From a virus (taxonomy: Duplodnaviria > Caudoviricetes): a stretch of 64,000 nucleotides of DNA. The stretch is taken from the IMG/VR virus record IMGVR_UViG_2974732664_000001, positions 1-64,000 of that record; one strand, given 5' to 3'. Made by a program: the position numbers and the translations under genes. Under the pieces are notes generated by a model. That model had not been told where the DNA came from. It did not search any database and saw only the letters and a list, made by a program, of their open reading frames with translations. The first letter of the stretch is position 1, and every line of letters starts with the position of its first letter. This document shows positions 1-64,000 of this stretch, one piece after another.

Positions 1-2437
1 TACCATCATACAATCTTATACTTGTGTCAGTAATACTAGAACAATCAAAACCATTGTTATCATCTTTGTTACTATAGACAGAAATTTCTTTATCAAGTGG
101 ATCAATAATTATTTTTCCAGAGCTTTTCATAATTAATCTAATTGCAGAAGAAAGTGTATCTGGATCTATAGTATATTCAAAATTAGCTAATTCTATCCTT
201 TCGTCGCTAGATGGGAGATATGTTCCATCTATATATGAGTCATCTGTAATATTAACTGGTCCGATTATTTTAAAAGAACACTACTGCGGATCGAGTTTAA
301 TGCTTTTACCCTGTTGTATATTTTGCATAACAATTGACCCATTTGAATCTATTGTGGTATACGCCGTTGTTAAGTCTCCAGTTGTCTGCATTTTTCCGGC
401 CCATATACGAACACCACCCTTATTCGTGACCTTCCCATTAAGATCAGATTTACTATCAATAGCCTTACTAGAAGTCATACCTGCTACGATTGCATCACCT
501 TCCATTATAACAACTTCTTCTGATGACAACTCTTTAACGTAAGCCTAATTTGCTATTATCTTATCAGCTACAAAATTTTCTGTAACTGCGAACTTCTGAA
601 AATATGTAGCAACATCAGGAGTCATTACCCAATGGTCGGATTCTCCGGAATCTGTATTTACGCAAACATAATACATGTTTTCATAAAGTACGACGTCTTG
701 ATAGAATATGCCGTTTTCAGCATCTCTCTTTCCATCATAGTACTTTTTTCCACTTGTCCATGCACCAACAATTCTTAAAGGCGAACCTTTGAATGTCTGT
801 CCAGTAGATCCGTCTCCAGGATCACCTTTTTCTCCAGCTGACGATACAGGAATAGTCATAGATGTAAGATATGCTCCATTTTTATTCTCTGCATATATAG
901 TAATAGTGCTAGACTTAGACTATACAGTTGCATTTACTGAAGCGTCCCAATGATCTGTGTTATACTGTAAAGTTGTTCTATCGTTCGAGTTTATCTACAT
1001 ATATAGATTATACAGATTTGCATCAGTACTATTTACAGCGCTTTCGTTTTTGTACAAATTAACATTACAGCTCATCTATAAGTTGTAATTCTAATCTGCA
1101 GGAACGTATGATAACGATATGTTTGAAAGCTGTAATGAATAAGTTACTCCATTAAGTCCATTTATACCAGACCTAACGATTGGAACATATTCGTTTAACA
1201 TTATTGTTCCATTTGTTGCTTTAAACAACATTCCATTATCACCTTCTGTTTGAATCTAATCAGATGATATTGCGGTCCATGTATCTCCTCCATCAACACT
1301 ATATGAGAACGACCAACCAGAACCATTTGATGGTGTAATATTTGTAATCTACGAGCCATTGCTTTTTACAACATATACACTAATAAAATTTGGGTACATT
1401 GTACCATCTTGATAATTAATAATACTCGTAGACGTTTTAATATCGTATGATACAGCGTTTTCTCCTGCAGTTCCAGTTAAACATATTGGATTTGTGTATT
1501 CTCCATACTATCCATTACCATTTATGAATACTTGTGTCATCCATATGTAGTATCCAGCTTCCTAATTTGGGGCATCATCAACCCACCCAGAACCGTCTTC
1601 AGGTGGTCTATTTGCACTAGGTTTACTTGGCGCTACAGAATTACTTGAGTGTTTTTTGAAATAAAATTTGCTATATCCAAATTTAGTATAGTCTATACTT
1701 AAACTAGCACCACTAATAGGTATTTTTATGTCACGCCCACTTTCAATAGAGTACACCTTATCGTTTATTATCAATTTTGATAATGTGTTCTTTTTAATAT
1801 AATTTAAAAGCTACTGCTATATATAATCAGCATTTACTCCGCCATCAGATACGCTTTCAGATAAAGCAACTCTAAACTAACCACCATTCTTCTATGTAAG
1901 AATAAGCTCATTGTGTTCCAATGTAAAGCTCTCTATAGGATAATCTTTCCCTATAGTAGAGTCTCCGATTATCTTCTATATCTAAGCTATAGTATAATAG
2001 TTAGTGGGGTCAAATTTTATATAGTCAGCCTTGTTTAAATACGTAGAATCGGCATTCTCTTTTGTAACATACTAATCAAAGTCAATATTACTAATAGCGT
2101 CATCAACATATTTCTTTTTAGCATACTCTTCAATATTTAAATCAGTAATAGCACCCGCTATCTGCCTAGACACTTCTATCAATATCTCTTTCTTTATAGA
2201 GTTATCTCCGTCTCCAGCTATTTCGTTTAGCTGATTTTGAAGATCTAGTAAAGCAGAATTGCTAGCCTTTCCATTCCATTCATCTCTTTCTTCCTAAGAT
2301 ATATGTGAGACAGAATCATTTTCATGGCAGCACAATCTAGAATATATTGACGAATAACACTTGTCTATTTTAAAATCTAATTCTCCGATTGGATTTTTGC
2401 GACAAGGCTTTTTTGGTTCTACGCAAAAATTAATCAT
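1..2437 (-). CDS. Tail fibre/virion structural protein, TAG-recoded, runs off the window edge (>810 aa)
   Basis: ATG at 2437. Track fragments 1562-1774, 545-859 and 281-529 share one frame and end in TAG. With TAG=Gln the N-terminus reads HENDSVSHISQEERDEWNGKA; the protein also has a GEKGDPGD linker and beta-rich segments. Confidence 0.75.
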
Positions 2438-2515
2438 ATTAATTCGTTTAAATTGTTAACAATTATTGTACTGTGGTGTCATCGAAGACCACGTCTAAAA
2501 CGCCACAGTTAAAGA

Positions 2516-3001
2516 TTATTTGAATTTATCCCAATCTATATTTTCCTTCTTTCCTACAACGTCTGCCACCCATCTACAAAACTGAATTCCTGTATATCCA
2601 TCTTTATCATTAGCTACAGCTGCAGCATATTTTATACACTGGTGCTCATTAAGTAGTTCTGGATAAAAATCAGCATAAGCCATATTCGCAGTATAAGTTA
2701 CATCTTCTATTGTAGAAGTATTTGGAATTTTAAGATTAAGTACATTACATACATTTTGAACCTACTCAGAAGTCCATGTATGTTCCTAATTATTTGAATT
2801 AACCATCTATTTACTAGCGTACTCCTGTAAAGCTTTTGTAAAGTGTAAGCCATGTTTACTAACATAGTCATTATACCCATCTTCCTTTACAACTCCAACA
2901 CTAGCGGAATAGCTGCCATCTTCGTTTTTCTAAAGATTTGCAACATATTTAGAATTCTGGTTATCATCATCACTGTGCCGTATTACTATTACCTTGTGCA
3001 T
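2516..3001 (-). CDS. Hypothetical phage protein, TAG-recoded (161 aa)
   Basis: ATG at 3001 to TAA at 2516; the frame is open only if TAG=Gln. Reads YVSKHGLHFTKALQEYA...YTANMAYADFYP. Confidence 0.7.
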
Positions 3002-3473
3002 GGTTAAAAGAATTAATAAAGTTATTAACAGTTGATTCCATTCTACTTATAGATTCCTCTATCTTTGAGAATCTCTATTCAGTCTCCTTTTTCTCCTTAT
3101 AGACAGGATTAAGCTCAGATAACAATACTGTTGTCTTATCTACTACTTCCTTCTGTTTAGGAACTGACTCAAGTATCTTTTCAGCAGTATTCTTCATCTG
3201 CTCTACTTCAGCCATAAGACCCTACCTATCTGTAGACAATACTACATCTCCTGCATATGTAACAGATAAGTTCTCTGGGATTGAATATGTTGCAGTCTTA
3301 GAGTTAGCCTCTATAGTTACATCTACAACCATTTGTGACTAACCCATTGCTGGCTTTGTATTCAAGTCTAAATGTGGAAATCCAACTGATATAACCTTGC
3401 CATCGGTAATGGTTATATCCTGTTTATTCAGTATATATACTGAATAGTTTTGTTTTACATCTTTAAATGCCAT
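2970..3473 (-). CDS. Hypothetical protein, TAG-recoded (167 aa)
   Basis: ATG at 3473 (MAFKDVKQNYSVYILNK) to TGA at 2970, with internal TAGs and a coiled-coil-like C-terminus. Confidence 0.7.
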
Positions 3474-3492
3474 AAGCCTTATCTTTATATGT

Positions 3493-3512
3493 AAAGGCTC
3501 CCGAAGGAGCCC
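3493..3512 (-). terminator. Hairpin/weak intrinsic terminator
   Basis: Minus strand GGGCTCC-TTCG-GGAGCC-TTT just after the stop at 3531. Confidence 0.55.
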
Positions 3513-3530
3513 TCACATAAATTAAACTTA

Positions 3531-4334
3531 TTAAGCTGCAGCAGTTGTCTTAAGCGCAGCAATCAAAGTAGCATTCTACTTCTGCTGTGACAATTCAAGG
3601 CGTGCGTCATTGTATCTCTACTGCAAATCTGACTGCCAATGATTGTTCAAAACATCTACTATTCGCTGAGTATTAGCATTTGCGTTCGTCTTAAGATCGC
3701 AAGCTATCTAACTCATCTGGAAACCAAGGTTACTTGCAGCTCTCTCCAAACCTGAGTTTGTCTAGCTGAAACCTGTCTGCATCTGGTTAACGATATCCTT
3801 CTGCCCAAGTTGATTCTCGTAGCCCATCTTGATAATGTTCTATTGTGTCTGGCAGCAGCAGTTCTGCAATGCAGATGTAAGGTTAGCGTCTCCGAGATTA
3901 ATAGCGTTAATAACGCGTTCTGCAGAGAAGTTCACATTACCTGCTACTTCCTGAATACCGGATCTAACGCAGCAAATAGCATTATTCAGTGCGTTGAAGT
4001 CACAGTTCAGGTTAGAGGCTAACTGAGTAATTGAATTAGCGTTGCCTCTTATGGCGTCCATTACCAATGAACTATTCTGATTATCAGCGATCTGTGAACG
4101 CATTGCGTCGAGCTGACTCTGAATTGCATTGCCCTGGTGATCATCGTTGTTGTTCCACATACGCATAGCGAAGATCATCCAGATAAGGTAAGCAAATGGG
4201 TTGTTCATGTAATCATTCTAGTTCATCATGGCTGCCATAGCCATTGGATCACAGTTATTCTTAGAAGCCAAAGCGGCTACTAAAGCGTCATTATTGTCGT
4301 GTCCTGTACAATAAACTTTCTCGATCGTATCCAT
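3531..4334 (-). CDS. Coiled-coil phage protein with NCCC motif, TAG-recoded (267 aa)
   Basis: ATG at 4334 to TAA at 3531, in frame with track ORF 3840-4208 (...ALQNCCCQTQ). Has a hydrophobic segment FAYLIWMIFAM. Confidence 0.75.
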
Positions 4335-4536
4335 AATTAACAAGTTTTATAGTAAAACAATATGGAAATAGGACTGGAATAATCCTAGTCCCGTTTAATC
4401 TAAAAAGCGTATTACTACGCAAGCCCTAGTATATTCCACCTATGGATAATAAAAGTCCTACCCTGGTACGCATTTGGAAAGATGCGTGGTAGAATCTGTT
4501 GTGCTAGGCGGGGCAGTGAACCCCGTCATGCTTTCA

Positions 4537-4902
4537 TTAAGACCTAGCTAAAATGTTAAAATCTCTCTTAACGTTTGTTTTAATTTTATCAAGCAGACTA
4601 ATATAATCTGTGTATTTTCTCATGTCTTCAGAATTTTTCTCACCAGTAATCTGTAGTTTGTTATAGCTGTTAATGAGATCGAATTCTTCTGTCTGTGAAA
4701 CATATTCTCTAATAATATTTTTAATACAATCTTTATAATTAGGAACACCTGTCAATTGTACCTAAATAAAATTATAGATAGTTTCTTCCTCGCCATCTTG
4801 ATTTGTCTTCTACTCGCTGGTAATATTATAATTATAATAATATGTATTATTACCGAGTCGTTCTATGGCATTTGGTCTTATATTGGAACTTACTGTGTTC
4901 AT
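4537..4902 (-). CDS. Hypothetical protein overlapping the 3' end of the DGR RT, TAG-recoded (121 aa)
   Basis: ATG at 4902 (MNTVSSNIRPNAIERLGNN), two TAGs, then in frame with track ORF 4537-4755. Confidence 0.7.
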
Positions 4903-6088
4903 ATTTAAAACTATATGGTAAATGTATTTTGTTTAACGTTTTGTATAACCACTTATTTTTAGATCGTACAACAAATGGGACTCTATTTCTTATTGCATGT
5001 ATCTCAAAATATTTCTATCTTATTATAACTTCTACTATATAAAATCGAACGTTATTCAGACTAGTTATATGCTTAAGTTCTCCATTCCACGTAGATAATC
5101 TATATTTTGTAGAATACTACACAATATCAGAAAAATGTTTAGAATTACAAAATTTTAACCATCCTCTATATGATGTCATTCTAGATTCGAATACATGTTT
5201 AGATATCTTGTTGTTTGTGTATTTATGCGTAAGTTTTGATATCTTCGTTTTTATTGATTTTCTTAACAGTATATACTTGTGTCTAAATACATATCCAACA
5301 AAATCTATTCCTCTACTTTCTATTGGAAATACCTGATAATTTGGTTTTAGTTCCAATTTTAAAATATTATGAAAATAAAACTTTATAGCTATCAGTATGT
5401 TTTTAAGATGGTCTTTATTATTGTCTAATATTACTATATCGTCAGCGTATCTGTAGTAATATTTACATTTTACATCTTCTTTTATCCAATGATCAAAATA
5501 CGCTAAATATAAGTTTGTGAAAAATTGTGATAAATAATTTCCTATCGGTACGCCTTTTGCAGAATCTATTATTCCTTTTAATAACTTTAATAACCACTTG
5601 TCTTTTATCTTCTTCTATATTATAGAATACAGTATATCATGATCTATTGATGGATAAAATTTACGAATATCAAGCTTTAAACAATATCTTGTTTTATATA
5701 CGTCATTTTGTAAATCCTTATACAAATCATTAGCACATTTATGAATACCTCTACCTCGTATTGATGAATATGTATTTTTAATAAACACTCTTTTCCATAC
5801 ATCTTCCATTATGTTCATTGTTGCATGATGTGCAATTCTGTCTGGATAGTACGGTAGCCTATAAATAATTCGTTCTTTTGGTTCGTATATTTTAAATGTG
5901 CTATACTATGATGTTTTGTAAGAAAGATTTATAAAATCCTACAATAGAGCTTGATTTTCTACATCTCTATTTTTATCATGTTTTTGTATACCATATTTCT
6001 TTGTTTTATTTAATCTAGCATTTTCGTCAGCCAGATAAATATTGTCTAAGGTACAAATCTTTTCTTTAAGATTGCCTATTCTTTTCAA
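4850..6088 (-). CDS. DGR reverse transcriptase, TAG-recoded (412 aa, 5 in-frame TAG)
   Basis: TTG start (MKRIGNL). Motifs YEPKERIIYRLPYYPDRIAH, LKLDIRKFYPSIDH, GVPIGNYLSQFF (DGR SQ motif), YRYADD (5438-5449) and GIDFVGY. First TAA is at 4850. Confidence 0.92.
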
Positions 6089-6209
6089 AGCTTTTTATAT
6101 TAATATCGAGTCTTCGGGATATCCCTACCAACACGACGTGGTTAATAAACGTTATCTTTTGCCAAGAGGCAAGGTCGCTATTCCCAAAAAAATGAATTTG
6201 GAAATATAA

Positions 6210-6313
6210 ATAGCTAACATTGGTATTGGCATTACTGACTCCATTATTAGAATTGAAATAGCTAAGACTGGCTTTGCTGCCATTATTAGCGTTACTACCT
6301 ACTATGAGTTTTT
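6210..6313 (-). repeat. DGR template repeat (TR)
   Basis: Minus strand CTC ATA GTA GGT AGT AAC GCT AAT AAT GGC AGC AAA ... GTT AGC TAT; AAY-rich and aligns without gaps to VR. Confidence 0.95.
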
Positions 6314-6353
6314 AGTAATGTTCCAGTAAGGAAGAATAGTAACCTGTTTTAAA

Positions 6354-8471
6354 TTAGACTCTCACTAATGACCTAAAGCCAACAGTGGCATGGGCATGAC
6401 TGACCCCATCAGCAGAATAGAAAGAGCCAAGACCGGCCGCGCCGCCAAAATAAGCGTGACCACCCACCAGGAGCGTTCTATTTACAATGGAATCAGCATT
6501 ACACGAATGATAATCGCATTTATATGTTGACTCAGATCCAGTAATAGAAGAAGGAATTATTTCAGCCTTTGATCCAAGATCAAATGTTCCAATATACCCA
6601 TCTTGAGCAATTTCAACTCCAGCAATATCAAAAAGTGAATAATCATCACCATATTTTAATACATCTGTTGTTGTATAAACATTGCTATTAGCTTTGACTG
6701 CATCTCTCTTTATAACAATTCCTTCGAGATTTGTCCAAATGTCACCGAACGGATTTTCAAAACCTCTCCATCTATTTGCATACAAAGTTTTTTCAGGAGA
6801 TTGGAGCTATATAGCTTTTACACCACTAAAGTTTCCAAATTCATTTGTATATCCGCATGGAGTTATTGCGTAATTTTTATTATACGTATTCCATATGTTC
6901 CAATCAAAAGTTGTTAAACCAGGACCCAAACCGCCCTAGTGATAACCATCTGACGTGAGTTCTGAATTAAATTCTTTCTAAGAGTTGAAATTAGCATATT
7001 CTATTACGTAGTTCCAATAGAATATCCATTTATAAAATTCGTAACACAGAAGCTCCTGTCCAGTAGCTGCTGCATATGTTCTCATTGTTTCTCTACTAAT
7101 ATTAGATACAGGCTTTCCGAGATCGGTTTTAAACTAGTCTGTAGCTAAATATTCATCGTATGCTGATCTTCTTCCACCTCCTCTATACTTCGCATCTGTA
7201 CTAACTACTGATGCTACCTTTGTAGTATCGCTGTCAGTATAAATAGTATTGCGATAAGCGCTTATAAACATTTCTGGTATTTCAGTCCATGATGCATCTA
7301 TTTGAACAGTTGAGATTCGTACCCATCTCTTATTTCCGTTAGATCCAGACTTTCCATAGAATCTAGGAGTTCTAATCATTACGTCTCCATCAGTACCATC
7401 TAAATGAGACGGTTCACCATTGCTCTTTTTTGACCAATCATTAGGATTTAAATAATACTACAACTTTCCGTTCTTTACAACACATCCCTTGTACTCAGAC
7501 TATATTGGGAGAGATTTATGGAATAATGGATTTCCAATTCTTGTACATGTAGGATCAGCCACTGTAATATCCCATTCTACACCATATGACAGCATGTCAA
7601 TAGAAACATCAGGGAGCTCTGTCTTCAATGCATATTGAGTTATGTCTATAGTAGAACCATTAGAAGTTAATACATGATTGTTGTCGCCACCTCTTAACTA
7701 TACGCCATTTTCGTTTAACTTAAAATGAAATAAATCGGAACGGTTACCACCAGTAATTGACTCTGGGGTAATATCAATGTAGCCTTTCATAGGATACATA
7801 ACCGATACTAAACCAGCAGATATATAAGTATGTGGACCATTATTTTCTGACATAGATATATCTCCACCTATTAATGTAGTAATATGAGCATTTCCTGGAG
7901 TAGTATAATTATAAACAAAACCTATCTCCATTTCGTAACCATCGCCACTCTACTACGTATAAGGAACATAATTACCAGCATCCTACTTATCACTAATAGC
8001 AGCATTCAGCGTATCAATCTACTAATTAAGCGCTGTTGTAAGAACGTAGTTACTAAGTGCGGTAGCGTCAGCCTTTGTGCTAATAGCTTTTCTAAATGAT
8101 CCTTCTGTGTTTGAATCACCATCAACTATTGCAAGCTTATCTGATATTTCTTTTTCTTTACCTTCTGCTCTAGTCTGCTCTGCCTTAATCTTAGCACTTA
8201 AGTCTTCATCACTCTTTGTACGAGCACTTGTTTCAGCTTCAAGTAAATCCTTTGTAACATAATTACCATTTTCAATGCTATTGTCTATAGCATCTTTTAC
8301 AGACTGATCAATAAGTTTATTTGTAGAGTTTGCATCCAGTATGTCTCCATGCATAAATTCCCCACCTTCAAGATCAACCAATATTTTTGGATTTCTAATC
8401 TACTTCCCAGGTGCTGTTACGAGTACATTCTTTATTGGAACTCTATATAAAAAATCTTTTTCCTAAATCAT
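6354..8471 (-). CDS. DGR target, putative receptor-binding/tail fibre protein with CLec-type C-terminus, TAG-recoded (705 aa)
   Basis: ATG at 8471; four track fragments in one frame, joined across about 14 TAGs. WRGFENPFGDIW motif and terminal VGFRS are typical of CLec DGR targets. Confidence 0.88.
6375..6473 (-). repeat. DGR variable repeat (VR)
   Basis: 26 mismatches to TR over 99 nt, all at TR adenines. Encodes LLVGGHAYFGGAAGLGSFYSADGVSHAHATVGF. Confidence 0.95.
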
Positions 8472-8500
8472 AATTAATGCATTAATGTGTTTAAACAGTA

Positions 8501-8530
8501 AAAGGGAACTACCTTTCGGTAATCCCCTTT
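8501..8530 (-). terminator. Intrinsic terminator after dUTPase
   Basis: Minus strand GGGGATTACC-GAAA-GGTAGTTCCC-TTTT. Confidence 0.7.
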
Positions 8531-8541
8531 ATGTAAGCGAA

Positions 8542-9099
8542 TTAGGCCTATCCTTCGCTTACCTCAGCACCTTCTTGTGCCGCCGCTGACTCTGGTACGG
8601 ACTCAACCTGTTCCTTAAGCTGTGACTGAGTTCCCGTAGCTGCGCTAGATTCGTTTTCGTGTCCTGTGCCAGTAGAACCAAATCCGCCATCGCCTCTCTC
8701 TGTTGACGAAAGCTCAGAAACCTCTGTGATTGTATACTCTGGTATAGGAACGATGACTAACTGACAGAAACGTTCGCCCTGCTTGTAAACAGCAGGAATT
8801 GTATCTGTTGTAGCCTTCATGAATGCTACAATCTCGCCTCTATAATCGCTGTCGATAACACCGACATTATCAGTAAGCCATAATGACTTTTTCCAAATAC
8901 TAGAGCGTGGTATAAGTAAACCAACATATCCGGCAGGAATTTCAACTGCCAATCCTGTATGGTAAACCAACATTAGCTGATTTGCTTCATTAAGAGCTGT
9001 TTCAATCTTAGTGCAAGTCAAATCAATTCCTGCAGCACCTTTTGTGCCACGAATAGGGAGGATAGCGTTATCCTCAAGTCTCTTAAATTTCAACTCCAT
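8542..9099 (-). CDS. dut: Trimeric dUTPase
   Basis: Motifs AAGIDL, PRSS, GVIDSDYRGE, QLVI and RGDGGFGSTG. TAG at 8548 reads through two codons to TAA at 8542. Confidence 0.93.
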
Positions 9100-9123
9100 A
9101 GTATTCAAATATTATTTTTATTG

Positions 9124-9194
9124 TTACCCCACTAGGATTCGAACCCAGACTAAGAGTTTTAGAGACTCCTGTGCTGCCGTTACACCATAGGGCA
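9124..9194 (-). tRNA. Amber suppressor tRNA (anticodon CUA), tRNA-Gln-type body
   Basis: TGCCCTA-TGGTGTAACGGCAGCACA-GGAGT CT[CTA]AA ACTCT-TAGT-CTGGG TTCGAAT CCTAG-TGGGGTA-A. U1-A72 start as in tRNA-Gln; CCA is not encoded. Confidence 0.92.
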
Positions 9195-9199
9195 ATAAG

Positions 9200-9470
9200 C
9201 GCGTAACTTTTATCTGGAGTTACGCAGAACCAGTATTGGCGTCATTTGGATCCTGCAGCTCCGAGCGCTGCTAGGGCAGAAAGCTTTTGTTTCACCCGGA
9301 TATCCCAGTTTATAGAGATTTCAGAAATGGCGACAACCTCTCAGCGATTATATTCGCCCGTCTTCTTTGACTCTTATAAGTTTTAGCTGGACTTATAACC
9401 CAGTATTGGGTCCCTGTGTCAGCTTACCATGGTAGCCTTTTGTTTATAGTGTACACACAGGGATTCCACT
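9200..9470 (-). ncRNA. Two related copies of an unknown structured RNA ending in an H-type pseudoknot
   Basis: Both copies contain AAACAAAAG...CCAATACTGG...TCCAG(C/A)TAAAA. The second stems differ but both pair (TTATAAGT/ACTTATAA; GCGTAACT/AGTTACGC). Confidence 0.5.
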
Positions 9471-9506
9471 CAATTACAAAATATTAAAATTATGAAAACA
9501 AATTAA

Positions 9507-9583
9507 TGGAGTCTATGCAGGAGTCGAACCTGCTAACTATTCCCTTTGTATCGGGTTGTCTTTACCGTTTGACTAATAGACTC
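9507..9583 (-). pseudogene. Degenerate tRNA / tRNA-like RNA
   Basis: Acceptor GAGTCTAT/ATAGACTC, D arm GTC-AAACGGTAAA-GAC and T arm GCAGG-TTCGACT-CCTGC are intact. The anticodon arm is only CCC/GGG with an 8-nt loop. Confidence 0.65.
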
Positions 9584-9592
9584 TAAAGGTGA

Positions 9593-9916
9593 TTACTTAG
9601 TACGAGTAATCCAATTCCATAAACGTTTATACCAAGGCTTCTTAATCTTCTCTTCGGCTCTGCGCGCCTTACATCTTAAGTATACGCAATCATCTTTTAC
9701 TACAGCGCAACCATTCTCTGGAAGAATCTCGTCGAGCAAAGCATCTGTAAGGATTGATATAACTGTATAATAGTCACAATCAGTCACTCTCATACCTGCC
9801 GAAATCTTCTTGCTAATGAAGTATGCTGTAACATCGTTTACATTAGCAACATCCAGCATAGAGATTACATACTTGGGTCTCTTTGCCTTAACTGTCTTTT
9901 TAATAGCTTTCTTCAT
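9593..9916 (-). CDS. Hypothetical protein (107 aa)
   Basis: ORF track; basic amphipathic C-terminus KKPWYKRLWNW. Confidence 0.7.
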   Translation of the reverse strand: MKKAIKKTVKAKRPKYVISMLDVANVNDVTAYFISKKISAGMRVTDCDYYTVISILTDALLDEILPENGCAVVKDDCVYLRCKARRAEEKIKKPWYKRLWNWITRTK

Positions 9917-9926
9917 AACTTAAATA

Positions 9927-10310
9927 TTAACATTGTCCACAATAGTCTCCACGATCGTCGCAAGCAGCATTCACATGTGCGCTTTCCTTCTGCTTTGCTG
10001 CCCACTCTTCTTTTCTCTTCTGGTCAGCTTCTTTTGCGTTATTGAGAGCCTTTAACCAATCTTCAGACTTAATTATTACAAAATCTGTGCCGAGATCTTT
10101 GTCGTAGAATGTGATAAGAATATCATCTTTCCTTACATCTGTGCAGATAGTTTTGTTAGGAAAAAACTTTGATGTCCACTCAATATTAGCATCTTCTGGA
10201 ATAACGTAAATATCATCGATACCTCTTGCAGATCTATTAATCGCCTAAACCTCAGCTGTATCTGTATCAACAATAATAGGCTTGCGATCAATGTTTATTA
10301 TCTTTTTCAT
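9927..10310 (-). CDS. Hypothetical protein, TAG-recoded (127 aa)
   Basis: ATG at 10310 (MKKIINIDRKPIIV), one TAG, TAA at 9927. Fills the gap between neighbouring genes. Confidence 0.7.
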
Positions 10311-10518
10311 ATGGGCTTAATGGTTTATTTTTATTATCTTTAAATCTATTCTTAAGCTTGAATCTAAATAGTTTGTTTATTAATACGTCTCTAGTATCAT
10401 CTTGATCTTTCATAACATCAACTATGAACTAAAACTAATGCATAACTATTTGTTTTACTAGCTCTGGGTCATCGTCCAATGTACGTCCAATCTATCTACA
10501 AACTTTATCTATATTCAT
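10288..10518 (-). CDS. HU/IHF-like DNA-binding protein, TAG-recoded (76 aa)
   Basis: MNIDKVCRQIGRTLDDDPELVKQIVMHQFQFIVDVM...VLINKLFRFKLK has the helix-helix-strand pattern of HU. Three TAGs. Confidence 0.55.
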
Positions 10519-10946
10519 TACTTTTCTACTGTTTCAGTTGCTACAATATCGTAAAGCGATACAAGTTGAGAGTCCTTAAGCAAATCGAAATACATAGCAC
10601 CTCTAGATGATCTATATATAACGATATCACCAACCTTGATAGGCATCTGCTGTATTTTCTCGTCACTATATGGGTGTGTATACTCATATGGCAACTTAAG
10701 TACAACAGCTCTAGAGAAATCTGAATCAACTTCTTTTATCTCTGTCTTTACCTCATCATAATCAACTGCCTCGATCCCATCCTTATCCTTCTTAGTCTTA
10801 GTGTCCTTAACCACAGGTTCGGAGATCTTCTTCTTAACTTTAACAGGCTCAAGCGGCTTTACCAAGAACATCTGTCTGAACTCATACTTTATTTTTGAGC
10901 TCAAGTCCTCTGCCAACTGTGTCTGATCTATCATCTTCTCATCCAT
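10518..10946 (-). CDS. GroES/Cpn10-like co-chaperonin
   Basis: FLVKP..., AVVLK and MPIKVGDIVIY...LVSLYDIVA match the GroES pattern, with a long mobile-loop region. Confidence 0.6.
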   Translation of the reverse strand: MDEKMIDQTQLAEDLSSKIKYEFRQMFLVKPLEPVKVKKKISEPVVKDTKTKKDKDGIEAVDYDEVKTEIKEVDSDFSRAVVLKLPYEYTHPYSDEKIQQMPIKVGDIVIYRSSRGAMYFDLLKDSQLVSLYDIVATETVEK

Positions 10947-10947
10947 A

Positions 10948-11358
10948 TTACTTCTTCAATCCTTTAAGGTACTCAAGTAATTTAATCATGTTTCTCAATA
11001 CTGTCTCCTTCTCAACAAGCAAACACTGAGGTGTGTTCTCATCAGCTTTTGACTTAAGAGCACAAAGCTCATTGTTGTATTCTGAGAGCTTATTGTTGAT
11101 CTCGTCAAAGATATTTACGAATCTCTTTTTATCATCAACTTCCTCAACGTATCCATTATCAAGAAGCATCTTTGCATATTCCTTTGAGATTCTATAAACA
11201 GAATTGTAAGAAGAAACAACCGTTGAATTGTCTTCGTTTGAGCTATTATGCTCTTCGTTATATACACTTTCGTACTGATCTGTATCAGCGTTGTACTCAA
11301 ATGTATCACCATTCTCCATTACGAAGAAAGGCTTAATAACCTTTAAAATCTTTGTCAT
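10948..11358 (-). CDS. Hypothetical protein
   Basis: ORF track 10948-11364; first ATG at 11358; no TAG. Confidence 0.75.
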   Translation of the reverse strand: MTKILKVIKPFFVMENGDTFEYNADTDQYESVYNEEHNSSNEDNSTVVSSYNSVYRISKEYAKMLLDNGYVEEVDDKKRFVNIFDEINNKLSEYNNELCALKSKADENTPQCLLVEKETVLRNMIKLLEYLKGLKK

Positions 11359-11389
11359 ATCCAATTGCTTTTATTGTTTTACGCTGCCA

Positions 11390-11416
11390 TAACGAAATAA
11401 TTTTCAAAAAGGTTGC
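11390..11416 (-). promoter_or_regulatory. Putative ECF-type late promoter (leftward)
   Basis: GCAAC-N17-CGTTA on the minus strand, mirrored by the plus-strand copy. Confidence 0.6.
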
Positions 11417-11462
11417 AAATATGGTATAAATTTTGTAAAAATAGCATTTTTCTTGCAAATAT

Positions 11463-11488
11463 GCAACTTTTTTAGCTTTTTTACGTTA
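11463..11488 (+). promoter_or_regulatory. Putative ECF-type late promoter (rightward)
   Basis: GCAAC-N16-CGTTA at the point where transcription diverges. Confidence 0.6.
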
Positions 11489-11645
11489 GGGGGATAGTAG
11501 GGGGTTAGTCAGCTAGAACCCTTTCTCTTATATATTCTCTTTAGGAGATCTACTTTAGTAGTACAGCTATTACAGTATGTAAGACTATACAACTATAGTA
11601 GAGCTATATAAGCTTAATAATAATTGTAAGACTAATAAGAATAGT

Positions 11646-12044
11646 ATGGATAAGAAGAAAAAGTGTATAATAGACGAATATAAGACAGTATACGGATTTA
11701 GCTTATTCGTTATAATTAACCCAGATAAGTCTGTAGTAGATAAAAGATTTAGCTTTAGAGAGGACGAATCTTCTATAATTGATGACGAATGGGCAGATTA
11801 TACAGCCTACACTGTCAGAGGAGCATATGATAAACTTGCTAATGAAGACTGTGAAATCATAGTAATAAACAAGTTAAAGAACACAAGTGATGACATAAAT
11901 ACCTTTGCTCATGAATCATTTCATGCAGCCGTAGATATACTTGAGGCATGCCATATAAAGCTCTCTGATGATACAAATGAGGTATTCGCGTACTTAATTG
12001 GGTACTTTACAGAGTGTGTAAACAAAACAGCAAATAAACGATGA
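11646..12044 (+). CDS. Small HExxH metallopeptidase-like protein
   Basis: TFAHESFH...EVFAYLIG. Confidence 0.6.
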   Translation: MDKKKKCIIDEYKTVYGFSLFVIINPDKSVVDKRFSFREDESSIIDDEWADYTAYTVRGAYDKLANEDCEIIVINKLKNTSDDINTFAHESFHAAVDILEACHIKLSDDTNEVFAYLIGYFTECVNKTANKR

Positions 12045-12511
12045 ACTAGTTTGAGATGAGTGCTGTACTATATTATGCCGACTTCTTGTCTCTACAATAC
12101 TAGAATAAACCGTGTACAGAATAGTGTAAATATTTCTTTATACATGGAGTACCAGTAAATATAGCATACATTGTAGAATAGGAACCAATATACGATCTTG
12201 ATAATCAATGGTTCTAGAAGAGCCTTAAAGAATATAGTATGCTAAAGCATAAATTCGGCGAAGATGGAGCTATGAGCTTTATTAAAAACCTATGTAATCT
12301 AGGAGTAGCAGGATCTGTAAATGCTACTCAAATGATGAAATATATCCGTAGATATGACGATAAATAGGAGCGAGACAAAGCGTTTAGAATGTTTAAATAC
12401 AACAGATCAAAAGCAAAATATACTCACTTAATACATAACGACGATGGTGAAATTGTAGAGGAAGAGTGCACGAAATACGTAGCCCATGCTGGGCGAAATA
12501 GCAAAGGATAA
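12041..12511 (+). CDS. Hypothetical protein, TAG-recoded (156 aa, 6 TAG)
   Basis: ATG overlaps the previous TGA; the frame is open to TAA at 12511 only with TAG=Gln. Missing from the ORF track. Confidence 0.75.
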
Positions 12512-12682
12512 AGAATATTTAAGAGCGGCAGAAATAATACAGAAAGCCGAGAGAAACGGTAGAAGATTAGGATTTTACGAACCAGATAAAGATGAGTCCA
12601 TTTGATATAATATTCATGTTTTTAATACTTCCAATAGTAGCTACTACCACATGTTGGATAATACTTAAAGATAGTAAAAATA

Positions 12683-13147
12683 ATGGGAAAGATTAGTAAA
12701 TATAGCAATTTGTACGACAAAGATGGAAAACTTATTAGATCAGTGGATAGTATTTCAGGAAGATTGGATGACCATACCATTGAAGAACTAGAAAACATTG
12801 TAGATGAGCTAGCAAAAGACGAAACAAAGCGTACTGAGTATACTAATAGCATGTCCGTACTCATGCACATGTATGAAACAAAGGGAAATCCACACAAGAA
12901 TGAAATAGTCAAGAAAATAAACGAGTATGTAAGGACAAAGACTACCAAAGCTGAGGTTATAAACGCTTTAAAAGATATAAACATTACGGAGTCTAACGAC
13001 TCCTCCAACGACATAAAAGATGAAGAGGCAAGAGAAAATGGATCCAGCGCAAAGAGACGCATATCAGACACTTCTGAAGGAACTGGAGAACTTGGGGGAG
13101 GAAGCGACTCCAACGAGACAGATACTACAATTAGCACTGCAGCTTGA
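12683..13147 (+). CDS. Hypothetical protein (154 aa)
   Basis: ORF track; A-rich start context. Confidence 0.7.
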   Translation: MGKISKYSNLYDKDGKLIRSVDSISGRLDDHTIEELENIVDELAKDETKRTEYTNSMSVLMHMYETKGNPHKNEIVKKINEYVRTKTTKAEVINALKDINITESNDSSNDIKDEEARENGSSAKRRISDTSEGTGELGGGSDSNETDTTISTAA

Positions 13148-13238
13148 TGAAAAAGGAGAGTTCTACAAATTTATAGAAGTATTCGGGGATAGCAGAATAG
13201 ATGGTAAAGATGTCCTCGGACTGTCCCGAGATAACTAA
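13038..13238 (+). CDS. Small hypothetical protein overlapping its neighbours
   Basis: MDPAQRDAYQTLLKELENLG..., a helical protein-like sequence within track ORF 13020-13238. Confidence 0.45.
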   Translation: MDPAQRDAYQTLLKELENLGEEATPTRQILQLALQLDEKGEFYKFIEVFGDSRIDGKDVLGLSRDN

Positions 13239-13390
13239 AATGATATTAGATATAATATATGGAGACGAAGGAGAAGGAAACGGAATTAGTACAATTAGTC
13301 AGACAGCTTAGAGATTACGTAATCCTAGACAGAAAAGATTACGAAAAGCTTGTACAGATTTTATAGATAAGTTTAAGAAAGCATGAGAAT

Positions 13391-13418
13391 AGCCGGGGTT
13401 TACGCCTCGGCTTTTTTA
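13391..13418 (+). terminator. Intrinsic terminator ending the rightward late unit
   Basis: AGCCGGGG-TTTACG-CCTCGGCT-TTTTTATTTT. Confidence 0.85.
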
Positions 13419-13443
13419 TTTTTTTTAATTTTTAAAACTGTTA

Positions 13444-13498
13444 TATATGTACAGAAACGAGAAACAAATTTTTTGTATATGTATGAAAACGAGAAACA
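13444..13498. repeat. Direct repeat x2, TATATGTA-NNN-AAACGAGAAACA (32-bp spacing)
   Basis: Copies at 13444-13466 and 13476-13498. Confidence 0.8.
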
Positions 13499-13589
13499 GC
13501 AATGAATCACACCCCGGTATATACTTTCGGATTGGGGTATCCCCCCCATGACAAAAACAAATTTATTCACAATTCAAACTCACGAAATC

Positions 13590-14105
13590 ATGAAAAAAAT
13601 TAATGAAATTGCTGTTATAAACAGCGTATCTCTCAATGAGAAATTGTATTCGTTCAATGAGGATAATGAAACTTTTAGAGTTTCTCTTCGCATTACTTAT
13701 TCCGTTGCAAATTCTGATGATAGCGAGGATGATGATGTCATTTCATTGTCCGAGTTTGCGGATTCCGGGTGCATTGTTGGCAAGACCTATTCGTGCATCT
13801 TGAATTTTGACAGGGTGCTTGAAGGTGGCAAACACACGGAGAAAGAGCAAGACAAAGCACTTGATGAGTTGAGTAAAAAGTTTGTAGGTAAAAAGGCGCG
13901 CTTTAGTACGTTTGATTACACAATTAGTGAATTGACTGATGGAAACGAAAAGTCAATAACCGACGGAGAACACACGTATAGCTCGCTAGCCAATACTTAC
14001 CTCGGCAACGTAGACGATGAAGCCGCAGAATTAAGAAAGTTAAAAACACGTTTGACTGATATGATAAACGACGACTTCGATTATTCAACGGACGACGAAG
14101 ATTAA
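13590..14105 (+). CDS. Acidic hypothetical early protein
   Basis: Track ORF 13548-14105, likely start at ATG 13590. D/E-rich, ends DDFDYSTDDED. Confidence 0.75.
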   Translation: MKKINEIAVINSVSLNEKLYSFNEDNETFRVSLRITYSVANSDDSEDDDVISLSEFADSGCIVGKTYSCILNFDRVLEGGKHTEKEQDKALDELSKKFVGKKARFSTFDYTISELTDGNEKSITDGEHTYSSLANTYLGNVDDEAAELRKLKTRLTDMINDDFDYSTDDED

Positions 14106-14107
14106 TG

Positions 14108-14148
14108 TGGATGGGGATTGGTAAAACAATCTCCCACTCCACCTTTTT
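14108..14148 (+). terminator. Terminator-like hairpin
   Basis: GTGGATGGGGATTG-GTAAAA-CAATCTCCCACTCCAC-CTTTTT. Confidence 0.6.
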
Positions 14149-14218
14149 AAAGAAATTCTACGTAACAGCTCAAATAGGCTGTTTTAATATATAGCGTTAT
14201 TAACAAAACATAATCAAT

Positions 14219-14404
14219 ATGAAAGCAATAATTAAAAATGGAATTGCAAACAAAGATATTCAATCTTGTTTAATATCAGAATGTGGTGTTGAAATAACAT
14301 TTCACAATAATGACTTAGCAGATAAATTTGCTTTGTCATTGAACCTATCTGGTATTCCATGTGTAAACAATGGGAACAAAATAACTATATCTTACATTGA
14401 TTAG
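14219..14404 (+). CDS. Small hypothetical protein (TAG stop)
   Basis: ORF track. Confidence 0.6.
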   Translation: MKAIIKNGIANKDIQSCLISECGVEITFHNNDLADKFALSLNLSGIPCVNNGNKITISYID

Positions 14405-14458
14405 CTGAGTGTAAGCAGCGCGTCTTACATAGCTGAGCACAAGCAGCAAGTCTTGTGT
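14404..14458 (+). ncRNA. Tandem pair of H-type pseudoknots (third copy at 15833-15860)
   Basis: GCTG-A-GTGTAAG-CAGC-GCGT-CTTACAT followed by GCTG-A-GCACAAG-CAGC-AAGT-CTTGTGT; compensatory changes in stem 2. Confidence 0.7.
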
Positions 14459-14751
14459 ATTAGACTTGGAGAGACAGCTAGCAACCTGGAAAGACAGGTA
14501 ATTTATAATATGCTCATTTATAATAGGTGAACGATTGCCAAGTGTGGCAACATTGGCATGATACATATCATTGTCTGTGAAGATAGTGATATGTTTATTT
14601 AAGATAAAAGACATTAAGACTCCATATACATTGATTGCACAATTGAGGTTCTTGCCAAGAGTGGTAAATAGTAGATTTGTTTCGTGTACCATGGTCTGTG
14701 AAGATAGTGGTACATTTTTAATTTAAACTCAGCTAGGGAGAGTCTAACATA

Positions 14752-14806
14752 ATCACTGATGAGACCTAGACGAAACTACACATGTTGCATCATACTGTAG
14801 TCTGAT
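14752..14806 (+). ncRNA. Hammerhead ribozyme (type I)
   Basis: Stem I ATCA/TGAT, core CTGATGA, minimal stem II G-ACCTAGA-C, GAAA, stem III CTACA/TGTAG. GUC cleavage triplet ends at 14802. Confidence 0.75.
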
Positions 14807-14938
14807 ATTCATTATTCATAAGCATTTTATCCCCTAAATACAATGGTCTGTGAAGATAGTTGTATTTAACAGTTATCTCATGCGGTATATAAACCAGGAT
14901 GACGGAGCACCTACGCTAACGTGATAAATCGTAGGTAG

Positions 14939-15030
14939 TAATGTGGCGTTCATGGTCCCAAGCCCATGACTACAACACGTGCTTATGGTACTTGCAAAGC
15001 TATAAGATGTCGGTTATAGGACACAGAGGG
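14939..15030 (+). ncRNA. Twister ribozyme with long P5 and little or no P1
   Basis: TAA-TGTG-GC-GTT-CATGG-TCCCAAGC-CCATG-A-[P5 hairpin]-CACA-GA-GGG. Confidence 0.7.
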
Positions 15031-15133
15031 TGAAATAGTAGTATTACATGTATGCTGAGAGCTAAGGTAGTCAGCCTACTTGCAAGGGGTACAAAAGTGG
15101 TTTTAGTTCTCTAGGACAATCCGGAAAGACGGA

Positions 15134-15256
15134 TAGTGGTTATTATACACTTACTGAAGTAAGAGGGTATACTATGTACGAATTCATTATATGGGTATCG
15201 TACTTGGCTATAAAAGCGCACACATAGCGACGGTTCGAGTCCAGTAGCCACTACAC
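15134..15256 (+). ncRNA. tRNA-like RNA with expanded interior
   Basis: Closing stem TAGTGGTTAT/GTAGCCACTA preceded by a T-loop GG-TTCGAGT-CC. Confidence 0.4.
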
Positions 15257-15366
15257 CTTTATTAAATCATTTTTTAGTTATCAACAGGTTTTATTTCCAT
15301 GCAGGTATATCGGTTCGTGAGGATAGATATACCATTTTTATAGATTAAATCAAAATATATATAGAT

Positions 15367-15657
15367 ATGGAAGATAAGAAACATTCTTTTATGGACCAAT
15401 TGAATCTGTTCTTTATTGGAGCGGTTATTGGTGTCATTGTTGGTGCCTGCTTTGGTATTAATGCTGTAAAAGGTAGCAATAACAGAGCAGAGAAAAAAGT
15501 AAAAGCGTACGAAGAGTATTATAAATGCACTGAGACGCTTTTAGACTCTCTCGATGGAACACATAATCTTGACCTCATGGATACAGATCTTGAGACAGAT
15601 TATGGTGCTGATTATTTGGAAGCTAAGTCTAAAGTAGATGAACTAATTGTAAAGTAG
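15367..15657 (+). CDS. Membrane-anchored hypothetical protein (TAG stop)
   Basis: ORF track; TM segment LFFIGAVIGVIVGACFGI. Confidence 0.75.
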   Translation: MEDKKHSFMDQLNLFFIGAVIGVIVGACFGINAVKGSNNRAEKKVKAYEEYYKCTETLLDSLDGTHNLDLMDTDLETDYGADYLEAKSKVDELIVK

Positions 15658-15763
15658 TATGAATGAATTCGACAAAGAAGAACATACGGAAGATATAACG
15701 AACTACCAATAAATTTATATCTAAAACCAATTTAAAACATAAGGGTTGAGTTGCATCAACCCT

Positions 15764-15828
15764 AAGTGTTTAATGTAGCCAGCGTAAGCTGAGAGTCCAA
15801 AGCCTCTACAAATACAGATGGAACACTT
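15764..15828 (+). ncRNA. Twister ribozyme (type P1)
   Basis: P1 AAGTGTT/AACACTT, U15771-A15772 cleavage site, P2 TGTA/TACA, P3 AGC-GTAA-GCT, P4 AGAG-TCCAAAGC-CTCT, pseudoknot CCA/TGG. Confidence 0.88.
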
Positions 15829-15890
15829 TTTATACCGAGTGTAAGCGGTAAGTCTTACACAAAAATAAACAATGTTTAATTATCAAAATT

Positions 15891-16307
15891 ATGAACATTA
15901 TCGAAAAATTGTTGGGTGAAGCATACCCAAAGCTTGGGTCAGAAGTTTTTGCTGACGGTAACAAAACAGTCGTAACAGTATCTCGTACACTGTCTCCAGA
16001 TCATGTTGATTTGGATGCTCCTAGTTACGTGGAGACTAAGTTCAAGAAACACATTCCAATCTTGAGATCTATTGACGTTGAACTGGACGCCGTAACAGAA
16101 GAACAGACCATTAAGGTGACAGTTGAAGTTGATGGTAAATTCAACAGCATTGATGACTTGAGGCATCTTACATTTATCGCTAGAGGAATTAGCGAAGTCG
16201 CAGAAGACAAGCTCAGTGAGCCTAATATAATTAAGGCCATTGGTCTGTATTGTAAACCATTCATTTGCACAGATGATGAATCAGAAGAAACACAAGCAAA
16301 CGCATAA
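15891..16307 (+). CDS. Hypothetical protein
   Basis: ORF track; TTATCAAAATT-ATG start motif. Confidence 0.8.
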   Translation: MNIIEKLLGEAYPKLGSEVFADGNKTVVTVSRTLSPDHVDLDAPSYVETKFKKHIPILRSIDVELDAVTEEQTIKVTVEVDGKFNSIDDLRHLTFIARGISEVAEDKLSEPNIIKAIGLYCKPFICTDDESEETQANA

Positions 16308-16530
16308 CCAAGCGGTTAAGCCACAGTCAGCAAAAGGGAAGCCTGATGCTGAATACCTTAACTACAAGGTAGTTGCTAAGGAGGGAGGATCTACAATGAT
16401 CCTCTCTTCTGGATTAAGTAAATGTAATGCCAAATCTTTGGAAAATACTTTGAATAGTTATATTAACAACAAACATTCAAATATTCCGGGAGCTGGCAAG
16501 ACAAGTGTTAAATTCATAACGATTCATTAA
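16273..16530 (+). CDS. Hypothetical basic protein
   Basis: Track ORF 16240-16530, first ATG at 16273; TAATG coupling to the next gene. Confidence 0.65.
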   Translation: MMNQKKHKQTHNQAVKPQSAKGKPDAEYLNYKVVAKEGGSTMILSSGLSKCNAKSLENTLNSYINNKHSNIPGAGKTSVKFITIH

Positions 16531-16910
16531 TGAGTGTAAAATTATACGAGAAGCCAGATAAACATAATCCTGGCCCACTGATAGCGATAGTCATAATAAT
16601 AATGTTATTGTTATTGACTTCAAAGTGTCAAGCGCAGCAAAAAGCTGCAATAGACACAATGGTTTGCAAGGTTGAATGTATTAAACAAATAGTACAGAAA
16701 CCTAGTGTTAACGGTAAAACCGTTAAGTATCTAGCTGTATATGTTGATAAGTCAGCAGGATTCTCAGAGATTATTCCAATCTCAAAGAGTGTTGTAGACT
16801 ATATTAGCACATGCAAGCAATTCTCTCTCAAGCCTACACTTGGCATTAGGTTAAGAAATGGTGTAATAACATCTATCGTTCGATACAAAATCAAATTTGT
16901 ACACAAATGA
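16530..16910 (+). CDS. Hypothetical exported protein
   Basis: Hydrophobic N-terminus followed by CQAQQ, a possible signal-peptidase site. Confidence 0.7.
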   Translation: MSVKLYEKPDKHNPGPLIAIVIIIMLLLLTSKCQAQQKAAIDTMVCKVECIKQIVQKPSVNGKTVKYLAVYVDKSAGFSEIIPISKSVVDYISTCKQFSLKPTLGIRLRNGVITSIVRYKIKFVHK

Positions 16911-17365
16911 AGTTTAGTAAAGGAGACGTAGTACGCCGAGTATTGCCTAGTGGCACAATGGTAGGTGGTTTAATGGTCGTAATCAATAACATCGGCGACA
17001 AATGCACAGTTGTTAGAGATGTATCAACTGGAAAATACTATATATATAGGTCAGAACATCTAGGAAAGGAAGGAAAAACAACAAAGATTTTGGTTAGTAA
17101 AAGTGATATGAATAAAATCGACACAACGAAAGGTGTTGGTGCATTCTATCATAGCGTATCACCTGTATATGATAAGCTATATGCTAATCCATCAAGATTT
17201 GTATGTTTTATACTAGCTTACACCAAGGGTGAGACCATACATAGAGTATATCAACTTGGAAAAATATCTAGAGTATTACGAAAAGTTGATGAAATTCGTA
17301 AAGGATACGAAATGGTTCCAGTTAAACAACCAATGTACAAGCTTCAATTAATAGGTGAACTATGA
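16907..17365 (+). CDS. Hypothetical protein (SH3/KOW-like N-terminus)
   Basis: MKFSKGDVVRR...; overlaps the previous stop. Confidence 0.7.
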   Translation: MKFSKGDVVRRVLPSGTMVGGLMVVINNIGDKCTVVRDVSTGKYYIYRSEHLGKEGKTTKILVSKSDMNKIDTTKGVGAFYHSVSPVYDKLYANPSRFVCFILAYTKGETIHRVYQLGKISRVLRKVDEIRKGYEMVPVKQPMYKLQLIGEL

Positions 17366-17553
17366 GTAAAAAACTTAGTCCTGGCAGAATCTACAAAATA
17401 AATGGCATTGTTGTTAGGGCTAAACGTCAATACAATTGCAATGAGTGTATCTTTAACAATCCTTTCTCTTGTCCAAAAGTAAACGATTCAAAAGATTTGA
17501 ACGAAGAATCACCATCATGCATTGAAGACGGAATAATTTTTATTAGTCCTTAA
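17362..17553 (+). CDS. Small Cys-rich protein
   Basis: CNECIF...C...C; ATGA overlap. Confidence 0.65.
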   Translation: MSKKLSPGRIYKINGIVVRAKRQYNCNECIFNNPFSCPKVNDSKDLNEESPSCIEDGIIFISP

Positions 17554-17555
17554 TT

Positions 17556-17828
17556 ATGGCAAAACGTAGAAAAAACGGACAAATGTCTGACGAAGAATTA
17601 GAAGTTAGACGCCATCACTCATCATTGCGTAGACTTAAAGCGCATTGTAGTGATGAAAACGTAGAGTTAAAAGATTATAAATTTGCAAATCCTGATGATA
17701 TGTGTGTATTATCATTAAGTGATGTAGATTTGGGATCAAGAAAGAGTTATTTAACAACAGATAACGATTCATGGTTTGTCAGTGAAGATGACTATGAAGA
17801 GGTATCACAAATAGCATTATACCTATGA
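17556..17828 (+). CDS. Hypothetical protein
   Basis: ORF track; tight operon spacing. Confidence 0.7.
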   Translation: MAKRRKNGQMSDEELEVRRHHSSLRRLKAHCSDENVELKDYKFANPDDMCVLSLSDVDLGSRKSYLTTDNDSWFVSEDDYEEVSQIALYL

Positions 17829-18028
17829 GAAAAGAATATGGAGAGCTATTTGTATCAATAGCATTAATAATTATTTCGGCATTCCCTCTTTTTGACTTAT
17901 TGTCAAACATAACGAATATAACTAACATAAGCGATTTTTCGTTGATAGTAGTAATTGTTATGTTGATAATAGTTTTGATCTCCAGTATTATATATTTTAT
18001 ATCATATTGGACGGAAAAATTTAATTAA
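17825..18028 (+). CDS. Two-TM membrane protein
   Basis: Two hydrophobic stretches; ATGA overlap. Confidence 0.7.
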   Translation: MRKEYGELFVSIALIIISAFPLFDLLSNITNITNISDFSLIVVIVMLIIVLISSIIYFISYWTEKFN

Positions 18029-18262
18029 GTTGCATTTCAAGGGGGCGGTTTATACCGTCCCCGAGATTTATTAGGTTAGAGGCCTACATAACAGTTCAAG
18101 TCTGTATAAAATTACAAATGGGTACCAAACAACTCCCTACAACTCTATTAAATAGCGTAATTACTTTAAAATTAATCATTTGAGTTAGAAAGAAAAAAGA
18201 ACGTTAGATAGTAGGAGACAATGGAATGGTTTAAATATAACCAGTGAAAATTGCCCATATTT

Positions 18263-18336
18263 GGACTTGTAGCTCAGTTGGTTAGAGCAACAGACTCATA
18301 ATCTGGAGGTCCTAGGTTCAAGCCCTAGCTGGTCCA
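18263..18336 (+). tRNA. tRNA with CAU anticodon (Ile2 or elongator Met)
   Basis: GGACTTGTAGCTCAGTTGGTTAGAGCAACAGACT[CAT]AATCTGGAGGTCCTAGGTTCAAGCCCTAGCTGGTCCA. Confidence 0.92.
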
Positions 18337-18407
18337 CAAAAGATGATTCCGTGAATCTTTAAAACCCGGATAGTTAACATTTGTTGAATCTCTAATAAAT
18401 TATCAAA

Positions 18408-18899
18408 ATGAAGAGATTATTCGAAAAGCTTAGCATGTGCTTAATCATGCTTATTGTAGCCGTCACAGTATCGTCATGTGACTACATGAAAAAAACTAAG
18501 AGTGAGATCAGACACGATGACTCGCTCATGGTATCAAAGATGATGCAGGATATTGACAATCCTACATTCACCGGCTGTTCTGACGTTATAGAGTTTCAGA
18601 GATCGGAAGGTCAATGGAGACATCAGGACTCAGTGTTCTTCAGCATACCTGAAAAGGTTATGCGTGATGTGGTATCGGTCTTAGAAAAATCTGGAAAACC
18701 ATTGACTAAGATGAGTATATCGAACGAGTTCGAGATGAACAAGCATGTATATTTGAATCTTCCTGATGAACAGGATCAATACAATGCGATTGCTCCTCCT
18801 GATACCCCTAACGTAGAAATGGTTGATACTATTATCGACGGTAAGCATGTACAGATCGTGCAGTCCTCCAGTACTAACATAACAACAAAGGAGGATTAG
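18408..18899 (+). CDS. Putative lipoprotein (TAG stop)
   Basis: Signal peptide with lipobox VSS-C. Confidence 0.75.
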   Translation: MKRLFEKLSMCLIMLIVAVTVSSCDYMKKTKSEIRHDDSLMVSKMMQDIDNPTFTGCSDVIEFQRSEGQWRHQDSVFFSIPEKVMRDVVSVLEKSGKPLTKMSISNEFEMNKHVYLNLPDEQDQYNAIAPPDTPNVEMVDTIIDGKHVQIVQSSSTNITTKED

Positions 18900-18901
18900 A
18901 T

Positions 18902-19321
18902 ATGAAGCGGTACATTATTATCTCTTACGATGGTTCTAGTTTGGATCCATCTGAAGTTATGGCAATAGCTTCACAACTGAACACAGTTAAACCTGATGTT
19001 AAGGATGTGCATGCAGTTACAATGGATGAAACGGAAGTTAATTCCATTATTATCGGTCACGCAGAAGCCAAGAATGCTACAGAACTTTCTGTTGTAGAGT
19101 CTGCGTGCATCTACGTGAAAAAAAGATTTAGTAAGTTTTTCTACTCCAAGATGAAGCTGTTGCTTGCATTGTCAGAGGCTATAACTAATGAGCCTAACAA
19201 TGAAGCTCTTATGAATGCCATCAGAGTTATGTCTGGTGGTATAAGTAAGAGAATGCGTGATTCTTACGGTATTTCTACCGATATTATTTGTGTATTTAAA
19301 ACGGTTCAAGATAACATGTAA
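18902..19321 (+). CDS. Hypothetical protein
   Basis: ORF track. Confidence 0.75.
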   Translation: MKRYIIISYDGSSLDPSEVMAIASQLNTVKPDVKDVHAVTMDETEVNSIIIGHAEAKNATELSVVESACIYVKKRFSKFFYSKMKLLLALSEAITNEPNNEALMNAIRVMSGGISKRMRDSYGISTDIICVFKTVQDNM

Positions 19322-19323
19322 CT

Positions 19324-19470
19324 ATGTATAAAACACAACGTAATACTAAGAAAGTGTATCGTCAGCGTCACGCAGAAGCCAAAACAAAGGCATATAAGCG
19401 TGACAAGTTTAAAAACAAGCTAAATCCTTTAGATTATGTGGAAGATTCCAGTATATACGACAAAAGCTAA
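19324..19470 (+). CDS. Small Arg/Lys-rich protein (48 aa)
   Basis: MYKTQRNTKKVYRQRHAEAKTKAYKRDKF..., starts 2 nt after the previous stop. Confidence 0.5.
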   Translation: MYKTQRNTKKVYRQRHAEAKTKAYKRDKFKNKLNPLDYVEDSSIYDKS

Positions 19471-19669
19471 GGGAAAGGGTAAGAATACAAAAACATTGGT
19501 ATTCGAATCCAAGTACCCTAGTGAGAATCAAGCTATAGATGCTAGATTCGCACTTATTCATTTGGCTAACTGCTCTCACAAAGCTCCATGCGATATCACC
19601 ATTAATAATAATGGCGCAATATTCGTTAAAAATCCATCCTGGAGTGTGGGAGAAGTAACAATATGTTAA
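19436..19669 (+). CDS. Hypothetical protein
   Basis: ORF track. Confidence 0.6.
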   Translation: MWKIPVYTTKAKGKGKNTKTLVFESKYPSENQAIDARFALIHLANCSHKAPCDITINNNGAIFVKNPSWSVGEVTIC

Positions 19670-19705
19670 TTAATTTTATTTACAAACATTTAAAACATTA
19701 TCAAA

Positions 19706-20200
19706 ATGGCAAAAGCAGAAACAAAAGGTGCTGCTAAAGAGCAGCAGAATGTGTCAGCAGACAACGTAGTAGAGAAGTTGATGAAGGGCAACCTCGTGAC
19801 CGACATCGCAGACAAGGCGGCAGAAGAAATCCGCCAGGACGAGGAGAAGCGCAAGATCTCCCAGGTCAAAGAAATTGTCAAGTGTGCTGACTTCCTTAGA
19901 ATTAAGGAACTTCTCAATGTCCGCAAGGACCGTGCGAAGGCAAAGATCACTCTCGACACTCTGAAGAAGCGTACAGAATTGTTGGCCCGTCTTCTGGGCA
20001 AGGACGAGAATGGTACCGCCGTTCCTAACGACCAGAAGATTACGCCAAACGAATTCCGCGAACTTTCGCAGAAGATCGATGAGGATCAGCGTAAGCAAAT
20101 GACTGAACTGAACAAAGAGTACGAAAAGCACGACCGTGAATTGCGTGACAAGTACCCTAACAATTGGTATTATGCCAACTATCAGTTCGATCGCTTCTAA
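19706..20200 (+). CDS. Coiled-coil hypothetical protein
   Basis: ORF track; strong start motif and GC-richer codon usage. Confidence 0.85.
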   Translation: MAKAETKGAAKEQQNVSADNVVEKLMKGNLVTDIADKAAEEIRQDEEKRKISQVKEIVKCADFLRIKELLNVRKDRAKAKITLDTLKKRTELLARLLGKDENGTAVPNDQKITPNEFRELSQKIDEDQRKQMTELNKEYEKHDRELRDKYPNNWYYANYQFDRF

Positions 20201-20215
20201 TTCTTCTTCTAATAC

Positions 20216-20501
20216 AAGTATCTTAGTATCACGTACATAGATTCTGAAGCACTGTAGAGGATCTTAAGAAGACGAGGCAGCGAAGGAATCTCAGAATGAA
20301 TTAACATTCTCATCAAGTATCTTCGTATCACGATGAGAGGAAGAGATGTGACCCCACACAGTAAATTGGGACAGTAGATCAAACAATATGTTTTGTGCGT
20401 ATCTTTGTATCGGGGAGATTTGATTGCTCTGAAAAGTTAATTGAACCCTGCAAAATGTATCAAAAATGCTGAATATAACCCTCTAAGTATCTTTGTATCA
20501 T
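20216..20501 (+). repeat. Dispersed repeat AAGTATCTTNGTATCA (4 copies; 5th at 27071)
   Basis: Copies at 20216, 20315, 20399 (partial) and 20485. Confidence 0.75.
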
Positions 20502-20666
20502 GAGGATTACTATATATTTTTAGCCATGTTTTAAGCGCTCTGAGGCAGAGTATGTCACCAAGTGGAGTAATTAACCACGAGTGCCGCAAAAATGTCTTAG
20601 AGCGCACCTAAAACAGCTTAAATCGAATGTTCTGACTGATCATCGGAACATTTACAAGAAATGTAC

Positions 20667-20904
20667 AATGTGTATGAAATAATCTGTCTGGACAGGGGTT
20701 CGACTCCCCTCACGTCCACTGGGCATCCTCTACGCTATTGTGTAGATTCCATTTGAACAACCTAGGCATGTTGTAAAACTGCCTACACGGGCGTGTTTGG
20801 TTTTGACAGACAGAGGAGATAAATACATTAAGCACTATACTATAAATTAAACGACAATGTAAATAACATTGTAGACTATACTAACGTAGCGTAAGTTTAG
20901 TCTA
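20667..20904 (+). ncRNA. ssrA: Circularly permuted (two-piece) tmRNA
   Basis: The 3' acceptor half (TCTGTCTG-GAC-AGGGG-TTCGACT-CCCCT-CACGTCC-A, to 20718) precedes the 5' half GGGCGTG-TTTGGTTTTGAC-AGACAGA (from 20789). G3-U70 and A73. Tag frame 20853-20894 reads DNVNNIVDYTNVA*. Confidence 0.85.
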
Positions 20905-20930
20905 GGTGTTTCCTACCAAAGTGGAGAGAA

Positions 20931-20992
20931 GAAGAAGTTGGTTCTTTGGGCTACACACCCGAGGATTAGGGTTCGACTCCCTAGCTTCTTCC
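20931..20992 (+). ncRNA. Mini tRNA-like element (no D arm)
   Basis: GAAGAAGT/GCTTCTTC acceptor; TAGGG-TTCGACT-CCCTA T arm. Confidence 0.65.
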
Positions 20993-21000
20993 TATTAGTT

Positions 21001-21522
21001 ATGACAAAGGGATATAAAGCGATGATAAAGGACAGGTGTCCTCATGTCGTCAACCTCGCATTTAAATGGTGTACAGAATTTGGCAGATTATCTAATATAG
21101 GTAAGAAGCCACATGAAAGAATTAAGTATGCTGTAAAAACGCGATGGATAGACCGTGTATACCAAGAAAATGTAGCAATCTATAACACTGGAAGAGGAAT
21201 ACCTCGAACAGATGAAAAGGATGCATCATTAAGAAAAGCTCTTGGAATACATGAGGGGTCGCAAAATTTTAATTTTGCAGACTCTATAAATTTGGATGGC
21301 ATCAACAAAGTATTCAACTCTGGAGAACGAGCATTTTGGATCTGGGTTAATAGCTGGGTAGTATGGTTTCAAGAGAACTATAAGTACCTAGAAAACTATT
21401 ATAACATATCATGTAAGTGTGGCAATATGGCTTTATTTGATAAAGCATTGTCAGAAAAAGCTAGTTTTCTAGATGAGTATTTTGAAGATTTCTCTAAGTT
21501 TATTAAGAAAACATTTAATTAA
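21001..21522 (+). CDS. Hypothetical protein
   Basis: Track ORF 20938-21522; first ATG at 21001 (the upstream part is the tRNA-like element). Confidence 0.75.
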   Translation: MTKGYKAMIKDRCPHVVNLAFKWCTEFGRLSNIGKKPHERIKYAVKTRWIDRVYQENVAIYNTGRGIPRTDEKDASLRKALGIHEGSQNFNFADSINLDGINKVFNSGERAFWIWVNSWVVWFQENYKYLENYYNISCKCGNMALFDKALSEKASFLDEYFEDFSKFIKKTFN

Positions 21523-21534
21523 ACAAAATAAAAA

Positions 21535-21951
21535 ATGGAGTATTTCCCTAAAATGCTAATTTACAGAGCTAGTCTGTTAGGCTGCAAAGAAGAATGTATA
21601 GAAAATGTGATTAACTGGTTTCATAACCGCCTTAAAAAGGGCTTTACTTATGAAGCGCACATATTCTGTGCAGGAGACAGCCTAGACGAAGATTGTATAT
21701 ACGAATACTGTTGTAATGAGCAGTTACGTAGAGTTGGTGATTGGATTATGAAAACGATAGTCCTAAATAACCCTATGAAGTTCAAAACACTTACGACTCG
21801 TATGCGTATTGGTTCAGGACTACTTGAAAAAGTAGAAATGAAAACGGGAGGAAAGGATTTGAAAATAATCCTTTTTAACAATTTCGTCAACAACGTTTGG
21901 TCGCTATACCGTCAGAAGATGGTGTACGATCTTCCGTTTTATCAGGAGTAG
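21535..21951 (+). CDS. Hypothetical protein (TAG stop)
   Basis: ORF track. Confidence 0.75.
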   Translation: MEYFPKMLIYRASLLGCKEECIENVINWFHNRLKKGFTYEAHIFCAGDSLDEDCIYEYCCNEQLRRVGDWIMKTIVLNNPMKFKTLTTRMRIGSGLLEKVEMKTGGKDLKIILFNNFVNNVWSLYRQKMVYDLPFYQE

Positions 21952-21980
21952 GGTGAGAGAAATCTCCCCTACCCCACAAT

Positions 21981-22538
21981 ATGGAGTATCAGCGTATCAC
22001 TCAATCTGAGATTGAGACCATAAAAGAAGCTCAAAAGGGAAATGAGCTAGCGTTTAATAAATTGTTTAACCGTTACAAAGAGTTCGTTGACAACGTGCTC
22101 TTTTGTTACGTGAATGACATGGATGAAGCTAAAGATCTTACAAATGTTGTATTTATTAAGGTTCACCAAAAACTCTCGACATTCACAGATTATTCGTCTT
22201 TTGGCGGATGGCTGAGAATTATAGCTAATCGAACAGCTATAGATTATCTACGAAAAGTAAAGGAAAAATCCATGGAGTTAGGAGAAGATGCAGGCCGACT
22301 ACCTGTCGAATTAACTAATTCTTCAGAAGAAGAAGATCTTGTCAACCTTCTTGAGTATGAATCTCTTCTAAAGGAGTTTGAAAAGCTCCCAAAGAAGACA
22401 CAGAAGATTTTTAATCTATTTTACGTAGAAGATCTTACCGTTGATGAAATTAGCAAAGTGCTGAAAATTCCTACAGGCACTATAAAAGCTGCACTAAGCC
22501 GCACTCGTAGGAAAATTAAAAATAACTTAAAAGTTTAA
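21981..22538 (+). CDS. ECF-family RNA polymerase sigma factor
   Basis: Region 2: GNELAFNKLFNRY...DEAKDLTNVVF...FGGWLRIIANRTAIDYLRK. Region 4: LPKKTQKIFNL...LTVDEISKVLKIPTGTIKAALSRTR. Confidence 0.92.
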   Translation: MEYQRITQSEIETIKEAQKGNELAFNKLFNRYKEFVDNVLFCYVNDMDEAKDLTNVVFIKVHQKLSTFTDYSSFGGWLRIIANRTAIDYLRKVKEKSMELGEDAGRLPVELTNSSEEEDLVNLLEYESLLKEFEKLPKKTQKIFNLFYVEDLTVDEISKVLKIPTGTIKAALSRTRRKIKNNLKV

Positions 22539-22543
22539 CAAAA

Positions 22544-22939
22544 ATGACTTCACTTTTATTATTGATTCTCTCGATTTTTGTAGCTCTTGGTTTCGCAAGA
22601 TACAATAAGAGCAACAAGTTGTTCTGGATCATTCTCGTAAGTCTCTTGCTCGGTTTTACCGGTAAGAGTATGGTCAACTATGCCTTTGTTGACCATAAAA
22701 GTGAAGCCAGTACAGTTAAATCTTCTGCAAATCCCATGCTGGCACCGACGTGCTCATTTCAGGCTTTGGAACCCTCAGAGGGCGCTGGTACATGTGCTGA
22801 GCCAAAACCAGCAGGTAAGGATACAATTGTAGTAGATACTGTTACTGTGCTTAACTTGGGTGAAGACGAGCATATTAACGTGCTCACTAAACCTCCACGA
22901 GATTGGTTAAAAACGAACTTTATATTCGACACAAGTTGA
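22544..22939 (+). CDS. Membrane protein with two N-terminal TM segments
   Basis: ORF track; hydrophobic N-terminus. Confidence 0.75.
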   Translation: MTSLLLLILSIFVALGFARYNKSNKLFWIILVSLLLGFTGKSMVNYAFVDHKSEASTVKSSANPMLAPTCSFQALEPSEGAGTCAEPKPAGKDTIVVDTVTVLNLGEDEHINVLTKPPRDWLKTNFIFDTS

Positions 22940-23005
22940 ATTTAAGCTAGTTGCCCAGAAAGTATTAATTAATTTTAGTAAATAACATTTAAAAACATTA
23001 TCAAA

Positions 23006-24517
23006 ATGGCAAAAAAGAATGGAAAGGGCAATGTAAAAGTTGCTCAGAATAACAATAATGGTGGTAACAATACAGATGCAGCTGTTGAGGCTGCAGCTAT
23101 GCTCACAACAACAGGTGGGTCAAGCATGGATCGTAATCACCAGGTAGATTTGTTGAAGATGGCTCACGATCGTTTCTTCTTGGATGAGAAAGCTGCTGAA
23201 CACACTGGCTTCCCGCAGGGAACTATCGACAAACTCAACCATATTAATGCCCTCGGCATCGCAGTGTGCGTATGTAATGAGGTCAAGTATGGCACCAGCG
23301 ATTTCGCTGTTGTAATCCGTAAGTCTGCACTCCCAGAGCTTACTGAAGCTTTGAAGGAGATTGGTGTAAGCTTTGATGGCACAAAGCTCTTGCCTTCAAA
23401 AGACGATGCTGAAGCAATTGAAGTTACAGCTTCAGCTGTAACAGTATCAGAAGAGACAGCAAAGAGTCTTGACAAGGATGCTAAGGCTCGTGCTGCAACA
23501 GCAGGTAAGGTTTTTGATCCTACAAAGATCAAGGACGAAGAAGAGCTCAAGGAAGCTTTGTCTGGATTCTTGGCTATGAACCGTGATTCTAAGCTGATGG
23601 ATAGCATCATGCAGTGTGTGAACTTCTATAAGTCATATCGCTCTATTGAAGCTAAGCATGCTATCGATTCTGCTGAGAAGACGCTCAAGAACACAAAAGA
23701 CAAGAAGTACAAAGAGAACGCTGAAAAGGCTCTTGCTTCTGCAAAGAATGACCTTGAGCGCCTCAAGAACATGAACTTCCATGATACGTTTCGCAAGATT
23801 GTTGAGCTTACGGGTCGTGTCGGAACGCTTACTTATGGAATTGGTGCTCACTTCTTCAATGTTACCGCTACGTCAGGATCTCCTGTATCTGCGTTCTGTG
23901 AGCTTCGCGACCATTCTACTGACAAGAACACAGGCGCATGCAAGTATACCGATGATCAGATTGCAGACGCTGTAAAGTGCCTCGTAATCATTGGTGCAGA
24001 CGATGTTCGCTCAAAGGGTAAGACCTTGCTCGAGGCAGAGAACAAGCTGCCAGAAAAGGATCGTGTCAAGGAACACATTGATGCCGCTAACAAGAACATC
24101 GCATTCGCCGATAAGGCTACTGCAGCGGTTCTTGCGGCTCCAGGCGAGTTCGTTGAAAACTTGAAGAAGAACTTCTTGGAGGGTAACAACTTTGCAAAGA
24201 AGACTGTTATCGCCATTAAGCGTGCATATTATCGTGACGTTAGTCCAGAGATGATGGCTAAGGTTAAGTCTGACTCAATGCTTGATAACGCTACGCAGCA
24301 CGCTGGTATCATCTCTAACCTGTTCCGTAATCCTTCTGATCCGCTCGTAGGTTATGCCAAGGAGAATATCATCGACTTGGAATTCAAGACCGATAAGGAG
24401 ATCAAGGCTGAGGAAGAGGCTGTTGCCAAAGCTGCTAAGGAAGCAGCTGATAAGAAGGCAAATGAGGATAAGAAAAAGGAAGCCAAAGGTAAGGCCAAGG
24501 CTCAAGTAAAAAAATAA
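23006..24517 (+). CDS. Hypothetical protein (503 aa) with Lys/Ala-rich C-terminus
   Basis: Long uninterrupted ORF with strong start motif. Confidence 0.88.
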   Translation: MAKKNGKGNVKVAQNNNNGGNNTDAAVEAAAMLTTTGGSSMDRNHQVDLLKMAHDRFFLDEKAAEHTGFPQGTIDKLNHINALGIAVCVCNEVKYGTSDFAVVIRKSALPELTEALKEIGVSFDGTKLLPSKDDAEAIEVTASAVTVSEETAKSLDKDAKARAATAGKVFDPTKIKDEEELKEALSGFLAMNRDSKLMDSIMQCVNFYKSYRSIEAKHAIDSAEKTLKNTKDKKYKENAEKALASAKNDLERLKNMNFHDTFRKIVELTGRVGTLTYGIGAHFFNVTATSGSPVSAFCELRDHSTDKNTGACKYTDDQIADAVKCLVIIGADDVRSKGKTLLEAENKLPEKDRVKEHIDAANKNIAFADKATAAVLAAPGEFVENLKKNFLEGNNFAKKTVIAIKRAYYRDVSPEMMAKVKSDSMLDNATQHAGIISNLFRNPSDPLVGYAKENIIDLEFKTDKEIKAEEEAVAKAAKEAADKKANEDKKKEAKGKAKAQVKK

Positions 24518-24618
24518 TACGGCCAATTAAGAGAACTGGTTCACAACTAGTTGGCCGCATTAAAAGAGCCTTTGACATACAATGGCAAAGTGAACACAAA
24601 TAATTTAACTATCAAAGT

Positions 24619-25020
24619 ATGAAAAAATTAGTGATCACGTTGTTAGGAGCAGCATTCCTTACTATCGGCATGAATATTGCCGATCTTAAGAATGTTCCCC
24701 TTCCAACGACAGTGCAGACAGTAGCAGCATCTACTGTACAGCAACCAATGGACCATTTGTTTGGTCAAGTGAATCGTGCTAATCCTGATACAGTGCATGA
24801 TACCGTTAGGGTAGAAAAGCCTGTACCTTGTAACCATAAACAGTTACCTGCAAAGGTAATTGTTAAACGCACCGTAATTAAGAAGACAGATACGTCGTAT
24901 GTACCACTTCTATATATTATGGAACCTGGAGAAAAGGTCGACTCCACTAATCACAACTCTACCATTCGTAAGGGAGAGCTCAATGATTATATTCAAATCG
25001 CCTCCAATGTGCATAAGTAA
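24619..25020 (+). CDS. Hypothetical exported protein
   Basis: MKKLVITLLGAAFLTIG signal peptide. Confidence 0.75.
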   Translation: MKKLVITLLGAAFLTIGMNIADLKNVPLPTTVQTVAASTVQQPMDHLFGQVNRANPDTVHDTVRVEKPVPCNHKQLPAKVIVKRTVIKKTDTSYVPLLYIMEPGEKVDSTNHNSTIRKGELNDYIQIASNVHK

Positions 25021-25029
25021 ACACAAGAA

Positions 25030-27100
25030 CACTATGCACTATAATTGGGTAAGTACATATGGTAGATCCCATTAGTCTACGTACTATTCTGGAACATCCC
25101 TCGCGAAGGAGCTAGAAGAAAAACTCAATAAATTAAACTTGATCCGAGAATATGTTAACTCTGTCTTGCAGAGCGAGATCACTCAAAAGGTAGGATGAAA
25201 TGTATCAAACATTGAAACAGTTTGATATAGGTAGGAGAAGCGTTGTATCAGCTCCTATAGATTATACAGCTGGACTTGTGAGAACCGTCTGGAGACAAGC
25301 TGGATGAGGCTGTATAATCTAAAAACGCATAAGTCCCAAGAAGGGCATAATGAACCGTATCGTAATTATATGTGATAATACTAAGCATATACAAACGTTA
25401 CACGAGATGAACTATATTGGTCCCCAGTAGGTGAACAGAATTGCATACATGGTATGGTGCATGGTGCTGGAAGAACCGAGGATATCCCAAACAATATAGA
25501 AGTATTATTAAGCCGTAGGTAGTGTTTCTAGTGTCCAAATCTAGTATAAAGGCCGAAAAAATTATCTAAGACGCAATATCGTGAGGATAATACTCACGGG
25601 ACGTATGGTGAATACGTTGGCATATAGTCCTTGACGTTCGATTCGTCACAACTCCATTGAAGGGGTGCCGGGGATGAGGTGTAAGACGTCTGAGCTCATG
25701 GTAGACCGCCAGGCTTTTCTTGTTTATGCGGTATATAAAAGTAAAACAAGCGCAAGGGTTGGGCAGCCCCTTAATCGAAGCTCTACGGGAGTATCGTACG
25801 CGGGTGAAGATCGCGGTGAAAATCTATTCCAGTTGTATTATTAGGATGTTAGGCAATCCGAACTTACAGCCAATTTCCATGAAAATTAAATCGTTCATGA
25901 GACTATGATCGATGACTCCGTTACAGTCAAAGAAAATTGATGGAGAGCTATCCTAGAATAAGAAATAGCAAAGCAGGTAGAAAGTTGATTCGAGATATGT
26001 CCATCCAGGACCATTTGACCTCCACTTTCATCCAAAACGATCTAGACTAATAGTTTATTTGCACCATGATATACAATATTACATAGTCTCTACAGAGTAG
26101 TAAGCTGGTATATTATGTATGCGTATGTTGTATGCAAAAGATATAAATTATGAAAACCTAGAAAGTTTAAAAGATAACATGTTTAACAAAAATTGATGTC
26201 CCTTCATAGAGTTAATCTTACGTTGTAAGTAAGGGCTTGAGGTGAAGAAATCGAGTGCCAACCGATATGCCAACCATGCTAAAGTATACTGCGCAACAGT
26301 ATATGTAAACATAAAGGTTCGAAGCAATACAGGAAATTGATGGGCAGCTTATATCTATGTTGTAAAACGACTGTGTATATTATATGTGTATACTGTCTCT
26401 ATACATGTATATTACGTTATAAGTGGGTGACAAGATGAAATGTATGGGTTGAATTCCCAATATTCGTGCACTATAAATAGGAGGTAGTAATACCGGTACA
26501 GAAAAATTGCAAACATCAGCAAAGATGTAAAAAGCCGTAAAGTCTGTGATGGGTTTGATCCTGAGACATTCCGATAACCAACCGCTGGGTACATGCCATA
26601 AGCCGAGTACCGCAGTAAGGAGCCATTTCGATAAGTTAGGCGCTTTTAAAACTTATTAGCCGAGGAAATCTGCGTTTAATCGACAACCTGTAGGAAGATC
26701 TTGTAAGTATAGTAAGGGAAATACGACCGAGATTCTACATATTTTCGTGGGTTATAGAAAATTCTAAGATTCTATGAGTGTTAGTTGCTATGCAAAATTT
26801 CACCAACGAAAATTAGAATAGTTAAGTTAGAAAAAAACGTGAACAAAATAGCAGAAAACAGTTCAGCATTTGATTATGCAAAGGAAGCATTCAAAGCTTT
26901 AGACGATGGGCCTGGATAAACCAGTAAATGCTAATTGCATCATACGTATGCAATTCCTGCTGCAAGCCTATTATCCTATTGTCGTAATAGAGAAAGTGCA
27001 GCTAAGTCTAGATAAAGCGTCTACAATAGTAGAACTTCCTTTAGAAAACTAAGTACGCAAAGTAGTAACCGAGTATCTTCGTATCAGCGTTGCTTTATTC
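25030..27100 (+). ncRNA. Putative large structured non-coding RNA region (~2.1 kb)
   Basis: No credible ORF. Many helices, e.g. TAGATTATACAGC/GCTGTATAATCTA (25258-25321) and long-range GGATGAAA (25193)/TTTCATCC (26026). Confidence 0.5.
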
Positions 27101-27185
27101 AATAAACAACGGCAAAGGTGTAGCCAAAATACACCATATTTTTCAATCATATCGTTAGTTAATCAATAACGATATCAAAAAGGAT

Positions 27186-27779
27186 ATGATTATGTCAGAA
27201 ATTAATGTAAACATCGTGGAAACAACTATTAAGTCAAATCGTACCCCACTGAGCATGCTCGGTGCAAAAATGTTTGGTCAGGACGTATTTACTCCTCAGA
27301 CCCGTTTATTCAACCCAGACCATGACAAGGTTTTGGAGCAGGCTAAGCAGAGCTCCAATGTAAATCTTGTACTCAATCGTTCGCCTCGTCGCTTCTCGAT
27401 CGGCTATATCACGATTGAGTCCATGGCAACAAAACAGAATGCAATCGGCGATGTCGTTTGCCGTCTTAATGAGGGCACCGACAATCAGATTGATATTCCT
27501 CTCGGTGAGAACAGCACCAAGTTTGGTGAGACCACTGAAGAGGCTGTCCAGAACGCTCTTAAGGACAAGAACTCTAAGGCCGTGTTCTCAGATCCTAAAG
27601 ATTTGAGTGTCATTCTTAATGACCTTAACCGTGGAGAGATTGCTCGTCTTGACGCAATGATCGAACAATTGCAGAAGGCTAAAGCACAGTGTGTGTCTGC
27701 AATTTCAGCAAATGAGAAGATCGTTGCTGACTATGAGCGTCAGAAGACAGAGTCAAAACCAGCTGATAAGATCGCGTAG
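27186..27779 (+). CDS. Hypothetical protein (TAG stop)
   Basis: ORF track. Confidence 0.82.
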   Translation: MIMSEINVNIVETTIKSNRTPLSMLGAKMFGQDVFTPQTRLFNPDHDKVLEQAKQSSNVNLVLNRSPRRFSIGYITIESMATKQNAIGDVVCRLNEGTDNQIDIPLGENSTKFGETTEEAVQNALKDKNSKAVFSDPKDLSVILNDLNRGEIARLDAMIEQLQKAKAQCVSAISANEKIVADYERQKTESKPADKIA

Positions 27780-27784
27780 AATTC

Positions 27785-28369
27785 ATGGAGGCTGTTTTAA
27801 CTGAGAAGAGCGTTAAGCTTATTGCAGTAATGCTCTCAGAACCGAAGATTAAGGCAGCCGTTTATGAAAAGTTGGACCATACAGAGAAGTACAAAATCTA
27901 TACCATTAACGATGATGGTAGTATTACTCTTGGTTCAACTAAGTTCCACTTTTGGAATAAGATAATCGGCTGCGAGCAAACCTTACCATTTGAGAGTTTC
28001 GCTCTCAAGGTATGGGATGCACTAGTGAGTCTTTCCACAGGGCTTAACCAAAAAGCCATTATGGAAGGACTATCACAAGAAATTGTGATGAAAGGAGTTA
28101 AAGACAAAAACTTTAACTGGGTCGTAGAACGACTGTATGATGTTGCGACAAAAGTATGTCAGAATTCTAGCATTGCTGATGGCGTAGGAGCGGACCCTGC
28201 GGGGTCCCGGGTGTCAGGGCCAAGGCTTAACGCTCAGCAAGAGTTTCCTGATAAAATTGTTATCAATATCAACGGACGTAAAGAAGTTTTGCAGGTTAAA
28301 GACTGCATCGGTAAACCAATGATTGAGTTGGAGTACGGAATTGTAAACGCTAAACGAGTAATGCCATAA
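27785..28369 (+). CDS. Hypothetical protein
   Basis: ORF track. Confidence 0.8.
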   Translation: MEAVLTEKSVKLIAVMLSEPKIKAAVYEKLDHTEKYKIYTINDDGSITLGSTKFHFWNKIIGCEQTLPFESFALKVWDALVSLSTGLNQKAIMEGLSQEIVMKGVKDKNFNWVVERLYDVATKVCQNSSIADGVGADPAGSRVSGPRLNAQQEFPDKIVININGRKEVLQVKDCIGKPMIELEYGIVNAKRVMP

Positions 28370-28645
28370 ACAGAAACATTCCTGAGGGAATGGTGTATGA
28401 ACTGCGAGCAGAAGAGTACACATTCATGCATGGTATTATCGTTATTGTTTATAACGAAATGCAAAGACGATATTATTAGTTTATATTAAAAGGCATCCTT
28501 AAACATTCTCTGCGGAGAATAGGTAATCCGCCCTGCGGGGCAGGATTGCCAATGGGTGTCTTTTATTCTTTATTACAGTTATATGTAATATAGGAACTAG
28601 GTAAATGGCTGATTCAAGTAAATTGTTTAATTTTAATCAAACTAT

Positions 28646-29194
28646 ATGAATAAGAAATCAATTAAATTGAACTCAGCAAACATCATCACAATTCGTAAGA
28701 ATATTGATATTACTATCAATAAGTATTGGCGAATTATTCGAGCAGAGAACCTCATGTCTAAAAAGGCAATTGCAGCAAAGCAGGGTTCTGGCTTAGATCT
28801 CAAGAGCTTGTATAACCAGATTGTGCAGCTTAGTGAGAAGCGTATTATGATTAAGGGTATTTTGGTAGCTCTTAATACAGGTACAACTACATTCTCTTAC
28901 GAGGATTTTAAGAAGACAAATAACTATAGTATTTTCGCAGCATGCGAGGCAAAGGAGGCAATAGCACAACTTAAGATGATCAAGACACTTGATCCATCAA
29001 CTAAGGCAAAGAAGGGATTGAAGGCTATGCCTAAGCGTGAGATATTCTCATCAGCTAAGATTGCTCAGCTTATCCATGATCAGCAACTACTAGCAAATAA
29101 GTTTGACGCTAATCTCGAGAAGTTTAACAATGAGACTTCTATTGAGATTAAAGATACTATTGCAGATAAGTTCGAGATGGATCTGACAGTTTAA
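28646..29194 (+). CDS. Hypothetical basic helical protein
   Basis: ORF track. Confidence 0.8.
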   Translation: MNKKSIKLNSANIITIRKNIDITINKYWRIIRAENLMSKKAIAAKQGSGLDLKSLYNQIVQLSEKRIMIKGILVALNTGTTTFSYEDFKKTNNYSIFAACEAKEAIAQLKMIKTLDPSTKAKKGLKAMPKREIFSSAKIAQLIHDQQLLANKFDANLEKFNNETSIEIKDTIADKFEMDLTV

Positions 29195-29202
29195 ATACTA
29201 TA

Positions 29203-29263
29203 GGTTCGAGACAAATATAAGGGTCGCCGAAAGGAGTAAGATCGAGGCTTACACGAACCACAA
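29203..29263 (+). ncRNA. Mini tRNA-like element
   Basis: GGTTCG/CGAACC-A-CAA acceptor; GTAAG-ATCGAGG-CTTAC T arm. Confidence 0.55.
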
Positions 29264-29318
29264 TAAGGAATCCCTTGCCCTAAAAATAACATTATTAACA
29301 CATTAAATTATCAAAATT

Positions 29319-30272
29319 ATGTCAAAGAAGAATAACAAGAAGAACCTCAAGAAGGTTCAGGCTAAGATAGGAACTACACCAGTTAAGGCTGAGGCAGCTA
29401 AGAAGGAAGAGTCTAAGGCTGCTATAAAGAATGCAGAAATTGCTGCAGCAAAAGACGATGCTAAGGCAAAGAAGAAGGCTGAAAAGAAAGCTCACGAGGA
29501 GGCTAAATATGCTGCCTCTAAAGCTCGCATAGAGGCCCGTAAGGCGCGCAAAAAGAGCATCATGGATAAACTGATCGACTCCAAGAAGGAAAAGGCTTCA
29601 GAGCCTGTTAAAATCACTCTGGAAGACCGCCTGAAGAATCAGGAAGAGCGTCGTAATGTCGCCATGGCTCGTCATATCGCATCAATTACCCGTCGGTGCA
29701 AGCGTATGCATCTCAATGATGCCGACACCAAGAAGGTGATAGACATCGCAAAGAAGCAGTGGGACAACGCCACTGTATACAATATTACAGTTGTATGTGA
29801 TTCTATTCTGAAAAAGAAGAAGGAGCTCGGGAAGTTGGTAAAGGATTGCGGCATTAAATCTGCATGTATTACTAACTCTACAGCATTCTTTAAGAATGTG
29901 CCAGCAAGTGTGGTAGCAAAACTGCGTGATCTTGTAGGTAATGCTACATTCTATCAGTATCGTTCTGATGATAAGTCTCCATTCGAGGAGGCTGGCATAG
30001 ATATGTCAGGCAATCACAACAAGCATAAGAAGGGAGGTGATCCTCATACTATCGAGTGCTCAAAGAACGCTAGTGTGAACTTCTACAATCTCCGTAAAGC
30101 TAAGAAGAAGGCTAAGGAGATGCTCGAGAAGAACACGTATAACTTCCGTCACGGCTCTAAGGCTGAAGGACGTAAGCTTCGTCGTGGGCTCAAAGTTAAG
30201 GCTAAAGCCGTAAACAAAAAGCCTACACAGGTGAAAGAAGTTAAACAAAAGTCAGTTAAACAAGCAGCTTAA
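29319..30272 (+). CDS. Very basic Lys/Ala-rich protein (possible nucleic-acid binder)
   Basis: ORF track; amino-acid composition. Confidence 0.8.
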   Translation: MSKKNNKKNLKKVQAKIGTTPVKAEAAKKEESKAAIKNAEIAAAKDDAKAKKKAEKKAHEEAKYAASKARIEARKARKKSIMDKLIDSKKEKASEPVKITLEDRLKNQEERRNVAMARHIASITRRCKRMHLNDADTKKVIDIAKKQWDNATVYNITVVCDSILKKKKELGKLVKDCGIKSACITNSTAFFKNVPASVVAKLRDLVGNATFYQYRSDDKSPFEEAGIDMSGNHNKHKKGGDPHTIECSKNASVNFYNLRKAKKKAKEMLEKNTYNFRHGSKAEGRKLRRGLKVKAKAVNKKPTQVKEVKQKSVKQAA

Positions 30273-30289
30273 TCATAGGAGGCAACGTT

Positions 30290-30952
30290 ATGAATACCCA
30301 GAATAATCAATATTTGGACGATTATGTTAAAAAATATCGTGACATCAAAGAGAAGTGGCTTAAAGACTTTAACAAGTCTCACGGAACTACTTCTAAGTTC
30401 TGTAAAGAACATTGTATCCATGGTCTTTCCCGGAAGAAACCTTGGTTCATACTGCTCAAGCGTTATTCGATCAAAATTGAATCTAGCAGAAAGGTTACGA
30501 AGCTTAACCATACCGAGCTCATGGAAGGGTATGTTCAACACAAGTTGCAGAAATGGGAGCGAAAGCACCCGTGCCCGGTTAAGAAAGACGACTTGTTCTA
30601 CGAGCAGCAGTTCCCAGTTTGGGAAGCAGAAAAGAATGCTGCAGAAGAACATATTAGAGACTTAGTTGTCGCTAAATATGACAAATTACAACTTGTGGGA
30701 CGATTCCAGCATTCGGACGACAAGTTTACTGAGCAGGAAGTTGCTCAGATAAAAGACAATGGCGAAACTGCTAAGTATGGAGGTGTAAACAAACTTCCGG
30801 AACACAGTAAAGTCATGAAGATGGCTCATAAGGAGACAAATAAGGTAAAAGCAAAACGAGGTAATCTTGTTTGTACAAACCTTAAAGACCATCGAAAGAA
30901 GACGGGACGACTCCTGTTACCAGGCACAAATAAGATGCGAATGGCAGCTTAA
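30290..30952 (+). CDS. Hypothetical basic protein
   Basis: ORF track; AGGAGG upstream. Confidence 0.8.
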   Translation: MNTQNNQYLDDYVKKYRDIKEKWLKDFNKSHGTTSKFCKEHCIHGLSRKKPWFILLKRYSIKIESSRKVTKLNHTELMEGYVQHKLQKWERKHPCPVKKDDLFYEQQFPVWEAEKNAAEEHIRDLVVAKYDKLQLVGRFQHSDDKFTEQEVAQIKDNGETAKYGGVNKLPEHSKVMKMAHKETNKVKAKRGNLVCTNLKDHRKKTGRLLLPGTNKMRMAA

Positions 30953-30992
30953 GGCGTAACTTCTTCAAAACCGACCAGGACACCACTGGTCA

Positions 30993-31045
30993 CCCTAGTG
31001 TGCTCCGAAAGGATATGACTGCGAGGTGCAAACCCTCACTAGGGA
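30993..31045 (+). ncRNA. Mini tRNA-like element directly before DNA polymerase
   Basis: CCCTAGT/ACTAGGG-A acceptor; GAGG-TGCAAAC-CCTC T-like arm; internal TCC-GAAA-GGA hairpin. Confidence 0.55.
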
Positions 31046-31048
31046 ACT

Positions 31049-32959
31049 ATGATAGTAAAGGAAAGACCAGTAGTTCTATATGACATAGAAGTTTTTCCAA
31101 ACTGTTTTCATTGTACTTGTAAAGATTCAGAGAGTCATAAACTATATAAATTCGAGATATCCTGTCGTAAAAATCAACTAGAAGAACTAGTTGACTTCTT
31201 CTACACAAACAGAACTGATCATATAATGTGCGGCTACAACAATAAGCATTATGATGACATAATCATAAGTTACATTATACATTTCTGTAGTAGAATGAAG
31301 CGACTAGGATACTCGAGAATTTGTAGTTCTCTCTACTATCTTAGTAAAGAAATAATAAGTTCGGAAAAAACAGGAAATATTGATAAGATTAAAGTGTACA
31401 AGTATTCAAACTACTTCTATTCATTTGATCTTATGTTGATGCTCTATAGTGCCAAACAGCAAAAAAGCTTAAAAGAAATAGAAATACTCTTACATATGCC
31501 AAATGTACAAGAGTATGAAGGAAGCTTTGATCTGCAGATCCAAGAATGTGATATTGACGCTATGATAGAGTATAATGTGAACGACGTAGAAGCTACTGAG
31601 ACTTTGCTTAATAAAGTAAAAGAAGATGTAGAACTACGTATTGAAGTGGAAAAAGAATGGGGGTTTGATGCACTGTCGATGAGTGGTGTACGATTTGGAG
31701 AAGAAGTACTCTTGCGAAAGACTTTAGACATTACCAACACAACAAAAGACGAGCTAAAAACTCGTGTTCGAAAAGTCGGAAACATTCGCCTAGGTGACAT
31801 CATACTCCCATTTATACAATATTCTAATCCAAAGTTGAAAGAAGTCTTATTGGATGTAAAAAATGCTACTTGCAATGCAAGTAAGTCTGATAAGAAACAA
31901 GAAAACTATGAGAAGAAGTTTGTTCTCTCAAACATTTGCTACTCTATAGGTGAAGGTGGTATACACACCATAAACGAACCTAGAGTCTACAAACCTACAG
32001 CTGAACAGTTTATAGGACACTCCGACGTTACGTCTATGTATCCTTCGTTAGCCATTATAAACAATTGGCTTCCGGTTCACTTAGGAGAAGATTTTTGGAA
32101 TGTGTACAGCGCTCTATACAAGGAGCGCTTGGCTGCCAAACGTAATGGAGAGTTATTAAAGTCTAAGGCATTTAAACAGGCTCTTAATGCTCTTACAGGA
32201 AAGATGCAACAAGAAAGTAGCTGGGCTTATGATCCACTTAACGTATACAAGATACGTATAAATGGGCAACTTATACTACTTATGTTAGTGGATAGGCTTC
32301 TAGAATTGAATTGTAAGATTGTACAAGTCAATACAGATGGTGTCGTCTACATTGCCGACAAATCCGCCCGCTTCGCAATAGCCGATGCAATTAAGGAAGT
32401 TGAGCAATTAACCCAGTTAACATTCGAATCCGATGATTACGAGTCGTTTTATCAGTACGACGTGAACAATTACTTTGGTGTTCGCAAAGGATATTCCCAA
32501 TCTGGAGATCCAAGACTGATAGAAAAGAAAGGCAAGTTTATCACAGAAATTGGTCTTAACAACAGCATGACACCAGTTGTTATCTCCAAAGCTGTGATAA
32601 ACTATTTTTTGAACAATGAACCGATAGACAAGTTTATTAAGAAGGATAGAGATGTCCGTGATTTCTTGATGTCACAAAGCGTAAACAAGGAATCAAAAGT
32701 TGAATATGGAGGAAAACAGATTCAACGTATTAATAGATATTACGCGTCAAGCAGTGGCTATTATCTTATGAGAATTAAGGACAAAATGTACGAAAATCGT
32801 TCTGAAACAAAAATAACAGAATATGGAGTACGAATTCTTAACAAGATAGATGCCACACCAATAGAGAAACGTCATCTGGATTACCAATACTACATTAGCA
32901 AAGCAAAAAAGATAGCTAGTGAGTTTGTTAATCGCCAGTTGACAATATTCGATGATTAA
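31049..32959 (+). CDS. DNA polymerase family B
   Basis: Exo motifs YDIEVFPN, GYNNKHYD and YNVNDV; polymerase motifs SDVTSMYPS, KQALNALTGK and VNTDG. Confidence 0.93.
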   Translation: MIVKERPVVLYDIEVFPNCFHCTCKDSESHKLYKFEISCRKNQLEELVDFFYTNRTDHIMCGYNNKHYDDIIISYIIHFCSRMKRLGYSRICSSLYYLSKEIISSEKTGNIDKIKVYKYSNYFYSFDLMLMLYSAKQQKSLKEIEILLHMPNVQEYEGSFDLQIQECDIDAMIEYNVNDVEATETLLNKVKEDVELRIEVEKEWGFDALSMSGVRFGEEVLLRKTLDITNTTKDELKTRVRKVGNIRLGDIILPFIQYSNPKLKEVLLDVKNATCNASKSDKKQENYEKKFVLSNICYSIGEGGIHTINEPRVYKPTAEQFIGHSDVTSMYPSLAIINNWLPVHLGEDFWNVYSALYKERLAAKRNGELLKSKAFKQALNALTGKMQQESSWAYDPLNVYKIRINGQLILLMLVDRLLELNCKIVQVNTDGVVYIADKSARFAIADAIKEVEQLTQLTFESDDYESFYQYDVNNYFGVRKGYSQSGDPRLIEKKGKFITEIGLNNSMTPVVISKAVINYFLNNEPIDKFIKKDRDVRDFLMSQSVNKESKVEYGGKQIQRINRYYASSSGYYLMRIKDKMYENRSETKITEYGVRILNKIDATPIEKRHLDYQYYISKAKKIASEFVNRQLTIFDD

Positions 32960-32980
32960 TCGTTTATCAACGTATATAAG

Positions 32981-33547
32981 ATGATTATTGAACTAAACAC
33001 AAAACTCCTGGACATTCCAGGACTAAATTCAAATCAATTAATATTCCTAAGTTTGGTATTGGATAAGAATCAAAAAACCTATAATCAAGACGTCCGCAAA
33101 ATTGTCAGCCTAGTTAGCGACGAAGAAATATCAAACTTAATTTCTCAGGGACTTATTACCTCGATCGAGAGAGGTAAGTCAATTACATATCATGCAACAG
33201 ATACGCTTAAGGATATAGTTCGACCTAAACAGGACTATTTCGATCTGTTTTATGAAATGTACCCAATATACGTTCTACGACCAGATGGCACCAAAAACTA
33301 TCTGAGAGCCAACGTTAACAAGTGTAGACATTTATTTAATGTTTATGTAGGTCAAAGCGAAGCTATGGCTCAACATCTTATTCAGTGTCTCGACTTCGAA
33401 ATGAAGAAAAAGACTAACGAGGGTAAACTAAGTTATATGAAGACGATGTGGAGATGGCTCGTAGACCATCAATGGGAAGAATCTGAGGAAGAAATGCAAG
33501 ACAACTCTAAAATTGAGGAATCGACTTATGGAACAGAACTTATCTAA
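32981..33547 (+). CDS. Putative replication initiator / helicase-loader-like protein
   Basis: Winged-helix-like N-terminus, FDLFYEMYP and W-rich C-terminus; directly precedes DnaB. Confidence 0.55.
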   Translation: MIIELNTKLLDIPGLNSNQLIFLSLVLDKNQKTYNQDVRKIVSLVSDEEISNLISQGLITSIERGKSITYHATDTLKDIVRPKQDYFDLFYEMYPIYVLRPDGTKNYLRANVNKCRHLFNVYVGQSEAMAQHLIQCLDFEMKKKTNEGKLSYMKTMWRWLVDHQWEESEEEMQDNSKIEESTYGTELI

Positions 33548-34454
33548 TCTTATAAGACCAATGTCAGTTGTAGCCCAAGAGGCAATAAACTACATATCTG
33601 GTCGTAGAGATCACTCTATAACATCTCTAAAGACTAGATGGACTAAGTTTAATAAGCAGTGTATGGGAGGTATTGAACCTAATACCGTTTATACCATAGC
33701 TGGTATTTCAGGAAGTGGTAAGAGCTCATTCGCAAATGAGATCTCAACTGATATTGTTGATTTGAATCCTGGTGAAGAAATAGTAATTCTGATTTTCTCG
33801 TTAGAGATGGTTGGATTTAGGCAAGTTGGAAGAACGCTTTCTAGTAAGCTTAGGAAAACGACTTCGACTTTGTATAGTTCGGAAACGGACCTAGATGACG
33901 ATACCTTCAGAAAAGTCATCTCAGTATCTAATCAACTAAAGGAGTATCCTATATGGTTTGTAGATAACCCTACAACTCCCAAAGAAGCAGAAGATATTAT
34001 TAAGTATTTCTATAATACATACATAAAGGGTACCGATAAACATTTTGTGATAATGTACGACCATGCTCTATTGACGAAGCCGATAGGCAGCGTTATAGAA
34101 ACCATGCAGGAACTCGAAAGAGTTTTCATAAGTGCTAAAAAGTACCCTATGACATCAGTGTTACAACTAGCACAGATGAATAGAAATATTGAATCACCAG
34201 AAAGAATAAACAATTCTTTGTCGCATTATCCTATGAGAAGCGACATTTCATCTGCTGATGCTTTATTTCAAGCTAGCGATTATGTTATAGTTATTCATAG
34301 GCCTGAAATTCTTGGAATACAAGAATACGGCCCGAGCCATTTACCTACTCAGAACAAGGTGTATCTACACATCTTGAAGAATCGAGACGCAGGAAAGCCC
34401 TGCATACTTGAATTCCAGAATGACTTAGCGTATAACAACTTGATAGAAAGTTAA
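33528..34454 (+). CDS. Replicative helicase, DnaB-like (SF4)
   Basis: Walker A AGISGSGKS, FSLEM, LAQMNR, SDISSADALFQASD, ILKNRD. Confidence 0.92.
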   Translation: MEQNLSNLIRPMSVVAQEAINYISGRRDHSITSLKTRWTKFNKQCMGGIEPNTVYTIAGISGSGKSSFANEISTDIVDLNPGEEIVILIFSLEMVGFRQVGRTLSSKLRKTTSTLYSSETDLDDDTFRKVISVSNQLKEYPIWFVDNPTTPKEAEDIIKYFYNTYIKGTDKHFVIMYDHALLTKPIGSVIETMQELERVFISAKKYPMTSVLQLAQMNRNIESPERINNSLSHYPMRSDISSADALFQASDYVIVIHRPEILGIQEYGPSHLPTQNKVYLHILKNRDAGKPCILEFQNDLAYNNLIES

Positions 34455-34477
34455 GCAATTAAAATTTAGGCTGAATT

Positions 34478-34933
34478 ATGACAACATACGATATTAAGTT
34501 TACTGACAACAACATTAAGAACACTAACAATGGTAACATTTATTCTCAGATTCTCGACGATATTATTCTTTCTACTGTAAAGAAGAACAACTCTTATTTG
34601 TTTAACACAAAGAAGGAGGATGACGATCTGATTGATGCCATGTTCGACGAGTTGGATCATACTTATATCTACAAGCCTCTGAAGGGCGACACTTTGTTCG
34701 CAAAGGCTTGTGATATTCTTGCTAACTATGGCAAGAAGAAGAGTATTATGAAGGGTATTAAGTTCGGTAAGATTTACCGTCTTGAGAATGGTCTCCCTGT
34801 CATTTTCTACAATGATGAGATTCAGATTGGTACCGACATTTATAGTTACTCTGATTTTAGTGATTACAACTTCATCTCTTCACTTAGTCCAGAGATTAAG
34901 AAGACAATCATTAATATTAACATTAAGCTTTAA
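34478..34933 (+). CDS. Hypothetical protein
   Basis: ORF track. Confidence 0.8.
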   Translation: MTTYDIKFTDNNIKNTNNGNIYSQILDDIILSTVKKNNSYLFNTKKEDDDLIDAMFDELDHTYIYKPLKGDTLFAKACDILANYGKKKSIMKGIKFGKIYRLENGLPVIFYNDEIQIGTDIYSYSDFSDYNFISSLSPEIKKTIININIKL

Positions 34934-34958
34934 TTAAAACTTTTAGTATCATTGTATC

Positions 34959-35699
34959 ATGAGTTTAACATTACCTACTAGTAAAATTCCTGCAGTTTCT
35001 GAAAATCCTAGATATCTTATACTCTATGGTCTTCCAAAGGCTGGTAAGACATCTTGTCTTGCACAGCTGGATAATAACCTTATCATAGACCTTGAGGGAG
35101 GCTCTGTCTTCGTTGATGCGATGGCCATCCAGTGTCGTACGATCAACGATTTAGGAGAAGCAGCAAGTGCCATTCGTGCCAAGAATAAAGAAGTAGGTCA
35201 TAATTTCTATAAGCATATCACTATCGATAATGCTACACGACTTGAGGATATTTGTATGAGCTATGCTTGTACACTCTATCGACAAACTCCAATGGGTAAG
35301 AAGTGGGACGGCACAGACGTAACCACATTACCTAACGGTGCTGGATATAAGTATCTTAGAGACGCAGTAAAGAAGGTAGTTGATATGTTCCGAGATTTGT
35401 GTGACGAATTTATTCTTGTAGGTCACGTTAAAGACACCGTAACTGAAAAGGATGGTGTTGAAGTTTCTGCAAAAGAGCTCGACTTAGTTGGTAAGCTGAG
35501 TAAAATCGTGTGTGGATTAGCCGATGCGGTTGGTTATGTATATCGCAAAGGAAATGAAACGCATATATCCTTTAAAGGTGGTACATCTGATACCATCATG
35601 GAGGCTCGTGCAAGACACATAGCCGGAAAGGATATCGTTATTGCAGAAGGTAATGAAGATGGGACACTTACAACGCATTGGGATAGAATATTTAAGTAA
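34959..35699 (+). CDS. AAA_24 / Sak4-like ATPase (putative recombinase)
   Basis: YGLPKAGKTS, IDLEGG, ITIDN, ILVGH, ADAVGY. Confidence 0.8.
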   Translation: MSLTLPTSKIPAVSENPRYLILYGLPKAGKTSCLAQLDNNLIIDLEGGSVFVDAMAIQCRTINDLGEAASAIRAKNKEVGHNFYKHITIDNATRLEDICMSYACTLYRQTPMGKKWDGTDVTTLPNGAGYKYLRDAVKKVVDMFRDLCDEFILVGHVKDTVTEKDGVEVSAKELDLVGKLSKIVCGLADAVGYVYRKGNETHISFKGGTSDTIMEARARHIAGKDIVIAEGNEDGTLTTHWDRIFK

Positions 35700-35789
35700 A
35701 TTGATATATCGATCTATTCGATCAGTAGCATACTATGCTGAGAATAAACTTGATATGTTAGCATTACGTATATTAAAATAATAGAGATT

Positions 35790-36395
35790 ATGTTTAGTAC
35801 AAAGACAGCCGCAATTAGCAACGAAGAATTTAGTAATAGTAGTTATATGCCAGTAGGCATCAATCAGAATGTCACTCTTAAAGAGGTAAACTGCAACAAG
35901 TCTCCTCAGGGTCTCGATTTCCTCGAGATCGTATTTGAGAATGAGGATGGTCAGACAGCTACTATGACAGAGTGGAAGAATACAAAGGGAATGTATATTA
36001 AGACAGACGAAGACTTGCAGAAGCGTGATAATGCTAAGTTTGGACGAGTTTGTCAGATTCTTGATTGTTTCTACCCACAGAGACCAGATGCAGAGCTTTC
36101 TACATTCAAGGAGATGATTGACTGGACAAAGCAGATGCTTGACCCTATGATTGCTACCAAGAAAAAGCTCCGTTTGAAGGTTATCTATGACAAGAAGGGC
36201 TATACTCAAGTAAGTAAGCTCGGAATCTTCGTTGAAGACATGTCTAATACAGATTCGCAGATTAAGCTCTTTAAGAACGATCTTATGGAGCGACCAGTTG
36301 TTGCAGATAAGGAGAACAACGATCCGCTTAACATGCCACCAACCGTTACTCCGGAAACTGCGAATGCAGAAGGCGCATCAGATCTTCCCTTTTAA
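35790..36395 (+). CDS. Putative single-stranded DNA-binding protein
   Basis: Follows the Sak4-like gene; flexible tail ending SDLPF. Confidence 0.65.
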   Translation: MFSTKTAAISNEEFSNSSYMPVGINQNVTLKEVNCNKSPQGLDFLEIVFENEDGQTATMTEWKNTKGMYIKTDEDLQKRDNAKFGRVCQILDCFYPQRPDAELSTFKEMIDWTKQMLDPMIATKKKLRLKVIYDKKGYTQVSKLGIFVEDMSNTDSQIKLFKNDLMERPVVADKENNDPLNMPPTVTPETANAEGASDLPF

Positions 36396-36591
36396 GGGGT
36401 TTACGCCTGAAGAAATAAAAATACTACTTGATTGTATGAAATCCGGTAAATGGTTCTTATACTGTTTACATAGCAGGAGTGCCAAACTATACAACAAGTG
36501 GATACACCCCAGGGAGGTAATACTGCCATGAAAGGGTGTTGGTGGAGCTAGGTAATTCAGTTACCCTTTGGAGGTGAAATGCCTCCAATAA

Positions 36592-36717
36592 GGCTCGCAG
36601 GGTGTCGTGAGACACAAGCATGGACGTATGCGAAAACAGATCCAAATCGACGTTTTAATCATGTTTTGTTATATAGACAAAAAGTCCAGTAGGGTTCGAA
36701 TCCCTACAAAGCCACAA
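36592..36717 (+). ncRNA. tRNA-like element with expanded interior
   Basis: GTAGGG-TTCGAAT-CCCTAC T arm; GGCT/AGCC-A-CAA end. Confidence 0.5.
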
Positions 36718-36947
36718 CATTTCTGATGATAAGAAGAGCTACAGCTTGTGAAAGTAATAGCTCTGTCCGCCTGTGAAGGCCGATATTATCTATGATGCAC
36801 AGTTTACCTGGCATCAGATTTCATACGCGTGTACGCTACGTAAGTGCGGGTTTGAATAACCTAAAGTCCGAGCTTAGCATCTCCGTAAACTGCTATACGT
36901 CCGTCAACGTAGACCTGAGCATGTCATTAAACTGCTCATTTTTATAA

Positions 36948-37012
36948 GGGCGTGATGAAGGAAAGATCTAATATAGAAATATATAGCCACAGTTCGAGGC
37001 TGTGGGCGCCCA
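36948..37012 (+). ncRNA. Mini tRNA-like element directly before primase
   Basis: GGGCGT/GCGCCC-A acceptor; CACAG-TTCGAGG-CTGTG T arm. Confidence 0.6.
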
Positions 37013-37026
37013 CTAACTTATAAATT

Positions 37027-37998
37027 ATGTATAGTACTAGAACAGCGATTACTATGTCCTTGAAAGATATCTTGGACAAAGTAAATGATTTAGACATCTA
37101 TACGTATTGTTTAGGACAATTTAAAGTTGGAAAACTTATGAATAGTCCTTTAAGGTCTGGAGATAAGAATCCTTCATTTGGAATATTTCATTCTAAAACA
37201 GGAGGGTTATTATGGAAAGATCTTGGAACTGGAGAATGCGGAAACTCTCTGAAGTTCCTAAAAGAATACAAAGGTATAACGACTAGAGAAGAGCTTGAAC
37301 GAGAATTATTGAGAATCGTACGCAGAATAAATCCTAATACAATCGCAAGGACAAATACGTACGATAAACCGAAAGGAGATACCGATATCGGAATAGTTCG
37401 ACAGCCGTTTACCAATGTAGACAAACAGTACTGGAAACAGTTCGGAATACATATTGATACACTAAAAAAGTTCAATGTGTTTAGCATTAAATACTTTCTT
37501 TGTAATAGTATCGTCCGAAGTATCTACAAAGAAAATAGTCCTATGTATGCATATAAAGTGTATGATAAGTTTAAGATTTATCGTCCACTTGCTTCCAAGT
37601 TTACTAAATGGCGTACCAATCTGACGAATCGGCACGTACAGGGATTATCCGAATTGCCTAAGGAAGGAGGCGACCTACTCATAATAACAAAATCACTGAA
37701 AGATGTGATGTGTTGCTACGAGATGGGTTTTAATGCAATAGCTGCTGCTAGCGAAACTGTGTTTATACCTGAAGACATACTCAGGTCTCTACGTTCCAAA
37801 TGGAAACATATAGTTATACTGTATGATAGAGATCAAACCGGTATGCTTAAGGCTAGACAATATAGTAAGCAATACAAAATAGATGCTTTTTTCATTAATA
37901 AAAAATTTAAAGCCAAAGATCTATCAGATGCTGTTCGTGACAACGGATTTAGCACCATGAAAGACTGGTTAACAAAAACGTTACAGAAATATGATTGA
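37027..37998 (+). CDS. DNA primase (DnaG-like, Toprim)
   Basis: SPLRSGDKNPSF...WKDLGTGECG N-terminal domain; IITKSLKD, LYDRDQTG, KDLSD. Confidence 0.88.
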   Translation: MYSTRTAITMSLKDILDKVNDLDIYTYCLGQFKVGKLMNSPLRSGDKNPSFGIFHSKTGGLLWKDLGTGECGNSLKFLKEYKGITTREELERELLRIVRRINPNTIARTNTYDKPKGDTDIGIVRQPFTNVDKQYWKQFGIHIDTLKKFNVFSIKYFLCNSIVRSIYKENSPMYAYKVYDKFKIYRPLASKFTKWRTNLTNRHVQGLSELPKEGGDLLIITKSLKDVMCCYEMGFNAIAAASETVFIPEDILRSLRSKWKHIVILYDRDQTGMLKARQYSKQYKIDAFFINKKFKAKDLSDAVRDNGFSTMKDWLTKTLQKYD

Positions 37999-38305
37999 TG
38001 TAGTAATAGGATGCCTATTAGGTGTGCTGGGAGGTGCAGTAATGTCTCCTCTATTGCATAAATGGCTTACAAAGAAGCTGACTAAGAAAATTCGTCTCGA
38101 CAAAGGTGGATTTATGCGTATTTATCTTCCAAATAAATTGCAGATGACTATCTGGGATAGTTATAGTGATGATGGATGTATATGCGTATGTGTTCATCGT
38201 GGAGGTGAACAAAAAGAAACTGATGGCGAAATTGTCTATTTTAATAGAACTTCTGTATCCAAAATAAGGGGAAAGAATTTTTATTATGATAGGCAAGAAA
38301 TCTAA
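37991..38305 (+). CDS. Membrane-anchored hypothetical protein
   Basis: N-terminal TM segment. Confidence 0.65.
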   Translation: MIDVVIGCLLGVLGGAVMSPLLHKWLTKKLTKKIRLDKGGFMRIYLPNKLQMTIWDSYSDDGCICVCVHRGGEQKETDGEIVYFNRTSVSKIRGKNFYYDRQEI

Positions 38306-38684
38306 AAAGAAATCCAAAGGCAGAGTACGGAATGCGACGAAAGTCGATAAGTATGGTCTCCATTTTAGGAGTAAACTCGAATGCTATACTTATGAAGCTT
38401 TTATGAAAGCTGGAATACCAGTTAAATATGAGCCAAAGCATTTCGTATTACTGGATAAATTCGAGTATTTAGGTGAAAAAATAAGACCTCTAACATACCT
38501 ACCTGACTTCATTGGAAATGGGTTTGTAGTAGAATGCAAAGGTCTTATGGGAGATTCATTCCCTCTTAGATGGAAATTGTTTAAGCATTATCTTAAGCGA
38601 CATCGAAGTAAAATGAAATGTTATCTCGTACGTAACCATGAACAGGTAGACGAGATGATAGAAGAGATAAAAACCAATATTTGA
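38286..38684 (+). CDS. PD-(D/E)xK endonuclease (endonuclease I / resolvase-like)
   Basis: FRSKLE, YEP, YLPDF, VECKG. Confidence 0.82.
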   Translation: MIGKKSKKKSKGRVRNATKVDKYGLHFRSKLECYTYEAFMKAGIPVKYEPKHFVLLDKFEYLGEKIRPLTYLPDFIGNGFVVECKGLMGDSFPLRWKLFKHYLKRHRSKMKCYLVRNHEQVDEMIEEIKTNI

Positions 38685-38704
38685 GTATTATAATATCAGT
38701 AAAT

Positions 38705-39598
38705 ATGGAAAAGAAATTTTTGAAAGTAGGTAATAATATAAACTTTAAGTTTAACACAGATGGTCTTGAGTATGATTTGATTCCAGGAACAGTTTACAAT
38801 ATTATTGTAGACCGTTATACTGACACCGTATCACTACAAGAGTCTGGTAAGTTACCTTTGCCTTCTAAGGTATATTGTACATCGCGTGATGAACGTTTCA
38901 TAGACAAAGTTGTTAATAGTTATAACCTGTCTGAGAGCGGATTTACTGGTGTAATGCTTGCAGGATTGAAGGGATCAGGAAAGACCGTAATGGCTAAGAT
39001 GATTGCCAATAAGAGCGGTCTTCCAATTGTGAACATAGACAAAAACATACGTCCACATATCCTTCGAAATATTGTAGAGATGCTCGGTGACACAAGTGTT
39101 TGCTTCTTGTTTGATGAGCTTGACAAAGTTCTTGCAGATTACGATGATTCTTTCTTATTACAGGTATTGGATGGTTCTGATACTAAGGGTAAGCATATGA
39201 TTTTGTTTACATGTAATGATGACAGTGAGATATCAGAGTATCTGATAGACCGTTGTTCTCGTATTCGCTATTGGCGTAAGTTTGAAGAAATGTCTCCATC
39301 TCTTATAATGGAGGTATTAAATGATAAGCTTAATGATAAGAAGGAAGTTAAATCTTTAACAGACTTTATTAAGGATAACTTCGAGGTATGTAGTTTTGAT
39401 AACATTGTTTCTTTCGTAAAGGAAGCTAACAATTATCCTACTACGACATTCGAAGAATTGTTTGAGGATATGAACCTTTCTTCAAAAGATACTATAAAAC
39501 CTCATGCTCGTTCTTATAAAGAGAACAATCATAAGAACGTTAAGAACAAATTAGCTTCAGATGATTTCTGTTGTGATTATTGTTGTGCAGGATGCTAA
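38705..39598 (+). CDS. AAA+ ATPase
   Basis: Walker A GLKGSGKT, Walker B FLFDELDK, FTCN, DRCSRI. Confidence 0.88.
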   Translation: MEKKFLKVGNNINFKFNTDGLEYDLIPGTVYNIIVDRYTDTVSLQESGKLPLPSKVYCTSRDERFIDKVVNSYNLSESGFTGVMLAGLKGSGKTVMAKMIANKSGLPIVNIDKNIRPHILRNIVEMLGDTSVCFLFDELDKVLADYDDSFLLQVLDGSDTKGKHMILFTCNDDSEISEYLIDRCSRIRYWRKFEEMSPSLIMEVLNDKLNDKKEVKSLTDFIKDNFEVCSFDNIVSFVKEANNYPTTTFEELFEDMNLSSKDTIKPHARSYKENNHKNVKNKLASDDFCCDYCCAGC

Positions 39599-40614
39599 TG
39601 GTTACACCAAAGTACAAAATACCGGAATACGACATTCCATACTACGAAGATAATACACGCATTAGCAATAGTGCGATAGGCTGGTTCTTGAATAAAGGGC
39701 CGGCCTATTTTCGTAATATGTTGGATGGTAAAGAGAAAGGCTTAGATTTACCACAGTTACGTAAAGGAACCATGATACATGAGTTCCTGCTTCAACCAGA
39801 TCAGTTCTGGAATGATTACGTTCTGTTCGATGGCGACAAGCCTAAAAGTGCGCAAGCACAAAAGTTCTGTGAAAACTTAATAAATACCGTTGAAATAGAG
39901 CTAAGTAAACAGCTCTCAGAAGCCTATCGCAAATCTTATAGTATAGTTGGCAAGAGCGAAGATAAAATCCTCTCAGAAGCGCTTAAAATAAGCGTAGAGT
40001 ATAAGGATTATATCGAAGCCTTAAAAACGAACAAGATACTTATATCTGAATACGATTTAAAGCAACTTGATACTATTAAGAATAATGTGCAAGCTCACAA
40101 ATTAGCATGCATATTGTTGCGAGAATCTGGAGAGTATGGCTTTACTCATATATATCATGAATTCCAAATAAATTGGGATTTTCATTTACCGTTTAAGTGC
40201 ATTAAATGCAAATCTTTATTGGATAGTTGTACATTTGACTTTCAAAATAAAGTATGTACAATTATGGATATTAAGACTACAGCTAAATTATGGCATTTTG
40301 AAGACAGTATGAAAGAATTTGATTACTGTAGGCAATTGTGCTTTTATAAGGATGCTGTATATTGGTATCTTGCAAATGTACTAGGAATAACTGATGAATT
40401 TGATAAATGGAGATTCGAGTTTTATATTATTGCTATTGATACAACAGGCAGTAATGAAATAAGAGTTTTCAGATTGGATCCATCTCAGGTTTGTTCTAGA
40501 AACGACGTAATAAATGATACAATGACAGAAATAGCATGGCACATGGATAAAAATCTATGGGAACATGGTTATGAGTATTATGCTGGAGATGGTAGTGAAA
40601 CTTTAAACCTATGA
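39598..40614 (+). CDS. PD-(D/E)xK exonuclease (RecE/ExoVIII-like)
   Basis: ISNS, GTMIHEFLLQP, KSLLD, MDIKTT, YCRQLCFY. Confidence 0.82.
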   Translation: MVTPKYKIPEYDIPYYEDNTRISNSAIGWFLNKGPAYFRNMLDGKEKGLDLPQLRKGTMIHEFLLQPDQFWNDYVLFDGDKPKSAQAQKFCENLINTVEIELSKQLSEAYRKSYSIVGKSEDKILSEALKISVEYKDYIEALKTNKILISEYDLKQLDTIKNNVQAHKLACILLRESGEYGFTHIYHEFQINWDFHLPFKCIKCKSLLDSCTFDFQNKVCTIMDIKTTAKLWHFEDSMKEFDYCRQLCFYKDAVYWYLANVLGITDEFDKWRFEFYIIAIDTTGSNEIRVFRLDPSQVCSRNDVINDTMTEIAWHMDKNLWEHGYEYYAGDGSETLNL

Positions 40615-40757
40615 GTAAAATGAAAAACGAAACTTTGAATGTTGAAGTGTTAGAAAACACATTTAATGTTATGAATCTTGAGAATACATTTAATGTAGAC
40701 GATTTTGAGAATTGTGCTACAGGTGAAGAATTAGAAGCAGCAATTTTGAATGTTTAA
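40611..40757 (+). CDS. Small acidic peptide (48 aa) with LENTFNV duplication
   Basis: ATGA overlap with the exonuclease stop; TAA at 40757. Confidence 0.5.
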   Translation: MSKMKNETLNVEVLENTFNVMNLENTFNVDDFENCATGEELEAAILNV

Positions 40758-41139
40758 TAAGGAGAAGTTTAAAAATAACTCTATATTTGTAGTTCCCTAT
40801 ATAATAACAAATAGAGAATTATTAACTACAAATGCTCTTTATTCTTCAGAAATAGTTACAGTAGGAGAAAAGAAGTATATACGACTTCTTTATAATCCTA
40901 TTTCTGTTGCACAGCGTTATTGGATATACAAACAATCTGAGAGTGAATATTATTTTGACTCTAAGGTTGATGTAGAATCTAATAGTAAAGTTCTTCTTGA
41001 AGTTTTGTACGAAATACCGAAAGCAAAAAAGGCTGAAGTATCTTGTATAGAACAAGGTGGATTTGATATTCTAACAAAGCAGAATGTAGTTGATAACGCA
41101 ATATACTGGGGATACTATTCCCAAGAAGTTTTGAATTAG
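40750..41139 (+). CDS. Hypothetical protein (TAG stop)
   Basis: ORF track. Confidence 0.7.
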   Translation: MFNKEKFKNNSIFVVPYIITNRELLTTNALYSSEIVTVGEKKYIRLLYNPISVAQRYWIYKQSESEYYFDSKVDVESNSKVLLEVLYEIPKAKKAEVSCIEQGGFDILTKQNVVDNAIYWGYYSQEVLN

Positions 41140-41146
41140 TGGATAA

Positions 41147-41190
41147 ATAAACCCCGGCCACTCGTGAGAGCAGTCGGGGTCTTTTTTATT
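41147..41190. terminator. Terminator between convergent early and late units
   Basis: ACCCCGGC-CA-CTC-GTGA-GAG-CA-GTCGGGGT-CTTTTTT, preceded by an A tract. Confidence 0.8.
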
Positions 41191-44100
41191 TATTAAATTT
41201 ATCTAAAGCCCAATTGTATAATGGGTCATCTGAAGATTTATTTTGAATGATTTGATTTTCGTAATAGCTTCTTTTACTCTTTGAGTCAAGGATTTGTTCA
41301 TAAGCATGATGAAATGGTGTTGCTTTAAACATATCTCTTGAAGCTTTATTCCATTCAGTATCTGTAAATGGAATATTGTAATCAGAGTAAATACCTCGCT
41401 ATATACTTGGATCATAATCGTTAAGGGAGCCACCTAGGAAAGTATCCAATAGCGATCCTCGAGGCATAATGGAATATAATGCGTATTCCGGAACGGATTT
41501 GGCAACGCTCTAAATAGCGTCTAAAGTACCAGTTTGGGCTGATACTGTCTTAAAGTTATTTAATGCATCGTCGAAACGATAAGGAGTAAATACCTCCCAT
41601 TTTGTACGTACTGCAATATATGCAAGTAGCTACATTAATTTATTATCATCATCAGAATCTGCATATGCACATATTAAGGCAACAGCAGGGCAAACAACTA
41701 ATTTATATAAAGCAATTTCAATTGCAAGACGTTTTAATTGCTGACGTCTAAATCTACATAATCTAGCCTGGCTTTCGGACGAATTATCGTACAAATATCT
41801 CTGTAATGACCTAGAATTTTTCGCTCTAGAGCCCAATAATGCACCAATTGCAGAACCTATAGCAACGCCAGCCATAGGACCTACAATAGGCAAGAATGAG
41901 CCTAATGCGGCACCTGCTGCAAGACCAGTTAAGATTGATTTCTTTCTGTTCACCTAGAAGTTCTAGAGGTTTATTTCATCAGAATATCCTTTAGACAACA
42001 CATTAAGTAATTGTAATCCAGACCTAAATGAACCTCCTTTAAACTGCTGAGTAGAATTATCCCATACGGTATCTCCGAATCTCTCTTGAAGCATAAGAGG
42101 GAAATATTGTCTATGAACCAAAACTGCGGCACCTAATGCGTTTGTTGTGATAGCAGCCTTTTGTGATTCGGTAGCCATACCATCTGCATTTTCTGCATAT
42201 CTCTCAATTCTAGAATGGAGTACGTCTTCTATCTATTTATACTATTTGTAATACTGTTTATCTACAGTAAGCTTACCATTCTCTTCTTTCATAATAGATA
42301 GTAAGCTCTTTCCTTTCTTCCACTCTTTAATCCGCTTTTTAGCCTCTTCTGGATTAAGGATATTATTCATTATAACGTCATCCTTGGTTGTAAACTCTCC
42401 ATTGTAATATCTGTAAGACATTATAGTAGAAATAGCTATAGGTGCCTTAGCACAGAAGTCAAACATAGTAAGTCCACCGAATGCCCAGTTATGAGTTATG
42501 GCGTTTATAAAATTGTTTCTGTTTGAATCCTTCATCTTTCTCTCAAGCTAACTAGCTACATTAAAATGCTCCATTATAAGCATTAAGAGGTCTTTAGAGT
42601 TATGGTCTTCTATATATTTTGCGCCCATACCATTTTTAACTAAATGATGTAAAACAAATCTAGTGGCAGCGCAAGCGTCAGAAAAACTATATTTCTATCC
42701 AACTATAGAATTTACAATATGCGCCCATGTAGCGGTAGCAAAGCCAGTTCCAGCCACAGCTATATTACAGCCAAGGTTTACAAGTGTTGTAGCAGCTCGG
42801 AATAACTAAGCTACCTTACCCATATTAACCTCTCTACCGAATATATTGACCTACATTCTTGACGAGCGTATATTATATAGATTCATATCCAAGAATTTTC
42901 TAGCAGCCTTATATGTATTAGAAGACTTTCCGGTAACATTTCTAGTGGTTCTCTTAAGATTGCCTATACTACCAGTAATTGATACCTTTTCATGATTTCT
43001 ATTCTCAATCATATCTACCATAGATTCACATGTGGCTTCTATCTACTTCTTATTCTTATACTTCTAAGACTAGTTGTAGTACTCTCCAAGTATACCTATT
43101 AAATCTGATGATAGCTATGATGCGTCCTTAAGTCTTCTAGTGTAGTACTATGGTATCATATTAAGCTGTCTACCATCTGGACGTTCTCCGCTTATTTCAC
43201 TACCGAATGTAGGATCTTTTGAGTTAATAATATCTCCAAACTAATCCTGGTCAGACAATGCCTAGTCAATAAACTATCCGTATGTACCATCTTGTTCCCA
43301 TCCTTTCTCTCCAATACCAACGGTATCTTTAAAATATTCTCTAAGAGCGCCTCCAGAAGAAGATGGATCTACATTACCAGTTTTAATAAAGTCCCAAGCC
43401 ATTCTCCATTTACCACTATGTTTTTTAAGATATTTAAAGAACGAACCTGTTATCTATGGAAGAAGATAATTGTCTACATAATTTCTGTTTACCTATAACT
43501 CGTTAGACTCTTTAATTGTTTGATACGTCTTATCATAAAGAGCTTTAAGAGTCTTAGATTTTATAATCTTGTTATACTGCTCAGAATTGTCGTATAATTC
43601 CCTTTTTGGCACAAATGCCTATCCATAACTATCGTCGAAATCTTTATCAAGTAAATCGTTATTCTCATCAGAGTTAAGATAACCATCTCCTGGTAGAACC
43701 TCCATAAATCTGTCGTAGTAAGCCTATTTTGCTACAACTTTTCTAAACCAAGGTTTAGCCTACCATGATATTTCTCCATCTATATCCTCTACAAGTCTAC
43801 CAGTATTTCTCTAAAATGTATCAAGATAACCTGGCTCGTCCTTGTCTCTAAGAGCTGCCAATCTGTGCATTTCTTTATATACATCAGTCAATGAAGATTT
43901 AGCATATTTTCTAAAAATTTTTGCACGATTTTTAGAAAGCTTTTTTAAATCTTTATCCTCTCTTACAGCTTGCTTTCTAATCTTAGCTAACTCTTTGTCT
44001 ATTTCTTGTATTTTATTCTGTATGGACTTCTATAATTTAGAAGGGTTTATATCACCGGTATTGTAATCTCTGTATGTAGACAGTATATTGTACTTCTGTT

Positions 44101-47023
44101 GCTATAATTCTTCATATCTAGCTCCATGGTCGCTAACTCCGTCTACAATTATTGCGTATACAGGTTTCTCTGCTTCATTATCGATAGTTTCCCAAAGTAA
44201 TGCTTTACCAGTCTCTTCGTTTACCTTGAGTCTAGTCTTACTGTTTCTTGAGTCCCATTTTCTAAGCTTATTGAAATCGAAGTTACCATCTTCACCTTTA
44301 GCCATTTCTTCAAGACCACCACACTCTTGAATAATTTTGTTTCTATCAGCCTGCCATCTCTTTGTATCTTTCTTAACTTTATCGGAAGAATTAAAGAGAG
44401 TTTCGTTCAGTTTCTAAAGCTCTTTTGCTATACGGTATTCTGGAGTTCCTTCTATCTTAAGCTCTCCGTTTATGTCATAATCAGAAGCTAACTATTTCTT
44501 TTGTATATACAGGCCTCTAAGTGTATTCCATTCAGAATCTGTAAGTCTATCAAAATGATAGTTTCCAAACTCGTCTTTACAGCTCTACTTTATGGCTTTA
44601 ATCTATATCTGGATAGAATCACGTGCTCTCATAGTATCTGCAGAAAGATTTGCAAATGCTTCGTAGTATTCTTTCTTATATTTCCTATGACAGTTTTTGC
44701 TTAACCAATCATTTACTTCTTTACTCCATTTTACACCATCATCACCTTTTGGCTATTCCTTATTAGATGGGTCTAATCCGTATTTGAGATTAAGCTTTTC
44801 CATGAACTCCTATCTTTTTCTGAAAAATTTACCATAATTAAGGTCTCTTACCAAATAACCTGTAGTAAATCCGTTATCATCAACCTCATAAAGATCAAGA
44901 ACACTTTCGCCAAACTTAAGCTATTCTTTAAGCTGCATAAGTTCTACGACTCTGTCATGGGTATCTCTATCAGCTTTATGAGTAGCCTTATCTATAAGAT
45001 AAGCCATTGCTCTTAAAGATTCATCTTTAGCAGAATCCATAGAACCTACAGTAGTATAAAACCAGTTTGTATCGTATCCTATAGTCTTAAGGTGGTTGAT
45101 ATAATCTGCTATTGTAGGAGAATGAACATCGTTACCTATCTATGCAAACCTCTTCTTCATGTTATTAATGAGGATCTCAGACATAAGAGATGTAGCGTCT
45201 GCTGCTACAGCTTCAGAACTTTGTACAATCTAGATTATTCTTTGTATATCGTTAAGTGTAGCCCTATCCTATTGCGGTTTATCCTCAAGTTCTTTTATGA
45301 GTAAATCTATTACAGTAGGAGAATTAAGAGCGCTGTTAATCTCTGATAAAATCTTCTAATATGTACCAAAGTTATCATGTGCTAAGAACATATACTCAGC
45401 ATCGCTTATAGTCATATTATCTTGTCTTATCTTGTGTATCTTTTTGGAATCAATAAGAATCTATGGTGCGATCTATTGAACAAGACTAGCTATTGAATAA
45501 AATGTGCCTCCAAGTCTATCTTTAAAAGACTGAACTTGAGATCTAAGTATCTCTATGTTCTCACTCTTATATTCTTCTTGAAGCTAAGATACTTTAATAG
45601 CAGCCTATCTTTTTGATAAGGCAGTAGCTATGTTATTACACATTTCTTCTATTCTCTTCTATGCTATTTCTTCTGAATCTCGTGTATTAAGACCGAGATC
45701 GTTATCATTAATTCTATCAACTCGCATAGAATTATTAACTTCTGCATAATTAGTAGCTCTAATAAGATCTTCTCTAGTCTACTATATCTAGTCGTTTGAT
45801 AGTACAGAATTATCTAAAGATTTATATACTTCCTGGATTATTTTAGACGCCTACAAGCCTTCAAATTTAAGAATAGGTCTATTGAGTAGATAAGACGCAA
45901 CAGTATTCTAATACAGCTTTAATTGGTCTTTATTTGTATTAAATACATTACTGTTTACTAATAATCTAGATAGGCTATTTACAAGGTTTTTTAACGCAAG
46001 AATTGGAGCTTTGTTATTCTTTTTATCTTCAAGAATAGCTCTCTAGTACAGCATGCTTCTTATATCTTGTCTTGTAGCGAATTCAGAAGCAAACTCTTTT
46101 TCGTTTTCAAGACAATAGTAAAGACCAGACATATCCATTCTGCTAAATAACTCCTTAGGAAACAACTTGCTAAATATATTAAATACCTTTCTGTTCTAAT
46201 CTCTGAATTTAATGTCTTCCTTAGTTTTTGCGTTATTTATAGGATCTGTTGTTATAGCATGCATTATCTCATGTAAATATGTATCAGCTAAATACTGATT
46301 AGACACATTGTTAGCCAACTATGGGTCAATAGATATTGCGCTTTTTCCATTTACTGTATAAGTCTTCATTAAGCTACCATCTTCGTGATTTTTGAAAACA
46401 GTAGGTATTTCATGGAGCTATAAAACTTCTGTAAGCTTTTCGTTCTATGGAGAGAATAATCTCAACTATGAGAATCTGGAAACAATATCTTTACTAGACT
46501 ATTCTTTGCCACTCTATAAAGCACTTGATATAGATTCGCCAAAAGTAGAATATATATTAGCTCTCTTAAATTTGTTTTGTATGCCAATCTTAGACCTAAG
46601 TGAAGCAGAAGCTTTTGCTTTTTCTAACGACTATCCAAAAGGAAGTATAGGCTCTCCGTTAATATCAATTTTATCCTTACTGATACTATCGCTAAGCCAA
46701 TCTCCAAAGTGCTTTCTAAACGTCTTTGAATATAAATTAGTTTTAGCTTTTATGGCTTTATTTATATCGCCATTGTATATCTACAATAGCTGTTGAAATA
46801 CTAATGATGGCTAGCCATTTGGAGCTAAATCCATGAGATTGCCATTATTAGCATGATAGGCTTTATAGGCTGCTTCCATAGCAGAGTAATCAAGTCCGCG
46901 TCGCTGATTTCTCAACTCTGCGGACTTAAATTCATCTTCTGTCATTGGTTTACCACCAAGTGCCTATATTATATTGTTAAAGCCATCAAAAACATCTTTA
47001 TTTTTATAATAAGGACAAAACAT
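41186..47023 (-). CDS. Large virion (probably ejected) protein with HExxH motif, TAG-recoded (~1945 aa)
   Basis: ATG at 47023 to TAA at 41186. Track fragments at 44305, 42535, 42178 and 41953 share the frame. YLHEIMH near 46270; hydrophobic Gly/Ala hairpin near 41850-41930. Not every codon was checked. Confidence 0.8.
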
Positions 47024-47025
47024 AA

Positions 47026-50000
47026 TTAACATTTTTTATTATCATTCGTTTCTTTAGACTCTTCTGATAAAGCGTCGAACTAAGATAGCAACTACTCGTA
47101 ACTGCCTCCAGTTTTATTTGGATCATCAATATCTTGAGATGGCTATTGTTCACTCTGACCATCTATCTACTATATCAAGTCATCAGCAGACTAAGCGTTC
47201 TTAGTATCTTCTATATTTGTAATAGCACCATCAGCTGCATCATACAACATATTTATATCGCCTTCAGCACTTTCTTGTTCATCAGTTTTAACATCGACAT
47301 CATCAAGTATATATTTCTACTTCTCTGTTTCTAAAGATTCTGGATTGCTCATAATTTTACCGAGAATATATATCCTGCAAGGTCCAAGTGTAGATGTTAT
47401 GTTATACTGATTAAGCATAGCTGAATGCGCTCCAGCTTGCTCTATAACACCATCACCTGTAGACAATATTGTGAAGTTTGTTACATTTGATGAAATTAAA
47501 TCCTTTACAATAGAATCAACTTTGTCGTTTACATTCTTCTGCAACAATACGTCTGGAGCTTCATCTTTGAGTTTCTTAGAGTATTCTGCTATAAACTATC
47601 TGCGTTGAGCTTTAGTTAAATCTGAAGCAAGAGTATCTTCGTATTCGCTTTCTTTCTATGTGATATAATCGCTTACCTGCTTTTTAGATGGTTCAAACTT
47701 GGATATATCTCCATTGAAATGTACAAAACTATATATTCCGATACTCTGTCTTGATTGTATCTATTCAACAATCTGCTATAAATTAGCATTATTGATATTT
47801 ATATCAACTCCATAACTCTTTATATCCTGTTCAATCTTATTAATAGGATTAATAGCTGATACAAATTCTACAGAACCATCTTCATTTGTAACCTTGTTGT
47901 TAAGTTTGTTATCATTAGGATTTACTTCATAATATGAACCATTTATCTTCAGAGGATTAATAGTTGAAGAGAATCTGTACATAACAACTTGCTTAGATTC
48001 GTCTTTTTGTTTAGATTTACCATTCTTTTTATCTTTAGACAAAGATTCCGTAAGATCGTTTGCATACTGCTCAGCATAATCCAAAAGCTTGTCAGATTTA
48101 AATGTGCTAGGCAACTTATTCTCATCAAATATAGAAACGCCTTCAGAACCCTACATGAATTCGTACAACTATGTTCCTTTTATCTATAATCCAAACTTAG
48201 GAACAATCATGTAAACCCTCTTGGTCTCTAAGGCTTTATTTTCTTTATTTAAGCCTTCGATTGCACCTGCATATCTATAAACAACATATTGATCTCCTCG
48301 TTTGATCTTAAAGTATCTAGACTTAGGTATACTTCTAGAATTAGAAACAAGAAGAGCATTAACCTTTTTCTTTATACCATCAACTTTAAGAACGGTTCCT
48401 TCATATTTAATAATATCTCTTTTATCTTCGAAATACATAGGAACAACGTCGTCATTCTTATAAAGGTTTCTTGCTATTACATCAAGAATATCATTAGCCA
48501 TCAACTATGCATCTTCTAAAGACTTATGCTAATATCCGTTTCTGGTTCTAGAATCAAGAGCTAAGCTAAGAGCTCTATCATACTGGCGTCTATATCTAGG
48601 AGGAATTATATCAGAGAAAGAATAAGCGCTATTAGTATCGTATGTAGAATAGTATGCATATATAGCTAAATCCCTAGCTACTCTTCTAACTCTTTCAGAC
48701 GGATGAGTTAATAACTAATCAAAGGCAGACATGAGTCTCTACTTCTGTTCTACACCAACATTCATCTATGTCTTTGAGAGCATCATTCTTCCTACGCTTG
48801 ATCCTTTTATTCCGGTCTGTGGTCTAAGATATTCGAATAATTCATTACTTATAACACCATCCTAATCTACAAGGCCTTGAGCTTCATCAGAATCTGGATC
48901 ATCTATTATATCCTGCATAAGATTAGCAAGGTTCTGGAATATTGTGTTTCTATCATATTCGTCACCTTCTTTATCTCCATACAGAATTCTTTTATAGTTC
49001 CTTTCTATTTCCTATCTATCTCCACCAAATGTAAAGTCTATAGGACCAGTGTAATCATCTGTAGCCTCAATCTTTGGAGCAAAGTCAAGTAATGCCTAGA
49101 ATCTTAACATACTCTCTATTGATGAACCAATAGCTTGCACAACATCATCTTTCATTACTTGCTTGTATCCATCGTAAGGAGTTCCTGTATAATTACCATC
49201 CTTATCAAATCTCCACTTTGTATATCCCTAGAACTATTCATCAGCATTTAAGCTAGCGAGAGCTGTTCTAAGCAGATTAGCATATAAAGGAGTAGCAGAG
49301 AATGTCTGGTTCTACAGTATTCTCTATACAAGCTCTGTAGAATTATAGAACTTAGAATCTAAGAACAGATTATGGAAGTATCTCATAAGAGCAGCTGTCG
49401 TCTCAGTAGGAGTTAACTCCTCTCCAGTCTTTTCATCAATCTTCTGCTCGTATTTATTTCCGTCATTTATATACCACTCAACCTTATGATCTCCATACTT
49501 AAACTGCTCGTATGTATTCTTAAAGTTGATATGTGAAGAAATGTTATTACCGAACTTCTTTGTATCGATCTTAGATACCTTTACAAGGTCTGCAAGCTCG
49601 TCTGCATATGTCTTTATCTTGCCAAATGATCTTAACGATAACATTTGATAATACAAGCCAAATGTAGAATCAATATGCTCTATAGCGTAAATACCCTTCT
49701 CAAAGTTCATGGCATCTTTCCACTATATGTCTTTATCATTACCTATGATAAGATTAAATATATCTGCAGTATACTTATTGATGACGTTCTGGTTCTTTTC
49801 TCCATCAGACTTTAATGAATCATTGATAGAATCAATGATTTCGTCTCTATGTTTCTTTATATAGTCTTCGTTAAGAACATAAGATACGCCACCAGACTTC
49901 TTTTTAAATGTCTTATACAAATTCTTTAAACCAAGCTTATCAGCAAGATTCTGTCTAGTTACATTAAGAAGATAACTGTATATCTAAGAATGATTGTTTA

Positions 50001-53000
50001 ATTCCTAAGATTTTCCATCAGCCTTAAAGTTCTTTCCAAATGTACCCTTGGCAGAACCCATTAACTATCCATACTTCTTAAGTATTGGCTAAGCAATAAA
50101 TGAGAATGTAGCCTTACCCTTTCCTGCTCTAAGCAAGAAGTTTACATGATTATATGTAGCAGAGTTAATGTTAAGGTCAAAGATATATGGGTCCTTGGCA
50201 ACGTCCACATGGGCATTAACCATAGCTGACAACCAGTCTGAAATACGTTCTCCATCTTCTCCAAGAACCTAGTCAAGGTCATGGAATCCGAATTGATTAT
50301 CTCCGTATCTCATAGACAAATGAGTAAACTATGTAAGAGCCATATTTGTTACATTCAATGCGAATGGACCAATACCGTCTTTACCTGTAGAGAACTCCAT
50401 CTTACGTCTAGACTGGAATGAAGGAGTAAGCTCATACATAGATGGTCTATACTCACTTAATCCACTCTTTAAGTGAGGAAGAATCTCTGACTTGATAACA
50501 TCTGTAATAGTATCAATAGAAGCACGCGCATTAGAAAAGTTTCTTGTATCAGATATGATGTCAATGTAATTATTGAGCAATCTATTCTATATAGCTCCAT
50601 AAGAAGCTTGCTACAAAATTTTCTGCACTGCATTTTGCTTAGATCCTTTTACCTTGCTAGAGAATATGTCGGATATTTGTTTTTCCTACTCTTCTGTAAT
50701 TGTGTCTAATTCACCGTTTGTGTAAGACATAGTAGCAATAAACAGTTTATCGACATCGAAGTCAGAACCTGTCTGAGCAGTAAACTCTCTAGGAACTACT
50801 ATTGTATCACCAGATTGAGTAGGAAGTACATCGGCTACTGTCATAGCAAACATAGATGACATACCCTGTGTAGGAATACGATAGCCAATACCAAAAGGTT
50901 TAGGGTGAGAATATGATTTCTGTATAGATATGTTTGTATTTGTATTAAAATCCAAATTAACATTATCTAATAAATCTTTTAATTCTAATTGTAATTTATT
51001 GCCAATTTGGTTTTTGTAATCCTAATGTTTATCAATTACATCTTTTATTGTATAAACGTTATTCTTCTATAAAATACGTAATAATTTAACAGATAAATTA
51101 AAATCTTCTATCTTTGCGTCTAAAATACCTTTGAGTTGTTTTTGTTCTTCTGTAATATTCCAATATTCTTCAGATTTTAATCCATTAATTACATCGTGAT
51201 CGATAAGCCACTGTCTCATCATACCATATGTCTTCTGATATTCTTGAGGAACAACTGGTCTAAAGAAGTTGATAGAAAGCATAACTTCCATACTACCATT
51301 CTATGTATTCCATCTAATCTCTCTACCTCCGTTAAGCAAATGATAATCGCCATCTTCGTAAGATCTAACACTATTATCATCAAAGCCCGTAAAGCCAAAT
51401 ATAGATTGCTGGACGGCAGAGCCTCCTTTGGTTTGTATATCTATTACATCTTTACTAACTGCAGAGAACACACTTTGCTCAAATACCTTTCTAGACATAA
51501 GTGATGCTACAACGCCGCCATTATGAATAATCTCTTCAGCAGATACACCAAGTCCATTGTTTTTAACGATAGTTTCTACAAGATTTCTTACCTATCTCTA
51601 GTTTATATGAGTAAATCTACCTTCATCATTCTAAGAATAGAATCTATCCTATACTTTGTTAATACCAAGCATAGTCATAGCATTAATACAAGCCATAAGA
51701 TCAGCTTTTATTTCTCTACCATATCTAGAAGGTTTACTCTAACCTTGCCAGTCAGCTTTATTTAAACCGTACTTAAGATTATCAAACAAGTTAGAGAACG
51801 CAAGTTTAAACATCTGCGTACCAATAGATCTTTCAGTAGCCTCGTGAGCATCAGTATTAAGCTGCATACGAATTCCGTTAAGATCCTATACTTGTACAGA
51901 AAGCTTACTTCCTTCAGTAGTATTAGCTTTAACTTCTCCTGTAGATCTATCAATATATTGATCAGAATCATTATTGATTGCATCGTCCATTGTTGTTATA
52001 TCTCCATCTATAATCTTTACATCTTTATTATATGGAGAGTATCTATTCTGGTTATCACCAACTTTAACAGCAGATTCAAATGCTATCATATCGATCTCAT
52101 TACCATCTTTGTTCATACGATCATAAAGCTATCTACCAGACGTACTCTATGTAGCATACTTAAACATAGGGAAAATAGCCATCTTATTATACACAGGAAG
52201 ATTCTAGAATATACCAGGACCAAGTTCTGTAGGACTATTACTGAAGTAAGTCATCTTAAGAGGGAATAACTGAAGTTTACTAACCTTTCTGGCTTTCTCT
52301 GGGTCATTCATCCAAGAACCATCAGTCTCAAGGATCTTATAAGCCTCCTCGTCAGAATATCCAGACTCATCTGGCTCTGTAGTCCAGTTACCAAGATTCA
52401 TACGGATCTTTCTATATAGAGCAGGTCTGATACAAACCTATGCGTCTGATACGGTAATCTCTTCGTATGGAGACATCTATTGTTTAGATCGAATATCAAC
52501 AGCTTCTTTTACACTCTTTGGAGCTTTATCAAGAATAGATTTATAATAATTGTCTTTAAGATACATCTTAGTAATCTATCCTTCTCTTGTAAGCTTTTCG
52601 CCTAACTCTTTAGATTCTTTCTCAACAATCTTATCAAACCATTCTGGATTAGATCTAATTTCATCTGCAAGTATTTGTCTTCCAAACTGCGTCTAAACGT
52701 CATTTATGAACTTAGATTTAGCTACAATATCATTTATGTTAAGAACTGTATACTTGCTTCCTCTAAGCTCTTCTTTACCACTTATTGGATCTTTAAATTC
52801 TTGTATCTCCCTATTAGAATATTCTGTTCTAAGATTCTGTCCTGGAGAAAGTATAGCTCCCAAACGTTTAATCTTATCAGCGTCCTTAGCAGTCAATCTT
52901 CTTACTTCCTAAGTACTACCATCAACAGTAAACTTATCGAGAACTTTTCTGTTGTATTGCCACTTATAATAAGCAGGATCTCCAGTAAATACTTTTTCAA

Positions 53001-56000
53001 GTTCTATAGTAGAGATCATCTCGTTTGCTACATTATTAGCTATTGCAGACAATGTACAGTCAGCAACATTACCAGCTTCATCTTCGTAGTAGTCAGATAA
53101 TACTCTTCCACTCTTTCCGAATCTATTATGATAGTAGTCGAGTATCTGTACAGGTATCGCTCTAGGAAGATATGTTTTACCATCAAAATAAACAACCTTT
53201 GTAGAACCATCGTCAGATATAGTCTGGAACTCATCACTGACTCTAGACATAAGCATATGGTTTATGCCATCTTTTAGCATAGACGGATTTGATTTAACAT
53301 AATCGTTAAGATCGTTTATATATCTTCTTATAAGTTCAAATCCATCAAGTTCGTTATCACCTTCCCTTATAGTACCAAGACCGCCATTCTTAACAGGATT
53401 CTTTTCTATAGCCTACTGTTTGTTGTAAAGGAATTCAAGATATTGGTTAAGATTCATCTCTTTACCATTGTCATCCTTTATCTTTATAGCGTCATAGAAG
53501 TATCTGAACATTCCGCCGTTTCCAGCCATATTCATTCTACCATCCTTAATCTTTCCATGGAAGTTGTCTCTTGCTCTTCCTGGATTATTTACAAAGTATG
53601 CTATATTCTTTCTATCGTAGTATTGTTTAAGCGATTCAAGCTCATCGTTAAAATATCCAACAAATCTATTAAGGGTACCTTCGGAGAATCTTAAGGCATT
53701 CCATTTACCAGCTTCATCTGTATGGTTATACGTAATAAGATCGTGCACACATAATCCGTCAGATAATATTTTTACTTCTGCGTCCTTTGCAAGAGGATCA
53801 TAAGATATAGAATACCATGTCTTTTTATCAGCCATTGTAGGGAATACAAGCATGTTGTTATGCTTCATAACCATCTTTGAAATATAGTCTGCAAGAGGTG
53901 TTATTCCAAAGTAATCATCTCCAGTATTCTCTCTAGTATCTTTTATTCCAACAAATGCATTAAGCTTAAACTTGTTTGTATTATCTCCAGGTCTATCTCC
54001 AAGCTGATCGTTTCTAGCTATATTAAGAATAGAACTGTGCTTAGCGTATGGCGACAACATCATCTATTCAACAATGCCATCCTTATTATCATTTATATGA
54101 CGAAGTTTATCAGAAGCTTCATTATTCTCGCTTATAGGATACAATGTAGCTCCATCTGGACCCTTAATACTTACATCGGTAGAAGACGGGTTAGTCTATG
54201 CATAAACCTCAGCCATCTTTGATATAGGTGTTTTTAAACCGTATCCAACAAACAGCTAATCAACTGTAACAACGTCCTTATTTCTCTTTGACTGTTTAGT
54301 TTCAAGATAAGGTTTTCCCTTATACTTATCAAGCAAATCAATAAAGTATGACAAAGAACCAGTTTGTTTATTAGTCTTCCATTTGTAATTATTTTTTGAG
54401 CCATTTTTCTTCTACATAGAGCCGCCGAGCATCATCTATAAGGCCTAGAGCTATGCTAACATAGGATTTTTACCATCAGATTCATCCTTTACCTAATATG
54501 TATAAGCATCAAGTGTTTCTCTGTCGAATGGTATACCCATGTAGTTAAGGATTTTAACAACCTGTGTAGCGGCTTCATCGTAAGCATAAGACAAATCTTG
54601 AATAGTATGTTCATTAAGAACTTTAGAAAGATCTATGGCATCCTGGCGCATCTTTACAAGTGTGTCTACATACTCTGGGTTTATAATAGTCTAGCCATCT
54701 TTAGAAACAATTACATTAGAAGAAGCAAATTCCTAACTCCATAAACGTGGCTAGTTTCTCTTTGCCTTGAGCGTATTATCATTTCTTATCTCCCAATTAC
54801 GCTTCTCATCTGTAGGTATTTCTACTACAGATGAAACCATGTCTTCTGGAAGGTCCATGATGCCCATAGATTTTTCTACTGGGTCATTAAGCCAAATCTA
54901 TGCTACTTGATTATAAGAACTCTTTACTGTAGCAAGTATCTGGTTTTCAAGCTCTATATCTCCTTCTATTTCTTCAAGCTTATCATTAAGAGCGACAAAT
55001 AAAGCCATCTTTCTATCAGCGAGCTATTTAACTTTACCTCTAATTGAATTAGCTGCAAACACACCAGTATTTTGATCTATATTATCATAAGATTCGCACA
55101 TCCACAAATTCTTTAGTATAGAGCTCCATGCTTCGCTATAGCTCCAATACAAAGGAACATCGCTAATAATGTCATTAAACTATGTCTCGTACTCACGTTC
55201 TCCTGTTTCTGAGTCAAGAACAAACTTACCTTTTTCTATAAGACTCAAGAAAAGCTTAGCTCTAAATGCTACATTGTCTTTTTTACTTATAGACAACTAC
55301 ATTACATCCCAAGTATTATCTGCTCTATCGCCAATATCTCTAGACTGATCGTCGTCGTTTATAGAATCTTTATTTGTAAGATCATTAGTCTCATCCATCT
55401 ATGAGAATTTCTTTACATTTGCCTTTATTCCATACTAAGAAAACACATTGGCTACAATACCTTCAAAAGCTTTAGGATTATTACAGATATCGTTTATTAT
55501 AGATTGCTTTAACGGATCTGATTCAAACTCATTGTTATTCTTTAAATCTTCAATAAGATCATTGAATTTAGATACCTTTTTGCTATTAATATCGTTTGGG
55601 GTTTTAAAACCGTAATCGCTTAATAACTTCTGCGCCAAGGCTACACCACACTGATAGAATGTATGATAATCCTTTATTCCTTCAAGCTTATCGAGAGTAG
55701 ATTGATCTACAGTAGGAACATAGTAGTCTGCTGAAGCTACGCCGTTTGGATATCTGTTCTCAAACTCCTTTATAGAGTCTTTGTCCATATGTACGTCAAA
55801 ATACTGTCCATTATTAATGGCGTTAAATACATTGCGTACAATATCTTTCTTTCTGGATACCTTTACAAAATCAAGTATATTGTTATACAATCTCTTGATC
55901 GTGTTAATGATTCCCTTTCCGTTTCGCATTTCTGCATATCTACGGAAATCTTCAGCCATCAACTCTTCGACTTCTCCGAATGTAATATTCTTTAAGTTGT

Positions 56001-59000
56001 GTGATTTAATATAAGCATCATATAATCTAAGTCTCTATGCTTTATTATTTAACAGCAAATTAACGTAATGCCATGCTTCATGATAATGAATACCATATCC
56101 AGCCTCATTAGATAAAGTGATAACACCGTTTACCTATCTATCTATATAATCTGCTGCAAGACTTGTGATACCATATACCTTACTATTTTCGCAGCTTTTA
56201 AGAACACCGTCAAGAACGACAACTTTAGTCTCATCTAATCCAAGCTTTTCGCTAAGCCATTTTCTAGCAGCTTTCTCATCAAATTTTCCTTTTGATTTGA
56301 ATCTAGAGAATACTCCAGTATATCCATCCTATCTAACCTTGCTGTTACGAAGTATAGACAATGGATCCTATGCGTTTATATGAAGTTTTCCATTTACACC
56401 AACATTAAGTATAGGAACATAGCCCTTACTTGCAACATTCTTAAGCATAGTATCAGATACAAAAGTAAGATCTTTTACATCAAACTTCTAACCTTCCTAA
56501 GAATTGGCATAATCTACATATTTCTATACATGCTATGCAATAATACGTTTAACTTCATCTAACGATTTACCTTCTACATCCTCTTTGAGTACATCAATTA
56601 CAACTATATCATATATACCACGTTTTCTATAGTTGTTTAACACATCTTTTCTAGCATCATCAGACAGAACTAAGAAATCATCTTTAGTAACCTTCTATTT
56701 CTATGAATCGCTCTTATATCTGCTCTGCATTCTGCTTATAGCCTCATCAGTAAATCTCTTTGCTGCTATATTTGCCTCTGCTTCAATTACGCTAGGATTC
56801 TCCTATTTTTTGCTTTCCCTCTTTACCTTTGCTACAGCCTTCTTCTTTGTTGAAGCCTGCACTCCGTCGGAATATATAAATGGTGCGTAGAAATGTTGTG
56901 GGGCTAAGTCTGTAAGAAGCTTGCCATTATTTATCATCCATGCAGCAAGTGATACCTTTTTAGGATTAAGCTAACCATTCTTGTTTGTAGAGAATAACTC
57001 ATCTCTCTTAAATTCGAGCTGATTAAGACCAAAGAATTTATATGATTTAGCTTTAGGATTATTCTCAAAATACTATCTTAAGAACGCAGATAATTTAGGC
57101 ATAGATTTATTAAAATGTTCGACCATATCTGCTTTATCTGTGTTCCAGTGTAAATTGTTTGCTATATATCTAATAGTAGACCTTCTTGTCTTCTCAGACT
57201 AATCGCCAAACAACTAATCCATAGATAGTTTTAAATCCTATCTAGTGCCCGGTTTGGTTAACACAAGCTAATTCTTCTCATCGTCGAAATAGAACTGCTT
57301 AGAAGCTAAATAAGGGTGCTTTTTATCAGCTTTAGTAGCAAATGTAGTATGTACGCTTAACGCAAGCAGATCTGCAATCAATCCCTGGTTACCTTCAAAT
57401 TCTTCTGGATTAATTCTACCAGTAACCATGTATAATATAAGCTCAGCCATAGATAGTGTGGCATTTCTATTTATTTTTCCTGTATTTGGATCTATAGCTA
57501 ACTACATATTAACAGGATCAATAAACTGCATCTTACCATCTTTGCCCTAAACCTAATTGAATCTTTCTTCTCTAAGCATTACAGGAACAATGTATCCACT
57601 AGGACCTGTTATCGTAAAGTACAATTTACCAGAATAACCTTTACCGTCTATTGTGTCTCCAGAAGGTTTGTAGAGATTACGAATAAGAAATCTATTACCT
57701 TCATCAGCCATTACTCCGGTACCATAGCCAAGTGTTATAGTGCCATTCTCGAGCTACATTGTAAGTTCTTCTGGATCAGAAGGAATGCCAAGATTCAAAT
57801 CTTTTTCTGTAAGTAGTCTAAAATCAACAAGATTATTTTCAAGTTTTGGTCTAGTCTATATTTTACCGTTACTTATACTAGCTTCTTGTGGCTTTACATC
57901 AGTTCTAATAGTCTATGGTATTATATACTTACCATCTTTAAATGTGCAATACGCTTCAATTATAGCGTTTCTATTATCTCTAAGTCTCTAGATTTGCTGT
58001 GTAACCTAATTGTTTGTCAAAGGAACCTTGCCTGGAAGAGCTGACTTGTTTCTAGTAGTATCGTCTATATATGCACGTATCTAACCGGCGTTTTCTGGAT
58101 CACTTTCATGTAGGTTGTTATACCAATCTATTACTTTCTTATTCAGTTTATCATCGTTTTCCAGAAGAGATTGATCAACATTATTATGAAGTAAGTAATA
58201 ATTTTTCGCTGTCTCAAACAGATTGACCTTATATGCATCCATATCGACGCCTATAAATTTAAGTTTATTAGCGAGCTCATATGAAAGATCAACATCTGTG
58301 TTTTTCTTATACTCGTAATGGTATTTACCTATTGCTCTAAGTGCAGAGAAGTATATCTTATTGCCATCTCTTATAGCCAAAGATACTGTGAATAAATCTC
58401 TTTCGTCACCAATATTTCCTTTCTGGTATTTCTGCATCTATGACACAACGTAGAACTTATCAGCTTTTTCAAACCATCCTTTCTATGTAAGTTTCTGTGC
58501 AAGTTCTGCACCAGTACCAATAGTACATCCATCTGGTAATTTTACATCCTTACCGTCAACTCTTATATCCATAGGTTCTTCTGCATCAGGTCTATAGAAG
58601 AATGTATGATCAATGTATCTTCTCTCTATATCTTCAGACTCCTATACAGCTTGTGGTTTAGGTTTTCTATCATCGTATACTCCAGATGTATCAGTTGACT
58701 CAGTTGGGTTATCCATATTACTAAGAGTATCAGACTCACTCTATATATCTACATCCAACTTTTCTGGAAGATCCTCTATGTTTAAAGTTCCGTTATCATC
58801 GTACTTCTTAGGTAATACTTCTGGTTCTTCTTGTTCTAAAGGATTTTCTATATTGAGCGTATCTTCTGCATCAATACTTTTAGGATCAATAACCTACGCA
58901 GTCTTACCTTCTTTATAAGGAACCTGGTCTATATCATCGTTGCTATCTTCTGGATTGTCGTCAGGAAAGTCCTAATCATCCTGAATTCGTTCAGCACTAA

Positions 59001-62000
59001 GACCAGTATCAGCAATTGTTTTATCTGGAGTTAAGTCTGGAGAATTGTTATCGTCTTTCTTTTCTGGCTCATCATCCTCTTGTACCTGCTACTGTTCTAT
59101 CTATTTCTCTGTATTATCCTAAACACCGGTATCCGTACTATTTTGCTAAGCTTCTTGAGATTTTCCTGGCTTTATAGCTATAGCTCTACCGTTATTATCA
59201 TCATCTTTCTCATCTGTGAAATCAGTAGAATCTGATTGTTCCACCACGGCTTTCTACTTCTACTGTTTTTCCCTAAGCTTCTACTACTATTTATCTTCAG
59301 TAGGGCTCATTCCTAAAGCTTCTTCGAGGTTTCTTTCATTTTCTGTAGAACCTTGCTGAGAATTATCCATAGCTGCATCAAGCTCAGATGTGTCAAGCAC
59401 TGACTTATCCTAAGATATTGGCTGCACATTTATATCTTCAGCCTCTTTCTCAATATCTGGACTCTTAGGCTCACCAGCAAGATCTTTAATTCTCTGAGTT
59501 ACTTCTTCATCGGCTGTACCTTCTTCAGCTTGCTAAACGTCATCTTGTGTAAGTGGTCTTTCTTGATTCCATTCTCTACGAGCTATACGCATACGATTCT
59601 TTTTGTCAGCAAGAACTGAACCAATAAGATCTCTAGCAGCCTTTCTTTCCATATCAGTAAGGCGAAAAATATCATCCATACTCATATTAGATGTGTCGTC
59701 ATTACCTTCAATCTTATCTCTTAATTCTGCGTATTTTTTAGATAGATATTTTATGGAATTTCTCTTCTTGTTCTACTCATTCGAGTATGCCGCTCTGACC
59801 TACGCTTCAGTTGGAGATTGTTTGCCTTGCTCTTGGTATAAACCCTATACCTTTTTAGTGAACTCTGACTTTTGCTCATCTGACAATTCGCTCCAGTTCT
59901 ATTCTCTTCTAGAAAAATACACGGATCTAGGGTCAACTTGTCCTGTAGTAAATGCTACAGACATTGGCTTTAGCACATTGAATAAAGCGTCGTTTATAAG
60001 AAATGCCTAATAAGCATTGTCTATTTCATCCTGGTTATCAAAGTCCTAGTAATATTCAAAGATTGAGTCATATGTTATCTTTTTATGCTATTTCTCCTTG
60101 TCACTTATAGAGGCATTTAACAAATCAATCTTTTCATTGTATGCTAATATATCTTTAGAATTCTCTACTTCATTCTTTCTGTTCTATACAAGCTTATCAA
60201 GGTAATCAATCATACCGGTAAGCTTGTCAGTATTGATATCCGTTCCTGTTTCATTAGATATTAACTAAAGCCTTCTTTTTTGATCCTTTAAATCTTTAGC
60301 CAACTTCTAAGCTGCCTTATACAATCTATAGGTGAATATTGATTCAAGTCTAGACTATATATATTCATCCTCTGGACCAACCTTGAACTCATCACGCTCA
60401 TTCATTGCGTTTTCGATAGCCTCATCCAAAGGTATTCTTTGTGGATCATATTCATAATAAGCTTCATTATTATCATCTTCATAATAAGCTTCATTCTTAT
60501 CGATCCACTCTTGACCAGCTTTCTTTCCTTCTTCAGAGTTCTTGAATTGATTTCTTCTATCGTTTATAAATTCATTAAACCTCTGGTATTCCTGCTCTAT
60601 TTTATTAATAATATTAGATAGCGTTGGATTGTCTTCCTATACAGTCTTATTTATTATAGAATCAATGTTGTTTCTAGCTTTCTCGTAATCTTTTGCTGCG
60701 TTATTAGAATCTATCATGACTCTAACAGCCGCTTGTACGAGCTATTTATGATCTTCACTATTTCTAGAAATGTTTAGATCTTTCATAGACTGTTCAAGGT
60801 TCTTGTTGTTGTATGCAAACCACGCAGCATTAAGAAGCTCTTTGTCATTCTCTATATAACTATCTGAGCCATCTTGCAATAAAGAACCCTTGTACTTTTT
60901 CATATCATCAAGAGACGTCTGTAGTCTATCTTTATTTACGCCAGCTCTACTAAATGCGTCAAAGAATATTCCTATATGATCATTATCTTGTGCAAGTTGA
61001 TAATTATTAGCAGCTATACTGCGAATAACATTATCATTTCTAAGCTATGCTACAGTATTTCTCAAACTATACTTATCGCTTGAGCTAAAAGGGCTAGTAC
61101 TACCTTCTCTGTATGGAGCTAATAAGTTTTTAACATCATGAGGAATTCTGAACAGTAATCCTGTCATAGCTCCTATTTCCATAGATCTCCTTAATTCTGC
61201 ATCACCATTATCTGGGTCTCCAGATGATATTCCAAGATAAGCTGCTGCAGCATCTACGTTCAAGAACAGGTTATCAAATACACTTGGCAAATAAAAAGAA
61301 GACTCACCTGTTGAGTAATTATCATATTCTCCTCTTTTAAATCTAGATGTAAGTAACTACTGTTTACCTTCTTCAAGAGCCTCGGATGTAGCAAGAGGGA
61401 ATAATCTTTCAAATTTCTTTGCAAGATATTTTGAACCATGAACAAATTTGAGCCTATCACCTATATTGCTAAATTTACTCATAGCTACTCTATCTATAGC
61501 ATTATCTATGACTCCAGTAGCGGCAGCTTTTGTGGCCTTGTCTAATACCTTATCCTATATGTGCATCTTTGGAACTCTAGAAAACACGTTGTTAGCAGCT
61601 TTAGATATCACTCCTCTCGTATAATCCATAAAAGGTAAAGCTTGTAAATAATCCTCGAACGCCATTGCGTTATTATCATTTATAAGCTTAGCTAAACCCT
61701 TTCTAGAGTCTACTTTAATCTTATCGAAGTTAGCATCACCTGTAGGTATATTGTAAGCTAATGCGAGCTTTACTTTTTCAATCTAATCAAGGTCTTTTGA
61801 ATCTACGCCTATACGCTTAGAATACTAATCGACAGCATTAAATACCTTGCTAAAATCTACATCTGTTTTATATGAAGAATCCAAAACTCTTTGTGCTAAA
61901 GCATTTATAGCTTCACCATTAGTCTCCGACTAGCGCATTTGTTTTGTCCAATATATTTCAGCTGCAGCAGTAGAGCCACCTATTATTTTTCTAGCAGTTT

Positions 62001-63357
62001 TTACTCTACTTAACACATTAGCAACTTGATCTACATTTTTTGCAGAATTAAAAGCTTTTGCCATATCTTCAGCAGTAAGTACAATGCCTAGTCCAGGAAT
62101 CTTTCTAGTAAGGAATTTTACAGCTGCTTTTGTAGCCAATGCACCACCAGCATTAGTTGCTATCATTCCTGCGAAACTTGCAGCATCGCTATATGATGTA
62201 CCTATCTCTGGTACTAAATAACCCCATTGTGTAGGGTCGATAATAGAACCAATTAAACCGCCTCTATTCTGATTCTAAAGGTCTCTAAATTCCGGATTAA
62301 TCTTCTTAGGATCAAATAGCCAATTACCATTTTTATATTGATTTATGGCTGATCTTAACGAAATCTCCTTCTTGTTCTGCTCTCTGTCAAGATCGGTTTT
62401 TAATGCATTTATCTTTGTCTACAATAATTGTGATCCATCTTTTGTTAAATATCCTTCAAATAAATTATCGTAATTACTAGTACCATTCTTTATAGCACGC
62501 TTAATAAACGTTCCACTTTTATCGCCACCAATTGCCTAAGGAAGAACACTACCTATAGCATCCCATGTAGTAAGTGCTATATTCTAAAGACCTTCAGATA
62601 ATGTATCAGCTGTGTATTTTAATGCATTAATCATAGTACCAAAAATACCATTGGTATTAAACTACTAATGAGTGACTAATGTATTATCTTTAAGAGCAGC
62701 TAAATAATCGCTAGCCCCAGCTTTATTTGTATCGTAGAATAAATCTAAAAATACGTCGTCATTCTTATGCTATTTAAAGAAATCTTGGTATTTCTTAACT
62801 TGATCATCTACCTTTATAATAGCATCCTATAATTGTCTAGTCTATTCCTTTGAGGCGTATCCATGACTCTTAAAGGCTCTATATTGATTTATGAGATTCT
62901 ATCTTTGTTTTAGAAGATTATTGTAGTCCTAAGCTATTTTTAGAGCACACTATTGGAAAGTAATATTATCAAGCTCTTTTTCTTTAGAATCTACGTAGGC
63001 TCCATACCCTTTCTCGAATGTAAGCCTATACATATCCTTGAAAGAGAATTTGTCCCATCTCTCTTTCATCTTGTTTAAGTCCCAAGAATCTCCTAAAAGG
63101 AAATCGCCAAGGGAACCACTATTGCTTTCTTCTGTATCTACAACAGCTTTACCATGTTTATCAATCGTAGTATACGCAGGGAATGTCATATTATTAAAAT
63201 CACTGACATCTGTATAGGCGCCCATACTCCCCTCAACATAAGGAGCGGCGTAGTCAGCACTTCTTTGTGCTACACTACGCTGTAAATCCTACGCTATCTA
63301 AGCTCCTCTACTATACGCCTAGTTGTATGTAAACGTCTTTTTATTTTTATTTGCCAT
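47026..63357 (-). CDS. Virion RNA polymerase polyprotein, TAG-recoded (~5443 aa)
   Basis: ATG at 63357 to TAA at 47026. Twenty track fragments are in this one frame and each ends in TAG. Catalytic IGYRIPTQG...QTGSDFDVDKLF (50740-50890); HYHEAWH near 56080. Not every codon was checked. Confidence 0.85.
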
Positions 63358-63366
63358 AATATTTTA

Positions 63367-64000
63367 TTAACCTATCATTAATGAAGAATTTTGTGCATCA
63401 TTAGCCATCTTAAATGCATTACTAGATCCGAATTCCTATTTATTGATATCTGTATTTATATCTCTTATCTTAAACGCACCATTATTCTGAATCGTTCTAG
63501 TCATAGGAACCTAGTAATATGTAGCAGATCCAACTTTTTCTTTCTTTGTTACAGGCTTAGATGCTGCATCAAATGCATCAAGACCAAGTTCTGATGCTAT
63601 CCTTGCTTTATCGTTATTAGAAGTAGCTCCGATTGATACACAGAACTCACTGAATTGTTTTCCAGTAATTGTAACGTGTCCAGCTATATCGAACTACTTA
63701 TGTTTGCCTGGTATCCATCCAGCATTAAGATCTTCGTTTACAAGTGCTCCTCTACCAGCAGATCCACTCTTAAGCCATCTATCAAACTTACGCATTGTCG
63801 TTGCATATCTAAGCCTCTTGTTACCTGTAACATTTATTCTTCTAATCGGAGAATATCTTAAGTTAGAGTCTTTGAGATTTACAGCAAGATGTTTATTCTG
63901 CATTAGTTCAAATTGCTATGGTTTTTCTGTTCCTGCAAACTTATTTAAAAGCACCTTGTGCTCAGCAGAACCACCAGTTGGTTTATACATATATCCACTA
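63367..64000 (-). CDS. 3' end of a virion/ejected protein gene, TAG-recoded (partial)
   Basis: In frame with track ORF 63694-63903; TAA at 63367, 10 nt before the RNAP ATG. Confidence 0.7.

Follow-up and report, generated by a model that had tools for sequence, protein, structure and literature searches.

Ribozymes, a two-piece tmRNA and tRNA-like minihelices at gene-module borders in the early block of a Burzaovirus genome

The early/replication block of the phage genome analysed here may be transcribed as polycistronic RNAs, with elements that act at the RNA level marking the borders of the modules, a reading to which we give about an even chance. The window, a stretch of 64,000 nucleotides, is a Crassvirales genome of the genus Burzaovirus (97.7% identity to cr124_1). 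Its late genes read TAG as a sense codon, while in the early genes TAG serves as a normal stop. Ribozymes, a two-piece tmRNA, a tRNA, minihelices and conserved small RNA folds were found at the borders of early-block gene modules (Table 1). The ribozymes, tRNA, tmRNA and minihelices are all encoded on the gene strand, and each shows conservation or covariation in relatives. Modules bordered by RNA elements span 1 to 8 genes, and most genes of the block are tightly packed with no RNA element in between. A preliminary description had placed RNA elements in most of the larger gaps; several mid-sized gaps (22940-23005, 24518-24618, 29195-29318 and 30953-31048) hold only a conserved hairpin or are empty.

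Table 1. Positions of RNA elements and related features in the window
Feature	Position	Strand	Evidence	Setting
GC-rich hairpin and T-run, terminator of preceding gene	14107-14148	+	fold, sequence, mir-like hairpin alignment	start of early block
Two tandem 27-nt H-type pseudoknots	14404-14458	+	geometry scan, variants in relatives
GNRA hairpin 1, apex UGUCUGUGAAGAUAG	14563-14594	+		followed by T-run
GNRA hairpin 2	14685-14714	+	covarying lower stems, conserved apex	hammerhead starts 12 nt downstream
RAGATH-1 type hammerhead ribozyme	14726-14807	+	Rfam RF03152, syntenic matches in relatives
GNRA hairpin 3	14836-14867	+		in 137-nt piece between hammerhead and twister-2 cuts
Hairpin CCUACG/CGUAGG, loop CUAACGUGAUAAAU	14910-14935	+	conserved	abuts twister 2
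Twister 2, no P1, two-part P5 insert of ~50 nt	14939-15030	+	hand-drawn fold, covariation
Conserved 118-nt RNA closed by AGUGGUUA/UA(A/G)CCACU, candidate tRNA-like	15135-15252	+
GNRA hairpin 4, apex GGUUCGUGAGGAUAG, and T-run	15304-15333	+		upstream of ORF 15367
Twister 1 (P1 type)	15767-15825	+	RF03160, conservation, pairing
Pseudoknot copy 3	15834-15860	+		8 nt past twister 1, 30 nt upstream of ORF 15891
Strong canonical intrinsic terminator	18041-18062	+		after ORF 17825-18028
tRNA-Met, CAU anticodon, no encoded CCA	18263-18337	+	annotated in cr124_1
Four hairpins 82-99 nt apart, loop AAGUAUCUUNGUAUCAC each	20217-20500	+		fifth at 27072-27086
Permuted two-piece tmRNA	20659-20894	+	Rfam, ARAGORN, annotated in cr124_1
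Minihelix A	20928-20992	+		between tmRNA tag and next start codon, ends 9 nt before ATG 21001
ORF-free region of 2.1 kb with bare T-arm	25021-27185	+	near-identity among relatives
Bare T-arm (with 3' acceptor strand 25632-25655, no 5' partner)	25632-25648	+		in ORF-free region
Conserved structured intergenic RNA	28370-28645	+	79 consensus pairs, 7 compensatory, 0.6% unpaired cells
Bare T-arm UAGGG-UUCGAAU-CCCUA plus CAAAGCC-A	36690-36714	+
GCAU..UAAACUGC family hairpin, then T-run	36916-36938	+		directly before minihelix B
Minihelix B	36948-37012	+	recurrence in relatives, pairing	ends 15 nt before primase ATG at 37027

Ribozymes in the first operon leader

The first operon has three ribozymes in its leader, all within 1.1 kb. 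The hammerhead scored 68.6 bits against RF03152, above the gathering score of 56.3. Its loop-loop pairing (CUAGG/CCUAG) is intact, and syntenic matches were found in 9 of the 17 relatives scanned. By the family rule applied to the alignment, cleavage is predicted after C14802, leaving a new 5'-OH at U14803.

Both twisters fell below Rfam gathering scores, though they are conserved in about 25 relatives. Twister 1 reached 52.6 bits with RF03160 (E 3e-9; gathering score 67.2) and is kept in 26/28 related loci, 99.7% paired and with all core nucleotides present. Its predicted cleavage site is U15771/A15772, and its T1 pseudoknot is CCA/UGG in place of CCC/GGG. For twister 2 the E values were only 0.1-1.5, because the 50-nt P5 insert breaks the model. 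The hand-drawn fold was 96.4% paired across 23 sequences, compared with 25-53% in slid controls, and 15/29 pairs were changed on both sides, which was reached by 0/500 shuffles; cleavage is predicted at U14939/A14940. Compensatory changes in the twisters were found in P2, P4, P5 and all three T1 pseudoknot pairs, the T1 variants GUCCC/GAGGG, GUUCC/GAGGA, GUCAC/GAGUG and GUCCA/GAUGG compensating at each of the three positions. The stem of the hairpin abutting twister 2 also covaries (UCUACG/CGUAGA); it is missing in two relatives (L018 and L024), where the twister is retained.

The one hammerhead and two twisters of the preliminary description were thereby confirmed, and its cut sites at 14803, 14940 and 15772 were recovered by family rules on the alignments. 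Self-cleavage at the three sites can be safely predicted from sequence, since every catalytic-core element is kept, all three ribozymes lie on the gene strand and they are covarying or conserved. Contigs from RNA runs bridge the ribozyme sites with flat cover, and such contigs carry no RNA-end information.

tRNA, tmRNA and tRNA-like minihelices

The true tRNA claimed earlier is the tRNA-Met of Table 1. A tRNA-Lys comes and goes beside it among relatives. The phage's own tRNAs are without encoded CCA, as are the minihelices. The permuted tmRNA was also upheld, Rfam and ARAGORN agreeing on its domain structure: an acceptor piece up to 20719, an intervening segment (20720-20788) and a coding piece from G20789. 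It has a G3-U70 pair, discriminator A73 and the tag DNVNNIVDYTNVA, which is kept in 27/35 relatives. Being in two pieces, it would by family definition need RNase P and 3' trimming. That it rescues ribosomes on truncated or amber-stalled messages, as had been suggested, is speculation; intergenic cuts would spare the stop codons of messages.

About seven tRNA-like elements had been proposed, of which two are well supported and three further candidates are weaker. Minihelix A has a 7-bp acceptor, a T-arm (UAGGG-UUCGACU-CCCUA) and a variable middle. Among relatives its T-stem comes in five variants and its acceptor in three to four, with sizes of 34-68 nt, and the distance to the ATG is always 7-10 nt. 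Minihelix B has the acceptor GGGCGU/GCGCCC, the T-arm CACAG-UUCGAGG-CUGUG and discriminator A. Of 74 distinct relatives, 49 have a perfect T-arm in the -70 to -20 interval before the primase, whereas primase coding sequence gave 6 over 66.5 kb; the acceptor stem was paired 7/7 in 71%, compared with 7.7% when strands were shuffled. The bodies of minihelix B are unrelated among relatives, even with primases 99% identical, while acceptor and T-arm remain intact. Acceptor/T-arm minihelices suffice as substrates for bacterial RNase P. A and B sit at a fixed distance ahead of a start codon (9 nt for A, 15 nt for B), which is the look expected of a punctuation signal. The conserved 118-nt RNA carries an invariant GGUUCGAGUCC T-loop-like motif. 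A 5' acceptor strand for the T-arm at 36690-36714 was looked for and not found.

Pseudoknots, hairpins and terminators

The geometry scan returned three plus-strand copies of the pseudoknot, starting at 14404, 14432 and 15834, against about 0.15 in shuffles; these covary, and the repeated family described before thus stands. The layout is S1 of 4 bp, loop A, S2 of 7 bp and linker RNGU, and the 5 S1 and 6 S2 variants of relatives are all paired. The tandem pair lies directly behind the stop codon of ORF 14219-14404. Protection of RNA ends by the pseudoknots is speculation. The hairpin families claimed previously were found to be three, with conserved loops. In the AAGUAUCUUNGUAUCAC hairpins the closing stems covary (CUCAUC/GAUGAG vs CCUAUC/GAUAGG), and other GCAU..UAAACUGC hairpins lie at 20763-20785 and 36874-36896. 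For the pseudoknots and the hairpins with conserved loops, the most likely, though putative, role is in protein binding or stability.

The statement that canonical terminators are few was roughly right, except that a strong one (18041-18062) lies within the block and T-runs trail all four GNRA hairpins. That terminator and the T-runs suggest several separate transcription units as opposed to a few long ones. The 2.1-kb ORF-free region is 95-100% identical among 29 relatives, bar three variable cassettes.

A possible route of transcript cutting and its alternatives

The early-block elements fit cutting of the transcripts by the RNA itself together with host tRNA-processing enzymes. The plus-strand block would give polycistronic RNAs, which would be cut at the three predicted ribozyme sites. 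The hammerhead and twister 2 cuts would release the 137-nt piece, which would have a 5'-OH at one end and a 2',3'-cyclic phosphate at the other; a ~400-nt non-coding RNA beginning with twister 2 would also be set free. The mRNA of the 15891-18028 operon would carry a 5'-OH and be headed by the twister-1 body and a pseudoknot. Host RNase P and RNase Z type enzymes (acting on CCA-less precursors) would cut the tRNA, both tmRNA pieces and the minihelices, freeing the tmRNA coding piece and trimming the leaders of downstream mRNAs to a very short length. The end products would be small stable RNAs and operon-sized mRNAs. The earlier proposal of cut early transcripts keeps self-cleavage at three sites, tmRNA processing and the punctuation look of the minihelices; gene-sized mRNAs do not hold, as the elements flank modules of 1 to 8 genes, and the block is divided by at least one strong intrinsic terminator. 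The search of the early block for phage proteins gave no RNA ligase, kinase, RNase or SmpB, nor any RNA-repair enzyme.

It is possible, if on balance unlikely, that there is no coordinated system. The ribozymes would then be a self-contained non-coding RNA island of a kind known around hammerheads and twisters in phages, the tRNA-like pieces would be tRNA genes undergoing decay or recombination at tRNA hotspots, and the T-run hairpins would be ordinary terminators, all sharing gaps since non-coding DNA fits there. The RAGATH name itself stems from the clustering of hammerheads and twisters with unexplained RNAs, and an RF03152 match is present here. The hammerhead module is also dispensable, because a wastewater strain is without 14710-14861, which is this module between two GNRA hairpins. 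Terminator-like sites occur at three times the shuffled expectation. The pre-primase site is a tRNA-gene hotspot in other Crassvirales and holds real tRNAs (Leu, Gln, Lys, Val) in many relatives, so the minihelices are possibly leftovers of tRNA turnover; tRNA-Lys varies beside tRNA-Met as well. However, random decay would not remove the anticodon domain from dozens of sequences that are unrelated to one another and yet spare acceptor/T-arm pairing, nor would it fix the distance to the start codon. Moreover, the hammerhead follows a GNRA hairpin by 8-20 nt in all relatives, so this hairpin cannot terminate transcription efficiently.

We consider it rather improbable that small RNAs are the purpose, the early leader being a factory of decoy or sponge RNAs released by ribozymes and tRNA-like ends and acting against host defence or host RNA-binding proteins. 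Candidates would be the type III antitoxin-like pseudoknots, the four GUAUC-N-GUAUC hairpins, the 137-nt piece, which host RtcB might circularise, and the ~400-nt RNA behind twister 2. The elements do lie in the first early region, their conserved loops and varying stems are typical of protein-binding sites, the pseudoknot pair is in tandem with a 28-nt period, and early non-coding RNAs of phage phi14:2 are very abundant and persistent (10.1101/2020.03.07.982082). Against this, the pseudoknots occur in one or two copies per site only, no partner protein, ToxN-like or otherwise, was detected (Pfam and PHROG gave no match for the ORF that follows the third pseudoknot) and no target was identified.

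It is very improbable that some of the elements act as DNA (GTATC motifs as iterons, the 2.1-kb region as an origin, bare T-arms as attP-like copies of host tRNA 3' ends): the 2.1-kb region does sit among replication genes with conservation above that of the flanking proteins, and two T-arms have no 5' acceptor strand, but every element is on the transcribed strand, the block showed no integrase, and GTATC-loop closing stems and minihelix stems covary, which indicates selection on single-strand pairing.

Relation to known systems

The ribozymes share catalytic cores, pseudoknots and cleavage-site geometry with the RAGATH-1 hammerhead (RF03152) and twister (RF03160, clan CL00120) families. They resemble RAGATH-1/twister clusters in phage-like DNA, where same-strand ribozymes neighbour each other beside unexplained small RNA motifs; here the setting is defined as the first early operon leader of a Crassvirales genus, in about 25 relatives. 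Twister 2 differs from known twisters by its missing P1 and large P5 insert, and both twisters by their sub-threshold scores.

Two-piece tmRNAs (RF04321) occur in alphaproteobacteria, some cyanobacteria and betaproteobacteria. The phage tmRNA has the same order of acceptor piece, intervening segment and coding piece, as well as G3-U70, T-arm, P2 pairing and a resume codon with tag frame. It differs in being phage-encoded, in a tag ending in NVA not LAA, in that CCA is not encoded and in the minihelix after the tag frame.

Early long non-coding RNAs are abundant in the crAss-like phage phi14:2, whose early 5' ends are without a promoter motif (10.1101/2020.03.07.982082). The likeness is one of position, both genomes having extended stretches without ORFs close to where the early region begins, highly transcribed in phi14:2; ribozymes or tRNA-like elements were not reported there (10.1101/2020.03.07.982082). 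In recoded gut phages, the 3' trailers of tRNAs are processed by theta ribozymes, a minimal HDV-like class (PMC10879173), and here too self-cleaving RNA lies near tRNA-type genes in a TAG-recoded gut phage. Theta ribozymes sit directly 3' of tRNAs, whereas those found here belong to other classes and lie in an mRNA/non-coding RNA leader, not adjacent to tRNAs; the Rfam search detected no theta-type ribozyme in the window.

In mitochondrial tRNA punctuation and in MALAT1 mascRNA, ends are made at tRNA-like structures by RNase P and RNase Z. Plant mitochondrial t-elements are tRNA-like structures at mRNA borders (PMC1920247). The minihelices share with all three the placement of non-decoding tRNA-like structures at mRNA borders; they differ in belonging to a bacterial virus, in having only the acceptor/T-arm half, with cuts that are predicted, and in bodies that are swapped between near-identical genomes.

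Genome and coding frame

The region 14000-37100 was 97.7% identical by megablast to uncultured phage cr124_1 (NC_055899), of the lineage Crassvirales, Suoliviridae, Burzaovirus faecalis, and the full record is a complete genome of 103.8 kb with terminal repeats. The minus-strand late genes gave shattered frames under table 11, and reading TAG as Gln produced late frames of 5443, 1948, 812 and 705 codons; a suppressor tRNA with a CUA anticodon was found. In-frame TAG is absent from the plus-strand block at about 14150-41150, which encodes an ECF sigma factor, DNA polymerase, a helicase, a RecA-like protein and primase, and in these early genes TAG is an ordinary stop. A tRNA-like element called by neither ARAGORN nor Rfam lies on the strand of the suppressor tRNA, about 320 nt upstream of it; its T-arm is GCAGG-UUCGACU-CCUGC, and its acceptor stem, AGUCUAU/AUAGACU, pairs 7/7.

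Pfam and PHROG searches with 20 early proteins returned a single match, the ECF-type sigma factor (Sigma70_r2 and r4, E 1e-12) inside the standard-code block, and nothing RNA-related; no RNA ligase, kinase, RNase or SmpB was found among them. The sigma factor points to a class of phage-directed promoters for later genes. ORFs 14219-14404 and 15891-16307 had no Pfam match, and the latter no PHROG match either. A TTATCAAA-like word is found 3-12 nt 5' of the ATG of first genes after gaps (starts 14219, 15891, 18408, 23006, 24619, 27186, 28646 and 29319), and could serve as a translation-initiation signal, or a promoter-proximal one, in hosts of a group without Shine-Dalgarno pairing.

Features of the early block and related elements elsewhere in the window
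Feature	Position	Strand	Basis
CUA-anticodon suppressor tRNA	9123-9194	minus	tRNA search and Rfam
tRNA-like element upstream of suppressor tRNA	9510-9582	minus	T-arm and acceptor stem
27-nt pseudoknots (first nucleotide)	14404, 14432, 15834		copies of one fold
GNRA hairpins 1-4	14563-14594, 14685-14714, 14836-14867, 15304-15333		common apex
Hammerhead	14726-14807		Rfam RF03152
14-nt repeat ATGCGGTATATAAA	14880-14893, 25726-25739		exact match
Twister 2	14939-15030		covariation
Conserved RNA	15135-15252		closing stem
Twister 1	15767-15825		twister-P1 model
Strong terminator	18041-18062
tRNA-Met	18263-18336		Rfam
Two-piece tmRNA	20659-20894		Rfam RF04321, ARAGORN
Minihelix A	20928-20992		acceptor stem and T-arm
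ECF-type sigma factor	21981-22538		Pfam/PHROGs
ORF-free 2.1-kb region	25021-27185		conservation
Variable cassettes of the 2.1-kb region	25050-25150, 25550-25700, 26600-26700
Bare T-arms	25632-25655, 36690-36714		T-arm, 3' acceptor strand
Gap with consensus fold	28370-28645		compensatory pairs
Minihelix B	36948-37012		acceptor stem and T-arm
Pre-primase palindrome	37011-37029		one mismatch

Ribozymes of the first early leader

With the curated Rfam gathering thresholds, four matches were obtained in the window: a hammerhead, a permuted tmRNA, tRNA-Met and the suppressor tRNA. The hammerhead (RAGATH-1) scored 68.6 bits against a threshold of 56.3 and aligned to model positions 1-77 of 77. RAGATH-1 is recognised by a core CUGAUGA...GAAA, a GUC triplet and a 5' hairpin loop that pairs with the loop of a shortened stem II. 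We found the core (CUGAUGAG and CGAAAC), the cleavage triplet GUC at 14800-14802, and CUAGG (14733-14737) complementary to CCUAG in loop II. Related loci were collected via the ORF at 15891 (n=28, protein identity 64-97%), and 9 of the 17 loci scanned had a syntenic hammerhead above threshold. In one wastewater contig, 14709 is joined to 14862, an exact loss of the hammerhead module between two GNRA hairpins; the module seems to be dispensable in some strains, and these repeated hairpins seem to serve as recombination points.

Twister 1 scored 52.6 bits with the twister-P1 model (E 3e-9 over 28.5 kb), below the Rfam gathering score of 67.2 bits. All its parts are present (P1, the U-A cleavage step, P2, the P4 loop GUCCNAAGCC, and pseudoknots T1 and T2), and in T1 a C-to-A change is matched by G to U. 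Among relatives the core is invariant, with 99.7% of cells paired and one compensatory pair in P4, while the periphery has a P3 hairpin in some and a P5 insert in others; the P4-loop word was found in 26/28 loci.

Twister 2 gave only 21.8 bits with the twister-P5 model (at 14901-14967; gathering score 37.6, E 0.1-1.5), because it lacks P1 and carries a two-part P5 insert of about 50 nt that the P5-type model cannot span. Its layout follows the P1-type order, with the P5 insert between P4 and the 3' strand of P2, and it keeps the conserved UAA, GC, GUCCCAAGCC and GAGGG. Among the loci reaching far enough upstream, 23 contained the P4-loop word. When a hand-drawn fold was applied to 23 sequences, 96.4% was paired and 15/29 pairs were changed on both sides (one in P2, three in P4, two in T1 and nine in P5). 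None of 500 shuffles reached the observed value, and slid folds were 25-53% paired. The T1 variants were GUCCC/GAGGG, GUUCC/GAGGA and GUCAC/GAGUG in twister 2 orthologues and GUCCA/GAUGG in twister 1; pooled over both twisters, compensation was seen at all three positions, which is the clearest evidence for twister 2. No P1 helix was found around the twister 2 cleavage site, the flanks after GAGGG varying among relatives and remaining unpaired with the 5' side; engineered twisters tolerate loss of P1.

Hammerheads and twisters are proven self-cleavers. Family rules place the predicted cuts after C14802 and at U14939/A14940 and U15771/A15772, exactly the positions proposed earlier, and judging from the sequence, RNA self-cleavage at these sites is very probable.

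tRNA top halves after the tmRNA and before primase

The two-piece tmRNA scored 66.4 bits against a gathering threshold of 47. Rfam and ARAGORN agree on its domains: the T-arm and 3' acceptor strand CACGUCC-A (20694-20719), a 69-nt intervening segment, and the 5' strand GGGCGUG from 20789. The two separated acceptor strands pair with each other (with G3-U70), a P2 pairing is present, and the resume codon is followed by a tag frame encoding DNVNNIVDYTNVA, kept with conservative changes in 27/35 relatives. This tmRNA is already annotated in cr124_1. Maturation of two-piece tmRNAs requires processing, and SmpB is assumed to be supplied by the host. Upstream of the tmRNA we found four hairpins with 17-nt loops reading AAGUAUCUUNGUAUCAC; as their closing stems covary, they are RNA hairpins and not promoter boxes. 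A Bacteroides -7 promoter box (TAnnTTTG) was dismissed as an explanation of the AGTATCTTNGTATCA motif, since the flanking stems covary and there is no -33 TTTG.

Minihelix A begins 34 nt past the tag stop codon and consists of a 7-bp acceptor stem on a canonical T-arm. Its middle part is different or deleted among relatives (total size 34-68 nt), with five T-stem and three to four acceptor variants, and 7-10 nt always separate its 3' end from the next ATG. Elsewhere in the early block, a tRNA-Lys(UUU) is found beside tRNA-Met in related loci L015, L018, L023, L024 and L026-L028 (at about 6500-7100), on a side that flips between genomes. It is absent from the window, where no significant trace of a remnant was detected.

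The 3' end of minihelix B lies 15 nt before the primase ATG. We compared 80 related loci with primase identities of 67-99%. A perfect T-arm was present at -70 to -20 in 49 of the 74 distinct upstream sequences, against 6 in 66.5 kb of primase coding sequence. A first acceptor criterion (6 of 7 pairs, G-U allowed, within 130 nt) was uninformative, being passed by about 78% by chance and by 4 of 6 control T-arms; for the minihelices we adopted 7/7 pairs with shuffled-strand controls. The 7-bp acceptor was fully paired in 71% of the T-arm loci, compared with 7.7% when 3' strands were shuffled. The size of the bodies varies from minihelices of 42 nt to that of a tRNA or more; ARAGORN calls some of them as real tRNAs (Val, Leu, Lys, Trp, Thr and Pro), and even where primases are 99% identical the bodies are unrelated. 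At the level of sequence, such a pattern speaks for selection acting on the tRNA top half at that position, together with rapid exchange of cassettes.

Most pre-primase elements are followed by A-C and then by a conserved palindrome, (A)ACUUAUAAGU(U), adjoining the ATG. As DNA this reads (A)ACTTATAAGT(T), or GCTTATAAGC in more distant relatives, and it is found immediately 5' of the primase ATG across Crassvirales (at about 1485-1503 in related loci L065-L144); the window copy reads AACTTATAAATT. It looks like an operator or translational control site.

Both minihelices have the architecture of t-elements, an acceptor on a canonical T-arm with no working anticodon arm. The two bare T-arms retain the 3' acceptor strand and discriminator A and have no 5' partner.

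Proposed processing of early transcripts

The validated elements all lie on the gene strand and at gene-module borders, and we give transcript cutting at these borders an even chance. The preliminary description had proposed that a few long early transcripts are cut into gene-sized mRNAs by self-cleavage and host RNase P/Z, with ribosome rescue by the phage tmRNA. The modules between elements hold 1, 1, 8, 5, 6, 2, 1, 2, 6 and 7 genes, which would give products of operon size instead. The scarcity of terminators is roughly right; a strong one divides the block, which points to several transcription units in place of a few long ones. Intergenic cuts would create no need for the tmRNA because stop codons stay intact. 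In four wastewater runs labelled RNA-Seq, the contigs showed flat depth over all 20 kb and bridged the ribozyme sites; these contigs are most likely virion DNA.

Ribozyme-assisted tRNA maturation is described in recoded gut phages (PMC10879173), and early non-coding RNAs are abundant in the crAss-like phage phi14:2, whose early 5' ends carry no promoter motif (10.1101/2020.03.07.982082). Neither the phage tRNAs nor the minihelices encode CCA, which suggests one 3' processing route for both. Recognition of the minihelices by RNase P/Z would be a serious possibility, one we lean slightly against. The main rival explanation, unrelated elements combined with turnover of tRNA genes, we consider rather unlikely. 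We are similarly doubtful of a broader minihelix-punctuation reading for Crassvirales. Here interchangeable tRNA top-half minihelices would act with ribozymes as punctuation cassettes. Early and replication mRNAs, the primase mRNA among them, would owe their 5' ends to host RNase P, RNase Z and self-cleavage, which would also release small RNAs. If true, minihelix punctuation in a bacterial virus would parallel the tRNA punctuation of mitochondria and would account for the lack of promoter motifs at early crAss 5' ends. Should the minihelices serve as processing signals, a regulatory layer is being missed by annotation pipelines in which they are discarded as tRNA pseudogenes.

Crassvirales are the most abundant human gut phages and, to our knowledge, almost nothing is known of how their early transcripts are made and matured. 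No paper that we found deals with ribozymes or tRNA-like elements of the early region in crAss phages. The hammerhead, twisters, tRNA and tmRNA are members of known families. As far as literature searches show, several features are new: three ribozymes keep a conserved place in the first early leader of a Crassvirales genus, one of the twisters has no P1 and carries a P5 insert, and neither the 27-nt pseudoknot nor the hairpin families with conserved loops had been described. Foremost among the new features are the tRNA top-half elements that precede primase and follow the tmRNA, fixed in position and variable in body. The defined, conserved site of the three ribozymes, all of known classes, makes their long-unexplained biological role testable, and over a wide span of Crassvirales a tRNA-like minihelix keeps a constant distance to the primase start codon. 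For RNA engineering in Bacteroidales, the locus also supplies compact natural parts: the twister that lacks P1, and minihelices 34 to 42 nt long.

Other conserved elements of the early block

In the 27-nt H-type pseudoknot, stem 1 measures 4 bp, loop A one nucleotide and stem 2 7 bp, and the linker is RNGU. Its three copies compare with about 0.15 expected, and the five stem-1 and six stem-2 sequence variants of relatives are all paired. No arrangement of the type III antitoxin kind (ToxI-like) was found, with at most two copies per site and no Pfam match to a ToxN, CptN or TenpN-type endoribonuclease in the neighbouring ORFs 14219-14404 and 15891-16307. The apex of the four GNRA hairpins reads GGUCUGUGAAGAUAG or, in a covarying form, GGUUCGUGAGGAUAG; their lower stems covary freely, and they occur nowhere in the whole genome outside 14563-15333. 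T-runs lie 3' of them. A role as efficient terminators was dropped: the hammerhead starts 8-20 nt after GNRA hairpin 2 in every relative, so this hairpin is not an efficient terminator. The conserved RNA at 15135-15252 has an 8-bp closing stem and an invariant GGUUCGAGUCC; we do not class it as tRNA-like, its T-stem being without canonical pairing. Rfam at permissive thresholds, over 14100-15900 and 24950-27250, returned no family for the pseudoknots, the hairpins, this RNA or the 2.1-kb region; matches to the Bacteroides-1 and Prevotella-2 RNAs were weak, with a GUGA-capped hairpin alone aligned.

In the gaps 22940-23005, 24518-24618, 29195-29318 and 30953-31048 we found at most conserved hairpins, with no covariation. 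The consensus fold at 28370-28645 has 79 pairs, 7 of them compensatory. The 2.1-kb region is 95-100% identical in 29 relatives except in its three cassettes, and is more conserved than the flanking proteins; the cassette bearing the T-arm is replaced in wastewater strains. A gene in another code was rejected, as no long frame appears with TAG, TGA or TAA as sense, and the region is a candidate large non-coding RNA or origin. The exact 14-nt repeat occurs only at its two sites in the 104-kb genome, one before twister 2 and one within the 2.1-kb region, in unrelated flanks.

Follow-up and report, generated by a model that had tools for sequence, protein, structure and literature searches.

Intergenic tRNA-like elements of a Burzaovirus phage as putative punctuation signals for tRNA-processing enzymes

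A set of intergenic elements in the 64,000-nt stretch of phage DNA analysed here (the window) retains the acceptor stem and T arm of a tRNA. With moderate confidence, we read these tRNA "top-half" mimics as cis-acting punctuation in long transcripts of the early/replication region, operating via RNase P and RNase Z. The window is from a gut crAss-like phage, a Burzaovirus (Suoliviridae), and has 98.5% identity to cr124_1. Seven elements and a lone T arm had been predicted from its letters, and all were found in place. They are intergenic by the coding sequences of the RefSeq record cr124_1 and lie on the strand of their flanking genes. A further element, c9, was absent from the original prediction and was detected only at lowered ARAGORN thresholds, as tRNA-???. 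We found no publication that describes these elements.

9508..9582, minus strand: c9, 75-nt tRNA-like element (fold z −2.49)
15134..15256, plus strand: c1, 123-nt branched tRNA-like RNA (fold z −2.15)
18065..18117, plus strand: c2, 53-nt mimic with a weak single-sequence fold (z −0.39)
18263..18337, plus strand: true tRNA-Met(CAT), for comparison (ARAGORN; Rfam 65.7 bits)
20629..20894, plus strand: permuted two-piece tmRNA (ARAGORN tmRNA*; Rfam RF04321, 66.4 bits)
20931..20992, plus strand: c3, 62-nt mimic (fold given by MFE; ARAGORN call at default)
25632..25648, plus strand: c8, conserved T-loop hairpin UGACG-UUCGAUU-CGUCA, not a mini-tRNA
29203..29263, plus strand: c4, 61-nt mimic (fold given by MFE, z −2.36)
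30973..30991, plus strand: hairpin GACCAG-GACACCA-CUGGUC, 1 nt upstream of c5
30993..31045, plus strand: c5, 53-nt mimic (fold z −2.79)
36592..36717, plus strand: c6, 126-nt four-way tRNA-like RNA (fold z −3.38)
36948..37012, plus strand: c7, 65-nt mimic (fold z −3.34)

Similar folds should be rarer in shuffled sequence if the elements are real. This holds by a wide margin for canonical T arms and barely for geometry alone. Perfect T arms (a perfect 5-bp stem, three or more of its pairs G-C, and a TTCRANN loop) number eight in the window, against 0.035 ± 0.18 expected from 200 dinucleotide shuffles. Three of them are those of tRNA-Met, tRNA-Sup(CTA), and the tmRNA; the remaining five are at 20967, 25632, 36690, and 36988 on the plus strand and at 9517 on the minus strand. 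A 7-bp stem enclosing a 5-bp hairpin with a 7-nt loop is not enriched above shuffles (24 versus 16.7 ± 3.3), nor is its 4-bp hairpin version (31 versus 27.9 ± 3.7). Because geometry alone is not above chance, the elements at 29203 (loop AUCGAGG) and 30993 (loop UGCAAAC) could not be supported from the window genome alone, and their support comes from relatives. A T arm of canonical type stands on an acceptor-like stem in c3, c6, c7, and c9, and the T loop is non-canonical in c2 (UUCAAGU), c4, and c5. By the same test c1 is marginal, and c8, which has no acceptor, fails.

Relatives keep all seven listed elements; the acceptor-like and T stems show compensatory changes, and the middle part is variable or missing. 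In 21 of 43 elements, a UGG lies near the 5′ strand (chance expectation 9.5 ± 2.7; none of 500 shuffles reached 21); it is a remnant of the D-loop G18G19. The conserved and covarying parts, namely the acceptor, the T arm, and the D-loop-like UGG, are those read by RNase P, RNase Z, and the CCA-adding enzyme.

The individual elements are heterogeneous, as seen in the T stem of c1 and in the acceptor of c6, which has only 4–5 bp. The acceptor and T arm predicted for c1 stand in part. The element is present, with a closing stem of 9–10 bp (UAGUGGUUA/UAGCCACUA) and internal hairpins within it; however, its T-loop-like hairpin (GGUUCGAGUCC) has only 3 bp below the GGTTCGAGTCC loop. Its discriminator is C, followed by ACC. 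It is kept in 13 distinct relatives with compensatory change in 3 of 38 pairs. Element c2 comprises a 5-bp acceptor (GAUUU/AAAUU), a middle hairpin (UAGG/CCUA), and a T arm (ACAG-UUCAAGU-CUGU) followed by A-CAA. Compensatory changes affect 4 of its 14 pairs among 14 distinct relatives, and homology in this region stops 2–4 nt downstream, just past the discriminator. Element c4, starting 9 nt past the stop of ORF 28646-29194, consists of the acceptor GGUUCG/CGAACC, a GAAA-capped 2-bp hairpin, and the T-like arm GUAAG-AUCGAGG-CUUAC, and then A-CAA; it is kept in 20 distinct variants with one of 16 pairs compensatory (G-C to A-U). Not all elements are "at" gene starts, because the c4 discriminator lies 58 nt before the ATG at 29319 and c1 lies 110 nt upstream of ORF 15367. 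Element c9, upstream of tRNA-Sup(CTA) on the same strand, has a perfect 7-bp acceptor, a canonical T arm, and a D stem of 3 bp; where the anticodon arm would be, there is an 8-nt loop on a 3-bp stem. It is kept in five related genomes, in one of which (L160) the T stem shows a compensatory change.

Element c3 follows the tmRNA, whose acceptor piece carries a T arm at 20694-20710 and whose tag is DNVNNIVDYTNVA*. It begins 36 nt past the tag stop, and 8 nt separate its discriminator from the ATG at 21001. The acceptor and the middle arm are 8 bp each, and the T arm reads UAGGG-UUCGACU-CCCUA. ARAGORN at default reported only c3 among the elements, as a tRNA-Cys(ACA) of 67 nt (20926-20992) that lacks a D arm. 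Occupants of the slot after the tmRNA, present in 33 of 35 related loci and in cr131_1, have variable middles and three different fully paired acceptor helices. We also considered c3 as the tRNA-like domain of the tmRNA and rejected this assignment: the partner of the tmRNA 5′ acceptor strand GGGCGUG is CACGUCC, located after the T arm of the acceptor piece, and the acceptor 3′ strand of c3 pairs with its own 5′ strand, GAAGAAGU. Given this arrangement, c3 could plausibly define the 3′ end of the coding piece of the tmRNA, as proposed earlier.

The element predicted 3 nt before PolB lies at exactly that distance, with its discriminator at A31045 and the PolB ATG at 31049. It has an 8-bp acceptor (CCCUAGUG/CACUAGGG), a GAAA hairpin, and the T-like arm GAGG-UGCAAAC-CCUC. 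This stable 8-bp stem stops 4 nt short of the PolB AUG; unless removed, it would be expected to block initiation. Among relatives with 75–99% PolB identity, c5 is kept with one compensatory pair in the closing stem (in L113) and an invariant interior, which suggests a sequence-specific role beyond shape. Across Suoliviridae, the gap between the discriminator and the PolB ATG is 2–3 nt, and the slot may hold a tRNA-Arg (cr115_1) or a tRNA-His(atg) (cr53_1). In sister lineages, a full-size tRNA-like sequence with an ablated anticodon loop lies at the same distance from the ATG as c5.

The position of c5 beside the PolB AUG and its invariant interior could instead point to uncleaved cis-regulatory structures, either mRNA stabilisers or translational operators for replication proteins, comparable to the autoregulation of T4 gp43. 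A covarying palindrome, xCTTATAAGx, found between the mimic and the primase AUG in relatives, is in line with this reading. We regard it as unlikely, however. In sister phages whose PolB is 94–97% identical, the place of c5 is taken by an unrelated tRNA-like sequence; therefore, the shape matters and not the sequence. Moreover, a protein operator needs neither a canonical T loop nor a discriminator nor a tRNA-type trailer.

Element c6 combines the acceptor GGCU(C)/(G)AGCC with a hairpin capped by GUGA, an arm that is long, variable, and A+U-rich, and the T arm GUAGGG-UUCGAAU-CCCUAC, followed by A-CAA. In the RNAalifold consensus, 7 of its 16 pairs show compensatory change, and in one relative (L051) its homologue adjoins the primase start. 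Element c7 has the acceptor GGGCGU/GCGCCC, a GAAA-capped hairpin, and the T arm CCACAG-UUCGAGG-CUGUGG. As predicted, it lies 14 nt before the primase: its discriminator, A37012, is followed by CUAACUUAUAAAUU and then by the ATG at 37027. In L019 and L020, an A-U pair of the T stem is changed to G-C and a G.U pair of the acceptor to A-U. Among 73 distinct regions upstream of the primase, there were 12 standard tRNAs, 48 mimics (spanning 42–134 nt), 5 lone T arms, and 8 empty slots. The 63 distinct T arms are combined with 47 different acceptor 3′ strands and have 44 different T stems; a 7-pair acceptor is available for 60% of them versus 6% when the upstream sequence is shuffled. In Steigviridae (Kehishuvirus), no such element was found before the primase. 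The slot is hypervariable, with 22 distinct cassettes (89–513 nt, assembled from a common pool of units) in 24 near-identical genomes whose primases are at least 97% identical, and punctuation alone does not explain this variability.

Hypervariable cassettes are typical of arms-race loci, and phage tRNAs are known to counter tRNA-cleaving defences. The elements might thus be excised like tRNAs and act in trans as decoys or sponges, aimed at host defences that target or sense tRNAs or at other binders of the acceptor and T arm. This possibility seems doubtful to us. The other slots (c2, c4, c5, and c6) are conserved rather than hypervariable, and action in trans needs no fixed placement directly before start codons. 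The original prediction had offered processing signals or decoys; the processing signal fits the anatomy best, while a decoy for anticodon nucleases is unsupported, because no anticodon loop is left to mimic their targets.

The 3′ ends of the elements resemble those of the true tRNAs. The trailer N73-C-(A/T)-A is common to mimics and standard tRNAs, as had been predicted: a C stands at position 74 in 54 of the 63 non-standard cases and in 33 of the 39 standard ones. CCA is encoded by none of them, including tRNA-Met(CAT), which is followed by A-CAA. The transcripts of such genes must be processed at the 3′ end by an endonuclease and supplied with CCA. In the phage, neither a CCA-adding enzyme nor an RNase Z fold was found; the B. 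thetaiotaomicron control has both. Bacteroidota tRNA genes seldom encode CCA (PMC10879173). None of the elements combines a D arm with an anticodon arm of 7-nt loop, as a canonical cloverleaf does, and in the region 14000-38000 the Rfam tRNA model (E ≤10, overlaps with a better same-clan match suppressed) matched only tRNA-Met.

The resemblance to tRNAs raises the question of decay, in which the elements would be functionless pseudogenes from the intergenic tRNA hot spots of crAss-like phages. Within the same slots, standard tRNAs grade through anticodon-ablated forms into minihelices, several "standard" ARAGORN calls have unlikely anticodons (atg, aca, agg, and aga), and the tRNA arrays beside tRNA-Met differ among relatives. 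However, decay should strike all arms alike, whereas the acceptor and T stems are kept by compensatory changes and the D and anticodon arms are lost. The UGG remnant is retained, forms of 41–48 nt are conserved across genera and subfamilies, and the slots remain filled at a fixed distance to start codons. We consider decay improbable. A role at the DNA level is very improbable, whether as recombination sites or as attP-like copies of the 3′ half of a tRNA: it is common for phage attachment sites to reproduce these parts of a host tRNA (T arm and acceptor 3′ strand), and element ends coincide with cassette borders, but the 5′ acceptor strand is present and covarying, as only an RNA fold requires, and the many copies per genome are all on the transcribed strand.

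The lone T arm, c8, stands apart. The T-loop hairpin predicted at 25632 is present and conserved, but without an acceptor it does not belong to the mini-tRNA family. It lies inside a 2.1-kb ORF-free RNA region (25020-27186), and its stem covaries in 32 loci (UGACG/CGUCA, UACUG/CAGUA, and UGCCG/CGGCA). The ACTCCA that follows was rejected as a CCA end; most relatives have ACTCCG there, and the segment is base-paired with downstream sequence (ACTCC/GGGGT, which covaries with UCUCC/GGGGA of cr131_1).

Real tRNAs occupy the same slots in related phages, and the slot positions are conserved across Suoliviridae; the folds therefore most likely mark cut sites for host tRNA-trimming enzymes. Host RNase P would cut at the 5′ end of the acceptor stem and release the RNA that lies upstream (the coding piece of the tmRNA, or an mRNA), often with a small hairpin at its end. 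Covarying hairpins are located directly 5′ of c2 (G+C-rich, 18041-18062), c5, and c6, as expected for 3′-end stabilisers. The hairpin at 30973..30991, with compensatory change in 4 of 6 pairs, is a candidate for this role after the putative RNase P cleavage. Host RNase Z would cut past the discriminator, so that only a very short leader remains on the downstream mRNA (PolB, 3 nt; gene 21001, 8 nt; primase, 14 nt), and the excised 41–130-nt RNA would then receive CCA. Slots can hold real tRNAs, anticodon-ablated tRNAs, or bare minihelices, presumably because any tRNA-shaped RNA can do the job. Rfam matches to hammerhead (RAGATH-1) and twister-like ribozymes at 14726-14807, 14901-14967, and 15767-15825 indicate that RNA cutting is a theme in this region; no Rfam match to known self-cleaving ribozymes (hammerhead, twister, HDV-like, pistol, or hatchet; E ≤10) overlaps the elements.

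A bolder version of the punctuation reading, tentative and in our view rather unlikely, is that the mimics are obligatory switches, from which host RNase Z and RNase P free near-leaderless replication mRNAs, and that the excised mimics act in trans, giving rise to the hypervariability of the primase slot. If so, replication-gene mRNAs would be untranslatable until the tRNA-shaped block abutting the start codon is removed, near-leaderless mRNAs would operate in a host phylum without Shine-Dalgarno pairing, and the primase slot would reflect an arms race between excised mimics and host tRNA-directed defences.

Compared with canonical tRNAs (RF00005), the elements basically retain the acceptor stem, a T arm with a UUCRANY loop, and a discriminator that is mostly A, but they lack a D stem and an anticodon arm with a 7-nt loop. 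They share the absence of an encoded CCA and the 3′ trailer with the phage's own tRNAs. In MALAT1 and NEAT1, the tRNA-like mascRNA/MEN-beta is a site for RNase P and RNase Z at which the upstream RNA acquires its 3′ end and a small CCA-tailed RNA is released. The phage elements are likewise tRNA-like folds in long transcripts and putative sites for these enzymes; however, mascRNA/MEN-beta belong to eukaryotic nuclear lncRNAs, have a full cloverleaf-like fold, and do not precede coding genes. HDV-like theta ribozymes also occur in Bacteroidota gut phages with CCA-less tRNA genes and trim tRNA-flanking transcripts, but they self-cleave 3′ of real tRNAs (PMC10879173), whereas the phage elements match no ribozyme family and would depend on host enzymes. 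The closest parallels are the t-elements of plant mitochondria, non-canonical tRNA-like folds with an acceptor stem and a T arm carrying GGTTCRANYCC, the ends of which match mRNA termini (Forner et al. 2007, PMC1920247). As in the mitochondrial tRNA punctuation model, t-elements and phage elements lie between or before genes, and real tRNAs serve other borders. The phage elements differ in their bacterial host and phage genome, in minihelices down to 41–48 nt, and in having one slot that is hypervariable between near-identical genomes. Cleavage and non-templated C, CC, or CCA have been shown for t-elements (PMC1920247), and we infer cleavage and CCA addition for the phage elements. One t-element ends at a start codon (rps4 5′ end at +2), like c5 before PolB (PMC1920247).

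The key finding is the slots, which are fixed intergenic positions before the genes for primase and PolB (the phage DNA polymerase) that hold tRNA-like elements in this phage and its relatives. We compared IMG/VR loci at primase homologues (80), at PolB (38), and at ORF 23006 (35, ~21 kb), together with RefSeq records from four Suoliviridae subfamilies. The primase slot was represented by 73 distinct upstream regions. Twelve carry a tRNA that ARAGORN classes as standard (Leu, Val, Trp, Thr, Lys, and Pro), 48 carry a non-standard element of 42–134 nt with an acceptor stem and a canonical T arm, five have a lone T arm, and eight are empty. The element ends 11–28 nt before the ATG. The slot contains 47 distinct acceptor 3′ strands and 44 distinct T stems, and a 7-bp acceptor with every position paired exists for 60% of them, versus 6% after shuffling of the upstream sequence. 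The PolB slot of the relatives is occupied by the element of the window (30993) or by a full-size tRNA-like structure with a closed or shortened anticodon loop; in both types, the discriminator is followed by 2–3 nt and then the ATG. In genomes of other subfamilies, PolB is preceded by tRNA-Arg (cr115_1) or tRNA-His(atg) (cr53_1), and primase by minihelices of 59 nt and 41 nt, respectively. Such an element was not found before the primase of a Steigviridae phage (Kehishuvirus).

The window comes from a crAss-like phage genome of 103.8 kb that has terminal repeats, and it shares 98.5% identity with RefSeq NC_055899, cr124_1 (Burzaovirus faecalis, Suoliviridae, Oafivirinae). The coding annotation of cr124_1 replaced a crude ORF mask, which was rejected because, with TAG read through, it over-called coding sequence and covered even tRNA-Met. 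The genes at 14–38 kb are on the + strand, including PolB (ATG 31049) and primase (ATG 37027). A Pfam search of ten neighbouring ORFs gave no informative match, and the sigma-70 part of the promoter/terminator scan, being of little use for a Bacteroidota phage, was left out of the evidence. The following RNAs were annotated with standard tools:

9123–9194, − strand, tRNA-Sup(CTA)
14726–14807, RAGATH-1 hammerhead
18263–18337, + strand, tRNA-Met
20629–20894, + strand, permuted tmRNA
14901–14967, + strand, sub-threshold twister of P5 type (21.8 bits), including GGUCCCAAGCCC
15767–15825, + strand, sub-threshold twister-P1 (52.6 bits, cut-off 67.2)

Both twister matches flank the element at 15134 and ORF 15367 and adjoin the hammerhead. 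Four copies of a 15-nt motif, GGUYYGUGARGAUAG (+), lie in this area (14572–14586, 14693–14707, 14845–14859, and 15312–15326; 0.01 expected), and the motif is also present in cr131_1 (L002, about 5918–5945 and 6190–6217). It forms a hairpin loop in at least three copies, two of these hairpins being followed by a T run, and could be a phage-specific terminator or protein-binding loop. A covarying palindrome (AACTTATAAGTT, GCTTATAAGC, GACTTATAAGTC) abuts the primase ATG, within the last 12–25 nt before it in L003–L082, with the tRNA mimic on its other side; it has a single copy in the window (37013–37026). The tRNA array beside tRNA-Met (L121–L155, matching 18120–18340) differs among close relatives: some gain tRNA-Lys(UUU), and some hold 70–80-nt tRNA-like structures with closed or extended anticodon regions.

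All of the elements listed in the original prediction are kept in relatives, where their acceptor-like and T stems show compensatory changes:

15134, tRNA-like element, compensatory change in 3 of 38 pairs
18065, tRNA-like element, compensatory change in 4 of 14 pairs
20931, slot with three different acceptor helices, each fully paired, and a variable middle
29203, tRNA-like element, compensatory change in 1 of 16 pairs
30993, tRNA-like element before PolB, one compensatory pair in the closing stem and an invariant interior
36592, tRNA-like element, compensatory change in 7 of 16 pairs
36948, tRNA-like element before primase, both stems changed in two loci (L019 and L020)

As a single sequence, the element at 18065 resembled a chance fold (z −0.39) overlapping a terminator tail, a reading overturned by the four compensatory pairs. 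Homology of the relatives to the window stops 2–4 nt downstream of its discriminator. The invariant interior at 30993 hints at a sequence-specific partner.

The geometry that was first thought to unite the elements is not distinctive by itself. A 7-bp stem around any 7-nt-loop hairpin was found 24 times versus 16.7 ± 3.3 in shuffles, and 31 versus 27.9 ± 3.7; this geometry-only scan, showing no enrichment, was dropped as evidence. Shape alone, being about equally common in shuffled sequence, comes close to refuting the original prediction by its own test, and the case therefore rests on the T-loop sequence and the relatives. T arms with a perfect 5-bp stem, at least three G–C pairs, and a TTCRANN loop do stand out, occurring eight times in the window versus 0.035 expected from dinucleotide shuffles. 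Three belong to the known tRNAs and tmRNA, and the remaining five are at 20967, 25632, 36690, and 36988 (+) and 9517 (−). A tRNA-like element at 9508–9582 (−), outside the original list, combines a perfect acceptor of 7 bp with a canonical T arm; a 3-bp stem and a conserved 8-nt loop, GAUAYAAA, take the position of the anticodon arm. It is ~91–100% conserved in five related genomes, including where the flanks diverge. In the late region outside the window, G000:C1:95476–95492 (−) is a G+C-rich canonical T arm, ACACGGG-UUCGAUU-CCCGUGU, followed by AGCGUAC-A-ACAA; no obvious 5′ acceptor partner for it was found.

For the census, a fixed descriptor applied by script was used instead of a covariance model; MAFFT alignment did not place the unrelated 5′ acceptor strands in common columns. 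The strict descriptor yielded 102 distinct elements over all loci, 39 standard and 63 non-standard. As proposed originally, standard and non-standard elements share a trailer, in which a discriminator (mostly A) is followed by C, A/T, and A, and CCA is encoded in none of the 102. The non-standard elements have lost their anticodon loops. UGG follows soon after the 5′ acceptor strand in 21 of 43 (9.5 ± 2.7 expected) and is read as the D-loop G18G19 that would dock on the T loop. A GNRA-capped middle hairpin was discarded as a common feature, being not enriched (4 of 43 versus 4.4 expected).

The lone T arm at 25632, followed by ACTCCA, is conserved and its stem covaries. The mini-tRNA reading did not hold: because most relatives have ACTCCG, and the sequence after the arm (ACTCCA/ACTCCG) pairs with GGGGU further downstream, the arm is a T-loop hairpin within a 2.1-kb ORF-free region. 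This region (25020–27186, +) is rich in helices, contains no credible ORF whether or not TAG is read through, and may be a large structured RNA. Gaps of ~2 kb that likewise lack ORFs occur at similar positions, before the polymerase region, in cr131_1 (L002 10302–12340), cr115_1 (L164 3656–5862), and cr53_1 (L165 533–2659).

RNase P, RNase Z, and the CCA-adding enzyme recognize the acceptor stem, T arm, and elbow. We propose that host tRNA-processing enzymes excise the elements from long transcripts, because these recognized parts are kept, neither a CCA-adding enzyme nor an RNase Z fold was found in the phage (both are in B. thetaiotaomicron), and CCA is seldom encoded in Bacteroidota tRNA genes (PMC10879173). 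The upstream RNA, in one case the tmRNA coding piece, would get its 3′ end from the RNase P cut, and the downstream mRNA its 5′ end from the RNase Z cut. The proposed upstream 3′ end often lies just past a covarying hairpin (18041–18062, 30973–30991, and 36570–36586). In the PolB leader, an 8-bp G+C-rich stem stops 4 nt before the AUG, with the discriminator 3 nt before it, and removal of this stem would seem necessary for initiation. With the same parts kept and a common trailer, putative RNase P/RNase Z processing signals are the best reading of the elements. The original prediction is thus confirmed in what it observed and partly supported in how it interpreted this.

This reading leaves the hypervariability of the primase cassette unexplained. 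Among 24 genomes with primases at least 97% identical, the stretch from the conserved hairpin to the primase ATG occurs in 22 versions of 89–513 nt, assembled from a common pool of tRNA-like units. Swapping of interchangeable "punctuation marks" may by itself account for this variability; an arms-race locus also fits. Anticodon nucleases cannot be the target of a decoy because the anticodon loop is missing, which makes that part of the original prediction unlikely; the elements might act against other tRNA-directed systems. Both annotated "tRNA-Val" genes of cr124_1 (L001 25894–25968 and 25979–26064) are units of this cassette, and their annotation as decoding tRNAs is doubtful; in one, the T loop is UGCAACU and the anticodon region is unusual.

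Three other identities were rejected. An intron-containing tRNA-Gln (36534–37013, 387-nt intron), called by ARAGORN with introns and low thresholds, is disfavoured because cr124_1 keeps the "5′ exon" with a different 3′ cassette and the same settings yield other implausible calls. The element at 20931 is not the 3′ domain of a one-piece tmRNA because its strands and those of the tmRNA do not pair. For a minimal HDV-like ribozyme at 30993, the candidate P1 showed no covariation with the upstream hairpin, and no Rfam match was found.

Should host RNase P and RNase Z cut the mimics, expression of the replication genes in a major human-gut phage family would be organized by tRNA punctuation, a logic described until now in mitochondria and a few eukaryotic lncRNAs. 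These phages would then have a reason to keep tRNA-shaped sequences without a decoding function; mis-annotated crAss-like RefSeq "tRNA" genes, such as the cr124_1 pair, would be flagged, as would the tRNA-Cys(ACA) call in the window; and natural substrates of 41–48 nt would be available for Bacteroides tRNA-processing enzymes. The cassette before primase, with its hypervariability, is a separate puzzle, with a possible role in phage–host conflict. A full-text literature search found no description of such elements in Crassvirales. The closest precedent is the t-elements, tRNA-like processing signals of plant mitochondria, which have the GGTTCRANYCC motif in common with the phage elements (PMC1920247). 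The ends of t-elements coincide with mRNA termini and t-elements carry non-templated C, CC, or CCA (PMC1920247), whereas cleavage of the phage elements is a proposal.

Follow-up and report, generated by a model that had tools for sequence, protein, structure and literature searches.

Two-piece transfer-messenger RNAs (tmRNAs) are taken to be a feature of three bacterial lineages, of some organelles and of phages copying these hosts. The pseudoknot PK1 matters in E. coli and is typical of tmRNAs, though not universal. Signals for 3'-end processing that mimic tRNAs are known from mitochondrial tRNA punctuation and from mascRNA at the 3' end of MALAT1.

The coding pieces of known two-piece tmRNAs typically keep both PK1 and PK2 (PMC3985003), and Tanner 2006, as summarized in PMC3968760, reported that tagging is still permitted in E. 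coli when PK1 is replaced by a hairpin. Among phages, two-piece tmRNAs occur in aquatic T4-like phages, namely OM43 phage Melnitz, pelagimyophages and cyanophages (PMC9004378), and a 2025 tmRNA database lists 79 phage sequences, with no discussion of crAss-like tmRNAs (PMC11915505). In the literature that we searched, no description of a crAss-like phage tmRNA was found, and the overlap of tmRNA with crAss-like phages consisted of software citations only. The crAss-like permuted tmRNA is already annotated, yet undescribed in searchable literature. Specifically, RefSeq carries the label 'transfer-messenger RNA, SsrA' at the homologous position of cr124_1, cr130_1, cr131_1, cr272_1 and cr273_1, whereas some other records, among them Dulem virus 42 and a Bohxovirus entry, leave the gene unannotated.

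The window analysed here, a stretch of 64,000 nt, is 98% identical to crAssphage cr124_1 (Crassvirales, Oafivirinae, Burzaovirus) and is part of a 103.8-kb phage record with terminal repeats, in line with the phage origin that the initial annotation of this locus had assumed. Its plus-strand early block, which follows the standard code, contains what is very probably a functional phage-encoded two-piece tmRNA (SsrA) of Oafivirinae crAss-like phages, because two detection programs, the covariation and the conservation of the tag frame all point to such a gene. The gene is circularly permuted, with the 3' tRNA-like half placed first, followed by a disposable spacer and then by the 5' half that carries the tag frame. 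ARAGORN detects a permuted gene ('tmRNA*') at 20629-20985 whose tag is DNVNNIVDYTNVA*, and the Rfam model RF04321 (tmRNA_permuted) matches 20659-20894 over its full length (model positions 1-213) with 66.4 bits (E = 1.4e-10; gathering score, 47), which places the RNA within this family. Among the older models, the best is beta_tmRNA (RF01850), whose 49.3 bits (E = 4e-14) fall below the gathering score of 84 and thus outside that family; the alpha and cyano tmRNA models score lower still and were removed as overlapping clan matches. The initial annotation had proposed a permuted two-piece tmRNA with the acceptor half upstream of a 70-nt intervening segment, and had suggested ARAGORN and covariance models as checks. 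Both searches bear this out, each element that it named is present in place, and covariation among relatives agrees with the two programs. The tRNA-like halves and the surrounding segments are arranged as follows.

20626 to 20652, plus strand: leader hairpin AATGTTCTGA/TCGGAACATT with loop CTGATCA, an inverted repeat directly upstream of the acceptor piece
20667 to 20718, plus strand: core of the acceptor piece, from ARAGORN, Rfam and covariation
20667 to 20670, plus strand: 5' strand of P2c, AATG, in the acceptor piece
20671 to 20675, plus strand: 5' strand of P2b, TGTAT, in the acceptor piece, followed by the internal loop GAAATAA
20683 to 20690, plus strand: 5' strand of P2a, TCTGTCTG, followed by GAC
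20694 to 20710, plus strand: T arm AGGGG-TTCGACT-CCCCT, its stem 99.6% paired among relatives
20711 to 20717, plus strand: 3' strand of the acceptor stem, CACGTCC, the stem being 96.6% paired
20718, plus strand: discriminator A (A73), invariant among relatives
20719 to 20788, plus strand: intervening segment of 70 nt, presumably discarded, variable in length among relatives
20729 to 20746, plus strand: hairpin inside the intervening segment
about 20757 to 20785, plus strand: possible small pseudoknot, ACAAC/GTTGT with TAGGCA/TGCCTA, read from the sequence, just 5' of the presumed RNase P site
20789 to 20852, plus strand: 5' part of the coding piece, from Rfam and covariation
20789 to 20795, plus strand: 5' strand of the acceptor stem, GGGCGTG, pairing with CACGTCC so that G3 meets U70
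between the acceptor 5' strand and the P2a 3' strand, plus strand: D-loop analogue TTTGGTTTTGA, with UUUGA in 52/52 family members
20807 to 20814, plus strand: 3' strand of P2a, CAGACAGA, pairing with TCTGTCTG and followed by the loop GGAGATAA
20823 to 20827, plus strand: 3' strand of P2b, ATACA, followed by the conserved bulge TTAAG
20833 to 20836, plus strand: 3' strand of P2c, CACT, followed by a 16-nt A/U-rich linker

Relatives of the locus were gathered by three IMG/VR pattern scans and BLAST, giving ~77 parsed loci with ~60 distinct sequences, nearly all of which lie on gut phage contigs of ~50-105 kb, the majority of 85-105 kb. The gene is present in five Oafivirinae genera (Burzaovirus, Chuhaivirus, Cacepaovirus, Bohxovirus and Buhlduvirus) and also in Dulem virus 42. 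In an alignment of 50 distinct relatives (A2), counted against a structure derived in this analysis, 88.5% of the cells are paired, compared with 71.4% in shuffles, and the covariation score is 0.423 versus 0.142, a value that 0/500 shuffles reach and that slid controls do not approach (<= 0.114). Changes on both sides are seen in 29/44 pairs. All helices of the tRNA-like domain and of P2 covary, and both G3·U70 and A73 are invariant. In particular, the 7-bp acceptor stem occurs in 11 compensated versions with compensatory changes at 4 pairs, whereas position 3:70 is a G·U pair in 50/50 sequences, so that the alanine identity proposed in the initial annotation (G3-U70/A73) holds throughout the alignment. 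The GAC after P2a is likewise invariant, and the T loop takes the form TTCGAnT. For P2, the initial annotation had given TCTGTCTG/CAGACAGA plus a distal AATGTGT/ATACATT. The first of these is present as P2a, in which 8/8 pairs have changed on both sides, but the distal part is better drawn as TGTAT/ATACA plus AATG/CACT around the conserved bulge TTAAG, which is the form that covaries in relatives; in other subfamilies, a hairpin displaying TTAAG replaces the bulge.

These changes bear on whether the locus is a working tmRNA at all, rather than a leftover 3' end of a host tmRNA with a fortuitous 5' partner, or a tRNA-like RNA-processing signal. Phages that insert into ssrA often carry fragments of tmRNA 3' ends (PMC9004378), the genome of the window carries tRNA-like elements elsewhere, and the ARAGORN span absorbs part of a neighbouring one. 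A chance partner, however, would not be expected to co-evolve as the two halves do here, with every compensated form of the acceptor stem retaining G3·U70 and with P2a compensated at all its pairs, nor does it fit the full-length RF04321 match or the selection on the tag described below; we regard this explanation as hardly credible and retain the two-piece tmRNA.

Around the acceptor piece, the leader hairpin has a covarying stem and a loop, CTGATCA, that cr130_1, cr131_1 and the L008 group share. RNAalifold suggested that the leader GGAACATT pairs with a 3' motif, GGTGTTTC, as a closing helix of the alphaproteobacterial type; this was dropped because it competes with this local hairpin and with the covarying pseudoknot stem S1 (see below). 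Upstream TATCTTTG boxes were considered as Bacteroides -7 promoter elements and rejected; relatives mostly have GTATCTTCGTATC, therefore TTTG is not the conserved part, and a sigma-70 scan of the plus strand returned nothing useful. No CCA is encoded after A20718, where the following bases are CTG. The intervening segment ranges from 14 to ~230 nt across relatives, in contrast to the coding piece, the length of which is constant. Contigs from wastewater and aquatic RNA libraries, together with those of a probable DNA library from a canine source, cover the 3-kb stretch evenly along its full length; they may hold DNA and reveal no RNA ends, and one low-depth RNA-library contig joins 20719 to 20787, which is compatible with a strain carrying another spacer.

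The coding piece continues into the tag reading frame and the hairpins that contain most of it.

20853 to 20894, plus strand: tag frame called by ARAGORN, with resume codon GAC at 20853 and stop codon TAA at 20892-20894
20855 to 20871, plus strand: hairpin CAATG/CATTG within the tag frame, 98.2% paired, with compensatory changes
20872 to 20904, plus strand: helix 5-like hairpin TAGACTA/TAGTCTA, an inverted repeat that encloses the stop codon

The frame has 13 codons and encodes DNVNNIVDYTNVA. It begins after TAAAC and ends within the TAGACTA/TAGTCTA hairpin, as the initial annotation had read it. Conservation of the tag was judged only on relatives that had been found without use of the tag. 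Among these, the codons for Asp, Tyr, Thr and Ala vary synonymously only (GAC/GAT, TAT/TAC, ACT/ACA/ACC and GCG/GCA, respectively), the frames have 12 or 13 codons and thus differ by exactly one codon, and the stop is TAA or TGA and never the recoded TAG. The tags follow the consensus (A)[G/D]NxN(N)[I/V]VDYTxVA and are conserved across the five Oafivirinae genera and Dulem virus 42. In Buhlduvirus cr273_1, GNINVVDYT is kept and the ending is GLQEAA, and therefore the VA ending is not universal. The suggestion in the initial annotation that this ending may alter what becomes of tagged proteins is conjectural. No tag-like peptide was found elsewhere in the window. This codon-level pattern indicates that selection acts on the tag peptide, and the tag frame, whose lack of conservation in relatives would have spoken against the initial annotation, is retained. 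The location of the tag frame, largely within two hairpins, is a point against a functional reading.

As an alternative, the RNA could be a decoy that sequesters SmpB, AlaRS or EF-Tu of the host, or that blocks host trans-translation, without any tagging of its own. Consistent with such a decoy, the phage lacks an SmpB of its own (no smpB was found in the complete phage record, whereas a control Bacteroides genome does show SmpB), the RNA is drastically reduced and without PK1, and a precedent exists in the tmRNA-like RNA without a CDS of mycobacteriophage DS6A, as cited in PMC11915505. A pure decoy needs neither a reading frame nor the conserved sequence that lies 5' of the resume codon, however, and here the frame is kept, with synonymous-only variation, whole-codon insertions and deletions and a stop that is always TAA or TGA. 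We therefore give the decoy little probability, and continue with a tmRNA that tags.

Downstream of the stop-codon hairpin, the locus holds a pseudoknot and a second tRNA-like structure.

20905 to 20926, plus strand: compact H-type pseudoknot at the PK2 position, from covariation
20905 to 20908 with 20914 to 20917, plus strand: pseudoknot stem S1, GGTG/TACC, covarying
20910 to 20913 with 20923 to 20926, plus strand: pseudoknot stem S2, TTCC/GGAG, covarying, with loop 3 AAAGT
20932 to 20991, plus strand: tRNA-like element without a D arm, from a strict scan, folding and conserved position

The crAss-like tmRNA has no PK1 and a single 22-nt pseudoknot after the tag. Between P2c and the resume codon there are 16 unpaired A/U-rich nucleotides, and an all-against-all covariation scan gave no further helix there, in agreement with the earlier remark that no room is left for PK1. 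The initial annotation had also seen no other pseudoknots, and this has to be corrected for 20905-20926, where 83.8% of the cells are paired versus 67.9% in shuffles and the covariation is 0.377 versus 0.160, with 0/500 shuffles reaching this value. Specifically, S1 occurs as GGUG/UACC, AGUG/UACU and CGUG/UACG, and S2 as UUCC/GGAG, AACC/GGUU, GAC/GUC, GGC/GCC and GCUG/CAGC. The pseudoknot coincides with a 21-nt motif that was initially used as a search handle for relatives. The helix 5-like hairpin, with 70% of its cells paired in a wide alignment, is the weakest-supported helix, and both this value and the missing PK1 are points against a functional reading. As regards the limits of the unit, the core at 20667-20904 given in the initial annotation is present, but the tmRNA runs on past 20904 to ~20931, where it is followed by the tRNA-like element. 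With a mature RNA of ~200-240 nt, compared with a median of 396 nt for 108 one-piece tmRNAs of Bacteroidota, the description of the gene as highly reduced is apt.

The tRNA-like element starts 5 nt after the pseudoknot and ends 9 nt before an ATG at 21001. It consists of the acceptor stem AAGAAGT/GCTTCTT, one inner hairpin, the T arm TAGGG-TTCGACT-CCCTA and the discriminator C. A strict scan for an acceptor stem combined with a T arm returned 2 sites in 64 kb versus 0.04 expected. An equivalent element lies 3' of the tmRNA in nearly all relatives, in which the acceptor stems covary, the inner part varies and the span ranges from 40 to 104 nt. It does not have the full cloverleaf of a tRNA: for 20932-20991, no Rfam tRNA match reaches the gathering score, ARAGORN calls a tRNA for only 3/66 of the elements (here an odd 67-nt 'tRNA-Cys(ACA)'), and the fold lacks a D arm. 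The Rfam mascRNA model gives a weak match to 20934-20988, of 15 bits (E = 4.2), far under its cut-off. By analogy with known tRNA-like processing signals, the element probably directs cleavage by RNase P and RNase Z, which would define the coding piece at its 3' end and free the downstream mRNA. Additionally, the ARAGORN span wrongly takes in part of the element, and therefore the RefSeq 'tmRNA' feature includes part of it as well. As a consequence for annotation, current 'tmRNA' features merge the tRNA-like element, or miss the gene in some records.

We then compared the locus with host and other phage tmRNAs. The pattern GGGGNTGANTGGTTTTGACAG matches almost exclusively Bacteroidota among 185,579 species genomes. 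The comparison sets were gathered with biased patterns, the scan behind the other-phage set favouring sequences that resemble the crAss 3' end, and within these sets the crAss family resembles the Bacteroidota genes: UUUGA is found throughout the family and 48/52 members encode no CCA, and of the 108 Bacteroidota tmRNAs, 5 encode CCA, 100 have tags starting with Gly and 95 have tags ending in LAA, whereas the other phage permuted tmRNAs have UCGA (64/65), an encoded CCA (63/65) and tags of the ANDE..ALAA type. The sequence preceding the resume codon is nearly identical between host (AAATTTCAAATGGCAAC) and phage (AAATTCAAATGGCAAC). BLAST of the two halves against the host and other-phage sets gave short matches with similar scores, both sets being pattern-biased. 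Among 151 Bacteroidales genomes, a permuted match above the cut-off was found in only 1. That genome also has a normal one-piece tmRNA gene; the permuted copy, which is additional to it, is of Bacteroidota type, encodes the tag GNKIESKIAA and lies on a phage-like contig of 109 kb (G030) that has no protein similarity to the window phage. A one-piece tmRNA of another phage (L079, with tag GNYNSPALALAA and sharing TTAACTGGCAACTATAA with cr131) was considered as an ancestor and rejected, as the match is short (E = 0.015) and it carries UUCGAC.

Two origins can be weighed against these observations. The gene could have been captured from an existing permuted lineage, alphaproteobacterial, betaproteobacterial, cyanobacterial or from an aquatic phage, and later adapted to Bacteroidota, in which case the permutation would not be independent. 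Capture gains some credit from the frequency of permuted tmRNAs in other phages (PMC9004378), where they make up 57/84 of the ARAGORN tmRNA calls in an unrelated IMG/VR sample, from a ~29-nt BLAST match of the 3' tRNA-like domain to other phage permuted tmRNAs, and from beta_tmRNA being the best older Rfam model. The beta_tmRNA score is nevertheless far under its cut-off, the UUUGA and the usual lack of an encoded CCA are the opposite of what 63-64 of the 65 other phage permuted tmRNAs show, the tag starts with Gly-Asn and not with Ala-Asn-Asp, and the pre-resume sequence is host-like, which makes capture improbable. Because UUUGA, the absence of an encoded CCA, the pre-resume sequence and the Gly-Asn start of the tag are all of Bacteroidota type, we favour the independent permutation suggested in the initial annotation, and consider it probable that a Bacteroidota-type gene became permuted within mobile elements, separately from the classical lineages. 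The likeness of the tRNA-like domain to that of the host could also have come about by convergence, through adaptation to the SmpB, RNase P or AlaRS of the host, and not by descent.

A working model for the two-piece tmRNA can be drawn from these features. In the model, host RNase P would cut the early transcript at G20789 and again at ~20932, where the trailing tRNA-like element starts, and the acceptor piece would be trimmed to A20718 and receive CCA from a host enzyme. The two pieces (~55-95 nt and ~143 nt) would pair via the acceptor stem and P2. Host AlaRS would then charge the RNA, and host SmpB and EF-Tu would deliver it to stalled ribosomes, on which translation would resume at GAC and add (A)DNVNNIVDYTNVA. 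The gene most likely originated by permutation and shrinkage of a one-piece tmRNA of Bacteroidota type within phages or mobile elements, and its benefit probably lies in the supply or takeover of ribosome rescue, with a phage-specific tag, while the infection heavily cuts its own RNAs and recodes UAG.

TAG recoding is indeed heavy in the minus-strand late genes, with a single frame of 5445 codons containing 148 in-frame TAGs, and ARAGORN finds a CUA suppressor tRNA at 9123-9194. Such a tRNA is present in the window and in 3/5 of the tmRNA-bearing relatives examined (cr130_1 and two others), and it was not found in one complete tmRNA-bearing relative. On the basis of this one genome, a strict link between the tmRNA and amber recoding was rejected, and the link is no more than suggestive. 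A far-reaching reading holds that a viral permutation of the host one-piece gene, which would be the first such event traced to viruses, created a phage-specific trans-translation system, that the VDYTxVA tag gives proteins another fate than the host degron, that the RNA is matured by tRNA-like and ribozyme punctuation, and that the system is needed since UAG recoding and RNA cleavage stall ribosomes; taken as a whole, we think this unlikely.

What distinguishes the crAss-like tmRNA is the combination of a probable independent permutation on the virus side, an extreme reduction, a conserved non-host tag and tRNA-like 3' punctuation. The family suggests that a permutation took place independently once more, and it is carried by viruses of a host phylum in which the tmRNA genes are one-piece. 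To our knowledge, the RNA is among the smallest tag-encoding tmRNAs. With no PK1 and a single short pseudoknot, it offers a minimal version made by nature in which to ask what trans-translation requires, exposes a conserved tRNA-like processing signal, and could help explain how crAss-like phages manage ribosomes during amber recoding.

The closest described system is the two-piece tmRNA of alphaproteobacteria, some betaproteobacteria and cyanobacteria (Caulobacter ssrA; RF01849, RF01850 and RF01851, merged in RF04321), which shares with the crAss-like gene the order of acceptor piece, intervening segment and coding piece, a tRNA-like domain rebuilt by pairing of two pieces, G3·U70, A73, a tag frame and a lowered number of pseudoknots. 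Unlike these tmRNAs, the crAss family is without PK1 and has only the 22-nt pseudoknot after the tag, its tRNA-like domain is of Bacteroidota type, and its carrier is a phage of a host phylum with one-piece genes. The tmRNAs of aquatic T4-like phages are similarly phage-encoded, permuted, detectable by ARAGORN and dependent on host SmpB, but they resemble the permuted genes of their (former) hosts, with tags of the ANDE..ALAA type, UCGA and an encoded CCA, whereas the crAss permutation is lacking in the hosts, the conserved tag is a different one and the trailing tRNA-like element is nearly always present. The one-piece tmRNAs of Bacteroidota (tags GENNYALAA and GNNNYALAA) share with the crAss-like gene the 5' tRNA-like domain ..TGGTTTTGA.., the 3' end GAC-T arm-..TCCA-C without CCA, the A/U-rich pre-resume sequence ending in AAAT or AAAC, and the Gly-Asn start of the tag. 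They are contiguous, however, with a full set of pseudoknots and tags of 9-10 residues ending in LAA, in contrast to the permuted and much shorter crAss RNA, the tags of which end in ..VDYTxVA or, in Buhlduvirus, ..GLQEAA. Finally, the trailing element resembles mitochondrial tRNA punctuation and mascRNA in being a mimic of an acceptor stem and T arm placed right at the boundary of two RNAs, as a substrate of the RNase P/RNase Z type. It has no sequence homology to either of them and, with cleavage predicted from its structure and position, it would separate the coding piece of a tmRNA from a phage mRNA.

In the window, the late genes at 41188-63363 and 4852-8528, both on the minus strand, form open frames only if TAG is read as a sense codon. 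Specifically, the minus-strand late frames carry 148 in-frame TAGs in 5445 codons, 60 in 1949, 14 in 724 and 5 in 414, and the plus-strand early genes carry none or one. The early block, in which the tmRNA lies, also holds a ribozyme (68.6 bits vs 56.3), which fits with heavy RNA self-processing of early transcripts:

14726-14807, plus strand, RAGATH-1 hammerhead ribozyme

Upstream of the tmRNA, a 420-nt stretch devoid of ORFs contains a repeat array, followed just 5' of the tmRNA leader hairpin by a long-range inverted repeat:

20216-20506, plus strand, four copies of AAGTATCTTnGTATCA (GTATC-TTn-GTATC), spaced by 99, 82 and 88 nt
20527-20622, plus strand, inverted repeat TGTTTTAAGCGCTCT / AGCGCACCTAAAACA, enclosing about 60 nt

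Three or four copies of AAGTATCTTnGTATCA are retained in all Burzaovirus-like relatives, and the other tmRNA subfamilies have none. The array could serve for protein binding or be an RNA unit in repeated form; its copies do not correspond to the Bacteroides TAnnTTTG box. The inverted repeat may represent an additional structured leader or a small RNA.

Elsewhere in the window, the CUA suppressor tRNA (9123-9194) has at a distance of about 320 nt a second mini-helix satisfying the strict acceptor-stem plus T-arm pattern, which neither ARAGORN nor Rfam calls a tRNA:

9510-9582, minus strand, AGTCTAT ... GCAGG-TTCGACT-CCTGC ATAGACT

Among tmRNA-bearing relatives, cr130_1, cr131_1 and the L160 subfamily share a recurrent family of hairpins whose loop, GGTTCGTGAGAATA, is conserved; these hairpins occur within the intervening segment of the tmRNA and also downstream of the gene (coordinates are those of each locus):

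L002, about 3440-3470, GGTTCGTGAGAATA-loop hairpin
L003, about 3090-3110 and about 3440-3460, GGTTCGTGAGAATA-loop hairpins
L160 group, intervening segments, GGTTCGTGAGAATA-loop hairpins

Two relatives appear damaged: the T loop reads GGCAGAG instead of TTCGAnT in locus L026 (about 7560-7600), and locus L028 (about 8200-8240) lacks P2 and the T arm's 5' half. These may be decaying tmRNA copies or assembly errors. The tmRNA is unannotated in the GenBank records PP511876.1 (Dulem virus 42; locus L152, 1131-1646), where tiny "hypothetical protein" CDSs are annotated over it, and PV686213.1 (Bohxovirus sp.; locus H5).

A permuted tmRNA also occurs in the Bacteroidales assembly G030, on a phage-like contig of 109 kb that encodes an M15 endolysin-type peptidase and a ParB-HTH protein and has no proteins in common with the window's phage:

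L349 1410-1896 (G030:C48:20201-20567), minus strand, second tmRNA, permuted, Bacteroidota-type

This copy, which specifies the tag GNKIESKIAA and possesses its own TAnnTTTG box and its own terminator, is present in an assembly that has a normal one-piece tmRNA as well.
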